This document shows positions 1-64,000 of a DNA stretch of 64,000 nucleotides, piece by piece. A model generated the notes under the pieces. That model was not told where the DNA came from. It did no database searches and worked only from the letters and a program-made list of their open reading frames with translations. Made by a program: the position numbers and the translations under genes. Origin of the DNA: Oculina patagonica (taxonomy: Eukaryota); contig NW_027557518.1 of assembly GCF_052425735.1 (NCBI RefSeq), forward strand, positions 1 through 64,000, read 5' to 3'. How positions within the stretch are numbered: the stretch's first letter is position 1; the number at the start of each line of letters is the position of its first letter.

Positions 1-17
1 CTAAAATCACTGTGTAA

Positions 18-241
18 AGGAGCTACGTCACGGACAACGCATCTTGAAAAAGATGGCAATTTTTTTCAAGTTTGTCGATTGTAATCCGTCTTAATCTTCA
101 TCAGTCAAAACCATCCTTAGTTATTTTTGCGTTTTTATTGCTCCTTTCTTGTTTTTCTATTTTAGAAAACTATTATTTTAAGGTTTCCTTCAATTTGAAA
201 TTAATCAGAAAAATGACTTGAAATATGGTGACATTGCTCCT
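18..241. mobile_element. Non-autonomous TIR element (MITE), Kolobok-like
   Basis: Imperfect TIRs AGGAGCTACGTCAC / GTGACATTGCTCCT, flanked by GTAA and TTAA. The paralogous sequence near 1545-1560 lacks it. Confidence 0.55.
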
Positions 242-245
242 TTAA

Positions 246-1673
246 ATGATAGTAAATGAGTATTTAAGACTTCGTGCTACTAATACGCCATTTTAAAAGA
301 TATATCCCTTTCTAAATTGAGCTGTGGCTTTGCTGTGGAATGAATTTATATCCCTTTTAGGATCTGACTTTAAACATTGAATTTGACCTTTTGATTATTT
401 TGATGCTTTTGTTAGGAAATAACTTACGTACGCCCGCGTTAGACTTTGTGCTCGTTTTCCAAGCTTGCTGGTGACGTCACCTGAATGGGGGCTTTTTACT
501 TACACCACGTGACCCAAAATAGAGTAACCGCGCAGCTGAATAATGAGGTCTTGGAAGTAGGAACTAGTCGGCTCATCGTTACATTGAACTTTTACCATAG
601 GGTCAAGCGACGAAATTTACAAAAAAAAAAAAACAAGAAAAGTACTTCAAAGATAAAGATATCGATTTATTTAGGTCATAGTCCGATACTTAACCAGTAT
701 CCTGCTTATTTTAGTGCTACTTTACCTAAAAGTTACAAGTGTTTGAAAGTGGGCAAATAGTTAGCAACTATTTTATATATATCAAAATAAAAAAGTTGAG
801 AGCAAAATTGTTTATCTTGATTTCATCGCAACAGCATATTTTCTTAGAGAAAATTGATGCGTTGGATAATTCAGGAGAGTTTTTCAGTGCCTTAAACTTT
901 TGGTTACCTTGAAGGGTATTCACCTTTATTCCAGTAAAAATACTCCACATTATCTTTTGTCAGCTGACGAGCAATATATCCAAATTATAAATAAACGATA
1001 ACTAAACACCGTAGGCTACATTCGAGGACGTAGGTTTGAAAAACATCCACCATTATTGTTTTTAATTTTGACTAATTAAAAGCTTTTCAGATCATTCACC
1101 CCCGCTTCTAAATGTTTGACCTCGCGTGTATTTGATTGGCTGGCTGTGTAAATATTCCAAGAATAATTTTAAGATGCTTTCGATTATCCAATTCGTACTG
1201 TAAACACAACGAAAGCGTCTAAATATAAAGTAAATGGCTAGTTGATAACTTAATTAGAATTTAATTAACCCGACTAAGTTAGCGTGTCCTTTCATATGTC
1301 GGATATGGTTTTCTGACAAAATTTAAATTTCCTTTGCTAGAAGAAGCTTTACATGTGGTTTTCTCCTACTTATAATGGAAGTTTTTATTTTGTAATAATT
1401 ATTTTTTAGGTTTGAAACAATAAGTTGTCAAATTGATTCTCAGTCTGATTTAAATCACCGAAAGTTCAAAAGATACAATTATCATTCTAAATGATGATTT
1501 ATAGTTTCAGAAAAAAACAAACCATAACCTTTGAAATTATAATCAGTGTGGCAGATGATAGTAAATAAGTATTTAAGACTTCGTGCTATTAATACGCCAT
1601 TAAAAATATATCCTTCTCTATCCTGAGCTGTGGCTTTGCTGTGAGATGAATTTATATTCCTTTTAGGATCTGA
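246..1673 (+). repeat. Diverged ~120-bp direct repeat (246-368 and 1555-1673)
   Basis: Both copies contain ...GTATTTAAGACTTCGTGCTA...TGAGCTGTGGCTTTGCTGTG...CCTTTTAGGATCTGA. Confidence 0.8.
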
Positions 1674-1747
1674 TCGAATCTGACTTAAAATTCCAGACAA
1701 TTTGCATGATCGTTATTTACCCTGTGTAACATTGTAAAAATATAAAG

Positions 1748-1910
1748 GGTTTCCCGCGTTTCCATAGCATGAAGCGACTAAGAGTATTTTTTCTCCCCCT
1801 CGATTGGAAGCTAGTCCATCGCAGGGTTACCCCCAGCATTTAATTTGCCGGTACTAATTTCTGCACAAAGACACTGAGGGAGTTAAATGTCTTTCCCAAG
1901 AATACAAAAC
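1748..1910 (-). mobile_element. Degenerate SINE fragment, same family as 28951 and 39147
   Basis: Aligns by eye to 39185-39320 (TAGCATGAAGCGACTA...CTAGTCCATCGCAGGGTTACCCCCAGCA...GCCGGTAC). Confidence 0.65.
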
Positions 1911-3469
1911 GATGAAACAAAGTAACCTCGGCCATTGAGGTACAGCGCATTACAAGAAAAACTGCATGCCACAATACCAACAACTCTATTTACGGGGGGG
2001 GGGGGGGGGGAAGTTTTATGTAAACAGTACTATACGAAAATCTTAAAATTGTTAATTATCAGCGGCACATAATTGAATAAATTTATGTTAGAATCCGTCT
2101 TGCTAAAAAGTACAGATCACGCAACCTTAGTTATTCTATTATCAATATGGATGCCCTCACAAGCCTCTCCAAAGAGAGCAGAGTATATATGCGGCAGTTT
2201 GTACTAACTGCCCTTAAGTTGCTCTACGCACGCACTGCGTACCTATGTTTCTTTAAGACACTCACCTACCCGTCCCTAAAACAAGAATATGGAACTATTA
2301 TAAAGGGTTACAGAGCTGTAAAATTATAAAAGCAACTACCAACTCGACTTTGAAGTTAGTATTTTTTTAAAAAAAAAATGTGAGATTTTTGGTAACCCGT
2401 GTCAAATGTTCAATTAGGTTTGTTTAGAATCGTAAATAAGACTTTTGACCTGGGGTAAAAATAATCCTCCTTTTTTTCGAAAATGCATTTATTTTTCCTT
2501 TTTGCCCTTTCAATTTACATGTAGTTTGTATTTATTTCATAAAGTGAGTCCCTATGTTTTTATTGTTAGCAGTTTTAATTTCTCCGCGCAAACGTCATAC
2601 ACACGAGAAAGCGTTGTCCTTGTTATGTAAATATCTTATATTGATGTCTCGTTCTCAGAGTAAAGTAAATTAAAAAATTACCAGATTTAATCGTTATTGT
2701 GTTTTCATCTTTTTTGCGTTATCTCCGGCGCGTGTGACGTAATCTGTTCTCAGCTAATCCAGAACATTTTGGCTTGTGCTACAAGGGAAAAGCGTGTTTA
2801 TATCACAAATATTTTATCACATTAATGTTTTATGCATATAGTATCGTCATATCTTGGATTTTAGGTAAACCATGTTGCATTATTGCTGATATAAAAAATT
2901 TTATGTTATCAAAGACCCGAAGCGACGTTGCTTTTTTAATGATTACAAAGCCTTTTATTTACAACAACAACGTTTTCTTCGGTTCAAAAGTTCAACCGTG
3001 ATTATTTTAAAAACTCAAAATGGAAAAAACAAAACGAAACGCAATCAAAATTCAAATCATTAGCGAGAGTTCAGTGATTTTTCAAACCGCATTTTCTGCC
3101 GTCTGGTTAACATAATTAACTTTTTTTTACATTTGCATAAGTTTGATGCATGTTTATCAATAATTTTAATAACACTTAAATCAATTTAATTTGAACTTAA
3201 CGCTTAAAATCTAAAGGTTTGTTGGCTCAACAGTCAGTTGTGATTGTATACCAAGCGTGCGAAATCCGTCGGCCATTCGACAAGCTTTTCTCCTACGCAC
3301 AAACGAAAGTCTCCTGGATTTCAAACAGTGAGAAGATTTTCCTTAATGTGAAGGCGTCGGCTTATGAACAAAGCGACATTGCCGGACGAAGTTCCAATTC
3401 AAAGCTGAAGTAAAAATTTCCGAATTTTCTCGTTGCAAATCACGATTCTTCCATGCACCCGTTGCTGTT

Positions 3470-4803
3470 ATGATGTCATTTCAGTGTTTCGCTTTTCGAT
3501 CAGGTAATTTTTACTTGTGCTACAAATGAGTATAAATGTATTTCTTTATAATTAACTTTCGTTTTCACTGTATCATATCTGATGTCGTGGCTGTTGATTC
3601 CGTTTTCTCGTCAGAAAAGATGAATGTAGAATTTTCGCTATAAAGTAGGACCTTTCGCTACAAAGTAGGACCTTTTGGCCTTATCACAAGCCCTAGGTAG
3701 AGCCAAACAACCAGCACAATAAAAAAGCCTATTGTTTTTCTTTCCTTTTTATTCATTCCATTTCGATTCTTGATTTTATTTTTTATTTTTTCGGCTTCTT
3801 AAAGATTTTGCTGGTTTGATGTTAGATTACGTAACATCGATTAAATTGTTCGTCGGCAAAAAAACTAGGATTTTGCCGACCGGTAAAAAAACTAGTTGGG
3901 TTACAAAAAGTCGCTTTAAAATAACCTGCAACTAAAGGTACCATCCTCCTGTTGATTTGTGTCTCAATTCGTAATTTTTTGTACTCTGTACATGTCTGCT
4001 TGCAACAGCTAGTGCACTGAATTTTAATTTACCACGCATGTAAATAAAAAAAATAAAAATCTAATAACAAAAAAAGCCCTTGGGGTCTTGTTCGTTTCAA
4101 AAACGGGAGCCTTGTACTTAGAACCGGCTGATATTTACCACAGACTCTTTGGATGTCAACTAATTTTCACTTGCAACGAATACAGTTCTGTGTGTTTTAT
4201 ACTGAACATATCCCCTCTGAAAGACTGTAACACTATTGTGTTATCTTTGTTACAGAATCAACATCACGGCCTGAGAAGGTGCGAAAGCGGAAGAAGAAGA
4301 AAGAGTATGAGTCACGGAAAGCGAATTACTTAGAAAACACTGTGACCGTCGATAAGGGCGACATAGATATTTGTACAATGGAAAATAAATTTCCGACGGT
4401 GGAGAAACTGTCCGTAAGAAAAACATCTTACAAGGCTGTATCAATGGAAAGTTTAACATTGCGTGGCAGGGAGCGAGCGTGGTCGCGAGTATCAGCCATG
4501 CATTCTGACGACTTTTGGACGAGGCACTTTGAGGGTTACAATTCAATTTCGTGGAGGAGTTTTCGCGCGGCTTTTCTGGAGGACTATGGAGCTGTCATTC
4601 ATGACTTTGCACCACAAAGGATTCATTGGATTCTATCAATTGTACACACGGACATTTTTGCGGCAGCCGATGACATTCACAAGTTGTATTACGATAAATT
4701 TTGCGGAAAATCAGAACATCCAGATCGCCTTTGGCTCAAAATCAAGGAATATGCCTCGGAGAGGATTTTTCGTGAGGGTGTTATCGAATCTATGTTTGAG
4801 TAG
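3470..4803 (+). CDS. Two-exon hypothetical protein, 193 aa; join(3470..3503,4256..4803)
   Basis: ATG at 3470, donor CAG|GTAAT at 3503 and acceptor TTGTTACAG| at 4255 are phase-1 compatible. The 582-nt frame ends at TAG 4803, with AATAAA at 4865. It has a basic stretch KVRKRKKKK and an FW...F...W..FR motif. The first exon is less certain than the second. Confidence 0.7.
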
Positions 4804-5242
4804 ACTTTAGCAGACTAAACATAACAGCGTAGTCGTGATAACTATAAAGGGTCATTTGCAAGTGAATAAAGTTACTAGGAATTTTTAATCAGATCCTGCT
4901 CCAATGCCAATTTCTTTCTTTGGCTTAGTTCAATTTTACCCATGCATATGTTATAATAGGCACCCACTAACAGTGTTTTTGATTTCAGGGTGTGGTAAAT
5001 ATGCATTCAAGGCGATTGTTTGCATTAAAATATGCGTTTCCCAGCTCGTTGTTTTTTATTGAAGAATTTTCTTTTTTAAAATAAATTTGATTATCTTGCT
5101 CTGACACACGTGGCAAATTTAAGCACGGAAATCTATTTTTCTCTTCGTTTCACTCCCTGAATGAACAGCCGAAACTTTAAGAAAATGGTTGTTGTTATTA
5201 TTATTAAATAAAATTGACAGTTAAGGTTGGTGGTTTCTATAA

Positions 5243-5899
5243 GGACGTATATTAAACATGGACCCAGGTGGGGTGGTGGTCCTGGGACCATCCCTTATGC
5301 GTAAAGGTTTGTCTGGGGACAGAGTGTAATACACAGACTCACTGATCGTACTATCTATGTAACTGACGCTTGTTTTGCTGTCGGAGTAACGATGGGGCAG
5401 CAAGGGCAAGTGATGATTTAGCGTTTTCCTCACAGATTTCGCTCAGTATTTTTTTTTTTTATCAATTTCATTCCATAGCGAGTACAACGGGAAGGAATAG
5501 ACTTTTATTGTTACTTGGGATGCAGAAGATTAAGCGCTTTTCGTTTGGATTCGTTGCATGCATGTGACGCATGTGAAGTCAAGAAATGCTGATAATTGAA
5601 GCCTGCCTAATCGGGTGTAAACAAATACGTGTACGTACAAGCTACCATATATAGCTCAGAAACGTATACGACGAAAATCAGGCCCAGGGGTGGTCCATCA
5701 GGTGTCCATGGACTGGGTCTTCAGGTGTGACCTGTGGAGCTGGTATATAAGGTGGTCCGTTGTTCAGGTCCACAATGGTATCGTTCATGGACTAGGTCTA
5801 TAGGGTGGTCTATTGACCGAGTCCACGGTTCATGAGGTGTACGTGGACCGGGTCCACAGGGGTGGTCCATGAATCAGGGTACTTGTTAGGTATACTTCC
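5243..5899. mobile_element. Decayed TIR element with GGTCCATGGAC-type subterminal repeats (partial paralogue ~57960-58289)
   Basis: Ends GGACGTATA / TATACTTCC. Flanks TTTCTATAA / TTTCCATAT match 7/9, a possible 9-bp TSD. A degenerate GGTCCA(T/C)GG array spans 5688-5880. Confidence 0.4.
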
Positions 5900-7110
5900 T
5901 TTCCATATGGTCGTTGGCAATCGGTTGGCAACGTGAGGGAATTCAAAAGCTGGACCAACTTTAAGCAAGTTAACATTATTATTTGATGCATAAACTATTT
6001 GATGCTTAAAACTACACTAAAAAACTACACTGATCGTCAGTGTTCAATTTGATTATATGAAAATTAAAAAACACAGTTAAATTATTAGTGAACTATTTCA
6101 CGAGTGTATTGAAGACCGGACCTCTTCCACGAACTTGTTGAACATTCTTAGATTAGCCGATAACTTAACCAGTTCATAAATATTAATACACAGTTATTGA
6201 TCAGGTTAAAAATTAATCAAATACGGATTGTATGCAAAAGACGACGCATACATTTGTTTTCAGCGAGTCCTACATTGATCACCTTTCGCTCGATCCCACG
6301 TTTTACCTTAGTAGTAAGTCGGGTGAGTATGTGTTCCTTCTCTTAATTCTAACTGGTCAGTTCCTGAACTTCATAATTAAAGGCGTACCATCATCACGAT
6401 TAAAAAATTACAAAACTTTAAAAACGCTGACTGAAAAAAGTGAAAAGGCCTGTTATTGTACAAGTTGATCAGTAAAAAATGCAGCTATAGAACTGTCCGT
6501 TTTTGATAACTGTATACAATTACGTAACTCGCCAAAGCATATCGACGTTTTAATTAAATGTCTCCCTTAAAATGTAAGTGTTGTTTGTTTTTTTTTTTGT
6601 TTTATGTTTTCGATTTCACAGAAGCATGGATTGATATTTATTTTTAATTCGTGTGCGGTTTAATATCTGGTCGTTTTAATATGACCGTGGGACAAAGTGT
6701 CTAGACCAAAGAGTAGTATGGCAAACTCACGGTTAAAAGCATCAGAACCAATTATTGTAACTTGTGTTTGGATAGGTTGAGGAATACAATGTTTACATGG
6801 CTTGGCTTCACCTCAATTTACCGCACACAGGGAATTAGAACTAATTATACCTGATTATGCAGATTAACCCAAGAACGTTTATTATAAGTTTTCTACTTTT
6901 GTTATATTGTTGGGCTTCCCTGCTCCCTAAACTTGCCCTGCCTTTTGACCTTCCATGTTCTTTAACGCCCTGCGTTTTTCAACTTCCTTTGCGCCTTCTG
7001 GCACAACGTAACCTTTAAAGTCGTCCTTCTTGCAGCTGCCCAGCTGTCAGGCCCATGCATGAGTATCGCTTTTAAATAAAACAATTCCCTTATCATTAAT
7101 TTCCTCTGTC

Positions 7111-7117
7111 TATAAAA
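7111..7117 (+). promoter_or_regulatory. Candidate TATA box of GPCR1 (conserved at 59523-59529 for GPCR5)
   Basis: TATAAAA ~160 bp upstream of the ATG in both type-A copies. It is altered to TATGTAAAA in the type-B copies. Confidence 0.4.
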
Positions 7118-7269
7118 GGCACCCAGCCGACTTTTATACATTAACGCAACCTTTAAAAAAACCTGGTCCCGGATGCCGCCTCGTTATCTCACTGGTAACT
7201 CGTTAAATGAAAAGTCTTCCTGTCATGTAAGATTGATGCATTTACGAGCTAGCCTCTTGTCAAGGAAAG

Positions 7270-8199
7270 ATGTCTAACTTCACTACAAATGAAAAAACAC
7301 TCGAAGAATCTGTATGTTATACCAATCCAGACGATAAGCCTGCAGTGATATTTCTTTCAGTATTTAACTTTCTCTTTTCTATCGTCGCTTCCATTGGTAA
7401 TATTTTGATTCTGATTGCGCTTCAAAAGCCGTCGACTTCTCTCCATCCTCCATCGAAAGTTCTGCTACGTTGTCTAGCTTCATCGGATCTCTGTGTTGGC
7501 ATCATTTTACAACCACTGGTTGCCATCGTGTTTGTTTCTGTTGCAAACGAAAATTGGACTCTGTGTGGCCCCATTTTGGGCATAAGCTATGTGCTAGGTG
7601 TAGTTCTGTTCGGGGTGTCTCTGTTGACATTAACGGCCGTGAGTGTGGAAAGGCTTCTTGCTTTGTTGTTAGGGTTACGTTTTCGACAAATTGTAACTGT
7701 TAGGAGAACTGTTGCTATTGCAGTTTGTTTTTGGATCATAAATTTTGCTATCGCTGCCTGGTGTGTTTGGAATTATCTTGTTTTTCTGTGGTACGGATGT
7801 GTGCTGATACTTATATGTGTATTGACCGCTACCTTCTCCTACACCAAGATTTATGCTGATCTTCGCCATCACCAAACAGGAGTGCAAGATCAACCTTTAC
7901 AAGCACAACAAAACCAAGGGGAAACTCCACTGAACATTGCTCGATACAGAAAGACCCTTTCAAGTTCGCTGTGGATACAGTTTACATTACTGGCGTGTTA
8001 CCTTCCTTATTGTGTTGTAACAGCATTAGCAACCTTCACCGGTTTAACGCCGCCTCTTGTCCTAGGCTGGAGATTGACAGCATCTGTTGTCTTCCTCAAC
8101 TCTTCTTTAAACCCTTTCCTTTACTGTTGGAAGATCGCAGAAGTGAGACAAGCGGTGAAAGACACAGTCAAACAACTGTTCTGTTGTTCATCAAGTTAG
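7270..8199 (+). CDS. Class A (rhodopsin-like) GPCR copy 1, intronless, 309 aa, type A; melanocortin/adenosine-receptor-like orphan
   Basis: Seven hydrophobic segments. Motifs: TM1 GN, TM2 LASSD, TM3 ERL (DRY variant), TM4 W, TM6 CYLPY, TM7 NSSLNPFLY, helix 8, C-terminal CC and N-terminal NxT. ECL2 is very short. Confidence 0.96.
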   Translation: MSNFTTNEKTLEESVCYTNPDDKPAVIFLSVFNFLFSIVASIGNILILIALQKPSTSLHPPSKVLLRCLASSDLCVGIILQPLVAIVFVSVANENWTLCGPILGISYVLGVVLFGVSLLTLTAVSVERLLALLLGLRFRQIVTVRRTVAIAVCFWIINFAIAAWCVWNYLVFLWYGCVLILICVLTATFSYTKIYADLRHHQTGVQDQPLQAQQNQGETPLNIARYRKTLSSSLWIQFTLLACYLPYCVVTALATFTGLTPPLVLGWRLTASVVFLNSSLNPFLYCWKIAEVRQAVKDTVKQLFCCSSS

Positions 8200-9617
8200 A
8201 TATCGCAACAATTGACACCGGGACATCCTACAAGTACAATTGTGTTCGAGACGAAGTATTTACATTATAAACACGTTAAATATTTTTCCACTTGGGTGGA
8301 AACTCTGAAATAATACTATGCAGAGAAATAATTTGTGAAATACTGTCGCGTTGGGATCAGGAACGCACTTCAAACAACAACAACAGCAAATCGAATTGCA
8401 TTTGGTTGTAAAGTCTGGCCATGGAAAAAGCTAACAACAATCCTCCATTGCGCGAGTAATCGACAACGGCGATAAGTTTGCGATCCCTTTTCCACGAAAT
8501 ATTTTTAAATTACACTGTGTAAGTAAGGAAAGAGATTTGTTCGTTCTGCGTGCTTTTGAAGAACTGGTAACATTGTATTATAAAGCGACTTAAAAAAGGG
8601 AACAAGTATACTAGTTAAATTCCAGAGAGAATGGACATTCTTGCGTAAAATGCCGGCATTACCCTTTTTACTTTAGAAAATAAAATAAATAAATGCAAAT
8701 CAGCAAGCATTCAATTTAACTGTATGTCACGTCGCAAAATTTTACTTAAAAAATCAAAATCGTTTATTTTGTTAAGTGTCTCATTCTCGGTGCCAGTGAC
8801 TGGAACCGAAAAAATGGAACTCTAGGCTACATCTGTAAGCAATCTCATTGGAAATGATTGTTTTGGTTTTGTAGCAGCGAAACATATCTTAGAATTGAAG
8901 TTTAAAAATGAGATAAAAACTGCTAGAGGATGTTTTCGTATAAGTAATATAAATGCTAATCAGGCTATGTTAAAAGCAGATGATGGTTAAAGAGAGAAGT
9001 GAAGTTTTTAATTAGTACCCTTGACATGCAATTACTAAGAGATCCCATGTTGAGAAAAGGTTTGCCAATAGGATAAGAGATAACTCTGAGGGCAATAAAT
9101 GAACAGGAAATGTTCTAGTCGCCAGCCAATCATATTGTCACTCTCCTACAAAACACATCTCTTATTTAAAATATTTCTGTTAATAAATTTCTTTCTGTTT
9201 ATTCAGGCTATTAGTTAATACTCATGACTTTCTACCTGTTAAAGCAAGGAATAAATATAAACGGTTTAACTAAACGAAGCAGATGTTGTCCCGCTCTTTG
9301 TTCTACCTGTTAAACCAGCCGATGCCTCCAACATGTAAATACTACCTAATATTATCAGAGGCACAAATTTCAAAAGAAAAAGTTGAAAGACATTATTTTC
9401 CAAAAGGAAATAATTCGATGTTGACAAAAATTGAATGAGAAGGTACTAGTTGAAGCATTTGTCATTTTTTTGTTTAAGAGTCTAAAAGGAAAAATCATTA
9501 GTTTTGAATTTTGCTTAATTAACCAAAACTGCCAAAACTAAAATACGAAATCTGTCACAATCTTCACAAATCATGACATCATTTTATGCGTGTCTAATCT
9601 TTATACGGTAATTTCTG

Positions 9618-12174
9618 TCACACAATGTTAACACAATCATTTTGCTCCCTTTCCTTGTCACCATTTCTCAAAAAGCCCGCAGCATTGGCATCTACGTATG
9701 CGCGGTACCCTTCACAGTGATACGCCGAGAACATCCGGGATGTGAAGAACTGATTGGCAGTGCTGTGCTGTGGAAAGACGTTACAACATATCTTGGACAA
9801 CCCCTGGCAAGCTTGTCGGTGACAGCACTCGCAGCAGCAGAGGGTCAACTTATTGACTTCATCTTGTGTGAAAAACACGCCGTCGGGTGCATCGAAAGCA
9901 TGTACATTGGTCGAACGATTTCCATCCATTTCGTCACTGACGCCATGTTGTGGATCTCTTGGTACGATAAGTAGAATTTCTCCTTCGCCTTCTTCACCAA
10001 ATTCATCGCTTTGGTAACGAACCTTGAATCTGAAAAAACAACAAAGGGAGAATTTACAAACGGGATAATTTAAAGACTATATAAATATTCTGTACTATGC
10101 ATTGATTTCGGAAAACATTTAAGCAGGATGGGAGAAAGAAAGCGTGTATTTTATTTGTTTTCTGTTCCATTTTTTTGACTATTTTTCTAAATAGCAAGAC
10201 TTGTGGACAATGAAGAGACTCTCTTACCGAATTCGTGTTAACTCTCAAGGAACTGTTTTAATTTCTCAAGGGAATACTTTTCGCTGTGGGCCATAAAAAC
10301 GTCACTCAATAGGAATGCGTCAGCACTTCCGATCCCGAAGTGTTATCCATTGTTTGTGTTCTGTTTTTTCGATTTGATGCATGTGTTAACTATGGAAAGG
10401 CGATGACCTCAACAAAAGAAAAAGGTACAAGGCGGGGAATTTCGATGGCCCTGTCTGCGTCAGACTACAGTCTATAATTTTTTCCATTTTCACGCGTCGC
10501 TCGTCATCTAGCCTTTGCAAATTAAAGGTAGGTATTTTTCAAAGATCTCTGCGGGGGGAAAGGGGGGGGGGGGCCTTGGGGGGGGCCCCCCATTTATCGA
10601 TTGAATCGCTTAGTTTTACCGTGTCTGTATTTATATGACGTCAAATGATGCAAAATATTAATCTGCATTTCCACAATTTTCCAACGACACATTGCATGGG
10701 AAACATAACTGTGCTATGACGCTGCCATGATCATGGTTGGTTTAGTTATGGTGACGAACCTAGTAAGAATAAATTTTAAAATCATATAATTTTAATTTTG
10801 AGTATTACTTTAACATATACGTAGTACTGTTTATTATACTACACATGGTGGCTGAAATAAGTTGTACTGTCATCTGGTGATGCTGGACAGTGAAATTGTC
10901 GGGCATGAATTGAAATTGAACGGGCATGGACTGAAATTGTCCAACATCCTGATAATATTGTCAAATTTGACCTTTGTACTCTTGGATGTTGAAGCCGGCC
11001 ATTAGGGTATTTCTCGTATGGCAACCTTTAAATCCGTGAGCGTTATTCATGGGGTCCATTTTGCCACGTTTCCTCTAAAACAACCTCCCGTATAAAGCTT
11101 AATTTCAACTTATGCCAGCCTATCTCAATCCGTAAGCTAGTACTTGAAATTGGTTTTATACAAGCGTATTCTTTTACGAGAAGAGCGACGTACCAGATAC
11201 CTGATACCTACCTTACCCTACTATACTACTTTCATTGCAAATAGTGTTAATTGAGACCATAGTTAGAAGAGAGGACTAACTATGCTTAGCAGATGCAAAA
11301 TCGCCTAAGCAAAAAAAAGAAAGAACTACAAACTTGTAATAATGCTGCTTTCCTCCTGTTTTTGGTCTCACAAACTTCTCCAAGAGGTCGAAAATGATGT
11401 CTTGGCCGTCTTCACTTAGAAACGAACAGTTTAGCTTGGTACAAGCAAGCATCAGTGCAATCAAAAAGTTGTCTCCGTAGTATTGGTCGTCATGCTTATA
11501 ACGGCAGCGTCAACAACAACAATCCTTCGTAGCCTTCTCTTTAACAGCGGTAAAATAGCAAGGTTTTCAATATGGCCTCCATCGCTAAGCAGCAGTATTG
11601 GTGGCGGCATTGGGCCAGTGTTTTCATTGGAAAACATTTCTCTCACAAAATAGACGAAAGAAATGTGTACGATAAACCACCTGAATTGACAAAATAGCAA
11701 GAATAACGTATGTTGACTCGTGCTCAGGATTTGCCTTAACAGAATATTTTGCATGTCATGTTGCGTCAATAATCATAGGGTTTTTTAGCGTGAATTCATG
11801 TTAAATGTCTGTTGAGCCAACGTCGTTCCAAGTGCCCCGGGAACCAGATTGCTCTCGAGCTTTAGAACTTAAGAGTGAAATCGAGATTACTCGAGCCTCC
11901 TTGAGGAAAGAAAACTAGTTCGATAAATCGAAAGTGCGGGTATCGGAGGTAAAAGTGCAGTGTTCGCCTTATTGAGAAATTGGTAATACATTATTATTTT
12001 CATTCTAGCCCTTACCTTGCTAATTTCTCCCACCATCTTGGTTGTTCCGCACCAGTGTCGATAAGAACGATGAAAACCAGTACAAGATGTATGGCAAAGA
12101 AGCTTGTTACTCCTATCTTGACGGATTGTTCTGCATCGTGGTAAAGTGCCGGTATAATTATTAATGGAAGGCCA
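9618..12174 (-). pseudogene. 3' remnant of the lipase gene, unit 1: exon 5 intact (9618-10029), exon 4 frameshifted (11334-11680), exon 3 lacking its acceptor (12016-12174)
   Basis: Homologous to lipase A/B exons. Exon 4 is 347 nt instead of 345, a +2 shift at VVDGG that leads to a stop. Exon 3 has a ~35-bp deletion over its acceptor. Exons 1-2 are absent. Confidence 0.88.
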
Positions 12175-13202
12175 TAAAATTGCAAAATAACAGAAATAAG
12201 AAGGTTATGTTATGGAACAACTTTGAGTCATCAGATCAATAATCAGATCAATTAAAAATCTCTAGGAATTTAAATTAGAACAGAGGACTGAACGCGCGCA
12301 TTTGAAGGTACCATTGGCCAAATAGCAGACTAGAGTAGCAAATATTTCTTAGTGTATGATTAATTGTCAGGCTGTCTGGCAACTTTAAAATCTACCCACA
12401 ACCACGCAAACACCCACGTAAGACATATTGGAGCTTATTTTCATGTGCTAACCACGTCCTTTAATTTAGGCATCTCTCATAAAAAAATTACTGCATCGGC
12501 AAGTAACATATTTCAAATATGGATTGTGGTCTATCAAATGAGCCGCATCATAGAGCTGGAGTTTATATTAACTTTCTCCCCTTAGGACTAACAGGATTCT
12601 TCCTGATGGGGTGATAGATGGTTTCCATTGGACCACCCCGAACTTTCGAAACCAAATTGTACGTGTCAGCGTAAAGATTAGTCTGGGGACAGGGTATAAT
12701 ACACAGGCTTATGCCATTAAATATTCGATCACTTCGCACTATCAATGTAATTGAGGCTTGTTTTGCTGCCGGAGTAAGGATGGGGCGGCAAGGGCATGTG
12801 AAGCTTTAGCGTTTTCCTCACAGATTTCGCTCAGTATTATTTTGCAACGAGTTCATTCCATAGCAAGTACAACGGAAAGGACTAGACTATTATTGTTATA
12901 ATGAGATGCAGAAGATATAGCGCTCTTCGTTTGGATTCGTTGTATACAAAGTTTAGCTTTGAAATAAATATGAAGTCAAGAAACGGTGATAAAACGCAGC
13001 CTGCCTTATGGAGGGTTAGCGAACACTTCCACTGACTGGGTCCTCCGGGGTGACCCGTGGAGCTAGGAGTATGGCTCCTATACTAAATTCTGATTGGTCA
13101 TTTCGTAAACTTCATAATTAATGGATTAAAAAACTAAAAATAATTAAGCGCTAACAGAAAAGTAAGCCGACCCGTAATTGTCCAGGTTTATTAGTAAAAA
13201 AG

Positions 13203-14354
13203 GAGTCTGCCTTTTGGTCGAGGGTCGAGGGTCGAGGGTACATTGTCGAGGGTGAGGGTAAAATGTCGAGGGTAGAAAATTTTCACAATTTTCAAAAATT
13301 TACCAACCATTACAATTAATTATAATTGTGGGTAAGATATTCAATAGCACGTAGACATCGCTAGGCGTTTAGTACCCACAGAAGGCCATGTATACACGAA
13401 TAACTACGTGAATAGAAAAGAGCTAGGGTCGAATCCAATTGTCGAGTAAACTCCTTATTTTTTTCTTTCTTGACATAGCCAAGATCCAGATAATGAAATT
13501 TCTCGGGATGAATCACGCGCTAACATTTATTAAATCCGACTTTACTGAAAATGTTCACAAGTCGACCTGTTCAGGTATCACCGTACTGAAAAAGACGGCG
13601 ACTAGTAGATTTACCCACAATTCTCGGCGCACGGAAACTCTTATTCGCTCATAAAAACGCAAAGGAAAAGTCTGAAAACTTAAAACCTGGCATACACAAT
13701 GTTGTTAGTTCATGAAGAATCTTCACCAAGACATGGCTTTTTCTGGTGTCTATTGCCTGTGCTAGGTTCACAAGGAGTTGTGTTGAAATGTACAGTCACC
13801 ACTCACCATCTTTTTTCTGTACGTTGGATTCGAAAGTTAAAACACGACGGTCGAAAGAAAACACATCCATGGTACTAAAGATGAGATGTTCAACATGACA
13901 CGAGCTTGGGACAAAGAAAAATTCTGAGTCCCCGACGGGAATCGAACCCATGGCCTCCCAGATACCGGTTGGGCGCTCTAACCAACTGAGCTACGAGAGA
14001 CTCGTTGTAAGCTGGGCCATGTGACACGCGTCCTGCATACTGCTAGGATCAGCAATGCCGAAATCATCAAGTTTGTAGTAAATAATAAAGATGGTAAATT
14101 TCAAGCTCGGTAATAAATAATAAAGATCTTTATTACCGAGCTTGAAATTTACCATCTTTAGTGATATTAATATTGTTATAGTACTTCCTCACCCGTGATT
14201 AATAATAAATAAATAAATTAATTAATTAATAATTAACTAAATTATCTTTTATTAATATTGGAAATATTGTTACCCTCGACCCTACCCTCGACATGTTACC
14301 CTCACCCTCGACAATGTACCCTCGACCCTCGACCCTCGACCAAAAGGCAGACTC
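13203..14354. mobile_element. Non-autonomous Mutator-like element, 1152 bp, 9-bp TSD GTAAAAAAG
   Basis: ~70-bp TIRs starting GAGTCTGCCTTTTGGTCGAGG, with GTCGAGG repeats. TSD at 13194-13202 and 14355-14363. An empty paralogous site lies at 30248-30256. Confidence 0.9.
13880..14160 (-). mobile_element. tRNA-derived repeat (SINE-like) nested in the MULE; tRNA-like head 13926-14003
   Basis: The minus strand has A box TAGCTCAGTTGG and B box GGTTCGATTCC with cloverleaf-like stems. Further copies lie near 23217-23497 and 36186-36445. Confidence 0.75.
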
Positions 14355-15669
14355 GTAAAAAAGCGGTTAAAGAACAATTGATGACTGACCGCATATAATT
14401 TGTTTCTTCGCCAAAGCAGATAGACGTTTTAATAAAATACCTCCCTTAACAAAATAATATCAGTCTTGCATGGGTTTTTGCCTTATGTTTTCGGTTTTAC
14501 TTAAGCATCGTTTGATGTTTATTTTTACTCGACTGCAATTACTTTTCATCCCTTCATTTACATATTAATTGTAGCAGTCGTATTTCTGTTAGCCTTGTCA
14601 AATTACTCGCAAAGAACTTAAAAGCTATGAAAAAATCATAATCAGCCACAAGGTAATTTTATAAACAGGAAAGATAAAGTTAATTCATACGCGGTTTAAT
14701 ATCTAGCAGTTATTATCTGCCCGTGTGGCAAAGTGTCCACACCAAAGACAGTCACAAGATAAATATGTCAAATCCTAATGGGTCATTATGGAAAACTCAC
14801 AGTTAAAACGTCAGAACTGATTGCTGCAAATTGTTCTCGGGTAAGTTGAAGAGTACAATGTTTACATGGCTTAGCTGTACGTCAACTCACTGCATACAGG
14901 GAATTAAAGCTGATTATACCTGATTATGCAGATACGCAAGCACGTTTTAGGCGGGGTTTTGATATGGGTTTAACAGAATTATCTCGTTCACGTTTCAAGG
15001 AATCCGAAAACGCTTCACTCATCCCATATATCTATGTTTTGCGGTATTTTGTAAACTTTGGGTAATTTTGGGAATTTTGGGGAGGAGATAGTTTTTTCTT
15101 AAAATATTGATTAAATTTAGAGAAATACTTAATATTGGAGATTAAATACCGGTATGTAGTTAAAAATTGATAGACGGATACCAGACAGTCCCACTGACAA
15201 CCTGGAATGCTCTTGCGTAGGGGTCAACTGTCTGGTGATGTTTAATTTTTTTCTTCTTCAATCTCTTCTTTAAACCTCTTGAAACTTTATTCAAATTCAG
15301 GAGGAACCCCACCTTAATATAGGGTATTTTATTATTTTTGTTGTGTTCTTGGGCTTCACTGCAGCTTCATCTTGCTGTGTCATTTAACTTTCCCTGTTCT
15401 TTAACTTCCCGTGTTTTTCAACTTCCTGTGTGTCTTCTGATACAAAGTAAACTTCAAACACGGTCTTCTTGTAGCTTGTCCAGCTGCCTTTCCAATGTGT
15501 CAGTTTCCCTTTTAAATCAAACGATTCCCTTGCACCCAGCTATAATACTGTAATACAACGTTTAAGAAATCTGGCCCGGATACTGCCTCGTCATCTCACT
15601 GGTAACTCGTTAAACCTCCTGTGATGATAAAGCTGGTGCTTTTAAGAGCTGGCCTCTTGTAAAGGAAAG

Positions 15670-15693
15670 ATGTCTAACTCCACTAGAAATTGA
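15670..15693 (+). other. Duplicated start region forming micro-uORF MSNSTRN* (also 25007-25030 and 32080-32103)
   Basis: AAGGAAAG ATG TCT AAC TCC ACT AGA AAT TGA encodes the same first 7 residues as the GPCR that starts 321 bp downstream. Confidence 0.8.
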
Positions 15694-15990
15694 CACAAAA
15701 TAGCCTTCAAACACAGCCTTGTTGCAGCTTGCTCACGGTGATAGGCTGGTTTGAATTTATTCAGTTTAAACTATAATAGACGCCAAGCTGTCTGCTCATG
15801 TATCAGTTTCCTGTCAGGTAAAACAATTCCCTTATCAATATTTCAGTTCTCTCTATGTAAAATGCCACCGACCGGCTATCATGCAGCCTAGACACAGATA
15901 CTGCTTCGGCGAGTTACTGGTGACTCGTTACAAGAAAAGACTTTCTACCATGTCTTACGATGCTTTTATGAGCTAGACTGTCAAGGAAAG

Positions 15991-16920
15991 ATGTCTAACT
16001 CCACTAGAAACAGCCAAACGCTTGAAGAATTCATTTGCTCGACAAATCCAGACAATAAGCCTGCAGTAATATTCCTTTCAGCTTTCAACTTCCTTTTTTC
16101 CATCATTGCTTCCATTGGTAACATTTTGATTCTGACTGCCCTTCAAAAGCCGTCGACTTCTCTCCATCCTCCATCGAAAGTTCTGCTGCGTTGTCTAGCT
16201 ACATCAGATCTCTGTGTTGGCATCATTTTACAACCAATGGTCGCCATCCTGTTTGTCTCTGTTGCAAACGAAAATTGGACTCTGTGTGGCCCCATCTTAG
16301 GCATAAGCTTTCTGTTAGGTGTAGTTCTCTTCGGGGTGTCTCTGTTGACATTAACGGCAGTGAGTGTGGAAAGGCTTCTCGCTTTCTTGTTGGGGTTACG
16401 TTTTCGACAAATTGTAACTGTTAGGAGAACTGTTGCTGTTACAGTTTGTTTTTGGGTCATAAATTTCGTTATCGCCGCGTGGTGTGTTTGGAATTATTTT
16501 GTCTTTCTGTGGTACGGATGTGTGCTGATACTTACATGTGTATTAACCTCTACCTTCACTTACACCAAGATCTATGCCCATCTTCGCCGTCACCAAACAA
16601 GAGTGCAAGACCAATCTTCCCAAACACAACAAAACCAAGGGGAAGTTCCACTGAACATTGCTCGATACAGAAAGACCCTTTCTAGTTCACTGTGGATACA
16701 GTTTACATTACTGGCGTGTTACCTTCCGTATTGTGTTGTAACAGCAATCGCAACCTTCACCGGTTTAACGCCGCCTCTTGTCCTGGGCTGGAGGTTTACA
16801 ACATCTGTTGTATTCCTAAACTCTTCTTTAAACCCTTTCCTTTATTGTTGGAAGATCGCAGAAGTAAGACAAGCGGTGAAAGACACAGTCAAACAACTGT
16901 TCTATTGTTCGTCAAGTTAG
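15991..16920 (+). CDS. Class A GPCR copy 2, 309 aa, type B
   Basis: Same motifs as copy 1. N-terminus MSNSTRNSQT, TM7 RFTTS, C-terminus FYCSSS. Confidence 0.96.
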   Translation: MSNSTRNSQTLEEFICSTNPDNKPAVIFLSAFNFLFSIIASIGNILILTALQKPSTSLHPPSKVLLRCLATSDLCVGIILQPMVAILFVSVANENWTLCGPILGISFLLGVVLFGVSLLTLTAVSVERLLAFLLGLRFRQIVTVRRTVAVTVCFWVINFVIAAWCVWNYFVFLWYGCVLILTCVLTSTFTYTKIYAHLRRHQTRVQDQSSQTQQNQGEVPLNIARYRKTLSSSLWIQFTLLACYLPYCVVTAIATFTGLTPPLVLGWRFTTSVVFLNSSLNPFLYCWKIAEVRQAVKDTVKQLFYCSSS

Positions 16921-18548
16921 ATATCGCAACAATTGACACCGGGAATTCTTCCAAGTACAATTGTGTACGAGAAGAAGTATTTATCTAACCAACACGTTAA
17001 ATATTTTTTCACCTTGGTAGCAACTCTGAAATAATACTTTACAGAGGAATAATTTGTGAAATATTGTCGCACTGGGATCAGGAACCCTCTTCAACCAGCA
17101 ACAACAACAGCAAATGGTATTGCATTTGGTTGGCAAGTCTGGCCATGGGAAAAAGCTGACAACAATCCTCCATTGCGCGCGAGTAATCTACAACGATGAT
17201 AAGTTTTATTTGGATCCCTTTTCCATGAAATAGTTTTAAATTACAATGATCGTCTGTGTATCAAGTGAGGAGACAGCTTTGTTCGTTTTGTTTTTTTGAA
17301 GAACTAGTAACATTGTATTATAAAGCGACTTGTAAAAGGGAACTAGTATACTAGTTTAATTCCGGAGAGAATCGACATTCTTGGGCTAAATGCTGCCATT
17401 ATTCTCTATACTTTAGTTAATAAAATAAAGAAATGCAAATCAGCTTGCATTAAATTTAAATGTATGTCACGTCGCAAAATTTCACTTAAAAATCGTTTTT
17501 TTTTATATGACTCATTGAGAATATGGAACTCTAGGTTACATCTGTAAGCAATATCATAGGCCAAATGTTTACTATTTCTGATATTCTTGGTTTTCTAGCA
17601 GCGAAACATATGTGAGAATTGAAATTTAAAAATGAGATAAAATCTGATAGAGGATGTTTTCATATTAGTAATATAAATGCTAATCAGACTATGTTAAAAG
17701 CAGATGATGGTTCAAAGAAAAAATACACTTTTTAATAAGGACCCTTCTTAACAGTAAATTGACATGCAATACTAAGAGATCCCATGTTAATAAAAGGTTT
17801 ACCAATAAGATTAGAGATTACTCTGAAAAAGAATCACTGTACAGGAAATGTTCTAGTCGCCAGCCAATCATATTTTTGCTCTCTTCCAAAACACGTCTCT
17901 AATTTAAAATATTTCTTTTACTGATTTTTCTATCTGTTTATTCAGGCTATTAGTTAATAGTCATGATTTTCTACTTGTAAAAGCATGGAATAGATATGAA
18001 CGGTTTTACTAAACGAAGCAGATGTTCTCCCGCTCTTTGTTCTACTTGTAAAACCAGCAGATGCCTCCAACATGTAAATACTACCTAATAATATTATCAG
18101 CGGCATACATGTCAAGAGAAAAAGTTGAAAGACATTATTTTCCAAAAGGAAATAATTCGATGTTGATAAAAATGGAATGAGATCTAGAAGGTACATGTTG
18201 AAACATTTGTCATTTTTTTTGTTTAAGATTCTAAAATTAAAAATCCTTAATTTTGAATCTTGCTTAACCAAAACTACCAAAACTAAAATACGAAAAAAGG
18301 ACGACTAAAAGTACCTTCAGAGAAAACTATATAATCAATATTTGAAAAATATTCAAAGGTGCAACGCCTGGGATAGCGTTAACTGAACATTTTAGCAACA
18401 TTTTTCCAGTACGCCTTTCCCAATCTGTCAAAATCTTCACGAATCTTGACCATCTTAAGCTTGGCTCTTTGCTTTGTCATGAAACATTTAGCAAGTTTTG
18501 CAAACGACATCATTTTATGCGCCTCTAATCTTTATACGGTAATTTCTG

Positions 18549-21511
18549 TCACACAATGTTAACATTATCATTTTGCTCCCTTTCCTTGTCACCATTTCTC
18601 AAAAAGCCAACAGCATTGGCATCTACGCATGCGCCGTACCCTTCACAGTGATACGCCGAGAACATCTTGGATGTGAAGAACTGATTGGCAGTGCTGTGCT
18701 GTGGAAAGACGTTACAACATATCTTGGACAACCCCTGACAAGCTTGTCGGTGACAGCACTCGCAGCAACAGAGAGTCAAGTTATTGACTTCATCTTGTGT
18801 GAAAAACACACCGTCGGGTGCATCGAAAGGATGCAAATTAGTCGAACGATTTCCATCCATTCCGTCATTTACGCCATGCTGCGGATTTCTTGGTACGATA
18901 AGTAGAATTTCTCCTTCGCCTTCTTCACCGAATTCATCGCTTTGGTAACGAACCTTGAATCTGAAAAAGCAACAAAAGGAGAATTTACAACCGGGATAAT
19001 TTCAAGGCTATTTAAATATTCTGTACTCTGCATTGATATCGGAGAACATTTAAGCAGGATGAAGAGAAAGAAAGCGTGCGTTTTACTTGTTTCTGCTCCT
19101 TTTTTTCGACTATTTTGCTTGTTAAAGTAAAATAGTAAGACTTGTGGACAATGAAGTCACTCTCTTACCGAATTCTTGGTAACTCTCAAGGAACTGTTTT
19201 AATTTCTCAAGGGAATACTTTTCGCTGTGGGTGATAAAAACGTCACTCAAGAGGAATGCGTCAGCACTTCCGATCCCGAATTGTTACAAGGCGGGCAATT
19301 TCGATGGCCTTGTCCGTGTCGAGACTACAGTCTATTTTTTTTTTCCATTTTCACGCGTCGCTCGTCATCTAGCCTTGCAAATTAAAGGTTGGTATTTTTC
19401 AAAGATCTCTGCCATTCATCGATTGAATCGCTTAGTTTTATCATGCCTGTGTTTATATGACGTTAAATGATGCAAAATATTAATATGCATTTCCACAATT
19501 TTCCAGCGACACATTGCATGGGAAACATAACTGTGCTATGACGCTACCATGATAATGGTTGGTTTAGTTATGGTGACGAACCTAGTAAGAATAAATTTTA
19601 AAATCATATACAGTCGAAGCTCTCTTAACGGACACTCTCGTAAGCGGACAGCTCTACTTACGGCCACCTTGTTAGAAACCCCGTTTTTACTCCCATACAA
19701 ACTCTGTATTTTTACATTCTCGTAAGCGGACATTCCCGTAAGCGGCCGCGGACACTTTCCGAGATTACGACTTAGACTTTTTCTTTGTTTTTAAGCTCCC
19801 GTAAGCGGACACCGCAAAGAAAATCATATAAAAAACCTCTGTATCTTGTATTAATCAATCAACTTCACATCGCCGTTTGTCACAATGATTTTACTGTAAT
19901 TACAGTACCATATTTCAGTGTTTGTTTTGTCGTCATCCACGTCCGGTTACATTTCGAAACATGCATATTACCATTATGTTAGCTGGGCAAGCTCCCGTAA
20001 GCGGCCATCTATCCCCTACACCTCTAGTGGCCGCTTACAAGAATTATTCTCGTAAGCGGCCAGCTCCAATTGCGGACACTTTTTTCGCGTCCCGAGGGTG
20101 TCCGCTTATGAGAGCTTCGACTGTAATTTTAATTTTGAGTATTACTTTAACATATACGTAGTACTGTTTATTATACTACACATGGTGGCTGAAATAAGTT
20201 GTACTGTCATCTGGTGAAGCTGGACAGTGAAATTGTCGGGCACGAATTGAAATTGAACGGGCATGGACTGAAATTGTCCAACATCCTGATAATATTGTCA
20301 AATTTGACCTTTGTACTCTTGGATGTTGAAGCCGGCCATTAGGGTATTTCTCGTATGGCAACCTTTAAATCCGTGAGCGTTATTCATGGGGTCCATTTTG
20401 CCACGTTTCCTCTAAAACAACCTCCCGTATAAAGCTAAATTACAACTTATGCCAGCCTATCTCAATCCGTAAGCTAGTACTTGAAATTGGTTTTATACAA
20501 GCGTATTCTTTTACGAGAAGAGCGACGTACCAGATACCTGATACCTACCTTACCCTACTATACTACTTTCATTTCAAGTAGTGCTACTTGAGACCATAGT
20601 TAGAAGAGAGGACTAACTATGTTTAGCAGATGCAAAATCGCCAAAGCAAAAAGAGAAAGAACAACAAACTTGTAATAACGCTGCTTTCCTCCTGTTTTTG
20701 GTCTCACAAACTTCTCCAAGAGGTCGAAAAATGATGTCTTGGCCGTCTTCACTTAGAAACGAACAGTTTAGCTTGGTACAAGCAAGCATCAGTGCAATCA
20801 AAAAGTTGTCTCCGTAGTATTGGTCGTCATGCTTATAACGGCAGCGTCAACAACAACAATCCTTCGTAGCCTTCTCTTTAACAGCGGTAAAATAGCAAGG
20901 TTTTCAATATGGCCTCCATCGCTAAGCAGCAGTATTGGTGGCGGCATTGGGCCAGTGTTTTCATTGGAAAACATTTGTCTCACAAAATAGACGAAAGGAA
21001 TGTGTACGATAAACCACCTGAATTGACAAAATAGCGAGAATAACGTATGTTGACTCGTGCTCAGGATTTGCCTTAACAGAATATTTTGCATGTCATGTTG
21101 CGTCAATCATCATAGGGTTTTTTAGCGTGAATTCATGTTAAATGTCTGTTGAGCCAACGTCGTTCCAAGTGCCCCGGGAACCAGATTGCTCTCGAGCTTT
21201 AGAACTTAAGAGTGAAATCGAGATTACTCGAGCCTCCTTGAGGAAAGAAAACTAGTTCGATAAATCGAAAGTGCGGGTATCGGAGGTAAAAGTGCAGTGT
21301 TCGCCTTATTGAGAAATTGGTAATACATTATTATTTTCATTCTAGCCCTTACCTTGCTAATTTCTCCCACCATCTTGGTTGTTCCGCACCAGTGTCGATA
21401 AGAGCGATGAAAACCAGTACAAGATGTATGGCAAAGAAGCTTGTTACTCCTATCTTGACGGATTGTTCTGCATCGTGGTAAAGTGCCGGTATAATTATTA
21501 ATGGAAGGCCA
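18549..21511 (-). pseudogene. 3' remnant of the lipase gene, unit 2: exon 5 intact (18549-18960), exon 4 disrupted (20670-21017), exon 3 truncated (21353-21511)
   Basis: Same lesions as unit 1, plus one extra +1 nt downstream of the premature stop. Confidence 0.88.
19611..20123. mobile_element. Tc1/mariner-type MITE, 513 bp, TA TSD
   Basis: TIRs CAGTCGAAGCTCTC / GAGAGCTTCGACTG flanked by TA, with repeated CGTAAGCGG motifs. Empty site at 10787-10788. Confidence 0.92.
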
Positions 21512-22539
21512 TAAAATTGCAAAATAACAGAAATAAGAAGGTTATGTTATGGAACAACTTTGAGTCATCAGATCAATAATCAGATCAATTAAAAATCTCT
21601 AGGAATTTAAATTAGAACAGAGGACTGAACGCGCGCATTTGAAGGTACCATTGGCCAAATAGCAGACTAGAGTAGCAAATATTTCTTAGTGTATGATAAA
21701 TTGTCAGGCTGTCTGGCATCTTTAAAATCTACCCACAACCACGCAAACACCCACGTAAGACATATTGGACCTTATTTTCATGTGCTAACCACGTCCTTTA
21801 ATTTAGGCATCTCTCATAAAAAAATTACTGCATCGGCAAGTAACATATTTCAAATATGGATTGTGGTCTATCAAATGAGCCGCATCATAGAGCTGGAGTT
21901 TATATTAACTTTCTCCCCTTAGGACTAACAGGATTCTTCCTGATGGGGTGATAGATGGTTTCCATTGGACCACCCCGAACTTTCGAAACCAAATTGTACG
22001 TGTCAGCGTAAAGATTAGTCTGGGGACAGGGTATAATACACAGGCTTATGCCATTAAATATTCAATCACTTCGCACTATCAATGTAATTGAGGCTTGTTT
22101 TGCTGCCGGAGTAAGGATGGGGCGGCAAGGGCATGTGAAGCTTTAGCGTTTTCCTCACAGATTTCGCTCAGTATTATTTTGCAACGAGTTCATTCCATAG
22201 CAAGTACAACGGAAAGGACTAGACTATTATTGTTATAATGAGATGCAGAAGATATAGCGCTCTTCGTTTGGATTCGTTGTATACAAAGTTTAGCTTTGAA
22301 ATAAATATGAAGTCAAGAAACGGTGATAAAACGCAGCCTGCCTTATGGAGGGTTAGCGAACACTTCCACTGACTGGGTCCTCCGGGGTGACCCGTGGAGC
22401 TAGGAGTATGGCTCCTATACTAAATTCTGATTGGTCATTTCGTAAACTTCATAATTAATGGATTAAAAAACTAAAAATAATTAAGCGCTAACAGAAAAGT
22501 AAGCCGACCCGTAATTGTCCAGGTTTATTAGTAAAAAAG

Positions 22540-23691
22540 GAGTCTGCCTTTTGGTCGAGGGTCGAGGGTCGAGGGTACATTGTCGAGGGTGAGGGTAAAA
22601 TGTCGAGGGTAGAAAATTTTCACAATTTTCAAAAATTTACCAACCATTACAATTAATTATAATTGTGGGTAAGATATTCAACAGCACGTAGACATCGCTA
22701 GGCGTTTAGTACCCACAGAAGGCCATGTATACACGAATAACTACGTGAATAGAAAAGAGCTAGGGTCGAATCCAATTGTCGAGTAAACTCCTTATTTTTT
22801 TCTTTCTTGACATAGCCAAGATCCAGATAATGAAATTTCTCGGGATGAATCACGCGCTAACATTTATTAAATCCGACTTTACTGAAAATGTTCACAAGTC
22901 GACCTGTTCAGGTATCACCGTACTGAAAAAGACGGCGACTAGTAGATTTACCCACAATTCTCGGCGCACGGAAACTCTTATTCGCTCATAAAAACGCAAA
23001 GGAAAAGTCTGAAAACTTAAAACCTGGCATACACAATGTTGTTAGTTCATGAAGAATCTTCACCAAGACATGGCTTTTTCTGGTGTCTATTGCCTGTGCT
23101 AGGTTCACAAGGAGTTGTGTTGAAATGTACAGTCACCACTCACCATCTTTTTTCTGTACGTTGGATTCGAAAGTTAAAACACGACGGTCGAAAGAAAACA
23201 CATCCATGGTACTAAAGATGAGATGTTCAACATGACACGAGCTTGGGACAAAGAAAAATTCTGAGTCCCCGACGGGAATCGAACCCATGGCCTCCCAGAT
23301 ACCGGTTGGGCGCTCTAACCAACTGAGCTACGAGAGACTCGTTGTAAGCTGGGCCATGTGACACGCGTCCTGCATACTGCTAGGATCAGCAATGCCGAAA
23401 TCATCAAGTTTGTAGTAAATAATAAAGATGGTAAATTTCAAGCTCGGTAATAAATAATAAAGATCTTTATTACCGAGCTTGAAATTTACCATCTTTAGTG
23501 ATATTAATATTGTTATAGTACTTCCTCACCCGTGATTAATAATAAATAAATAAATTAATTAATTAATAATTAACTAAATTATCTTTTATTAATATTGGAA
23601 ATATTGTTACCCTCGACCCTACCCTCGACATGTTACCCTCACCCTCGACAATGTACCCTCGACCCTCGACCCTCGACCAAAAGGCAGACTC
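22540..23691. mobile_element. Second copy of the Mutator-like element, with nested tRNA-derived repeat
   Basis: Near-identical to 13203-14354, with the same TSD and flanks, so it was copied by the segmental duplication. Confidence 0.9.
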
Positions 23692-25327
23692 GTAAAAAAG
23701 CGGTTAAAGAACAATTGATGACTGACCGCATATAATTTGTTTCTTCGCCAAAGCAGATAGACGTTTTAATAAAATACCTCCCTTAACAAAATAATATCAG
23801 TCTTGCATGGGTTTTTGCCTTATGTTTTCGGTTTTACTTAAGCATCGTTTGATGTTTATTTTTACTCGACTGCAATTACTTTTCATCCCTTCATTTACAT
23901 ATTAATTGTAGCAGTCGTATTTCTGTTAGCCTTGTCAAATTACTCGCAAAGAACTTAAAAGCTATGAAAAAATCATAATCAGCCACAAGGTAATTTTATA
24001 AACAGGAAAGATAAAGTTAATTCATACGCGGTTTAATATCTAGCAGTTATTATCTGCCCGTGTGGCAAAGTGTCCACACCAAAGACAGTCACAAGATAAA
24101 TATGTCAAATCCTAATGGGTCATTATGGAAAACTCACAGTTAAAACGTCAGAACTGATTGCTGCAAATTGTTCTCGGGTAAGTTGAAGAGTACAATGTTT
24201 ACATGGCTTAGCTGTACGTCAACTCACTGCATACAGGGAATTAAGGCTGATTATACCTGATTATGCAGATACGCAAGCACGTTTTAGGCGGGGTTTTGAT
24301 ATGGGTTTAACAGAATTATCTCGTTCACGTTTCAAGGAATCCGAAAACGCTTCACTCATCCCATATATCTATGTTTTGCGGTATTTTGTAAACTTTGGGT
24401 AATTTTGGGAATTTTGGGGAGGAGATAGTTTTTTCTTAAAATATTGATTAAATTTAGAGAAATACTTAATATTGGAGATAAAATACCGGTATGTAGTTAA
24501 AAATTGATAGACGGATACCAGACAGTCCCACTGACAACCTGGAATGCTCTTGCGTGGGGGTCAACTGTCTGGTGATGTTTAATTTTTTTCTTCTTCAATC
24601 TCTTCTTTAAACCTCTTGAAACTTTATTCAAATTCAGGAGGAACCCCACCTTAATATAGGGTATTTTATTATTTTTGTTGTGTTCTTGGGCTTCACTGCA
24701 GCTTCATCTTGCTGTGTCATTTAACTTTCCCTGTTCTTTAACTTCCCGTGTTTTTCAACTTCCTGTGTGTCTTCTGATACAAAGTAAACTTCAAACACGG
24801 TCTTCTTGTAGCTTGTCCAGCTGCCTTTCCAATGTGTCAGTTTCCCTTTTAAATCAAACGATTCCCTGGCACCCAGCTATAATACTGTAATACAACGTTT
24901 AAGAAATCTGGCCCGGATACTGCCTCGTCATCTCACTGGTAACTCGTTAAACCTCCTGTGATGATAAAGCTGGTGCTTTTAAGAGCTGGCCTCTTGTAAA
25001 GGAAAGATGTCTAACTCCACTAGAAATTGACACAAAATAGCCTTCAAACACAGCCTTGTTGCAGCTTGCTCACGGTGATAGGCTGGTTTGAATTTATTCA
25101 GTTTAAACTATAATAGACGCCAAGCTGTCTGCTCATGTATCAGTTTCCTGTCAGGTAAAACAATTCCCTTATCAATATTTCAGTTCTCTCTATGTAAAAT
25201 GCCACCGACCGGCTATCATGCAGCCTAGACACAGATACTGCTTCGGCGAGTTACTGGTGACTCGTTACAAGAAAAGACTTTCTACCATGCCTTACGATGC
25301 TTTTATGAGCTAGACTGTCAAGGAAAG

Positions 25328-26257
25328 ATGTCTAACTCCACTAGAAACAGCCAAACGCTTGAAGAATTCATTTGCTCGACAAATCCAGACAATAAGCCTG
25401 CAGTAATATTCCTTTCAGCTTTCAACTTCCTTTTTTCCATCATTGCTTCCATTGGTAACATTTTGATTCTGACTGCCCTTCAAAAGCCGTCGACTTCTCT
25501 CCATCCTCCATCGAAAGTTCTGCTGCGTTGTCTAGCTACATCAGATCTCTGTGTTGGCATCATTTTACAACCAATGGTCGCCATCCTGTTTGTCTCTGTT
25601 GCAAACGAAAATTGGACTCTGTGTGGCCCCATCTTAGGCATAAGCTTTCTGTTAGGTGTAGTTCTCTTCGGGGTGTCTCTGTTGACATTAACGGCAGTGA
25701 GTGTGGAAAGGCTTCTCGCTTTCTTGTTGGGGTTACGTTTTCGACAAATTGTAACTGTTAGGAGAACTGTTGCTGTTACAGTTTGTTTTTGGGTCATAAA
25801 TTTCGTTATCGCCGCGTGGTGTTTTTGGAATTATTTTGTCTTTCTGTGGTACGGATGTGTGCTGATACTTACATGTGTATTAACCTCTACCTTCACTTAC
25901 ACCAAGATCTATGCCGATCTTCGCCGTCACCAAACAAGAGTGCAAGACCAATCTTCCCAAACACAACAAAACCAAGGGGAAGTTCCACTGAACATTGCTC
26001 GATACAGAAAGACCCTTTCTAGTTCACTGTGGATACAGTTTACATTACTGGCGTGTTACCTTCCTTATTGTGTTGTAACAGCATTAGCAACCTTCACCGG
26101 TTTAACGCCGCCTCTTGTCCTAGGCTGGAGATTGACAGCATCTGTTGTCTTCCTCAACTCGTCTTTGAACCCTTTCCTTTACTGTTGGAAGATCGCAGAA
26201 GTGAGACAAGCGGTGAAAGACACAGTCAAACAACTGTTCTGTTGTTCATCAAGTTAG
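25328..26257 (+). CDS. Class A GPCR copy 3, 309 aa, chimeric (type-B 5' part, type-A 3' part)
   Basis: Matches copies 2/4 up to ~26020. After that it matches copy 1 (RLTAS, CCTTAT codons and the 3' flank). Confidence 0.96.
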   Translation: MSNSTRNSQTLEEFICSTNPDNKPAVIFLSAFNFLFSIIASIGNILILTALQKPSTSLHPPSKVLLRCLATSDLCVGIILQPMVAILFVSVANENWTLCGPILGISFLLGVVLFGVSLLTLTAVSVERLLAFLLGLRFRQIVTVRRTVAVTVCFWVINFVIAAWCFWNYFVFLWYGCVLILTCVLTSTFTYTKIYADLRRHQTRVQDQSSQTQQNQGEVPLNIARYRKTLSSSLWIQFTLLACYLPYCVVTALATFTGLTPPLVLGWRLTASVVFLNSSLNPFLYCWKIAEVRQAVKDTVKQLFCCSSS

Positions 26258-27577
26258 ATATCGCAACAATTGACATCGGGCCATCCTACAAGTACAATTG
26301 TGTTCGAGACGAAGTATTTACATTATAAACACGTTAAATATTTTTCCACTTGGGTGGAAACTCTGAAATAATACTATGCAGAGGAATAATTTGTGAAATA
26401 CTGTCGCGTTGGGATAAGGAACAACAACAGCGAATGGAATTGCATATGGTTGGGAAATCTGGCCATGGGAAAAAGCTAACAACAATCCTCCATTGCGCGC
26501 GAGTAATCTACATCGGCGATAAGTTTGGATCCCTTTTCCACGAAATATTTTTAAATTACACTGTGTAAGTAAGAAAAAAGAGATTTGTTCGTTCTGCGTG
26601 CTTTTGAAGAACTGATAACATTGTATTATAAAGCGACTTAAGAAAGGGAACAAGTATACTAGTTAAATTCCGGAGAGAATGGACACTCTTGGGTAAAATG
26701 CCGGCATTACCCTTTTTACTCTAGAAAATAAAATAAAGAAATGCAAATCAGCAAGCATTTAATTTAACTGTATGTCACGTCGCAAAATTTTACTTAAAAA
26801 ATCGTTTATTTTGTTAAGTGTCTCATTCTCGGTACCAGTGACTGGAACCGAAACAATGGAACTCTAGGCTACATCTGTAAGCAATCTCATTTGGCAAATG
26901 ATTGCTATTTCCTATATTCTTGGTTTTGTAGCAGCGAAACACATCTTAGAATTGAAGTTTAAAAATGAGATAAAGACAGCTAGAGGATGTTTTCGTATTT
27001 GTAACATAAATGCTAATCTGGCTTTGTTAAAAGCAGATGATGGTTTAAGAGAGAAGTGAACTTTTTAATTAGTACCCTTGACATGCAATTACTAAGAGAT
27101 CCCATGTTTAGAAAAGGTTTACCAATGGGATAAAAGATAACTCTGAGGGCAATAAATGAACAGAAAATGTTCTAGTCGCCAGCCAATCATATTGTCGCTC
27201 TCTTCCAAAACACATCTGTAACTTAAAATATTGCTGTTAATAAGTTTCTTTCTGTTTATTCAGGCTATTAGTTAATAGTCATGATTTTCTATAGGTAAAA
27301 GCATGTAATAGATATGAACGGTTTTACTAAACGAAGCAGATGTTCTCATGCTCTTTGTTCTACCTGTTAAACCAGCCGACGCCTCCAACATGTAAATACT
27401 ACCTAATAATATTATCAGCGGCATACACGTCAAACGAAAAAATAAAAGACATTATTTTTCAAAAGGAAATAATTCGATGTTGACAAAAATTGAATGAAAA
27501 GGTACTAGTTGAAGCATTTGTCATGTTTCTGTTAAAGAGTCTAAAATGAAAAATCATTAGTTTTGAATTTTACTTAA

Positions 27578-27909
27578 AGCTGATTTCCAGTCCGTACTGC
27601 GCAGACTCGGGGTTTGTTTTCGTTTTTGTTTTGAATTCGTTAAAACGTTGCACTTCGTTGACAGCATACATGAAGTGTTTTTAGTCCGCCATTACAGTTC
27701 GCTTCATTCAAGAATTTCCGTTGAGCTGAAACGTCGGTTTGAAATAGCGTCAAGGTTCTTCTACTTGTTATTATTTGTTCTGCAAGGATATCTGGCGTTA
27801 TTAATGAAGAAACAGGTAAGTTTGTCACGTAATTTTTAGTTTTGCTTTGTTTGTGAGGCTCACATAAACATTGCAGCCGAGATTGCGCAGTACGGACTGT
27901 AATTCATCT
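27578..27909. mobile_element. MITE with TTAA TSD (Kolobok-like), 332 bp
   Basis: 26-bp imperfect TIRs AGCTGATTTCCAGTCCGTACTGCGCA with TTAA on both sides. Empty site near 9515. Confidence 0.85.
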
Positions 27910-28012
27910 TTAATTAACCAAAACTGCCAAAACTAAAATACGAAATCTATCACAATCTTCACAAATCATGACATCATTTTATGCGTGTCTAATCTTTATA
28001 CCGTAAATTCTA

Positions 28013-28436
28013 TCACACAATGCTAACATAATCATTTTGCTCCCTTTCTCTGTCACCATTTCTCAAAAAGCCCGCAGCATTGGCATCTACGCATGCTCTG
28101 TACCCTTCACAGTGATACGCTGAGAACATCCGGAATGTGAAGAACTGATTGGCAGTGCAGTGCTGTGGAAAGACGTTACAACATATCTTGGACAACCCCT
28201 GACAAACTTGTCGATGACAGCACTCGCAGCAACAGAGAGTCAAGTTATTGACTTCATCTTGTGTGAAAAACACACCGTCGGGTGCATCGAAAGGATGTAC
28301 ATTGGTTAAACGTTTTCCATCCATTTCGTCGCTGACGCCATGTTGCGGATCTCTTGGTACGATAAGTAGCTGGATAAGTAGAATTTCTCCTTCGCCTTCT
28401 TCACCAAATTCATCGCTTTGGTAACGAACCTTGAAT
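28013..28436 (-). pseudogene. Orphan last exon (exon 5) of the lipase gene, unit 3; frame intact
   Basis: Acceptor TTTCAG is intact and there is an in-frame 12-nt duplication (LLIQLLIV). Exons 3-4 were removed by a ~1.3-kb deletion with its junction near 29563. Confidence 0.85.
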
Positions 28437-28950
28437 CTGAAAGAGCAACACAGGGAGAATTTACAAACGGGATAATTTAAAGATATATAAATATTTTGTA
28501 CTCTGCATTGATATCGGAAAACATTTAAGCAGGATGGGAGAAAGAAAGCGTGTATTTTACTTGTTTTCTGTTCTATTTGTTGACTATTTTTCTAGATAGC
28601 AAGACTTGTGGACAATGAAGAGACTCTCTTACCGAATTCGTGTTAACTCTCAAGGAACTGTTTTAATTTCTCAAGGGAATACTTTTCGCTGGGGGCCATA
28701 AAAACGTCACTCAATAGGACTGCGTCACCACTTCCGATACCGAAGTGTTATCTATTGTTTGTGTTCTGTTTTTTCGATTTGATGCGTGTGTTAACTATGG
28801 AAAGGCGATGACCTCAACAAAAGAAAAAGGTACAAGGCGGGTAATTTCGTTGGCCCTGTCCGCGTCAGACTACAGTCTATAATTTTTTCCATTTTCACGT
28901 GTCGCTCGTCATCTAGCCTTTGCAAATTAAAGATAGGTATTTTTCAAAGA

Positions 28951-29112
28951 GGGAGGCGCAGTGGCCTAATGGTTAGCACGCTCGCCTCCGAGTCGAACGG
29001 CCCGGGTTCGAGGCCTGGCCGGGGCGCTGCGTTGTGTTCTTGGGCAAGACACTTTACTCTCACATTGCCTCTCTCCACCCCAGGTGTATAAATGGGTACC
29101 GGCGAATTTACT
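28951..29112 (+). mobile_element. tRNA-derived SINE, 5' half (resembles Nin/Deu-domain SINEs)
   Basis: A box TGGCCTAATGG, B box GGTTCGAGGCC and core CTCTCCACCCCAGGTGTATAAATGGGTACCGGCGAA. Absent from the paralogous units. Confidence 0.8.
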
Positions 29113-30844
29113 CCCATTACAGAAAATTGAAATTAACTAATATAATTCCTCGAGTTACAATGCATTACTTAAATAAACTTATTTATTAATTACTTTTTCC
29201 ATCCTGATAATATTTTCAAATTTGACCTTTGTACTCTTGGATTTTTAAGCCGGGTAAATTGCCTGTACACAGAGATTAACTAGAATACGTTTCTTTAAGT
29301 GGAAAACTTCATTAAGATTTACTCGTGATTGTCAGGTTGCCTGTAATCTCCATTTAGCAACGAGGGTACTTCTCGTAAATGGGTATGGCAACCTTAAATT
29401 CGTGAACGTTATTCATGAAGTCCATTTGGGTACGTTTCCTCTAAACCAACCTCACGTATAAAGCTAAATTTCAACTTATGCCACCCTATCTCAATCCGTA
29501 AGCTAGTACTTGAAATTGGTTTTATACAAGCGTATTCTTTTACGGGAAGAGCGACGTACCAGATGGTCTATCAAATGAGCCGCATCACAGAGCTGGAGTT
29601 TATATTAACTTTCTTCTCCTTAGGACTAACAGGATTCTTCCTGATGGGGTGGTAGATGGTTTCCATGGGGTGGTAAATGGACCACCCCGAACTTACGAAA
29701 CCAAATTGTACGTGTCAGCGTAAAGGTTAGTCTGGGGACAGGGTATAACACACAAGCTTATGCCATTGAATATTCGATCACTTCGCACTATCTATGTAAT
29801 TGAGGCTTGTTTTGCTGCCGGAATAAGGATGGGGCGGCAAGGACATTACATGTGAAGCTTTAGCGTTTTCCTCACAGATTTAGCTCAGTATTATTTTGCA
29901 ACGAGCTCATTCCATAGCAAGTACAACGGAAAGGACTAGACTATTATTGTTATAATGAGATGCAAAAGATATAGCGCTCTTCGTTTGGATTCGTTGTATA
30001 CAAAATTTAGCTTTGAAATAAATATGAAGTCAAGAAATGGTGATAAAACGCAGCCTGATTTATGGAGGGTTAACGAACACGTCCATGGACTGGGTCCTCC
30101 GGGGTGACTCGTGGAGCTAGGAGTATGGCTCCTATACTAAATTCTGATTGGTCATTTCGTAAACTTCATAATTAATGGATTAAAAAACTAAAAATAATTA
30201 AGCGCTAACAGAAAAGTAAGCCGACCCGTAATTGTCCAGGTTTATTAGTAAAAAAGCGGTTAAAGAACAATTGATGACTGACCGCATATAATTTGTTTCT
30301 TCGCCAAAGCAGATAGACGTTTTAATAAAATACCTCCCTTAACAAAATAATATCAGTCTTGCATGGGTTTTTGCCTTATGTTTTCGGTTTTAGTTAAGCA
30401 TCGTTTGATGTTTATTTTTACTCGACTGCGGTTATTTTTAATCCCTTCATTTACATATTAATTGTAGCAGTCGTATTTGTGTTAGCCTTGTCAAATTACT
30501 CGTCAAAGAACTTAAAAGCTATGAAAAATCATAATCAGCCACAAGGTAATTTTATAAACATGAAAGATAAAGTTAATTCGTACGCGGTTTAATATCTAGC
30601 AGTTATAATCTGCCCGTGTGCAAAGTGTCCAAACCAAAGACAGTCACAAGATAAATATGTCAAATCCTAATGGGTCATTATGGAAAACTCACAGTTAAAA
30701 CGTCAGAACTGATTGCTGCAAATTGTTCTCGGGTACGTTGAAGAGTACGATGTTTACATGGCTTGGCTTAACGTCAACTCACTGCATACAGGGAATTAAA
30801 GCTGATTATACCTGATTATGCAGATACGCAAGCACGTTTTAGGC

Positions 30845-31303
30845 ACAGGGGGGGGGGGATACTCCCAGAATTTTAGGATAGGGGTGTGCCGCCTAGGTTC
30901 TTAAACCCTGACCCTATTTAAGGATAAAGAAAGCGAAAATTGATACCCTTTTTAAGGCCCAAGACCGAAAAATTACACCCTATTCAAGGGGAGGAGAAGC
31001 TTTCCGCGACGACCCAAATAACGGCTAACTGCGCACTGCAAGACACAAATCTTTATAAAATCGCTTTACTAATACCTGAACAGAAAATTCAGTTCCAAGA
31101 TACCTTTTTTTCGTTTAGCTGGACGTTTATTTTATCTAATAGAATATAGGTACCCTATCTAAGGATCACACCGAGAACAAATTGCCAAAAGGAGCAAAAA
31201 TGATACCCTATTTAAGGACCGAGAACCTCAAAAACCATACCCTATCGGGCGGCACATACCTATATAGGCCACATATGGGAGTACCCCCCCCCCCCCCCGG
31301 GGG
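30845..31303. mobile_element. MITE with poly-G/poly-C TIRs and 8-bp TSD TTTTAGGC
   Basis: G(n)ATACTCCCA...TGGGAGTAC(n)GGG. Empty sites at ~14945 and ~24282. Confidence 0.85.
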
Positions 31304-32400
31304 TTTTAGGCGGGGTTTTACGTGAAGGCCGTTTTTCCAACGCTTAATATGGGTTTAACAGAATATCTCGTTCACGTTTCAAGGAATCCGAAAACGCTTC
31401 ACTCATCCCATATATCTATGTTTTGAGGTATTTTGTAAACTTTGGGTGATTTTGGGGAATTTTGGAGAGGAGATAGTTTTTCTTAAAGGATTGATAAAAT
31501 TTAGAGAAAATTATAACAAATATTGGAGATTTAAGGTAATTTTAAAATACCGGTATGTAGTTAAAAATTGATAGACGGACACCAGACAGTCCCACTGACA
31601 ACCTGGAGTGCTCTTGCGTGGGGGTCAACTGTCTGGTGATGTTTAATTTTTTTTCTTCTTCAATCTCTTCTTTTAACCTCTTGAAATTAATTTCATTCAA
31701 ATTCAGGAGGAACCCCACCTTAATATAGGGTATTTTATTATTTTTGTTGTGTTCTTGGGCTTCACTGCAGCTTCATCTTGCTGTGTCATTTAACTTTCCC
31801 TGTTCTTTAACTTCCCGTGTTTTTCAACTTCCTGTGTGTCTTCTGATACAAAGTAAACTTCAAACACGGTCTTCTTGTAGCTTGTCCAGCTGCCTTTCCA
31901 ATGTATCAGTTTTCCTTTTAAATCAAACGATTCCCTGGCACCCAGCCAGCTATCATGCTGTAATACAACGTTTAAGAAATCTGGCCCGGATACTGCCTCG
32001 TCATCTCACTGGTAATTCGTTAAACTTCCTGTGATGATAAAGCTGGTGCTTTTAAGAGCTGGCCTCTTGTAAAGGAAAGATGTCTAACTCCACTAGAAAT
32101 TGACACAAAATAGCCTTCAAACACAGCCTTGTTGCAGCTTGCTCACGGTGATAGGCTGGTTTGAATTTATTCAGTTTAAACTATAATAGACGCCAAGCTG
32201 TCTGCTTATGTATCAGTTTCCTGTCAGGTAAAACAATTCCCTTATCAATATTTCAGTTCTCTCTATGTAAAATGCCACCAACCGGCTATCATGCAGCCTA
32301 GACACAGATACTGCTTCGGCGAGTTACTGGTGACACGTTACAAGAAAAGACTTTCTACCATGCCTTACGATGCTTTTATGAGCTAGACTGTCAAGGAAAG

Positions 32401-33330
32401 ATGTCTAACTCCACTAGAAACAGCCAAACGCTTGAAGAATTCATTTGCTCGACAAACCCAGACAATAAGCCTGCAATAATATTCCTTTCAGCTTTCAACT
32501 TCCTTTTTTCCATCATTGCTTCCATTGGTAACATTTTGATTCTGACTGCCCTTCAAAAGCCGTCGACTTCTCTCCATCCTCCATCGAAAGTTCTGCTGCG
32601 TTGTCTAGCTACATCAGATCTCTGTGTTGGCATCATTTTACAACCAATGGTCGCCATCCTGTTTGTCTCTGTTGCAAACGAAAATTGGACTCTGTGTGGC
32701 CCCATCTTAGGCATAAGCTTTCTGTTAGGTGTAGTTCTCTTCGGGGTGTCTCTGTTGACATTAACGGCAGTGAGTGTGGAAAGGCTTCTCGCTTTCTTGT
32801 TGGGGTTACGTTTTCGACAAATTGTAACTGTTAGGAGAACTGTTGCTGTTACAGTTTGTTTTTGGGTCATAAATTTCGCTATCGCCGCGTGGTGTTTTTG
32901 GAATTATTTTGTCTTTCTGTGGTACGGATGTGTGCTGATACTTACATGTGTATTAACCTCTACCTTCACTTACACCAAGATCTATGCCGATCTTCGCCGT
33001 CACCAAACAAGAGTGCAAGACCAATCTTCCCAAACACAACAAAACCAAGGGGAAGTTCCACTGAACATTGCTCGATACAGAAAGACCCTTTCTAGTTCAC
33101 TGTGGATACAGTTTACATTACTGGCGTGTTACCTTCCGTATTGTGTTGTAACAGCATTAGCAACCTTCACCGGTTTAACGCCGCCTCTTGTCCTGGGCTG
33201 GAGGTTTACAACATCTGTTGTATTCCTAAACTCTTCTTTAAACCCTTTCCTTTATTGTTGGAAGATCGCAGAAGTAAGACAAGCGGTGAAAGACACAGTC
33301 AAACAACTGTTCTGTTGTTCGTCAAGTTAG
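32401..33330 (+). CDS. Class A GPCR copy 4, 309 aa, type B
   Basis: Same motifs as the other copies; intact ORF. Confidence 0.96.
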   Translation: MSNSTRNSQTLEEFICSTNPDNKPAIIFLSAFNFLFSIIASIGNILILTALQKPSTSLHPPSKVLLRCLATSDLCVGIILQPMVAILFVSVANENWTLCGPILGISFLLGVVLFGVSLLTLTAVSVERLLAFLLGLRFRQIVTVRRTVAVTVCFWVINFAIAAWCFWNYFVFLWYGCVLILTCVLTSTFTYTKIYADLRRHQTRVQDQSSQTQQNQGEVPLNIARYRKTLSSSLWIQFTLLACYLPYCVVTALATFTGLTPPLVLGWRFTTSVVFLNSSLNPFLYCWKIAEVRQAVKDTVKQLFCCSSS

Positions 33331-34962
33331 ATATCGCAACAATTGACACCGGGAATTCTTCCAAGTACAATTGTGTACGAGAAGAAGTATTTATCTAACC
33401 AACACGTTAAATATTTTTTCACCTTGGTAGCAACTCTGAAATAATACTTTACAGAGGAATAATTTGTGAAATATTGTCGCACTGGGATCAGGAACCCTCT
33501 TCAACTAGCAACAACAACAGCAAATGGTATTGCATTTGGTTGGCAAGTCTGGCCATGGGAAAAAGCTGACAACAATCCTCCATTGCGCGCGAGTAATCTA
33601 CAACGATGATAAGTTTTATTTGGATCCCTTTTCCATGAAATAGTTTTAAATTACAATGATCGTCTGTGTATCAAGTGAGGAGACAGCTTTGTTCGTTTTG
33701 TTTTTTTGAAGAACTAGTAACATTGTATTATAAAGCGACTTGTAAAAGGGAACTAGTATACTAGTTAAATTCCGGGGAGAATCGACATTCTTGGGCTAAA
33801 TGCTGCCATTATTCTCTATACTTTAGTAAATAAAACAAAGAAATGCAAATCAGCTTGCGTTAAATTTAACTGTATGTCACGTCGCAAAATTTCACTTAAA
33901 AATCGTTTTTTTTTTAAATGACTCATTAAGAATATGGAACTCTAGGTTACATCTGTAAGCAATAAATTTTATCATAGGCCAAATGTTTACTATTTCTGAT
34001 ATTCTTGGTTTTCTAGCAGCGAAACATATGTTAGAATTGAAATTTAAAAATGAGATAAAATCTGATAGAGGATGTTTTCATATTAGTAATATAAATGCTA
34101 ATCAGACTATGTTAAAAGCAGATGATGGTTCAAAGAAAAAGTACACTTTTTAATAAGGACCCTTCATGACAGTAAGTTGACATGCAATACTAAGAGATCC
34201 CATGTTGAGAAAAGGTTTACCAATAAGATTAGAGATAACTCTGAGAAAGAATTACTGAACAGGAAATGTTCTAGTCGCCAGCCAATCATATTGTTGCTCT
34301 CTTCCAAAACACATCTCTAATTTAAAATATTTCTGTGAATAACTTTTCTCTCTATTTATTCAGGCTATTAGTTTTTTGTCATGATTTTCTACCTGCAAAA
34401 GCATGGAATAAATATGAACGGTTTTACTAAACGAAGCAGATGTTTTCCCGCTCTTTTTTCTACCTGTTAAACCAGCAGATGCCTCCAACATGTAAATACT
34501 ACTTAATATTATAAGGGGCATACATATAAAAAGAAAAAGATGAAAGGCATTGTGTTTTAAAAGGGAATAATTCGACAAAAATTGAATGAGAACGTACTAG
34601 TTGAAACATTTGTTTTTTTGTTTAAAATCTAAAATTAAAAAACCCTTAGTTTTGAATTTTGCTTAATTAACCAAAACAACCAAAACCAAAATACGAAAAA
34701 TACGGACGACTAAAAGTGCCTTCAGAGAAAACTATATATTGAATATTTGAAAAATATTTAAAGGTGCAACGCCACAGATAGCGTAAACTAAAGATTTGGC
34801 CAACATTTTTCCAACCTGTCTTTCCCAATTGGTCACAATCTTCACGAATCTTGACCATCTTTACCTTGTTACTCTTTGCTTTGTCATGATCATGAAACAC
34901 TTTAGCAAGGTTCGCAAACGACATCATTTTATGCGTGTCTAATCTTTATCCGGTAATTTCTG

Positions 34963-37900
34963 TCACACAATATTAACATCATCTTGCTGCCTTTCCCTGT
35001 CACCATTTCTCAGAAAGCCCGCAGCATTGGCATCTACGCATGCGCGGTACCCTTCACAGTGATACGCCGAGAACATCCGGGATGTGAAGAACTGATTGGC
35101 AGTGCTGTGCTGAGGAAAGAAGTTACAACATATCTTGGACAACCCCTGACAAGCTTGTCGATGACAGCACTCGCAACAGCATAGGGTCAACTTATTGACG
35201 TCATCTTGTGTGAAAAACACACCGTCGGAAACATCAGAAGGATGCATATTAGTCAAACGATTTCCATCCATTCCGTCACTGACGCCTTGGTCCGGATCTC
35301 TTGGTGCGACAAGGAGAATTTCTCCTTCGCCTCCTTCACCGAATTCATCGCTTTGGTAATGAACCTTGAATCTGAAAATGCAACAAAGGGAACATTTCTA
35401 AAGGGGATAATTTAAAGACTATAATTATTCTGTACTTTGCATTGATATGTAAGACAGAGCTGTTCCATGAGACTACCGTGAAGTCAGTTCTTTAGTTATG
35501 GAGAAGAACCTAGAAAGAATAAATTTCCAAATCATACAATTCACGTATCAGCCGGCATGTCATGAAGACGGTAGTTCAGGGATGCCTCTTGCACGGTTCA
35601 TGGGCGGAAAAATAACGAATCACGGACACAGATATCAGTTTTTATATTTATATAATTATATTTGAGATATTGCAAAATCACCCAAACGAAGAAAAAAAGT
35701 ACAAACTTGTAATAACGCGGCTTTCCTCCGGCCTTTGGTCTCACAAACTTCTCCAAGAGATCGAAAGTAACATCTTGGCCGTCTTCACTTAGAAACGAAC
35801 AGTTAAGCTTGGTACGAGCAAGCATCAGTGCATTCAAAAGGCTGTCTCCGTAGTATTGGTCGTCATTCTTATAACCACCATCAACAACAACAATCCTTCG
35901 TAGCCTTCTCTTCAACAGCGGTAAAATAGCAAGGTTTTCAATATGGCCTCCATCGCTAAGCAGCAGTATAGGTGGCGGCATTGGGCCAGTGTTTTCCTTG
36001 GAAAACATTTCTCTCACAAAATAGACGAAAGAAATGTGCACGATGAACCACCTGAAAAATAATATTGCACGAAAAACGCATTTCACTAAGAGAATGTTCT
36101 CTTGCACATGCTGACTCATGATCGGAATTGGACTAGATAGCGCATGAGGTGCTCTTGTCATATTACGTCAACAAGGGAGGTAATAGTGAAGAAATTATTC
36201 AATATGACACGAGCGTGGGACAAAGAAAAAATCTGAGTCACCGGCGGGAATCGAACCCATGGCCTCCCAGATACCGGTTGGGCGCTCTAACCAACTGAGC
36301 TACGAGAGACTCGTTGTGAGCTGGGCTATTTACTAGGTTGATATATGACACGCGTCCTGCATACTGCTAGGATCAGCAATGTCGAAATCATCGAATGTGT
36401 AGTAAATAATAAAGATAGTAAATTTCAAGCTCGGTGAGGTAATTTCAAGGGAGGTAATATGTTGCAAGTTGTGGCAACATGTTGCGCAAAGTAGACATGA
36501 GTTCAACTTTGTGCAATACGTTGTCGCAACTTGCAACAAGGGAGGTAATACGGGCAGCAACTTGCAGTGCAACATGTTGCAAGACAAGTTGAAAGAAAAT
36601 ATTGCCCGTATTGCGGGGCCTTGAACGGGGAAAAACCATATATGGCAACACGTTTGGAAACGCGTGCACACACAGTTGCAGATGACGAATTCAACTACGC
36701 GACCACGTGCTAAGGCAAAAAAAAAACAGAACAACATTTTAATCTAGCCACTTTCCACTAAAGGTTCAAATAAGGCGTGACAGGTGGAAGACATGCTGTT
36801 TTCTCAGGCTGCATACTTTTAAGACCTTCATAGTGGATTCCCAATTTCTCAGAGAACCTCCAGGGGAAACTAAAATGGGTTCGAGAAATCGGGAGTGCGA
36901 TAAATCAAAAGTTAAATTGCAGTGTTTGAAGCAAATCTAAGAGAAATGACTTTTTTCGCGTTATAGGGGTTCGAGAAATCGGAATTACACTAATTGTTTT
37001 TATTCTAACCCCTACCTGGCTATTTTCTCCCACCATCCTGGTTGTTCCGCTCCTGTGTCAATGAGAGCGATGAAGACCAGTACAAGATGTACAGCGAAGA
37101 AGATTATTACTCCTATTTTAACGTACGGTTCTGCATCATGGTAAAGGGCCGGTACAACTACTAATGGCAGACCACGCAGAACATACACAAGACACGGAAG
37201 GAATATCTGTGAAATTGCAAAATAGCAGCAGTTATCAGGCAGGGTACAAAAGTACAAAAATCTGGAAATAGGCCTTGTCACGGTTTTCGACGCCATCTTG
37301 ACGAGTAGGCAAAGCGGGTAGAAATTACAGTGTTTGTATGGGAATCCGATGGCAAATATCTTTTACAAAAATTGAATTTTGGACAACTTATGAATTATAA
37401 AGTTAAGATACTAGGCAAAAGTTTTTATTTGCCGAGTTTGAAGGATGTAGCTGGGCTAGAAAGCGTTCAGTTACCTTTTTAAGAGAATGTCTCCTTTAGA
37501 TCCACAAACTTAATTTGGCTCAGTAAATAGAATTCGCTCAAAATCCCTCCAGTAATTTCTTATTATAAGTAAGTAACAAATATGGAATTAGACTGGAGAA
37601 AAATTGTTTTCTTTATGAAATCTGGATGAAAACCTTTTACACCTTCTGGTGGCCTCGATGGCCATTGGCCGGATCGTGAAATTTGGTAAAGTCCAACCAT
37701 TCGCCCTAATACAAATATTGCAGCTACATCGCTTAAATACCGATACTTGTGAACATCAAGCCTTGGCCTTTTAAACTGGATGAACCGCATTGAAAAACTT
37801 TGCTTATCAAGAAAGAGACGAGGATCTAAAGTTTGGCTATTTTGGATGTTAAAGGCCAGCTCAAATTTCCCTTAACTTTATGTAGTAAAATATCAAAAGT

Positions 37901-40900
37901 GGCTCGTACTCACAAGTTAAACTGCATATCAGCGGCAAGCTCCATCCTTCCGCTCTGAGAATATGTAAAAATATTTGGCCGTTCTCTACTCCTTCGGTTG
38001 TTGACAAGGGGCGAAACAAGTGCTACTCGGCGGATTTCGTCATGTTGCCATCTTAACAATTCGAACCAACTTCAGTACCAAAAAGACGAGAATTTTGTTA
38101 AATCACTAGTACATTTATCTCGCAGTGAACGAAGAAATCACCTTGCAATCCGCTTTTATCTGAACGGAAATTATCACGTCGAGATAGTCCATTTTACAGC
38201 AACTTTTACAGCAACATATCGATCTTCTACTGTCAGCCATCTTGGTTTTAACATCCGCTGACCAGTTTAGTCGGTCAGTATAAAACACGGACTGCGGACT
38301 ACGGACTACGGACTACGGACTGGGTATAAAACACGGACTACGGTATAAAATGCAGACTAAGCATGCAAAATGCTGCCAAACGTGACCTGATGTTAAAAAT
38401 AACTAGAAGCAAGGCTGAATAAACTGAGCATCAAAGTTGTCTCACCTTCTCGCCTAGCTCGATAAAGTTAGCCTTTTTCCTACAGAAAGCCTGCTCGTAG
38501 ATTACAGCAAAGTACTGTCAAAACACATTAAAATCCCTCCAATTGTGAGGAACTTAAAATTTGTGTTTGTTTCATTCGCTTTAGTCTTTGATTCTTGGAT
38601 CGGAGTTGCAGTGGAGACTCGACTCAAAACTTAATATAATGTTGTCGATTTCATTACAGATAACTCGAACCTCCTGCTAAACTCGAACTTTCTCCGATCC
38701 TCCAGGTGTTTTTTCCCTAATAATTTAGTACCCTTGCTAACTCGAACTCCCAATATCTAAAACGTTTTTCGATCTCCTTTGAAGGTTCGAGTTAGTTATC
38801 GTTATTCAACTGCATATCTGGCCATCCTCAAGCGGCAGGCACGTGGGAGTTTGACAAACAACCCTAATTTGCATGACAATGAAAACCGGGTTGCCAGTAG
38901 AATTTTTTAACTTCTTCAGTACTTGAAATTTCGTACCTCTTTTTTGGTATTACAGAAGTCCGAAGGGTGTTGAATAAGCGAATGGCGAAACGTTAAAACA
39001 AACCGTGTGTTAGTGTAGCGAAAACAAGCAAAATTCGGCAAAATTCGTACGTGTCTGCCACGTGAAGCCAGACGATAATCCTCTCAACATTCGAGTTTGG
39101 AACCGGAGTTTTGAATCGCAAAATCGAGCTGCCGTTTTCAGTCTGTGTCCGAGCCAAGTGGCCCATACAGCCGGAGCTTATCCCGGTTTCCGTAGCATTA
39201 AGCGACTAGGAGTGTTGCTACTCCCCCTGGAAGGGATACTAGTCCACCGCAGGGTTACCCCCCAGCAGTAAATTCGCCGGTACCCATTTATACACCTGGG
39301 TGGAGAGAGGCACTGTGAGAGTATTGCATGCAGCCTCTTTTCGATTCTTGTTTCAAGTTTATCCGTGGCTCCACCCGATTTTTTTTTATTTTCCTTGAAA
39401 TTTAAAACTAAACGTTTTGAGCTCATTTGCATAAATTCATAAAAGTTGTTCTGCAATGTTCCCTTTCGTAAGCGGTCAACTAGATTTTTCAGGGGCTGTC
39501 CGTCGCTATTTTGTGCAGGCCTTTATCAAATATTTATTACCCATAAGGCAAATTGAAGAAAAAGTCACGCGATTTCCAGGTTCCCTAAAACTACCATCCC
39601 ACGCAGTCCTTTTTTACTGACAGAAGAAAAAAATGCGGCGGTTTAAGGCTTGAAAAAATTAATTGTAATATCCTAGACATGGGTGGATCTAGTGGCGTTA
39701 GATTGGGTGGCTAGCCACCCCCTTGATCCAAAAATTAACAGAGAAACATGAAAAAAATATAAAGAGAGTGAAACTCGATAAGGTGTTTATAAGGTGAAGG
39801 GATATTTTGCTCAGTATCAGTACAAGTGTCCTAGGTTGAACGCCCGTCTATTGTGAGTTAAAGCAAAGCATTGTCCGTCGGTGGCATCTTCTCAATGAAC
39901 GTTCTTAAGACAGAAAAGTTCAAGCTTAGTTTGGTTAAGGAACAAGGACGAACTCTCTTTGTCATAAACGATAATAACCAGCCGTTCAGTTTTTCGGAAG
40001 TGCTCACAGTCGGCATCAAAGGACTCAATCGCATGGGAGGCTAAAGAGGGAAGTGTTTCTGTTTCCTCTTTAAATGCCTGTCAAGTCTGCCCTTTCCCCT
40101 AAATCTGGATGTGATGTTACAACCAGACAAAGCGTGGAGCTAGGCAGAGAGCTTTCTAGGTACAGATGGAGAAATCGTAACTGGTTGTGTACTTATACCT
40201 GGTTGGTTCTCAGTTGGAAACTGGAGGAGACTAATGCCGGTAACAAGAAAAGAGCCGCATTTTGAAGGCTATCTAAGGCACCAACAGTGAACAGACCTTT
40301 CGCAGGCAAGGGATACAACTCCATCCTCGTCAAAGTGCTCGCACTCTTCAAGCTGTGTGACCCTGACATAGGAAATAGAAATTTCCAGCTGGTGTAAATG
40401 CTGGATGATCCGCTTGCATCTCGTCAATCTATGCATGTTCAGGTCAATGTAGACAGGCAGAGGCGGTTCACACTCCCTAAAGTGCCTTGTTTCTGTATCG
40501 GATTCCTTTGATTTTTTTCTATGTGTTGTAGACAATAGGCTGATCAACGGTAAGGCATGCTTTGGACTCGTGCTTATCTTTCTTTTTCAAACCGTCTCCA
40601 TTGAAAATTAAGAACATTAAGGTTTTGAGGCTAGATGGTAACGACGCTTCTTGACTATTCTCTGGAAACGATCCATAAATTTATATGCCTCGTTGCTGAA
40701 AATGTATTTTCTTATTATTGAAGCTGCCGTAGCTTGACCAAAACCTTATGCGACCTCTGTGTAATCTCGTTTCTTCAAGGCTTCTTTAAGCATGTTCCGC
40801 TTCCCTGGGCGGCCACAAACTACAAGCGCATAATTACCATAATAAACATTTTAGATTACTGCATCTAAAAATTGAAATTTTAGCGAAACCTTCAACAATG

Positions 40901-43900
40901 TCTTCAATTTATATATATTTTTACAACATTTAAGCATAGAACTGCAAATTACTTACGGAGTAGAGGAATATTTGCTTCTGTCCAACTGTCATTGCATCAA
41001 TTCAAAATGGCGTGGTAGCGGTGCTTGAGAGTTTGTTCGTGGTAAAAAACGTTTAGCAAATTTTGCAAATTTCAGGAAAAAATTCAGGTGGAGCCACGGA
41101 TAAAATTATTTAATAGTCATTAAAGAATCATTCTGCAAAGTTTGGTGCTTTTATCAACCATGTAACGATTTCTCCAAACATTTGCGCTAAGCGACCTGAC
41201 TATACGTTTTCGACAGTAAAAGGTAGCTTTTCACGTTGGTGATTTCCCTCAAGGTTTCTTCTCTTTTATTTTTTATTTTTTAGTTATCTCACGTATTGAC
41301 GCTATAGATATCCGAAGTAGTTATTTGTCTAGACGCAGAGAAAAAATTCAAGTTGAAAGAGTGCAGATTGAGCATTGCGTCTTCTTTTGAAAACCAAGCA
41401 CTTGTATATGTCGCAAATCCAATATGGCGGCGGAAAGCTCGCAAGTAAATTCTCGGAATCTCACCGTATATTTCTCAGAAAACATCCAGTGGAACGGACG
41501 AATGTTTTGAAGGCGAACCAGTCAAATTTCAAGAACAATGAGAGCGTTAATTAAGGTAAGCCTCTTCTTTCACAGATACCGAGCAGAGCATTTTTGAGAG
41601 AATGCAGTGCCGTAGCAAGGGTAAAATAACTGGGGGGCACGCAATCTAGAGGCTTGGAAATGCTATTTCCAGCGTTCTCCAAGAGCTATTTGTGATTTAC
41701 GCAAATCGCGAATTATTTTCTTCCTACACTGTCTCAGCAAACCAATGCACATTGAAGAGAGTATAACACTTGCAACGTCAATTACAAAATAGAAAACCGA
41801 CTGTCTCTGTATCTTGAAACCAGCAAATGTTTCACTTTTCAGAGTCATCATAGTGAGTTCGTAGTTATCAAACTGTCTGAGTTGCCTTAGAGACAAACGT
41901 AGACTTCATCGGCAGGTCGTTTTTTGAAAACTTCCCAAAGTTTAGTTCGTTTAGTTTATTTTTTAGCTGTTTAATATTGTTGTGCCTCACCCTACGTACG
42001 TTAAAAAATGAAAAGAAGTACAAATGTTATTGTTTCAAACCTTTTGGGAGATAAAATTTTATTTTCAACATTTCATACGGGTCTGTTTTTACTTTTTGGG
42101 AAAAAAACTGGGGGGGGGCACGACCCCCCCCCGGCCCCTCCCCTTGCTACGGCACTGGAATTGTATTTATCGTGAAAGAAAAAATAAATTTTGATTTCGC
42201 TGTGAATCTTGACGAGCAGTTTGTGTGCTTTTCTTCGTGCCGCCTTCAACAACCGTCGATAAAAAAAGTCGTTGTTTCTAGCCGTGGTTTGCATTTAAAC
42301 GTATTTTATATGCTCAGTCCGCATTTTATACCGTAGTCCGTATTCTATACCCAGTCCGCAGTTTGAGTCCGCATTTGTGTTTATACCCAGCCCGTAGTCC
42401 GCAGTCCGCAGTCCGCAGTCCGCAGTCCGTGGCAAAGTCCATGGTGTTTTATACTGACCGACTAAACTGGTCAGCGGATGTTAAAACCAAGATGGCTGAC
42501 AGTAGAAGATCGATATGTTGCTGTAAAAGTTGCTGTAAAATGGACTATCTCGACGTGATAATTTCCGTTCAGATAAAAGCGGATTGCAAGGTGATTTCTT
42601 CCTTCGCTGCGAGATAAATGTACTAGTGATCGAACAAAATTCTCGTCTTTTTGGTACTGAAGTTGGTTCGAATTGTTATGATGACAACATGGCGAAATCC
42701 GCCGAGTAGCACTTGTTTCGCCCATTGTCAACAACCGAAGGAGTAGAGAACGGCCAAATATTTTTACATATTCTCAGAGCGGAAGGATGGAGCTTGCCGC
42801 TGATATGCAGTTTAACTTGTGAGTACGAGCCACTTTTGATATTTTACTACATCAAGTTAACGAAAATTTGAGCTGGCCTTTAACATCCAAAATAGCCAAA
42901 CTTTAGATCCTCGTCTCTTTCTTGATAAGCAAAGTTTTTCAATGCGGTTCATCCAGTTTAAAAGGCCAAGGCTTGTTGTTTACAAATATCGGTATTTAAG
43001 CGATGTAGCTGCAATATTTGTATTAGAGCGAATGGTTGGACTTTACCAAATTTCACAATCCGGCCAATGGCCATCGAGGCCACCAGAAGGTGTAAAAGGT
43101 TTTCCTCCAGATTTCATAAAGAAAGCAATTTTTCTCCAGTCTAATTCCATATTTGTTACTTACTTATAATAAGAAATTACTGGAGGGATTTTGAGCGAAT
43201 TCTATTTACTGAGCCAAATTAAGTTTGTGGATCTAAAGGAGACATTCTCTTAATTTCTCATACACTTGTCTATAATTTTTCCCGCGAACAGCGTCAATCA
43301 TGCGGAAAAAAATATAGGCAAATAATATATGACCGACACCTTCGGGACCGTGATTTAGTGTCCGTAATACAGAATGTCCGCAATAGCTGGAGTTATTTTC
43401 AGTAATTTTTATTTGCCGGGACTTCAACTCCGTCCGTAATAACGGGGTGTCCGTAATAGCGAGGTGTCCGCAAGGCGGGAGTTGACTGTACTAATTAATT
43501 ACTAGTACACATTGCCTTCATATGCTTTGCTCCGAAAGGTTGTCTTTTTTAATAGGCCTTAACATACAGAGGACACGCAACCTGCTTGCCCCATGCTTCG
43601 CGCTCGCCTTTGAGAGGAAGGGAATGCCTAGGAAGTCTAGGGCGTGTTACCTACGTTCAGGAGGCCAACATACCCTCAATGTACATCCTTCCCTTTTCAC
43701 CGATTTAACGTCGCTTATCATGGTGGCACCCATTTCGAGTCCAAGAATTGTATGAAGACGAGTTAGCCCTTTAACCGAACGATCATATTTGCCCATATGA
43801 GTCGAAAGCGCCGCCGCCGAGGTAGCCATAGCATCTGATAACTTTATATCCTCGGGCTCCAGTTTGCCTTTGAACTGTTCCTTGTCTGGGTCACGATCAA

Positions 43901-45647
43901 TACGCTCTATTTCTGTGGGCGACATTGTCAAAAGTTCATAACTGTTCTGGGACGCCTCGCTTTTCTTCCAACGGTTAACCACAATGTTGGCCAAGTATTC
44001 AGGCTTCATGTTTTTTAGATCTGCTAGTGTCAGTGGTCTCGCCTCCTCTTCACCCGCTTTATTAGCCAGCGTCAGACATGTCCAGAGAGTGCACACATCG
44101 TGCAGCTCAATCCCGGAACATCCAGATAGTCCCAGGCCCTTGCGGTGATAAAACGCTCTCTGAAGCCTCCATCTGGAAAAGAACAGTCAATGTTTTACGT
44201 TCCATGTAAGGTATCTCCTACATAGTCGCTTTTCGAGCTCTATTTGCACTGATCGTAAAGAAAACATGTTTTCATTTTTGCAGATGATTGGCTGAAAGAG
44301 ACAATACCCTTTCCATAAATGTAGCCTACGAGCAAGCTCATGTTTAAGTATGCACGCGCGAGTAGCGAAGCCGTATGAACGAGTCCTCTGCCCAAGAGTT
44401 CTCCTTGCTGGCCTTCTTCGCTGGCCGACTCGTCTACTCAGCCTTTATTCCCACATTTTTCTGCTCGCAAGCAACAATGATTGGTTATATATATCCAGTC
44501 CCAGACTTTAAAGACAAAACTGGCAAATCCACTGTGTGTGCTATAATAAATCGAAAGGATGAATAGGACTGCACAGTTCTACACGCGTTCTGTCTCTTAT
44601 CTAATGGTCTTTTTGACAAACGGTCTTTGACTGATCAATATACAAAACCTTTATTTACCTGTTATAAATGTGCACAAGTCTCTCATTCATTGCAGCCACT
44701 ATAGGGACAATCCACAAGACAAAGCCGGAGGCGAAGAGAAACCAATTAAATAGCTTGTCGGAAAATGTGATGCCATTTCTAAGTTCTTGGCCCTCGTACA
44801 CCTTCAATTGCGTCACATAAGAATAAAAGAAAATAATCAGGACATAGGATATTTTGCTTCGTAGCAGGGGAAGAACCAACCACACTATTACGCCAACAGG
44901 CACAACCAGGATCTCTGCCCACAAAGGGATTTTATAGAAGGAATCATGAATGCCAAACGGGATGACAGTGAGCGCCAGCAACGCACCAAACGTGTATTGG
45001 GTGAGACGAACGAAAAGCCTCTGAGGTGGAGAAAGACGTGTTAATCGAACAAGGACATAAAATGTGATAAACATGAGGAACAGAACAGCGAATAGTATAA
45101 AAGTGTAGATCCTATCAGTTCCCTGTCGAGCGAGGCAATGCGTTAGGATGGCCTGGACCTCAGACAACTCAGCATCAGTCATGTAACTAGATACTACCGC
45201 TGATGCTTCCGCCTCAGCATCGCAGTCCACTTTGTCACGTAGGTACTTTCCAAAAAGGAGGTCGATCATGAAGGCTACTGGGCATGCGTACGATCCCCAT
45301 ATGATCAATGGTTGCACGAAGGTGACCGTAATAATAAGGCAAGACAAAATAATTGTGTCGAAGATTCCTTGGAATGGCTTCTTCCAGTTGCAGACGTATC
45401 CTGTCCTATCTCTCATGTGGTCAAAGAACTCCTTGTGCCAATCTTTGCGGGCTTCCCCGTCGCTTCCTTGCTGTTTTTCCTCTCTGTATTTCCAGTCCAG
45501 GTAGGCTGTACCTGTATAACCACCCCCGGATACACAGCTCAAGTAATCTACCTCTACCTCACTCTCTAACAGTCTGCGCAAGACTCCAGAGCAGAATGCC
45601 GCTGACCGAATACCACCGCCAGAAAACGCCAAGCCAGTACTAGACAT
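34963..45647 (-). CDS. Lipase A: multi-pass membrane patatin/cPLA2-like phospholipase, 810 aa; complement(join(34963..35371,35707..36051,37016..37206,43674..44172,44659..45647))
   Basis: All introns are GT-AG with consistent phases (2,0,2,2), giving a 2433-nt open frame. Motifs: SGGGIRS oxyanion, YLSCVSGGG (Ser40), LSDAMATSAAA, LSDGGHIENL (Asp593) and FPQHSTANQFF. Exon 1-4 lengths equal those of lipase B. Confidence 0.9.
36186..36445 (-). mobile_element. tRNA-derived repeat in lipase A intron 3; tRNA-like head 36235-36312
   Basis: Homologous to 13880-14110. Flanked by a 14-bp direct repeat CAAGGGAGGTAATA (36172-36185 and 36446-36459), a possible TSD; a third copy at ~36537 weakens that reading. 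Confidence 0.75.
39147..39322 (-). mobile_element. SINE, 3' portion (same family as 28951)
   Basis: Contains the reverse complement of CTCTCCACCCAGGTGTATAAATGGGTACCGGCGAATTTACT. Confidence 0.8.
39850..40800 (-). pseudogene. Degenerate fragment of a transposon-associated protein gene
   Basis: Frameshifted pieces read RHFRECEPPLPVYIDLNMH...LEISISYVRV, KGLFTVGALDSL and SFLVTGISLLQFPT. I recall these motifs from a widespread invertebrate mobile-element protein family. Diverged ~100-bp inverted repeats (39322-39420 / 41045-41140) bracket it. Boundaries are approximate. Confidence 0.55.
41605..42157. mobile_element. MITE with 17-bp TIR CAGTGCCGTAGCAAGGG (hAT-like ends)
   Basis: Perfect 17-bp inverted ends; no clear TSD. 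Confidence 0.7.
43335..43490. mobile_element. Truncated Tc1/mariner-type MITE end
   Basis: TGTCCGTAAT motif repeats ending in GAGTTGACTG+TA, similar to the end of the 19611 element. Confidence 0.55.
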
Positions 45648-46530
45648 GGTCACTACAAATACGGAAAATGTATACTGCATTTAATTAAGGAGATTTATTT
45701 TATAATAAAAGAATACAAATGCCATACGAAGCCTCTAAATGAAGCCCTCTCAAGATCTCCTACGAAGTTTCATGACCTCAGAACAAATAACTGACATTTC
45801 ACGATATATCAAGATCCAAAAAAGAAAATTTTTTGATCTTGAACCAAATTAGCCCCAGGAAATTACACAAAAAGCAGCTAAAATTGTCGAGGATAGCTCT
45901 GATTGTACCAACAAACGGCGAGCAACAGTCCGTATGCACGCCTGTCAAACAGTGTTTGATAGTCTCATAAACAAAACGATAGGGAGTTTGCGCAATATTT
46001 TCCTTTAACAGGAAGAAATTCTTGGCAAGGAATGTTCTTCCTGCTTTTCAGCAGCAGCAAAACTAATAACGCTTGCCACCTGCACTGTAAACAATATGAC
46101 GAAATCTGTCTCTTACCAACACATCAGGAGTCATTTGAATAACAAATCAGCTGGGAAGCCGTAAACTTGTGCTCAATTTTTACACCAAATTAACTGGTTT
46201 CACCTGGTCTAGGAAGAAAATACATTAATGGCTTTGTATATAATTTTTGGGTGTACTTTGTTTTGGTTTAGTTTCTGTGTTCCTGTAATTTGCGACATAC
46301 ATCTACAAAAGTGTAAAACCTTTCAAATTCCCACTTATTCTATTCATAAACTATCGAACTCTCTTTTGCCCATCGAACTGATCAGCATGAACTAAGTAAA
46401 TGGTCATTCGTCCGATACAAAACAAGCATAAGGTGGCTTCGCACATCAAATGTAATATTCCAATCCCACGGAAAACTGTTTCAGTACCTAAGGCTTTTGA
46501 AAGAAGCAAGTCAAATGAAAATCTACTTAC

Positions 46531-47779
46531 CCATTCACACTGGAGGTTGGAAGCGGTTTACCGGTGATCTTATACGTGCAGCCTTTTCGCGCATACCTAG
46601 TTTCGAACTGAGGCAAGCTAGCGTGTCATATTTCAACTTTTGACGTATGAATTTTTTATCTCCGACTTTCGCAAATACTGCTTCGTTATCTTTAGCACGT
46701 ACTTGATGGTATGTTCTGTGTTCCTTCTCCAGCTGTTAATTTATAGATTCTTCTCTTCTTCTCTTATCTTGAGGTATCCACATGAGAAAATTAAATTGTT
46801 GCACAATGCTATAAAGCAGCCTTGAAAATACTGTAAAATTCCAAAAATACGCCCTGGGCTTATAGTTGTTCAACGCGCCTATCAGATGGGCTTATTTTTG
46901 GGGAGGGTTTGTATACGGTGGGCTTATTTTCGGATGGAAATTTGCATTTCAAAAACCCTTGAGTTTCTACTAGTCTTACAGGATGCTGTGTTTAAGCATG
47001 TTTTGATGCATAACAAGAATACTGCATGGTGAAACACTTTAAACACAGCGATAAGAAACCCAAAACAAGACATACAAATAAAAACGTAACAGGTCTCTAT
47101 ATTCCATAACGACGTAAATTTGGGGTGACTGACGTCGACCAAATGACCTTTCCATTCCCCATTACAGCTGAGTGGAATCACCCAATCAGAATTAATGCTT
47201 TATTGTCGGTCCAATATTTTCACAGTAAGGTTTTAGAACACGGCTGTAAAAGAAATGATTCATTGCTTATTCTCTTTTCCTCGATGGTTCTGGGACGGAT
47301 GTAATAGGGGACGGCGGGTTGGTCGCGATGTTCTTTTGAGAAACGCATTTAAACTGAAGAAATCTTACTATATCAACGAAAACATAAATTGATAAATTGA
47401 CAATTTTTTCTAAGAGAACTCATTATCTGCTTAACACTACTTTAATACTTCTGTATTCTAAGCAGGCTGCTGTTTGGCTGCAGCCTAACCCCTTTATCCC
47501 TACTTTTGTCAAGGAGGGGCCAAATTTCGATGCTCCACTTGATCTATGCAAACGGCTTGCGATAAACTCTTAAACAACTGAGGTTCAATTTTTTCTCTAT
47601 CAAAAGGTGCGAGTATTGCAACTGTATTTTGGAAGCTATTTAAATTCGGAGATAAGAAATTTACACGTCAAAAGGTGAAATATGAGACTCAAGCTTGCCT
47701 CGATTTGAACGCAGGTTTCTTTCAAAAGACAACACTCATAACACATTGGAAAACCGCTTGTTACCTCCAGTGTAGTTAG
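46531..47779. promoter_or_regulatory. Divergent promoter region and putative non-coding first exons of lipases A and B
   Basis: Inverted homology between 46520-46670 and 47640-47800. It includes conserved GTAAGT donors (46530 on minus, 47780 on plus) and conserved ACGTCA and AGATAA motifs. Acceptors lie 5 nt before each ATG. Confidence 0.6.
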
Positions 47780-49056
47780 GTAAGTCTTTGATAGATTTTC
47801 TATTTAAATGCCTCTTCTTTGAGGAAAACGTAATGTATTTTAACAGTTTACCTGAGATACAATATTATTTTTTCATGTGTGGGGCCACCTTATCCTCGTT
47901 TGTATATGAAAGTGTTAAAGTGTTGTTAAAGGCGGTTACGCACTAAGCTTCGAGATATAGCTATTTTTTAAGCATGCCACTGAAACAGAGAAAGCAAATA
48001 TTTTAAATGAACTGAACATGTTTGATATGACGATAGGCTTGAACCATTTACTCAGTTTCATGTCGATAGGAAAAAAGACCGGAGCAATAACCTATGAATA
48101 GAATTTGTGGGAATTTTAAATGTTAAATATACATTAAATGGATCTTAAAATGAGCAGTTATAAAATTACTCAATGAACTTGCCCATTACCTCGATAAGCT
48201 TAGATATTTGTTTCGCAAATTATAAGAAGAACGATGGTCAATCTTGGCTAACTGAATTTGTTTGAAGTTTGCTAAACTAAAACAAACGCCCAAAACTACA
48301 AACACACAGAAAAAAAAATTGATATCGTCTTTAAAGACCAGGCAAAGCCATTTAATTTGGTTTAAAAATTGAGCACAAGGTGAAAACTTCCCAGTTGTTT
48401 ATATAAATTATTAAAGCACTTATGTGTTGGTGACCGACCGCAGACTTCGAAATATTGTTTATATAGAGCAGGTGGCGGCAAACGTCATTGGTTTAGGAAG
48501 AACATTCCTTGCTAAGAAATTTGCTCCCTTGCAAACTGCACTCGATCTTGCGCAAGCTCCGCGTCGTTCTAATGTAGCCGAACAGTTGAACGAAATGGCA
48601 AAACGCACACATATGGACGGAGAGCTTGCCCTGTAGAATCAACATCGATCAGAACTCTCCTTAACAATTTTTTACTCTCCTTAACTATTTAGAACAACAA
48701 CAACAGCCATTACAATTGGTCATTTTATGTTGCCAGGAAAAGAAAATAGAAATAATTACAGCATAAATTAAAATAACATGTATATAAGAAAACTAAACTA
48801 CTCAGAATAGTAATAACTAAACCAGTCGAGTAGTAACAAAGTTAAAGCGCTCAGACTAGGTTGTACATGTAATTACTAAGATACTGAGGGAGATAGAAAA
48901 CAGACTTTAAGATACAACAAGGAAATGAAAATAGAAATTGAAAAGTTAATGTCCACCACTATTCACCTCCACTTCGGTGAATAATTGTTAAATATTTCTT
49001 GCTATATAATAAATCTCCTTATTTCAGTATTCATTTTCATTAATTTTATAGTGACA

Positions 49057-50881
49057 ATGACCCGCACTGGCTTGGCCTTTTCTGGCGGTGGTATTCGGTC
49101 AGCGGCATTCTGCTCTGGAGTCTTGCGTAGACTGCTAGAAAGTGAAGTAGAGGTGGATTACTTGAGCTGTGTGTCAGGGGGTGGTTACACAGGCACAGCC
49201 TACCTGGACTGGAAATACAGAGAGGAAAGACGGAAAGGTGGCGATGGGGAAGCCCGAAGAGATTGGCACAAGGAGTTCTTTGACCACATGAGAGATAGGA
49301 CAGGATACGTCTGCAACTGGAAGAAGCCATTCCAAGGAATCTTCGACACAGTAATTTTGTCTTGCCTTGTTATTGCGGTCGCCTTCGTGCAACCATTGAT
49401 CATATGGGGATCGTATGCATGCCCAATAGCCTTCATGATCGACCTACTATTCGGAAAGTACCTACGTGACAAAGTGAACTGCGATGCTGAGACTAATGCG
49501 TCAGCGGCAGCATCCGCTAACATGACTGATGCTGCGTTGTCTGATATCCAGGCCATCCGAAGACATTGCCTCGCTCGACAGGGAACTGACAAGATTTACA
49601 CCGTCATACTATTCGCTGTTCTGTTCCTCTTATTTATCTCATTTAATTTTCTTAATCGATTAAACCGGCTTTCTCCACTTCAGAGTTTTTTCGTCCGCCT
49701 TAGTCAGTACACGTTTGGTGCGTTTCTGCTTCTCACTTCCATTCCGTTTAGCATTCATGACTTCTACAATAATATCCCGCTCTGGGCAAAGATCCTGCTC
49801 GTGCCTTTGTGCATAATAGTGTGGTTGGTTCTTCCCCTGCTACGAAGCAAAACATCCTATGTTATGATTATTTTCTTTTACTCTTATGTTACTCACTGGA
49901 AGGTGTACGAGGGAAAAGAAATTGCAATTGGTATCATGTTTTCTTACAAGCTATTTCATCGGTTGCTTTTCGCATCCGGCTTTGTCTTGTGGATTGTCCC
50001 TATAGTGGCTGCATTGCATGAGAGACTTGTTCACATCTATAACAGGTTAGTAAAGGTTTCCTATACTGATGGGCCAAATACAGTTTCTTCAAAAGACCAT
50101 TATATAAGAGAAAGAACGCAGAAAGAACGCCAAACAGCTGTGTAGCCCTTTTCGATATGTTTTTAGCACACACTGTAGCTATGTTTTTAGCACACACTGT
50201 AGCTATGTCAGTTTTCCTTCTAGGTTTAGAATTGTATATACAAGTATAAAATCATGGCAGACTACAAGTAGGCCAAAGCCTTGAAATACACGAGGTGTAA
50301 ACGAGGCGGCGAGCGACGTGGGTGGGCGATGAGAAGTCTGGGGCGGACGACTTCTTCTTGCGGCTTCGCCACTCGCGCGCGTATTCCCTTAACGTGAGCG
50401 TGCTCGCAGGCTACAATCATGACAAATTTACTGTCTCTTTCAGTCAAACATCTGTTGTTAGAACAACAAATGTTTCAACCTGTTGTACGGAATAGAGCCT
50501 TGGACTTTCAACATGTTGAATGGCATATTTCAACATTCAACATCACACCATACACTAATCAACCTTTGTTAAACAGCAGTAGCAACATTTGCAGTTGTTG
50601 CACAACAAATGTTGAACCCTGCATCATTGGCTTAAATAGATTAAATAAATCTTTTTTCCAATAATTTTACTCTCGGCTTAAGACATTGTAACTAGCTATT
50701 TTTAATTTTTTTTAATTATTTTTATTATCTTTTTTCTTACACTAGTTCCCATTGTTTTTATAATGTAATTTAATTATTGTCATGCGCTTTTTACATGAGC
50801 CTCTGTCTCGGATAGAGAGGGCAACCTCATCCCGCGCCATGACATTAATTGATTGATTGATTTATTGACTGATTGATTGAC

Positions 50882-50930
<49 letters not shown>

Positions 50931-53900
50931 CATTCATTCATTGTTTGATTGATAGGAAGTTATTGCGTACGCTCTTTGGCCCCGTCACGCATTCGTCTCC
51001 CAATAACCTTACCTCATGAGCATAGTTACTTACCTCAAAACATCGACCTTTCTTTTTGCAGATGGAGACTTCAGAGAGCGTTTTATCACCGCGAGGGAGT
51101 GGGACCAAAAGGATGTGCAGGGATCGGGTTACAGGACACCTTTGCTCTGTGGACATGTCTATCGTCGACAAACCAAGGGATTCCAGAGGAGGAGAAACCC
51201 TTGACACTTGCAGATCTGAAAGGCATGAAGCCTGAATACTTGGCCAACATTGTGGTCAATCGCTGGAAGAAAAGCAAATTGTCCCAGCACAGCTATGAGC
51301 TTCTGACAATGTCTCCTACAGGAATTGAGCGTATAGATCGCGACCCAAACAACAAACAGTTTAAAGGCAAACTGGAACCGGAGGATGTGAAGTTATCAGA
51401 TGCTATGGCCACCTCGGCGGCGGCGCTTTCTACTCACATGGGCAAATATGATTACACGGTTAAAGGGCTGACTCGTCTCCATACGATTCTTGGACTCGAA
51501 ATGGGTGCCACCACGATAAGCGACATTAAATCAGTGAGAAGGGAAAGTTGCACATTGAGGGTATGTTAGCCTGCTTAACGTATGTAATACGCACTAGTTC
51601 TTCCCACGGGCGAGCGGGTTGCGTGTCCATTAAATGTTATTCGGTAATTAACGCCATGAAATTTCGTGCCAAATCCGGTTAGCGAAAATGGAAAGACAGG
51701 TCGACATTTGGTCCTACACAGAGCTTTTAACATTAATAAAGTTTTAACAAGCCAAGCTCTATCAAAGAGAGAGTACAACTTTTCCTGGAAATACTTTACT
51801 TGCAGGATTGTATTTTTGCTGCCGGGGTTAGATGCTAAAAGGACGTGCCTAGAACATGGACATAGTTACTTTGTATTTAGATTTATCGGTCCATATATAT
51901 TAAAGATGCAAAAGAGACCTTACTTATTGTCATACATTAGGAAATATGTTCAGCTCTAGACAGCATTTAGTCCACAAAACCCTCATATGCTTTGCTTCCA
52001 GCTCTAAGCTGTTTTCGTTTTAATTTCTAGAGTAATTGGTACCCAGCCTGATAATTCTAAGTTGTTCCATGATTAATCATTCTATTTCTTTTAATTGCTA
52101 ATTCACAGATATTCCTTCCATGTGTTGTGGATGTTCTGCGTTGTCTGCCATTAATAGTTGTACCGGCCCTTTACCATGGTTCAGAACCATCCGTTAAAAT
52201 AGGAGTAATAATCTTCTTCGCTGTACATCTTGCACTGGTCTTCATCGCCCTCATTGACACAGGAGCGGAACAACCAGGATTGTTGGAGAAAGTAGCCAGG
52301 TAAGGGTAAAATAAAAACAATTACTGTAATCACGATTTCTCGCGCCCTCGAGTTTTCGAACCTGCTGATAATTTGAAAAAAAAAGTTTCCCTTGGATTTG
52401 CTTCAATAAGTCCCCGGGGGGGGGGGGGGGAGTACTTGCAGTATACATGACGGGGGAGTCCGACGGAGCTTTATATTGCGAACCCAAAAAAATACCTGAC
52501 ATCAAAATTTTCTACCCCAAAAAGTATAAGACCTAGCACCTCTATACTAATTTATTCAATAAAACAGACTTTAAGATCTAAAAAAATATATGAAAGATTT
52601 CTTGACCCAAAAAAATACCGAGGGTGTAAATTTTCAACCGAAAAAATACGTCGGACCTTCCCGTCATGTATACTGCAAGTACCCTCCCCCCCCCCCCCCC
52701 TGGGAATAAGTCAAACACTGCAATTCTTCCTCCGATTTCTCGAATCAATTTTCGGTTTTCTTGGAGGTTTGAGAAATAGGGACTTCACTCTAAAGCACTA
52801 AAACGAATGCACATTGAGAAACAAACATCTATTGTACCTGCCTGTCACGCCCTCAGTCCCTCCCCTGCTCGAGAGCAACTTCGTTTCCAGGGTACCTTAG
52901 TCTAATCCCTGAACTCTTCTTCCCCGCCTTATAAAGGGGTTAAACCCACCTGATTTCAACCTCTATAGAGACTATATAGGGCGGGAAAGGAACAGGGACT
53001 GGACTACGGGGTCATAGGAACGAGGTTGGCTCAAACGACAGATTCGCGCGGAAAAATTCCACACTGGTAAAGAAAAACGACATGTGCACTACACTATTAT
53101 GGGTCAAAATAAGTTATTCGTGTATTTTATTTTTTTAGGTGGTTTATCGTACACATTTCTTTCGTCTACTTTGTGAGAGAAATGTTTTCCAAGGAAAACA
53201 CTGGCCCAATGCCGCCACCTATACTGCTTCTTAGCGATGGAGGCCATATTGAAAACCTTGCTATTTTACCGCTGTTAAAGAGAAGGCTTCGAAGGATGGT
53301 TGTTGTTGATGGTGGTTATAAGCATGACGACCAATACTACGGAGACAGCCTTTTGAATGCACTGATGCTTGCTCGTACCAAGCTTAACTGTTCTTTTATA
53401 AGTGAAGACGGCCAAGACGTTATTTCCGACCTCTTGGAGACGTTTGTGAGACCAAAGACAGGAGAAAAGTCACATTATTATAAGTTTGTAGTTCTTTTCT
53501 TTGCTTGGGTGATTTTACAGTCTATACAACATCTCAAGTATAATTATTTAAATGAGAAATTGAAAGTAGTATTAAGGTGTACGGTAGGTACAAGGATTCT
53601 GAAACTGTCGCACCTCTTTTCTGATGATACACTTCTATGAGACTAATTTCATGTTCCCGCTCAGGGTTTGGGGATAGGGTGGTACGGGATGGAATATAGA
53701 AGAAATGCCAAAATGGACCCCAAGAAATTAAAGGTTGCCACGCCCGTTTACGAGAAGTATCCGCGTGGCTAAATGGAGTTTACAGGCTACAATCACCAGA
53801 AAATATCAACCTACAGTTAGGGAGATTATCCACTTATAGAAAGTATCCTACTTAAACTCTATGTACAGGCACTAAACCCGGCTTCAACTTCCAAGACTGA

Positions 53901-54649
53901 CTAAGGTCTCTTGACAGAATTCTGTTTTCTATGATTTTTGTTCAATGAACCGGTGGGAAAATGTTGAAACGAAAATTACAATTTTGCACTATATGACCCC
54001 ATTCGTTGAAAAAAAAATAATATTTCCGGGTGAGGCTCAACGAGATTTAATACTTAACAGTACAGGCAGCAGCAATGGGATGTAGAAAGCTGGAAAAGAA
54101 AACAAGTAACATACACGTTTTCTTTGCTTGCCAACCAGCTTAAATGCTCTCCGATATAACTGCAGAGTACCAATAATTTTGGTCTTAAAACTAAACCCTT
54201 GTTAATGTTCCTTTTGTTGCTATTTCAGATTCAAGGTTCGTTACCAAAGCGATGAATTTGGTGAAGAAGGCGAAGGAGAAATTCTACTTATCGTACCAAG
54301 AGATCCGCAACGTCACGGTGGCGTCGGTGACAGAATGGATGGAAATCGTTCGACCAATTTGTATCCTTTCGACGCACCCGACGGCGTGTTTTTCACACAA
54401 GATGACGTCAATAACTTGACTCTCTGTTGCTGCGAGTGCTGTCACCGACAAGCTTGCCAGGGGTTGTCCAAGATATGTTGTAACGTCTTTCCTCAGCACA
54501 GCACTGCCAATCAGTTCTTCACATCCCGGATGTTCTCGGCGTATCACTGTGAGGGCTACTGTGCATGCGTAGATGCCAATGCTGTTGCCTTTATAAAAGA
54601 TGGTGAAAGAGAAGAGGAGCAAAATTATTATGTTAATATTAATGTGTGA
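49057..54649 (+). CDS. Lipase B: multi-pass membrane patatin/cPLA2-like phospholipase, 814 aa; join(49057..50045,51062..51560,52109..52299,53139..53483,54229..54649)
   Basis: GT-AG introns with phases 2,0,2,2 and a 2445-nt open frame. Same catalytic motifs and intron positions as lipase A. Confidence 0.92.
50848..50940 (+). repeat. (GATT)n microsatellite
   Basis: About 20 imperfect GATT units. Confidence 0.95.
52413..52704. mobile_element. MITE, 292 bp, 8-bp TSD AATAAGTC
   Basis: TIR CCCG(n)AGTACTTGCAGTATACATGACGGG. Exact TSD at 52405-52412 and 52705-52712. Confidence 0.9.
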
Positions 54650-54880
54650 CAGAAATAACCCGGTAGAAAGAGTGTACGCGCATCATGTGATGTCGCCTGT
54701 GAACCTTGCCAAGTGTTTCATAACAGTGCAAAAAGAAAGAAGGAGGTCAAGATTCGGGAAGATTGCGAAAAACGAGTTGAAAAAATATTGGGCCAACTTT
54801 CCAATACACCCTATTCGTGACGGAGCACCTTTAATTATTTTTCAAATATTTATCTAGTCAGTTTTCTGAAAGTACTTTAA

Positions 54881-55502
54881 AGGGACTGTGTCACGCCCGA
54901 GTTACATTTATTTTATTACGTTTTGCTTAATACCCGCTGTGAAATTTTATATTTGTAAAGAAATTACTTCTTTGGATCTAAATGACAAAACCTTAGGGAC
55001 GGACCATTATTTTTTTGGAGGGGGGGATGAAAAATATTGAAAAAAATTGTTTGCAGGGCCTGGAAAGACAAAATAAATTGTTTGCAAAAACGATATGTAT
55101 AATAAAAAATAGTAAGAATTTCGAAAAAAAAAATGTTTGCAGAGGTGCATAAACTAAAAAAAAAAGTTTGCAGACGAAAATTTTTCATCCCCCCCTCCCA
55201 AGAAAATAATGATCCGTCCCTTAGCTTTATTACAACCAAATGTTTCTCCGGGGCGTTATAATTTAAAGATACAAGCAAACGACAATAACTTTGAAAACTG
55301 TTCAGCCCAACAATATTTCAAAAACCCATATCGCATCCGTATCAATTTTCTTCAGTTTTGAACATCGTACCTTCTTTTGTGTTTGCTGTGTTATTGAAAT
55401 GTTCCTTCACTATTTTAAGGGTTATTTTTATATTTTTTTCTAAATTTAATGGCCATCAGTCCCATGCCTTAACTTTTTTAAAAAGTCCGTGACACAGTCC
55501 CT
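54881..55502. mobile_element. Kolobok-like MITE with TTAA TSD
   Basis: Perfect 15-bp TIR AGGGACTGTGTCACG with TTAA on both sides. Absent from the paralogous 3' flanks. Confidence 0.88.
54996..55220. mobile_element. Nested PIF/Harbinger (Tourist-like) MITE with TTA TSD
   Basis: TIRs GGGACGGACCATTATTTT / AAAATAATGATCCGTCCC flanked by TTA. Confidence 0.85.
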
Positions 55503-56214
55503 TTAAGTTGTTCTGTTTTTTTTTCGTATTTTAGTGTTGGTTATTTCGGTTAAACGGAAGGTAAACCTAAAGGAATTAAGATCCTTGAACAAAAGTTATC
55601 AACGTACGTCAAATTAATGTTCTTCAACTTTGTTTTAATAATAATAATTTTGACATGTGTGCCGCTCAGAGGTAATATTTACATGAGGCGTCACCTGGTT
55701 CGTAAAACATCTGTCTCGTTCATTTAAACCGTTCACATTTATCCTTCGCTTTTACAGTTAAAACATCATCACTATCAACTTGTAGCCTGAACAAACATAG
55801 AGAAAATTATTAACCGAAATGTTTTGAGCTAAATTTATAAATGTGTTTTGGAAGAGAGCGTCAATGTGACCCAATGTGATTGGCTGGCGACTAGAACACT
55901 TCCAGTTCGGTTTTTCCTTTTCAGAATTCAATTCAGAGAAGGACTAGTATATATCTCGTATCCTACTGGAACACCCTTTCTCAAACTGGGATCTCTTAGT
56001 ATTGCATGTCAATTTGCTGTCAATATCACTGGAAAAGTTGAAAATTTACATGCACATGTAAATTACAATTTACAAGATGTAAATCTTATTTACATTCTTT
56101 GTAAATTAAAATTTACATGTTGGAGTTTTGTAAAACAAAATTTACATGAAATTTACAGTCTTCAACGGATCATGTAAATGTATTGTAAAAAGTGATTTAC
56201 ATGGTCCTTTATTA

Positions 56215-56556
56215 GAGGGTCTCAATGGGGTGGGGGCTTTTACGGTTAACGGTTAAAATTTTGGCCTTTTTACGGCTAACGGTTAATTTATTTCCATTAC
56301 GGTTAACAGAAGTTAAAAGTTAATTTTCATTGTTTTTAATAGTTAAAAATCAATTTCCATTATTGAAAAACATATTTTAGGTCTTTGGACCATTTTTGGG
56401 ACGATGAAGTGAACTAGTTTGGGTTATTTATAATCACTGACCGATTTTTACGGTTAACACATTTTACAGCTAACGGTTAAAATTTTCCATTTTTTACGCC
56501 TAACGGCTAAATTTTTGGCCGTTTTACGGCTAACGGTTAACCCCATTGAGACCCTC
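56215..56556. mobile_element. MITE with TIR GAGGGTCTCAATGGGGT and 7-8-bp TSD (C)TTTATTA
   Basis: Perfect terminal repeat with internal ACGG(T/C)TA repeats. Confidence 0.85.
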
Positions 56557-56673
56557 TTTATTACAACGCTAATTGTAAGAACATGTAAAAAACATGTCAA
56601 ATGTATTAACCACTTTTACAGTTTCTTTCTTTGTAAAAAACATGTAAATGTCTTTACTAAATCATGTAAAGAA

Positions 56674-57062
56674 CATGGAAAATTGACAAAGGGGCGCCGT
56701 TCGGAAACATGTAAAAACCATGGAAATTGACAAAGGGGGCCTGGTTGGAAACATGTAAAAACCATGGAAATTGACAAAGGGGGCCTGTTTGGAAACATGT
56801 AAAAACCATGGAAATTAACAAAGGGGGCCTGTTTGGAAACATGTAAAAAACATGGAAATTGACAAAGGGGGCCTGTTTGGAAACATGTAAATGCCCTGGA
56901 AATCGACAAAGGGGGCCTGTTTGGAAACATGTAAAAAACATGGAAATTGACAAAGGGGGCCTGTTTGGAAACATGTAAATACCCTGGAAATCGGCAAAGG
57001 GGGCCTGTTTGGAAACATGTAAATACCCTGGAAATTGACAAAGGGGGCTGTTTGAAAACATG
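56674..57062 (+). repeat. Minisatellite, ~9 copies of a 44-bp unit
   Basis: Unit CATGGAAATTGACAAAGGGGGCCTGTTTGGAAACATGTAAAAAC starts at 56719, 56763, 56807, 56851 and onward. It probably sits inside a decayed element at ~56027-57113. Confidence 0.95.
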
Positions 57063-59682
57063 TGAACATGAGCTTTTAATTCATGTTGTAACCCACCAAA
57101 TAACTTTCGCGTGCATTCATTAGTTAGACAGAACGCATCACGTGGTACGAAATCAAACGACGAAGAAGAAATCGGAGGGATTTAAGAAAGTATAAAATAA
57201 ATATTTCCCCTTCCGGCTTGCTGGAGGATAATACTCCTTGCCTGAAAGATTATCCTCAAAATTTCACAGTTGCCTTTGAAGCTTAGTCAACTGTTCATTT
57301 TTTCAGCCAAGGGCATTATCCTCCAATATGCAACCGCCTGAATGGGTTTTTTTTATTTACTAATTATCTAGATGAACGAAGCGCAAGACGAAATTAAGCG
57401 ACTGATATCAGTTTTAACATAACTTATTACAAAAGCTCTTAGTTACAAATCTTTTACTAATGTCAAAAGTAAACAGATTATAAATAAAAACCTTTTGATG
57501 CAGAAAACGAAGGCGACTATGACTTCGTCTAACAATATTTTAAACAATCTGGAGCAGTGGAGGTAAAACGCTAGCGTCCAACAGTTTGGCTTATATATTT
57601 TTCGAGACATGCGTTTTGGTTTTCTTTATATGTAATTGTTGTTGTTGTCTACGCGTGGCACTATTTTCTCGAGCAGACTGTAATCGAATATTTCTCTCCT
57701 CCTCCGATTCTAATTGTAAGCGCACAAGGATTCAGTGCATTGACACCTTCGGGCAACGCCGCGAAATTAATAAAAGAACTATTGTTTCCTTTAAACAAGT
57801 AGGCAAGGTTTGTACACAACTATTTCAATGCACGGTTTGTTGTCCATTTTTTTGGCCTCTTTATTCGGCTTTCAACCCATGCCTTTTTTTCGGGCAATAA
57901 GGTCTCCGCCCCCCCAGGTCCGAAGGTGCCCGTACGCCTATGTGCGGGGGGATGCAACGCGTGTGAAGTCAAGAAATGCTGATAATTGAAGTCTGCCTAA
58001 TCGGGTGTAAACAAATACGTGTACGTAAAAGCTACCATATATAGCTCAGGAACGTGTACGACGAAAATCAGGCCCAGGGGTGGTCCATCAGGTGTCCATG
58101 GACTGGGTCCTCAGGGGTGACCCGTGGAGCTGGTATATGAGGTGGTCCATTGTCCAGGTCCACAAAGGTATCGTTCATGGACCAGGTCTATAGGGTGGTC
58201 TATTGACCGGGTCCACGGTCCATGAGGTGTCCGTGGACCGGGTCCACAGAAGTGGTCCATGAAGCTGGGTACTTGTTAGGTATACTTCCTTTCCATTTGG
58301 TCGTTGGCAATCGGTTGGGAACGTGAGGTATAATTCAAAAGCTGGACCCACTTTAAGCAAGTTAACATTATCATTTGATGCATACACTATTTGATGCTAA
58401 AAACTACACTGATGGTCAGTGTTCAATATGATTATATGAAAATTAAACAACACAGTTAAATTATTAGTGAACTATTTCACGACTGTACTGAAGACCGGAC
58501 CTCTTCCATAAACTTGTTGAACATTTTAAGATTTGCCCATAACTGAACCAGTTCATAAATATTAACACACAGTTATTGATCACGTTTAAAATTAATTATT
58601 GAAATACGGATTATATGCAATAGACGACACATACATTTGTTTTCAGCGAGACGCACGTTGATCACCTTTCGCTCGATCCCACGTTTTACCTTAGTAGTAT
58701 GTCGGGCGAGTATGTGTTCCTACTCTAATTTCTGATTGGTCAGTTCCTGAACTTTATAGTTAAAGGCGTGCCATCATCACGATTAAAAAATTACAAAAAA
58801 TTTTAAAACGCTTACAGAAAAAAGTGAAAGACCTGTTATTGTACAAGTTGATCAGTAAAAAAATGCAGCTATAGAACTGTCCGTTTTGATAACTGTATAC
58901 AATTAGGTTCTTCGCCAAAGCAGATTGACGTTTTAATTAAATGTCTCCCTTAAAATGTCAGTGTTGTTTGTTTTTGTTTTTTGCAAAAATAATCAGCTAT
59001 AACATAATCCTATTAACCGGAAAGTTATATTTAAGTCGTGCGCGGTTTAAATCCGGTCGTTATAATATGACCGGGGGACAAAGTGTCTAGTCCAAAGACA
59101 TTCAAAAGAGAAATATCACAAATACTAATGGGTCCTAATGGAAAATTCACAGTTAAAAACATCAGAACTACTTATTGTAAATTGTTCTTGAGTAGGTTGA
59201 GGAATACAATGTTTATATGGCTTGGCTCCACGTCAACTCACCGCATACAGAGAATTAGGAGCAATTATACCTGATTATGCGGATTAACCCAAGCACGTTT
59301 ATTATAGGTTTTTTGCTTTTGGTGGGCTTCCCTGCTTCCTAAAGTTGCCCTGCCTTTTGACCTTCCATGTTCTTTAACGCCCTGCGTTTTTCAACTTCCT
59401 TTGCGCCTTCTGGCACAGCGTAACCTTTAAAGTCGTCCTTCTTGCAGCTTCCCAGCTGTCAGGCCCATGCATGAGTATCGCTTTTAAATAAAACAATTCC
59501 CTTATCATTCATTTCCTTTGTTTATAAAAGGCACCCAGCCGGCTTTCATACATTAACGCAACCTTTAAAAAAAACCTGGCCCCGGATGCCGCCTCGTCAT
59601 CTCACTGGTAACTCGTTAAATAAAAAGTCTTCCTGTCATGTAAAATTGATGCATTTACGAGCTAACCTCTTGTCAAGGAAAG

Positions 59683-60612
59683 ATGTCTAACTTCACTAGA
59701 AATGAAAAAACCCTTGAAGAATCTGTATGTTCTACAAATCCAGACGATAAGCCTGCAGTGATATTTCTTTCAGCATTCAACTTCCTTTTTTCTATCGTTG
59801 CTTCCATTGGCAATATTTTGATTCTGATTGCCCTTCAAAAGCCGTCGACTTCTCTCCATCCTCCATCGAAAGTTCTGCTACGTTGTCTAGCTACATCGGA
59901 TCTCTGTGTTGGCATCATTTTACAACCACTGGTTGCCATCGTGTTTGTTTCTGTTGCAAACGAAAATTGGACTCTGTGTGGCCCCATCTTGGGCATAAGC
60001 TATCTGCTAGGTGTAGTTCTTTTCGGGGTCTCTCTGTTGACATTAACGGCAGTGAGTGTCGAAAGGCTTCTCGCTTTGTTGTTGGGGTTACGTTTTCGAC
60101 AGGTTGTAACTGTTAGGAGAACTGTTGCTGTTACAGTTTGTTTTTGGGTCATAAATTTTGCTATCGCTGCCTGGTGTGTTTGGAATTATCTTGTCTTTCT
60201 GTGGTACGGATGTGTGCTGATACTTATATGTGTATTGACCGCTACCTTCACTTACACCAAAATTTATGCCGATCTTCGCCATCACCAAACAGGAGTGCAA
60301 GATCAACCTTTCCAAGCACAACAAAACCAAGGTGAAACTCCACTGAACATTGCTCGATACAGAAAGACCCTTTCTAGTTCGCTGTGGATACAGTTTACAT
60401 TACTGGCGTGTTACCTTCCGTATTGTGTTGTAACAGCATTAGCAACCTTCACCGGTTTAACGCCGCCTCTTGTCCTAGGCTGGAGATTGACAGCATCTGT
60501 TGTCTTCCTCAACTCGTCATTAAACCCTTTCCTTTACTGTTGGAAGATCGCAGAAGTGAGACAAGCGGTGAAAGACACAGTCAAACAACTGCTCTGTTTT
60601 TCGTCAAGTTAG
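59683..60612 (+). CDS. Class A GPCR copy 5, 309 aa, type A
   Basis: Same motifs. Its upstream region (from ~57960) is homologous to that of copy 1 (from ~5570). Confidence 0.96.
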   Translation: MSNFTRNEKTLEESVCSTNPDDKPAVIFLSAFNFLFSIVASIGNILILIALQKPSTSLHPPSKVLLRCLATSDLCVGIILQPLVAIVFVSVANENWTLCGPILGISYLLGVVLFGVSLLTLTAVSVERLLALLLGLRFRQVVTVRRTVAVTVCFWVINFAIAAWCVWNYLVFLWYGCVLILICVLTATFTYTKIYADLRHHQTGVQDQPFQAQQNQGETPLNIARYRKTLSSSLWIQFTLLACYLPYCVVTALATFTGLTPPLVLGWRLTASVVFLNSSLNPFLYCWKIAEVRQAVKDTVKQLLCFSSS

Positions 60613-62234
60613 ATATCGCAACAATTGACATCGGAAGATCTTCCAAGTACAATTGTGTACGAGAAGAAGTATTTACATGATAAACACGTTAAATATTTTA
60701 CCACTTCGGTGCAAACTCTGAAATAATACTATGCAGAGGAATAATTTTCGAAAAACTGTCGCGTTGGGATCAGGTACGCACTTCAACCAGCAACAACACT
60801 GACAACAGCAAATGAAATGTATTTGGTTGGGAGGTCTGGACATGGGAAAAAGCTAACAACAATCCTCCATTGCGCGCGAGTAATCTACAACGGCTATAAG
60901 TTTTATTTGGATCCCTTTTCCATGAAATAGTTTTAAATTACAATGATCGTCTGTGTAAGTAACGAAACAGCTTTGTTCGTTTTGTGTTCTTTTGAAGAAC
61001 TCAGATTAACATGGTTTTATAAAGCGACTTGTAAAAGGGAACTAGTATACTAGTTTAATTCCGGAGAGAATCGACATTCTTGGGCTAAATGCTGCCATTA
61101 TTCTCTATACTTTAGTTAATAAAATAAAGAAATGCAAATCAGCTTGCATTAAATTTAAATGTATGTCACGTCGCAAAATTTCACTTAAAAATCGTTTTTT
61201 TTTTATACGACTCATTGAGAATATGGAACTCTAGGTTACATCTGTAAGCAATATCATAGGCCAAATGTTTACTATTTCTGATATTCTTGGTTTTCTAGCA
61301 GCGAAACATACGTGAGAATTGAAATTTAAAAATGAGATAAAATCTGATAGAGGATGTTTTCATATTAGTAATATAAATGCTAATCAGACTATGTTAAAAG
61401 CAGATGATGGTTCAAAGAAAAGTAAACTTTTTAATAAGGACCCTTCATGACAGTAAATTGACATGCAATACTAAGAGATCCCATGTTGAGAAAAGGTTTA
61501 CCAATAAGATAAGAGAAAACTCTGAGATGAAATAACTGAACAGGAAATTTTCTAGTCACCAGCCAATCATATTGTTGCTCTCGTCCAAAACACATCTCTA
61601 ATTTTAAATATTTCTGTTACTAATTTTTTCCCCGTGTTTATTCAGGCTATTAGTTTTTTGTCCTAATTTTCTACCTGCAAAAGGATGGAATTAATATGAA
61701 CGGTTTTACTAAACGAAGCAGATGTTTTCCCGCTCTTTGCTCTACCTGTTAAACTGGCAGATGCTTCCAACATGTAAATACTACCTAATATTATCAGAGG
61801 CATATATGTCAAAAGAAAAAGATGAAGGGCATTATGTTTCAAAAGGGAATAATTCGACAAAAATTGAATGAGAGCGTACTAGTTGAAATATTTGTTTTTT
61901 GTTTAAAATCAAAAATTAAAAACCCTTAGTTTTGAATTTTGCTTAACCAAAAATGCCAAAACTAAGAAAAGAAAAATAGGGACGACTAAAAGTACCTTCA
62001 GAAAAAACTATATAATCATTATTTGAAAAATATTCAAAGGCGCATCGCCTTTAATAGCGTAAACTGGAACTTTGGCCGCATTTTTCCAAACCGTCCTTCC
62101 CAATGTGTCACAATCTTCACGAATCTTGACCATCTTTAGCCTGCTACTCTTTGCTAAATTTGTCATAAAACACTTAGCAAGGTTTGCAAACGACATCATT
62201 TTATGCGCGTCTAATCTTTATACGGTAAATACTG

Positions 62235-63902
62235 TCACACAATGTTAACATAATCATTTTGCTCCCTTTCCCTGTCACCATTTCTCAAAAAGCCCGCAGC
62301 ATTGGCATCCAAGCATGCGCGGTAGCCTTCATAGTGATACGCCGAGAACATCCGGGATGTGAAAAATTGATTGGCAGTGCTGTGCTGTGGAAAGACGTTA
62401 CAACATATCTTGGACAAGCCCTGACAACTTTGTCGATGACAGCACTCGCAGCAGCAGAGGGTCAATTTATTGACTTCAGCTTGTGTGAAAAACACGCCGT
62501 CGGGTGCGTCGAGCTTAATCGAACGGTTTCCATCCATTTCGTCCATGACGGCATGTTGCGGATCTCTTGGTACGATAAGTAGAATTTCTCCTTCGCCTTC
62601 TTCACCGAATTCATCGCTTTGGTAACGAACCTTGAATCTGAAAAAGCAACAAGGGAGCATTGACAAACGGGATGATTTTAAGACTAAAATTATTCTGTAC
62701 TCTACATTGCTATGGTAGAGCATCTAAACTGGTTCGCGTGAAAGGAAGTGTGCGTGATACTTATTGAGCTTCACCCAGGAACAAATTTTCTTTACAAATG
62801 GGGTCAAATAACCCAAAACGTAATTTGCCTTTAATCAATTTTCCACCGGCTTATTGCATAGAAATTAGAAATGTGCCATGAGACCACTGTGATTGGTTAT
62901 TATTTTAAAATTAAAACATGAATTAAACAAAATAGTTTGCACAGCTACGGTGACAAACCTGGGAAAAAAAATTCAAAATCATACAATTCACTTAGCTACC
63001 AACAGGCATGCCATGGACATAGCTAGCGCACGATTTAATGAAACCTATTGAGCGGTTTATGTGACATTGGAAGTTTTATTTTTGTGCTGTACAGGGTGGT
63101 TGTAATTTCAGGTCAGTGTGTCACCATTCAAATGATAGATATTGAGCAGTATCTTCATGTTTATTATACTGTACAAGGTGTCTTAGTCACTGGAGATACC
63201 CTAGTGTTTGACCATTCAAATGAAAGCTAATAATCAGTACTGTCAACTGATGAAGTTGGAAGATGAAATTTAGCCCTGAGGGAACCTCTTGTAAACAGAC
63301 GTGGCAACCCTTATTTTCCCGGGGGGGTCCATTTCGGCACGTTTTTCTCAAAAAACACTCCCATTAGCCGTATTATACCCCTGCTACGCTATTCCTAACC
63401 CATAAGCGGGTACTTCAAATTTTTCTTTTACGTGAGATGCGACAGTACCAAAAACCTCCTCTTAATTTACCCCCTAATACTACTTTCAGTTTTTATATAT
63501 AAGTAATCATATTTGAGACGTTGCAAAGTCACCCAAGCGAAGAAAATAACTACAAACTTGTAATAACGCGGCTTTCCTCGCGCCTTTGGTCTCACAAACT
63601 TTTCCAGAAGGTCGAAAATAACGTCTTGGCCGTCTTCACTTAGAAACGAACAGTTAAGCTTGGTACGAGCAAGCATCAGTGCATTCAGAAGGTCGTCTCC
63701 ATAGTATTGGTCGTCATGCTTATAACCGCCATCAACAACAACAATCCTTCGTAGCCTTCTCTTCAACAGCGGTAAAATAGCAAGGTTTTCAATATGGCCT
63801 CCATCGCTAAGAAGCAGTACAGCTGGCGGCATTGGGCCAGTGTTTTCCTTGGAAAACATTTCTCTCACGAAATAGACGAAAGAAACGTGTACGATAAACC
63901 AC
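62235..63902 (-). CDS. Lipase C, last two exons (62235..62637, 63558..63902); 5' part presumably beyond the window
   Basis: Both exons are open with canonical splice sites. Exon 4 is the normal 345 nt with LSDGGHIENL and VVDGG intact. Confidence 0.85.
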
Positions 63903-64000
63903 CTGAAAATAAAATAGCAAGAGCAACCTTTGTTGACTTATGATCAGGGTTCATTTCATGTCTCGTCATCAGTTCGAAAGTTTTCGGTTCGAATCTTTCT

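Follow-up and report, generated by a model that had tools for sequence, protein, structure and literature searches.

A tandem array of class A GPCR and patatin/cPLA2-like lipase genes in Oculina patagonica, probably co-amplified as passengers of duplication

Does a lipase that is repeatedly found beside a receptor gene make the ligand of that receptor? The question is raised by the window analysed here, a stretch of 64,000 nucleotides of Oculina patagonica DNA, in which every GPCR gene lies tail-to-tail with the last exon of a five-exon lipase gene. According to the original prediction, the lipase generates a lipid signal and was kept and expanded together with its receptor, with the caveat that the linkage could be a passenger effect of duplication. 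We found that this caveat gives the better explanation. Most probably, an ancestral pair of neighbours was caught in a lineage-specific tandem and inverted segmental duplication, and the co-amplification is a passenger effect.

Receptor and lipase genes of the window

The five receptors of the window are 88-98% identical to each other in pairwise comparisons. Gaps from the stop codons of GPCR1 to GPCR5 to those of the lipase last exons are 1418, 1628, 1755, 1632 and 1622 bp, in agreement with the predicted arrangement of five intact GPCRs, each about 1.4-1.8 kb from a lipase copy or remnant. The assignment to class A was upheld by a match to Pfam 7tm_1 (PF00001) of 74.1 bits (gathering cut-off, 30.5) and by a structure model (pLDDT 82.5) with seven predicted helices (residues 20-51, 60-92, 96-141, 144-165, 169-209, 219-257 and 261-288) and a helix 8 (290-308). 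The NPxxY motif is present as NPFLY in TM7, and the DRY motif at the end of TM3 is the variant E-R-L. In the model, all three extracellular loops have about three residues each. The very short ECL2 (residues 166-168) and the proline-free TM5 (169-209 in sequence and model) were thus confirmed.

Table 1 Features of the window
Feature	Position	Strand	Description
GPCR1	7270-8199	+	intact, intronless, 309 aa, class A
Lipase remnant 1, behind GPCR1	9618-12174	-	exon 5 open (9618-10029), exon 4 frameshifted (11334-11680), partial exon 3 (12016-12174)
Youngest large tandem duplicate	10787-27577	.	10787-18267 vs 20124-27577, 96.1% identical, period ~9.3 kb
GPCR2	15991-16920	+	intact, open 309-codon frame
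Lipase remnant 2, behind GPCR2	18549-21511	-	exon 5 open (18549-18960), exon 4 frameshifted (20670-21017), partial exon 3 (21353-21511)
GPCR3	25328-26257	+	intact, open 309-codon frame
Lipase remnant 3, behind GPCR3	28013-28436	-	exon 5 only
GPCR4	32401-33330	+	intact, open 309-codon frame
Lipase copy A	34963-45647	-	intact, 810 aa; Ser40, Asp593
Lipase copy A, exons 1-5	45647-44659, 44172-43674, 37206-37016, 36051-35707, 35371-34963	-	
SINE-type repeat, tRNA-like core	36242-36304	-	copy A intron 3; Rfam tRNA, 33.5 bits
Inverted repeat pair	37479-38322 / 42402-43253 (span 37479-43253)	.	96.6% identical, brackets insertion
Lipase copy B	49057-54649	+	intact, 814 aa
Lipase copy B, exons 1-5	49057-50045, 51062-51560, 52109-52299, 53139-53483, 54229-54649	+	
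GPCR5	59683-60612	+	intact, open 309-codon frame
Lipase copy C	62235-64000 in window	-	exon 5 (62235-62637), exon 4 (63558-63902)

The lipase gene has five coding exons with canonical GT-AG junctions. Two full lipases and a probable third had been expected; copies A and B are complete in the window, and copy C is completed on the same contig beyond it by exons 3-1 at 64405-68179 (intact, 804 aa). Copy B lies head-to-head with copy A, and its tail faces no GPCR. In copy A, intron 2 is 6.5 kb long, compared with 0.5 kb in copy B, because of an insertion between inverted repeats. The SINE-type repeat in intron 3 of copy A is very abundant, with a depth of 10^4-10^5. Remnant 1 has lost exons 1 and 2, and exon 4 of remnant 2 carries the frameshift common to remnant 1 and a second one.

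Copy A contains the oxyanion motif GGGIRS at residues 10-15, the nucleophile C-V-S40-G-G, in which the first Gly of GxSxG is Cys, and the aspartate S-D593-G-G-H, exactly at the Ser40 and Asp593 predicted. Both catalytic residues fall in alignment columns that are invariant, or nearly so, in 14 distant homologues. Exon 1 scores 27.6 (A) and 27.1 (B) bits against Pfam PF01734 (cut-off, 27.7), with the domain split by a membrane insert, and the homologue P0140 scores 34.1 bits. For the fold, a homologue from Montipora, P0122 (52% identity in exon 1), was modelled and stands in for the window protein; the model matches cPLA2-alpha (Z 18.8), PlpD (Z 18.2) and patatin (Z 13.8). The family is thus predicted to have the patatin alpha/beta fold, and the motifs and this fold match agree with the predicted Ser-Asp patatin/cPLA2-type enzyme.

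With the patatin/cPLA2 superfamily (cPLA2-alpha 1CJY, PlpD 5FYA, cPLA2-delta 5IZR, patatin 4PKA, iPLA2-beta 6AUN, CBASS CapV/CapE), the coral lipase shares the GGGIRS motif, the V-S-G-G-G serine, the S-D-G-G-H aspartate and, as modelled, the fold over the two halves of its catalytic domain (Z 13-19). However, the Ser and Asp (Ser40 and Asp593 in copy A) are separated by about 550 residues with about eight hydrophobic helices, the C-terminal exon is Cys-rich and there is no C2 domain. The homologues found are uncharacterised proteins of corals, a sea anemone, a jellyfish, a calcareous sponge and an amoebozoan, and no member of the lipase subfamily among them bears a functional name.

Both genes are under purifying selection, with dN/dS of 0.11-0.25 for all GPCR pairs except the near-identical GPCR2/GPCR4 (0.15-0.24 for GPCR1 against the other copies) and of 0.27-0.33 for the lipase. 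Bulk contigs, some spliced and some bounded by exon ends, show that the lipase is transcribed and spliced; a spliced 837-nt contig of sequencing run X4 matches the exon 3-4-5 junctions of copy A. Contigs of run X1, whose RNA type is a guess, cover GPCR4 at 99.5% identity, suggesting that the GPCR is transcribed too.

Duplication structure and uncoupled partners

The repeated adjacency in the window is not due to chance. Since the duplicated units are segmental duplicates (85-96% identical), it counts once within this genome and not as five independent observations. Within 100 kb of the contig there are five intact GPCRs and five intact lipases, but only two intact pairs (GPCR4 with copy A and GPCR5 with copy C), which indicate that duplication copied a complete pair as one unit at least once. 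The other three GPCRs are partnered only with dead 3' lipase fragments, and the other three intact lipases (B, D and E) have no GPCR. In units 2/4 and 3/4, the GPCR with about 0.8 kb on each side is 98-100% identical, compared with 76-89% for the lipase remnant; likewise, GPCR2 and GPCR4 differ by a dS of 0.007, compared with 0.19 for the adjoining lipase last exons.

The window is part of an unplaced 118-kb contig with near-identical copies of parts of an array that extends over about 220 kb of the 30-Mb contig C3. By coordinates, the C3 array contains about 10 intact and seven broken GPCRs, 17 lipase last exons and eight first exons, and only about two of the intact GPCRs adjoin a lipase copy that still has exon 1. 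The GPCR subfamily (at least 80% identity) is confined to this array in the Oculina genome, and in the tree all Oculina copies form one clade. With paralogues on one contig, monophyly in the lineage and a spread of Ks (dS of 0.007-0.26 among the GPCR copies), the locus belongs to the coral tandemly duplicated gene arrays as defined after Noel et al. (2023, Genome Biol, PMC10236652). In corals, tandem duplicates make up about one third of genes, and amplification most often involves the rhodopsin-like GPCR domain (PMC10236652). At least 40 first-exon copies of the lipase family occur in the genome, with separate arrays on contigs C5, C13, C8 and C11. None of ten lipase paralogues examined elsewhere in the genome has a related GPCR beside it. 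One of the ten has a 25%-identical GPCR 4.5 kb off, which is about the chance expectation in a genome of 529 Mb with over 3500 GPCR candidates; with GPCRs so numerous, one beside any gene is unremarkable.

Both families are independently prone to tandem amplification here. Their co-amplification is therefore most probably a passenger effect and does not show that the receptor's ligand is made by the lipase. Physical co-duplication is real, but its functional reading is unsupported: the partners are not co-retained, the families amplify alone elsewhere and the linkage was lost in several lineages. Copies kept or lost independently of each other point to ordinary tandem duplication and not to a proven pair of signal maker and receptor. 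We infer unequal crossing-over and gene conversion as the mechanism, and no functional coupling. The array would have started from a single convergent pair of an intronless orphan class A GPCR and a five-exon, membrane-embedded lipase gene of patatin/cPLA2 fold. Unequal crossing-over that broke within the lipase gene would have copied the GPCR with the lipase 3' exons only, leaving intact receptors trailed by dead lipase tails, and in further events the lipase may have been copied alone or inverted. Later gene conversion would have evened out the GPCRs and their flanks and left the lipase part untouched.

One observation is not predicted by pure decay: the orphan lipase last exons, though their upstream exons are gone, keep open frames with a low dN/dS of about 0.25. 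Nearly all GPCR copies, intact or broken, keep such a last exon behind them, and the distance between the two stop codons hardly varies (1.62-1.64 kb in most units of the window and C3). These features would fit a regulatory neighbourhood with no ligand relation, in which a shared chromatin domain, 3' elements or convergent transcription couples expression, or in which the last-exon remnants provide the GPCR with a downstream element or antisense transcript. However, the constraint on the remnants is at the protein level (synonymous exceeding nonsynonymous change), which gene conversion from intact copies fits better than a DNA element does. Constant spacing is expected of young duplicates anyway, and in other species it ranges from 1.5 to 6.5 kb. 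Moreover, the contigs of run X1 leave 33.7-34.1 kb uncovered, and no overlapping GPCR and lipase transcripts were seen there. We consider a regulatory neighbourhood very unlikely.

Linkage in other cnidarians and receptor relationships

In a functional module, a fatty acid or lysolipid released by the lipase would act on the GPCR next to it, by autocrine or paracrine signalling, and selection would keep and amplify both genes together. Constraint on both genes, RNA-type contigs covering both, the predicted fold and Ser-Asp dyad of lipid-releasing enzymes and the duplication of a complete pair are all consistent with it. So is the occurrence of the pair in other corals; synteny across cnidarians had been proposed as a check. 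A convergent GPCR-lipase pair, one per locus, is present at three of eight orthologous coral loci: in assembly L001 (GPCR 81% identical, 1.5 kb apart), L024 (83%, 3 kb) and L028 (67%, dS about 1.05, 6.5 kb). The GPCR phylogeny, also proposed as a check, places these three pairs on either side of the orthogroup's basal split. The pair is thus older than the species and its linkage is not limited to Oculina; selection on the pair may be the reason for its conservation over such a distance. On the other hand, the linkage is missing at the other five loci, one of which was followed to 18.6 kb downstream, and has been lost in several coral lineages. A Nematostella lipase homologue adjoins arginyl-tRNA synthetase and not a GPCR. 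In the related species from which L001/L034 come, about 30 kb contain just one pair.

The original prediction had pointed to the melanocortin/EDG/cannabinoid/adenosine branch of class A, which includes lysolipid and endocannabinoid receptors, but no specific affinity of the window GPCR to these receptors emerged. By sequence, TAAR7f, adenosine A2A/A3 and beta-adrenergic receptors are closest among the solved receptors (E 1e-12 to 1e-9). All of the best 60 PDB sequences belong to TAAR, adenosine, adrenergic and 5-HT1A receptors, with no S1P, LPA, cannabinoid or melanocortin receptor among them. The closest solved relatives in this search are adenosine and amine receptors, and not those of the lipid-type (melanocortin/EDG/cannabinoid) branch. 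In the fold search with the GPCR model, CB1 (rank 10) and MC4R (rank 36) were tied with amine receptors, all alpha-group receptors fell within a factor of about 20 in E-value, and the top 50 contained no S1P or LPA receptor. Very short ECL2 and proline-free TM5 are also found in melanocortin receptors; the three-residue ECL2 and proline-free TM5 of the window GPCR are a resemblance only, and fit any minimal-loop receptor too. With the alpha group of class A (adenosine, trace-amine, adrenergic, melanocortin and cannabinoid receptors), where its best sequence and fold matches lie, the window GPCR shares the seven helices and helix 8, NPFLY and E-R-L. However, it is only 17-21% identical to any solved receptor, its extracellular loops are all minimal, and it could not be shown to be orthologous to any bilaterian receptor type by sequence and fold searches.

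Together with the loss of partners, the handling of the GPCR by gene conversion as its own unit and the ten unlinked lipase paralogues, these results make the functional module very improbable. Equally improbable is its variant in which a lipid-signalling unit of robust corals was multiplied in Oculina and surplus partners decay because one lipase serves many receptors.

Least likely of all is an assembly artefact made of uncollapsed haplotypes or mis-joined reads: the contig is unplaced, its window genes have 100%-identical counterparts on C3, and C3 itself has two 100%-identical first exons 61 kb apart, so that the genome-wide copy count may be partly inflated, but units within one contig differ by 4-15% and in indels, transposon insertions and breakpoints, several different unit variants occur in independent sequencing runs, and alleles are not expected in tandem on one contig.

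The array in the context of coral gene amplification

Passenger duplication places the locus within a process already known to be pervasive in corals (PMC10236652), of which the Oculina array is another instance. With the scleractinian arrays of rhodopsin-like GPCR orthogroups it shares lineage-specific tandem growth of intronless class A GPCRs, copies of varied age and genus- or species-specific amplification (PMC10236652). It is set apart by the interleaving of a second, unrelated multi-exon gene, the lipase, copied whole or partly, and by many truncated remnants and some inverted units. As a functional analogy only, vertebrate chemoreceptor and taste-receptor arrays may be compared, which likewise are species-specific tandem clusters of intronless GPCRs that include pseudogenes and undergo gene conversion; in contrast to them, there is no sign of sensory expression or positive selection here.

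If the coupling were true, it would deorphanise one of thousands of cnidarian GPCRs and provide a rare animal case of a ligand-making enzyme clustered with its receptor. The more unusual object is the lipase family, uncharacterised in any organism, whose predicted patatin fold is interrupted by about eight membrane helices and which is present in many genomic copies. The locus itself is a clear and well-resolved example of coral tandem-array growth, in which breakpoints in an adjacent gene leave a series of truncated copies behind, some units are inverted and gene conversion is confined to one partner. It also cautions that repeated adjacency within a duplication array is a single observation.

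Receptor and lipase genes of the array

The 64 kb studied here form the first part of an unplaced 118-kb contig (C560) in a genome of 529 Mb and contain five intronless class A GPCR genes, GPCR1 to GPCR5, which are 88-98% identical to one another and match Pfam 7tm_1 with 74 bits. Their best protein matches, at 98% and 90% identity, were annotated Oculina patagonica proteins encoded on a contig of 29.98 Mb. The AlphaFold model of the receptor (pLDDT 82.5) contained seven helices plus helix 8, with all three extracellular loops ~3 residues long (ECL2 comprising residues 166-168), and TM5 was free of proline. Pairwise dN/dS was 0.11-0.25 for every pair except the near-identical GPCR2/GPCR4, which differ at eight sites only, and 0.15-0.29 against orthologues in a codon alignment. 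The five GPCRs are working genes.

The lipase is a five-exon gene on the strand opposite to the GPCRs, with GT-AG at every junction; its gene model was guided by a full-length Montipora homologue. Ser40 and Asp593 were confirmed in copy A at the positions originally predicted, with ~8 hydrophobic helices between them. Two more intact genes, copies D and E, lie further along the contig, and dN/dS among copies A-E was 0.27-0.33. When the Montipora homologue model was compared with solved folds by VIA, the Z scores were 18.8 for cPLA2-alpha, 18.2 for PlpD, 17.6 for cPLA2-delta, and 13.8 for patatin, a clearer result than the Foldseek match to cPLA2 (E = 3e-3 only); Pfam Patatin scores were at the cut-off.

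Features of the array and of related lipase arrays in the same genome. Positions are those of C560 unless a contig is named.
Feature	Position	Strand	Description
GPCR1-GPCR5	starts 7270, 15991, 25328, 32401, 59683	+	309-codon open frames
Lipase copy A	34963-45647	-	810 aa; GGGIRS, Ser40 in V-S-G-G-G, Asp593 in S-D-G-G-H
Lipase copy B	49057-54649	+	814 aa, intact
Lipase copy C	begins 62235 in window		completed at 64405-68179 of contig
Orphan lipase last exons	9618-10029, 18549-18960, 28013-28436	-	open, 136-140 codons
Lipase-family arrays (G000)	C5:26.00-26.60 Mb, C13:3.84-3.99 Mb, C8:9.7-12.1 Mb, C11:3.2 Mb		

At least 40 first-exon copies of the lipase family are present genome-wide, in arrays of its own on four further contigs (C5, C13, C8, and C11), where copies often lie head-to-head or tail-to-tail with one another. 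Named homologues from cnidarians, a sponge, and an amoebozoan (Montipora, Nematostella, Sanderia, Sycon, and Planoprotostelium) are uncharacterised, and a literature search returned nothing relevant on coral patatin-like lipases or cnidarian lysolipid receptors. This membrane-embedded family of patatin-fold lipases represents a large and uncharacterised expansion in the lineage.

The lipase is transcribed and spliced, since an 837-nt contig of run X4 joined exons 3, 4, and 5, matching the predicted junctions to within a few bases, several contigs of runs X1 and X2 ended at exon ends, and the intron between exons 4 and 5 had zero depth in X1 and X4. Coverage of GPCR4 in X1 at 99.5% identity suggests that the GPCR is transcribed too. 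These data are Logan contigs, which are silent on levels, strands, and co-expression. The tool only guesses that they derive from RNA, a guess backed by the single spliced contig and the several contigs bounded by exon ends.

Copy A also holds inserted sequence. A repeat marked at 36100-36500 and 37100-37500 has, in intron 3 of the copy, a core resembling a tRNA (Rfam tRNA, 36242-36304, minus strand). It reached contig depths of 10^4-10^5 in all four runs examined and is probably a tRNA-derived SINE that is very abundant in Oculina's coral group. Intron 2 measures 6.5 kb versus 0.5 kb in copy B, enlarged by an inverted repeat pair (37479-38322 and 42402-43253, 96.6% identical) that brackets ~4 kb. 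The inner ORFs tested had no Pfam match; the structure probably arose as an inverted duplication or from a transposon whose terminal inverted repeats are long.

Array units and retention of the pair

The tail-to-tail layout described previously, with gaps of ~1.4-1.8 kb, was borne out: the GPCR stop and the lipase stop are separated by 1418, 1628, 1755, 1632, and 1622 bp in units 1-5. The units are segmental duplicates with 85-96% identity, the youngest spanning 7.5 kb at 96% with a period of 9.3 kb, so the five adjacencies count as a single observation copied five times. Lipase exon 5, exon 4 with a common frameshift, part of exon 3, and nothing more were found behind GPCR1 and GPCR2, and exon 5 alone behind GPCR3. 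The frameshift is older than the split of the two remnants that share it. Despite missing or frameshifted upstream exons, the orphan last exons are open and had dN/dS of 0.25-0.31 among themselves. Gene conversion from intact copies would be the simplest cause; recent decay is another possible one, as is independent use of the Cys-rich C-terminal exon.

Copy B adjoins copy A head-to-head, and its tail faces no GPCR. No GPCR remnant was found behind it by tblastn at E below 1e-5, and homology to the other units ends ~140 bp past its stop codon. In the unique stretch that separates copy B from the GPCR unit after it, a 44-bp sequence is repeated in tandem (9 copies with 91% matches, 56663-57063).

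The original prediction that enzyme and receptor were kept and expanded together finds no support in the gene counts. On 100 kb of C560, five intact GPCRs and five intact lipases form only two intact pairs. The larger copy of the array on contig C3, counted from coordinates, has ~10 intact and 7 broken GPCRs, 17 lipase last exons, and 8 first exons. A lipase last exon follows almost all of these GPCRs at a distance of 1.2-2.0 kb, only ~2 intact GPCRs face a lipase copy retaining exon 1, and several exon-1-bearing copies face a broken GPCR or none. Lipase exon 1 also occurs in three 100%-identical copies (C3:25261301 and C3:25322349, 61 kb apart, and C560:44658), which points either to a 60-kb duplication of very recent date or to haplotypes that the assembly left uncollapsed.

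The two genes also differ in their recent histories. Over the GPCR and ~0.8 kb on each side, units 2/4 and 3/4 share 98-100% identity, but over the lipase remnant 76-89%, and dS between GPCR2 and GPCR4 was 0.007 compared with 0.19 for the adjoining last exons. These sequence comparisons indicate that gene conversion or very recent copying would be acting on the GPCR alone. A related GPCR lay beside none of the 10 lipase paralogue loci examined. One of them had a 25%-identical GPCR at 4.5 kb, which is about the chance expectation given the >3500 GPCR candidates found in the genome by a first search.

Receptor class and orthologous loci

By sequence, the nearest solved receptors were TAAR7f, adenosine A2A/A3, beta-adrenergic, and 5-HT1A receptors (E 1e-12 to 1e-7). 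A relationship with lysolipid, cannabinoid, or melanocortin receptors had been proposed, but none of these was among the best 60 sequence matches listed, and the fold matches to A2A, beta-1, CB1, D2, TAAR1, and MC4R tied within ~20-fold in E-value. Assignment of a ligand class was rejected, as neither sequence nor fold discriminates inside the alpha group. The GPCR is a member of this group in the broad sense, and nothing in its sequence or model points to a lipid ligand.

The GPCR subfamily formed a well-supported orthogroup of 25 sequences, with all Oculina copies in one clade. Convergent pairs with a complete lipase were present at coral loci L001 (GPCR 81% identical, 1.5 kb apart) and L024 (83%, 3 kb); at L028 (67%, dS ~1.05, 6.5 kb), lipase exons 5 to 3 were visible up to the locus end. 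Since the basal split of the orthogroup runs between these three loci, the linkage is ancestral. A single pair within ~30 kb at L001/L034 makes the amplification specific to the Oculina lineage. Lipase exons were absent within 10 kb of the GPCR at L002 (checked to 18.6 kb downstream), L025, L026, L027, and L003, and a Nematostella homologue of the lipase adjoins arginyl-tRNA synthetase, with no GPCR neighbour. At L003:12973-15380 and L026:4413-7496, in two other coral assemblies, genes of mobile elements take the place of the lipase beside the orthologous GPCR, namely a DDE transposase and a YqaJ-type exonuclease at one locus and a reverse transcriptase and an endonuclease at the other.

Origin of the array

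The array would have arisen from an ancestral neighbour pair drawn into lineage-specific tandem and inverted duplication, with breakpoints inside the lipase gene leaving intact receptors trailed by lipase fragments; gene conversion would then have acted on the receptors only. We consider this origin probable. That the pair marks a regulatory neighbourhood is very unlikely. So is a true module in which the enzyme makes the ligand of the adjoining receptor: the one positive argument for it is an adjacency that is old and conserved in part, for which ordinary microsynteny also accounts. Repeats created by the assembly are hardly credible and were rejected because the units in the window diverge by 4-15% and have distinct breakpoints.

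About one-third of the genes in corals are tandem duplicates, with rhodopsin-like GPCRs as the domain most often amplified (PMC10236652). Growth by duplication of this kind has been described as pervasive in these animals (PMC10236652).

Follow-up and report, generated by a model that had tools for sequence, protein, structure and literature searches.

How does a coral come to carry a gene for a lipase that looks bacterial, and how could such an enzyme work if its nucleophile and its catalytic aspartate are separated by a series of membrane segments? Both questions are raised by positions 34963-54649 of a stretch of 64,000 nucleotides from Oculina patagonica (the window), which the original prediction had read as one intron-containing animal gene, horizontally acquired or patchily retained. 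As a whole, our analysis makes it likely that the locus encodes membrane acyl hydrolases with a split fold, and that these fall into an old eukaryotic lineage of the family, which was amplified in O. patagonica.

Gene structure of the locus

The span 34963-54649 consists of two head-to-head (divergent) paralogues of five exons each and not of a single gene as had been proposed. The plus-strand gene begins with exon 1 (49057-50045), an open frame with a start codon and a GT donor that encodes the oxyanion loop SGGGIR, the nucleophile Ser40 and the first membrane block of about six helices. Exon 2 (51062-51560, plus strand) has an AG acceptor and a GT donor, leaves the frame unbroken and encodes the soluble middle portion, in which the AMATSAA motif lies; it is conserved in comparison to the minus copy. 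Exon 3 (52109-52299, plus strand) encodes the eukaryote-specific membrane hairpin and exon 4 (53139-53483, plus strand) the catalytic Asp593 in SDGGHIEN, both bounded by AG/GT sites. Exon 5 (54229-54649, plus strand) follows an AG acceptor, encodes CCCECCH and FPQHSTANQ and closes the frame with a stop codon at 54649. All introns are of the GT...AG type, and the spliced open reading frame of 2445 nt yields 814 amino acids, starting only 8 residues ahead of the oxyanion loop. Ser40 in DYLSCVSGGG and Asp593 are 553 residues apart, which reproduces exactly the predicted 814-residue protein with Ser40 (SCVSGGG) and Asp593 (SDGGHIEN) at a distance of about 550 residues.

The minus-strand gene was modelled with exon 1 at 45647-44659, exon 2 at 44172-43674, exon 3 at 37206-37016, exon 4 with SDGGHIEN at 36051-35707 and exon 5 with the stop codon at 35371-34963. 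Its intron 2, upstream of exon 3, measures 6.5 kb and contains an inverted repeat of 810 nt. The product of 810 amino acids is identical over its full length (100%) to KAL9981897.1 (P0161) and 100% identical to residues 12-821 of XP_078355307.1/XP_078363494.1 of O. patagonica; an exact look-up of P0161 in public assemblies gave no match. A third paralogue is represented on the minus strand by its final two exons, at 62235-63868 (ORFs 62235-62723 and 63467-63868). They bear SDGGHIEN, CCCECCH and FPQHSTANQ, and the gene runs past the end of the window; its exon 1 is located at G000:C560:67205-68179.

Since the window lies on an unplaced 118-kb scaffold, contamination from a symbiont or a bacterium, a chimera or an assembly or annotation artefact was considered, for which otherwise only the bacterial-looking motifs would speak. 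However, both genes have spliceosomal introns, and the G+C content of the window is fairly even (34-44%, mean about 39%) and does not change abruptly at the genes. In addition, identical copies are flanked by coral GPCR genes on a 30-Mb chromosome scaffold, and the cnidarians Nematostella and Exaiptasia have orthologues. An artefact is refuted for practical purposes.

Catalytic motifs and domain content

For the protein-level analyses we used P0161, which is the minus protein (100%), and P0162, a paralogue 96% identical to the plus protein, as stand-ins. Pfam recognised only the N-terminal third of the Patatin domain (PF01734) in the coral proteins, the match being confined to positions 1-55 of the 191 in the profile. 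With a gathering threshold of 27.7 bits, the scores were 28.1 bits for P0161, 28.4 for P0162 and 27.4 for plus exon 1 alone (Patatin positions 1-53, E 4.5e-6). Neither a C2 nor an ankyrin domain was found by Pfam, in line with what had been predicted, and PF01735 (PLA2_B) gave no match at E <= 0.01 to 1.

Two catalytic motifs of the superfamily are present. The glycine-rich oxyanion loop G-G-x-[RK] corresponds to residues 9-14 (SGGGIR) in the plus protein, and Asp593 lies in a D-G-[GA] motif. The nucleophile serine is placed in a strand-turn-helix (strand 41-44 and helix 47-66 of the structural model), and the elbow reads C-V-S-G-G in the coral and T-V-S-G-G in bacteria, so that the first glycine of the canonical G-x-S-x-G is replaced. 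An alignment of 93 bacterial and eukaryotic sequences showed S15, G16, G17, G18, R20, S43, V45, S46, G47 and G48 to be invariant, and also S454, A456, D599, G600, G601, H602, N605 and P767 (numbering of P0162, which equals the window's plus protein + 6).

When solved structures were searched by sequence, the exon pieces had no match. The family profile returned only matches caused by hydrophobic bias and, with its N-terminal part only, cPLA2 at E 0.061. NCBIfam and PADLOC yielded no family model that matches the coral or the bacterial proteins and hence give no support for a role in a known defence system. Our literature searches retrieved no paper on the present family and no characterised member. 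A report on coral gene expansion (PMC12314368) was set aside, as it concerns another phospholipase/carboxylesterase family (PF02230) and not these genes.

Fold and membrane topology

The structure of P0162 was modelled with AlphaFold2 using the 93-sequence alignment (pLDDT 88.7, pTM 0.89). In the model, the N- and C-terminal soluble parts form a single patatin/cPLA2 alpha/beta domain. The N-terminal 90 or so residues provide the oxyanion/phosphate loop (SGGGxR) as well as Ser40 in the nucleophile elbow, and the C-terminal 480 or so residues provide the AMAxSAA helix, the strand with Asp593 and the FPxHST motif. Kyte-Doolittle analysis combined with the model helices places about six membrane helices within residues 91-325 and two at about 493-545, besides amphipathic ones, which agrees with the 8-10 hydrophobic segments originally counted between Ser and Asp. 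The second insertion is formed by the helices 499-523 and 528-549 of the model, while helix 127-142 is ambiguous and might be membrane-spanning or interfacial.

Structural searches placed the model close to cPLA2. Foldseek returned cPLA2 as the top match in the PDB and Spo1, fungal PLB and the cPLA2 enzymes as top matches in Swiss-Prot. The VIA-align matches extend over the model between about residues 2 and 812; cPLA2-alpha (1cjy_B) aligned with a Z of 18.6 over 364 residues (model range 2..807) and PlpD (5fya_B) with a Z of 18.3 over 234 of 255 residues at 3.2 A (model range 7..805). Further matches were GIVD cPLA2 (Z 18.2), CapE (Z 16.9), Patatin (Z 15.0) and iPLA2-beta (Z 14.7).

From the model and the superposition ranges we infer that the catalytic fold of each coral protein is interrupted by two helical membrane insertions, and that Ser40 and Asp593 would be brought together in one domain. 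The first insertion is predicted to be a bundle of about six helices after the two helices next to the nucleophile, and the second a helical hairpin immediately ahead of the Asp strand, at the site of the cPLA2 cap. Since each insertion crosses the membrane an even number of times, both catalytic halves should be located on one face. Judging from the superposition ranges and the loop charges this face is probably the cytosolic one, as the charge distribution fits the positive-inside rule if the catalytic halves are cytosolic. Such an enzyme would reside permanently in the bilayer with its lipid substrate entering sideways, in place of recruitment by a C2 domain. The CCCxCCH cluster, a eukaryote-specific motif near the active-site region, could be S-acylated or metal-binding. 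The prediction of a transmembrane-interrupted Ser-Asp hydrolase with a patatin/cPLA2 fold in an intron-containing animal gene is thus borne out by the GT-AG introns and the modelled fold, in which the Ser and Asp parts do appear to assemble.

Comparison with characterised lipases

The best structural match is the cPLA2/fungal phospholipase B group (PLA2c, PF01735; PDB 1CJY, 5IZ5), with Z scores of 18.6 and 18.2 and 364-381 residues aligned over the whole model, the longest alignments among the solved structures. Common features are the SGGGxR loop and the Ser-Asp dyad. In cPLA2 the cap is inserted ahead of the Asp strand; the coral protein also has a large insertion there, at what the alignment ranges suggest to be the equivalent site, but in the form of a predicted membrane hairpin. 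However, Pfam found neither a C2 domain nor PF01735 in the coral protein, and its sequence similarity to cPLA2 is not significant. Its contact to the membrane would be made by permanent transmembrane helices, whereas cPLA2 is recruited by Ca2+.

The classical patatin/PNPLA proteins (patatin 1OXW/4PKA, PlpD 5FYA, CapV/CapE, iPLA2-beta, ExoU and VipD) have the same alpha/beta core (Z 10-18) and the GGxR, Ser and DGG motifs. They differ in having a contiguous soluble domain with a canonical GxSxG, while the coral domain is interrupted and has CVSGG. Where they associate with membranes, they use separate domains such as an autotransporter barrel, an N-terminal anchor or a C-terminal bundle; in the coral protein the membrane helices are inserted within the catalytic fold. 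The characterised patatin, PNPLA and cPLA2 enzymes met in this comparison are either soluble or attached peripherally to the membrane, and for the most part they are regulated through the way in which they reach it. The family described here offers an alternative with about eight transmembrane helices (counted in the coral protein) built into the catalytic fold. Many bacteria have it, yet apparently no member has been studied, and the confident model opens lipid access, topology, the DGGH histidine and the CCCxCCH cluster to direct testing.

Predicted activity

Both genes are predicted to code for acyl hydrolases that are integral to the membrane, with phospholipase A or lysophospholipase as the most likely activity. 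Several PNPLA and cPLA2 enzymes function as transacylases, and the replaced first glycine of GxSxG and the invariant histidine directly behind D-G-G could point to a transacylase/acyltransferase or to a non-catalytic membrane protein that reuses the fold. We regard this as unlikely. The oxyanion loop, the Ser and the Asp are invariant across the 93 sequences, the nucleophile and oxyanion motifs are intact in all full-length genomic first-exon copies, and the N-terminal catalytic part is under the strongest purifying selection. Invariance and selection together make a loss of catalysis unlikely, and transacylation would employ the same Ser-Asp dyad.

Bacterial relatives

Among the closest known relatives are uncharacterised bacterial proteins of about 700-1300 residues, annotated as 'patatin-like phospholipase family protein', for example from Methylomonas sp. 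MV1 (P0267), Flavobacterium defluvii (P0248) and Bradyrhizobium centrolobii (P0337). The uncharacterised bacterial membrane patatin family that had been invoked in the original prediction therefore exists. At least 596 bacterial species-genome loci from about 12 phyla, in ordinary chromosomal context, encode the same five motifs (GLAxSGGGIRS, DYLSxVSGGG, AMAxS[AG]A, SDGGHx[ED]N and FPxx[ST]TxxQ) along with the first membrane insertion, a multi-helix block just past the nucleophile region. As with the coral proteins, Pfam recognises Patatin in the first third only.

Three features distinguish the eukaryotic members, and the label 'bacterial-style' is too simple in this respect. The residue before the nucleophile is Thr (sometimes Ser) in bacteria, whereas it is Cys in most eukaryotic members. 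The spacing from the AMA to the Asp motif is 70-86 residues in bacteria, which have no second hairpin, whereas it is 135-184 residues in eukaryotes, which have it. The CCCxCCH cluster is present in the eukaryotic members and was not seen in the bacterial ones.

Evolutionary origin

Two unrooted trees were computed with 32 eukaryotic and either 44 or 56 bacterial sequences, the larger set including about 12 phyla. In both, all eukaryotic sequences are on one side of a branch with 99-100% support and a length of 0.6-0.76, and no bacterial sequence is on the eukaryotic side. The nesting within bacterial sequences that a recent transfer would produce was therefore not observed. The eukaryotic sequences come from Cnidaria, the calcareous sponge Sycon, two amoebozoans, the glaucophyte Cyanophora, the malawimonad Gefionella and further protists. 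Protist entries are also present in the AFDB fold clusters, namely D2VMP7 and F4QCW7, which we take to be from Naegleria and a dictyostelid, respectively, and A0A7S4QL88.

If the gene had passed directly from a bacterium into an ancestral cnidarian or early metazoan and had then gained introns and expanded, this would account for the five motifs and the first insertion, which a very widespread bacterial family has in common with the coral proteins. Such a transfer would also suit the distribution in animals: the named animal records among the matches listed are from Cnidaria and Sycon only, and no bilaterian, ctenophore or placozoan was among the best 120 matches listed in each of two word-index searches. 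A profile of nine divergent eukaryotic members returned at least 27 proteins, with most of its own members not among the matches listed, and has no bearing on the distribution. Against a direct transfer, however, stand the amoebozoans, Cyanophora and Gefionella on the animal side of the well-supported branch, the protist entries in the fold clusters and the three eukaryotic features, none of which was seen in bacteria; we hold it to be highly improbable. One eukaryotic branch, three shared features and relatives in protists and a sponge mean that any transfer predates the animals. Of the two possibilities left open by the original prediction, patchy retention agrees better with these data than transfer into animals.

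Among the eukaryotes, the branching order of sponges, amoebozoans, protists and cnidarians is a comb without resolution, and the animals are not recovered as one group. This, together with the very patchy distribution, might suggest transfers between eukaryotes, for example from a protist to a cnidarian or a sponge, in place of vertical inheritance combined with numerous losses. Support at the deep nodes is low, and hence they do not conflict with the species tree either. In addition, the Cnidaria form a single clade (98-99%) with relatives in all major cnidarian groups sampled, and several old paralogue lineages are common to hexacorals, octocorals and a scyphozoan, from which it follows that the gene was already present in the cnidarian ancestor. 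We consider such transfers rather unlikely. As far as sequence comparison can tell, the coral genes fit better as an old, patchily retained eukaryotic branch of a bacteria-wide family than as a product of transfer into animals. With the tree unrooted, the whole eukaryotic branch may or may not go back to an ancient transfer from bacteria. The locus would be a clean case in which a 'bacterial-looking' animal gene represents an old, patchily kept eukaryotic lineage and not a recent transfer.

A bolder and doubtful reading is that the family is a LECA-grade, membrane-embedded relative of cPLA2, with a transmembrane hairpin that replaces the cap or derives from it. It would have been lost in most eukaryotes, the bilaterians among them, and would have given rise to a coral arsenal of more than 30 fast-diversifying lipases. 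If this were true, a role in membrane-damage signalling, immunity or cell death could be imagined, by analogy with the patatin effectors of bacterial defence systems.

Amplification in the Oculina genome

The proposed expansion was confirmed by 41 first-exon matches in the O. patagonica genome. The nucleophile is intact in 38 of 38 full-length first-exon copies, and the 36 beyond the two in the window are all open and have xVSGG and GGGx[RK]. Plus exon 1 has a 100% identical copy at G000:C3:25328403-25329389. Between the plus and the minus copy, dN/dS is 0.33 overall, and 0.11 when only the N-terminal catalytic part is taken. Tandem and segmental duplication has led to more than 30 copies that are still under purifying selection. 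The 30 or more intact, constrained membrane lipases of this tandem family could supply lipid mediators or take part in membrane remodelling in the coral, possibly in the contexts of stress, symbiosis or immunity. Neither a bilaterian nor a model-animal counterpart was among the best 120 matches listed in either of the two named-protein searches.

Public runs that share words with the plus-gene stretch had small shares only, and none of them is recorded as RNA. A single ORF of 803 amino acids on an intron-free contig of 2,888 nt from a public run encodes a homologue that has about 41% identity to the plus protein. We count this contig as support for expression at the level of the family, as it concerns the homologue and not the genes of the window. 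The 90%-identity cluster of the homologue has 356 member sequences.

Close GPCR paralogues are found alongside the chromosome-3 cluster only and are absent at the clusters on the contigs C5 and C13. A functional tie between the lipases and the interleaved GPCR genes was therefore rejected, and a shared segmental duplication is the simpler reading.

Two divergent putative lipase genes of the coral

The original prediction had described a single lipase gene in 34963-54649. We found two paralogous genes in this interval, arranged head-to-head with their start codons at 45647 and 49057 and 3.4 kb between them. The plus gene consists of five exons (49057-50045, 51062-51560, 52109-52299, 53139-53483 and 54229-54649, + strand) separated by GT...AG introns. 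When these were spliced, a 2445-nt open reading frame for 814 residues was obtained, with Ser40 in DYLSCVSGGG and Asp593 in SDGGHIEN, exactly the protein that had been predicted. The minus gene has the same five-exon layout (45647-44659, 44172-43674, 37206-37016, 36051-35707 and 35371-34963, - strand) and encodes 810 residues. The plus and minus proteins share about 82% identity (81.8% in a BLASTP of the plus protein against P0161, the database record of the minus protein). Intron 2 measures 0.55 kb in the plus gene and 6.5 kb in the minus gene, where it is enlarged because of an inverted repeat with arms of 810 nt each (37479-38288 and 42444-43253, 98% complementary, with 4,155 nt between them). 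This repeat is probably an inverted duplication or a transposon of the foldback type. The final two exons of a third lipase paralogue lie at 62235-63868 (- strand). The G+C content of the window is 34-44% with a mean of about 39%, and there are no N runs.

The minus protein was 100% identical over its full length to KAL9981897.1 and to residues 12-821 of XP_078355307.1/XP_078363494.1, all labelled 'uncharacterized protein' of the stony coral Oculina patagonica. The plus protein shared 96-98% identity with other Oculina records. The contig is an unplaced scaffold of 118 kb, and a 30-Mb chromosome scaffold has identical copies of its first exons at 25.32 Mb. Therefore, both are genuine coral genes with the same splicing in an independent annotation, and contamination is excluded.

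The 118-kb scaffold (C560) duplicates part of the large scaffold C3, with window 1-64000 corresponding to 25.26-25.40 Mb, and the first exons of both lipase genes and of one GPCR gene are 100% identical between the two. C560 probably represents either a haplotig left unplaced or a segmental duplicate of very recent origin, and genome copy counts are therefore slightly inflated. Database records of the lipase genes already exist, with their proteins named uncharacterised or 'PNPLA domain-containing', and models of relatives are available in AFDB. We found neither the architecture nor the family described.

A predicted patatin/cPLA2 core interrupted by membrane helices

The Pfam Patatin model matched with only its first 52-55 of 191 positions, scoring 27.4-28.4 bits where the threshold is 27.7. 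No other Pfam model matched, C2, ankyrin and PLA2_B included, in agreement with the predicted absence of the first two, and a sequence search of solved structures gave no match. We then used AlphaFold2 on P0162, an Oculina paralogue 96% identical to the plus protein (its residue numbers are those of the plus protein + 6), with an alignment of 93 family members (mean pLDDT 88.7, pTM 0.89). The structures aligned to this model were cPLA2-alpha (1cjy_B, Z 18.6, 364 residues), PlpD (5fya_B, Z 18.3, 234/255 residues, 3.2 A), GIVD cPLA2 (Z 18.2, 381 residues), CapE (Z 16.9), Patatin (Z 15.0), iPLA2-beta (Z 14.7), VipD (Z 13.7) and ExoU (Z 11.9). Each aligned range spans from about residue 2 to 812, which argues that the first 90 residues and the C-terminal half join into one complete patatin/cPLA2 core, the predicted enzyme class. 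The superposition ranges also give strong, indirect support for the assembly of the Ser-Asp dyad, which is split as the original prediction described. Foldseek ranked cPLA2 at the top in the PDB, and Spo1, fungal PLB and cPLA2 among reviewed proteins; the membrane-inserted architecture was seen in none of the reviewed proteins matched.

Directly after the catalytic D-G-G, His602 of P0162 (His596 of the plus protein) is invariant in 93/93 bacterial and eukaryotic sequences of the alignment, and so is the Asn three residues further on. We know of no role for this histidine in other patatin or cPLA2 enzymes.

The membrane interruption of the fold, likewise predicted, appears in the model as a six-helix insertion and a hairpin. 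Long hydrophobic helices are found at model residues 97-124, 185-207, 213-241, 248-269, 272-289 and 303-about 325, and the hairpin helices at 499-523 and 528-549. A short helix at 127-142 is ambiguous, and amphipathic helices occur at 560-581. We infer that the chain crosses the membrane six times in the first insertion and twice in the second, which would place both catalytic halves on one side. Arg and Lys sit in short loops predicted on the catalytic-domain side and two N-x-S/T sequons in the opposite-side loop of the plus-type protein, which points to a cytosolic catalytic domain.

We propose that the proteins are Ser-Asp acyl hydrolases constitutively resident in the membrane. In cPLA2 (1CJY), a loop provides the oxyanion hole and a phosphate-binding arginine, and the invariant SGGGxR loop may do the same here. 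Whereas cPLA2 has a C2 domain, the coral lipases have none in Pfam and carry predicted transmembrane helices instead. The helical bundle and the hairpin would stand in for the cPLA2 cap and C2 domain. They would keep the active site at the surface of the bilayer, and they probably shape lipid entry.

In P0115 (L005:31-3498), a eukaryotic-type homologue from a marine metatranscriptome, N-terminal EF-hand domains are fused to the membrane lipase. By analogy, this would be a Ca2+-sensing arrangement with a logic like that of the C2 domain of cPLA2.

A eukaryotic branch related to a bacterial family

The bacterial family invoked in the original prediction is real. Proteins of 630-1500 residues with the same five motifs in the same order and a membrane block after the nucleophile occur in Methylomonas, Flavobacterium, Bradyrhizobium, Shimia and many metagenomes. 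When one genome of each bacterial species was scanned, at least 596 loci were confirmed, in taxa that include Alpha-, Beta- and Gammaproteobacteria, Verrucomicrobiota, Acidobacteriota, Gemmatimonadota, Planctomycetota, Nitrospirota, Nitrospinota, Myxococcota, Bacteroidota and Desulfobacterota. The two loci inspected lie in ordinary chromosomal neighbourhoods with no obvious partner gene. NCBIfam and PADLOC have no model for the bacterial/coral family, and no paper on it was found.

Relatives were detected in Scleractinia (Montipora, Acropora, Porites, Stylophora, Pocillopora, Desmophyllum), Actiniaria (Nematostella, Exaiptasia, Actinostola), Octocorallia (Dendronephthya), Scyphozoa (Sanderia) and the calcareous sponge Sycon. 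Outside the animals, they were found in Amoebozoa (Planoprotostelium, Protostelium), the glaucophyte Cyanophora and the malawimonad Gefionella. AFDB fold clusters added two transcriptome entries of marine protists, as well as the protist entries D2VMP7 and F4QCW7, which we take to be from Naegleria and a dictyostelid. The relative P0145 shares its contig with piggyBac-type and reverse-transcriptase genes and is therefore eukaryotic. No bilaterian, ctenophore or placozoan was among the best 120 matches listed for the coral or the sponge query. P0178 of Stylophora pistillata, named 'Retrovirus-related Pol polyprotein', has reverse-transcriptase-associated domains ahead of a full family lipase, and its gene model is probably a chimera that spans a transposon insertion.

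The original prediction offered horizontal transfer or patchy retention. Unrooted maximum-likelihood trees were calculated from 477-497 conserved columns with 32 eukaryotic rows and 44 or 56 bacterial rows. Instead of nesting within bacteria, all 32 eukaryotic rows fell on one side of a single branch, with 100% support against 44 bacterial rows and 99% against 56 from about 12 phyla. Cnidaria formed one clade (98-99%) with several paralogue lineages common to different classes; the deeper eukaryotic nodes had no resolution. Independently of the tree, three eukaryote-only features separate the two groups at the sequence level. The residue before the nucleophile is Cys, rarely Thr or Gly, in eukaryotes and Thr in bacteria. 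The AMA-to-Asp motif spacing is 135-184 residues in eukaryotes, due to the second hairpin, versus 70-86 in bacteria. A [GC]CCxCCH cluster, which may be S-acylated or metal-binding, lies about 20 residues ahead of FPxHST in eukaryotes and is absent from bacteria (5-9 versus 0-1 Cys in the 45 residues before FPxHST).

Judged from these sequences, the eukaryotic branch that contains the coral genes is older than animals and has members in scattered taxa, and patchy retention is therefore the better of the two options. The bacterial kinship stands with the five shared motifs, whereas the proposed transfer into animals is contradicted by the branch support and the three features. Since the trees are unrooted, it is possible that the whole eukaryotic branch is of ancient bacterial origin.

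Expansion, constraint and neighbouring elements

The predicted expansion was borne out by 41 first-exon places in the 529-Mb genome, grouped on five large scaffolds (24-38 Mb) and the unplaced scaffold of the window. The other full-length first-exon copies were all open (36/36) and had the nucleophile serine in xVSGG (36/36); all 36 kept GGGxR or, in two of them, GGGxK. Between the plus and minus genes, dN/dS was 0.33 overall, 0.11 in the N-terminal catalytic part and 0.47-0.48 in both membrane blocks. The genes are constrained and presumably active. A 2,888-nt contig from a public run encodes an 803-residue homologue about 41% identical to the plus protein, whose 90%-identity cluster has 356 member sequences. 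Being intron-free with a single unbroken reading frame and backed by this cluster, it looks like the spliced mRNA of a related gene. A tandem repertoire of this size raises the possibility that the genes act in stress, in symbiosis or in immune lipid signalling of the coral.

Five tandem GPCR genes alternate with the lipase genes in the window (7270-8199, 15991-16920, 25328-26257, 32401-33330 and 59683-60612, all + strand). Each is a single exon for a 309-residue rhodopsin-family receptor (Pfam 7tm_1, E about 1e-20), and their mutual identity is 89-100%. The same subfamily alternates with lipases at 25.18-25.40 Mb of C3 and is absent beside the lipase clusters of the large scaffolds C5 and C13; the wider GPCR family has more than 3,400 first-look candidates in the genome. 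In the stretch that separates the plus lipase gene from the GPCR gene after it, two overlapping reading frames at 56616-57061 (- strand) consist of a repeated unit of about 40 residues (…FTCFQTGPLCQFP…HVSKQAPFVNF…), which indicates a tandem DNA repeat.
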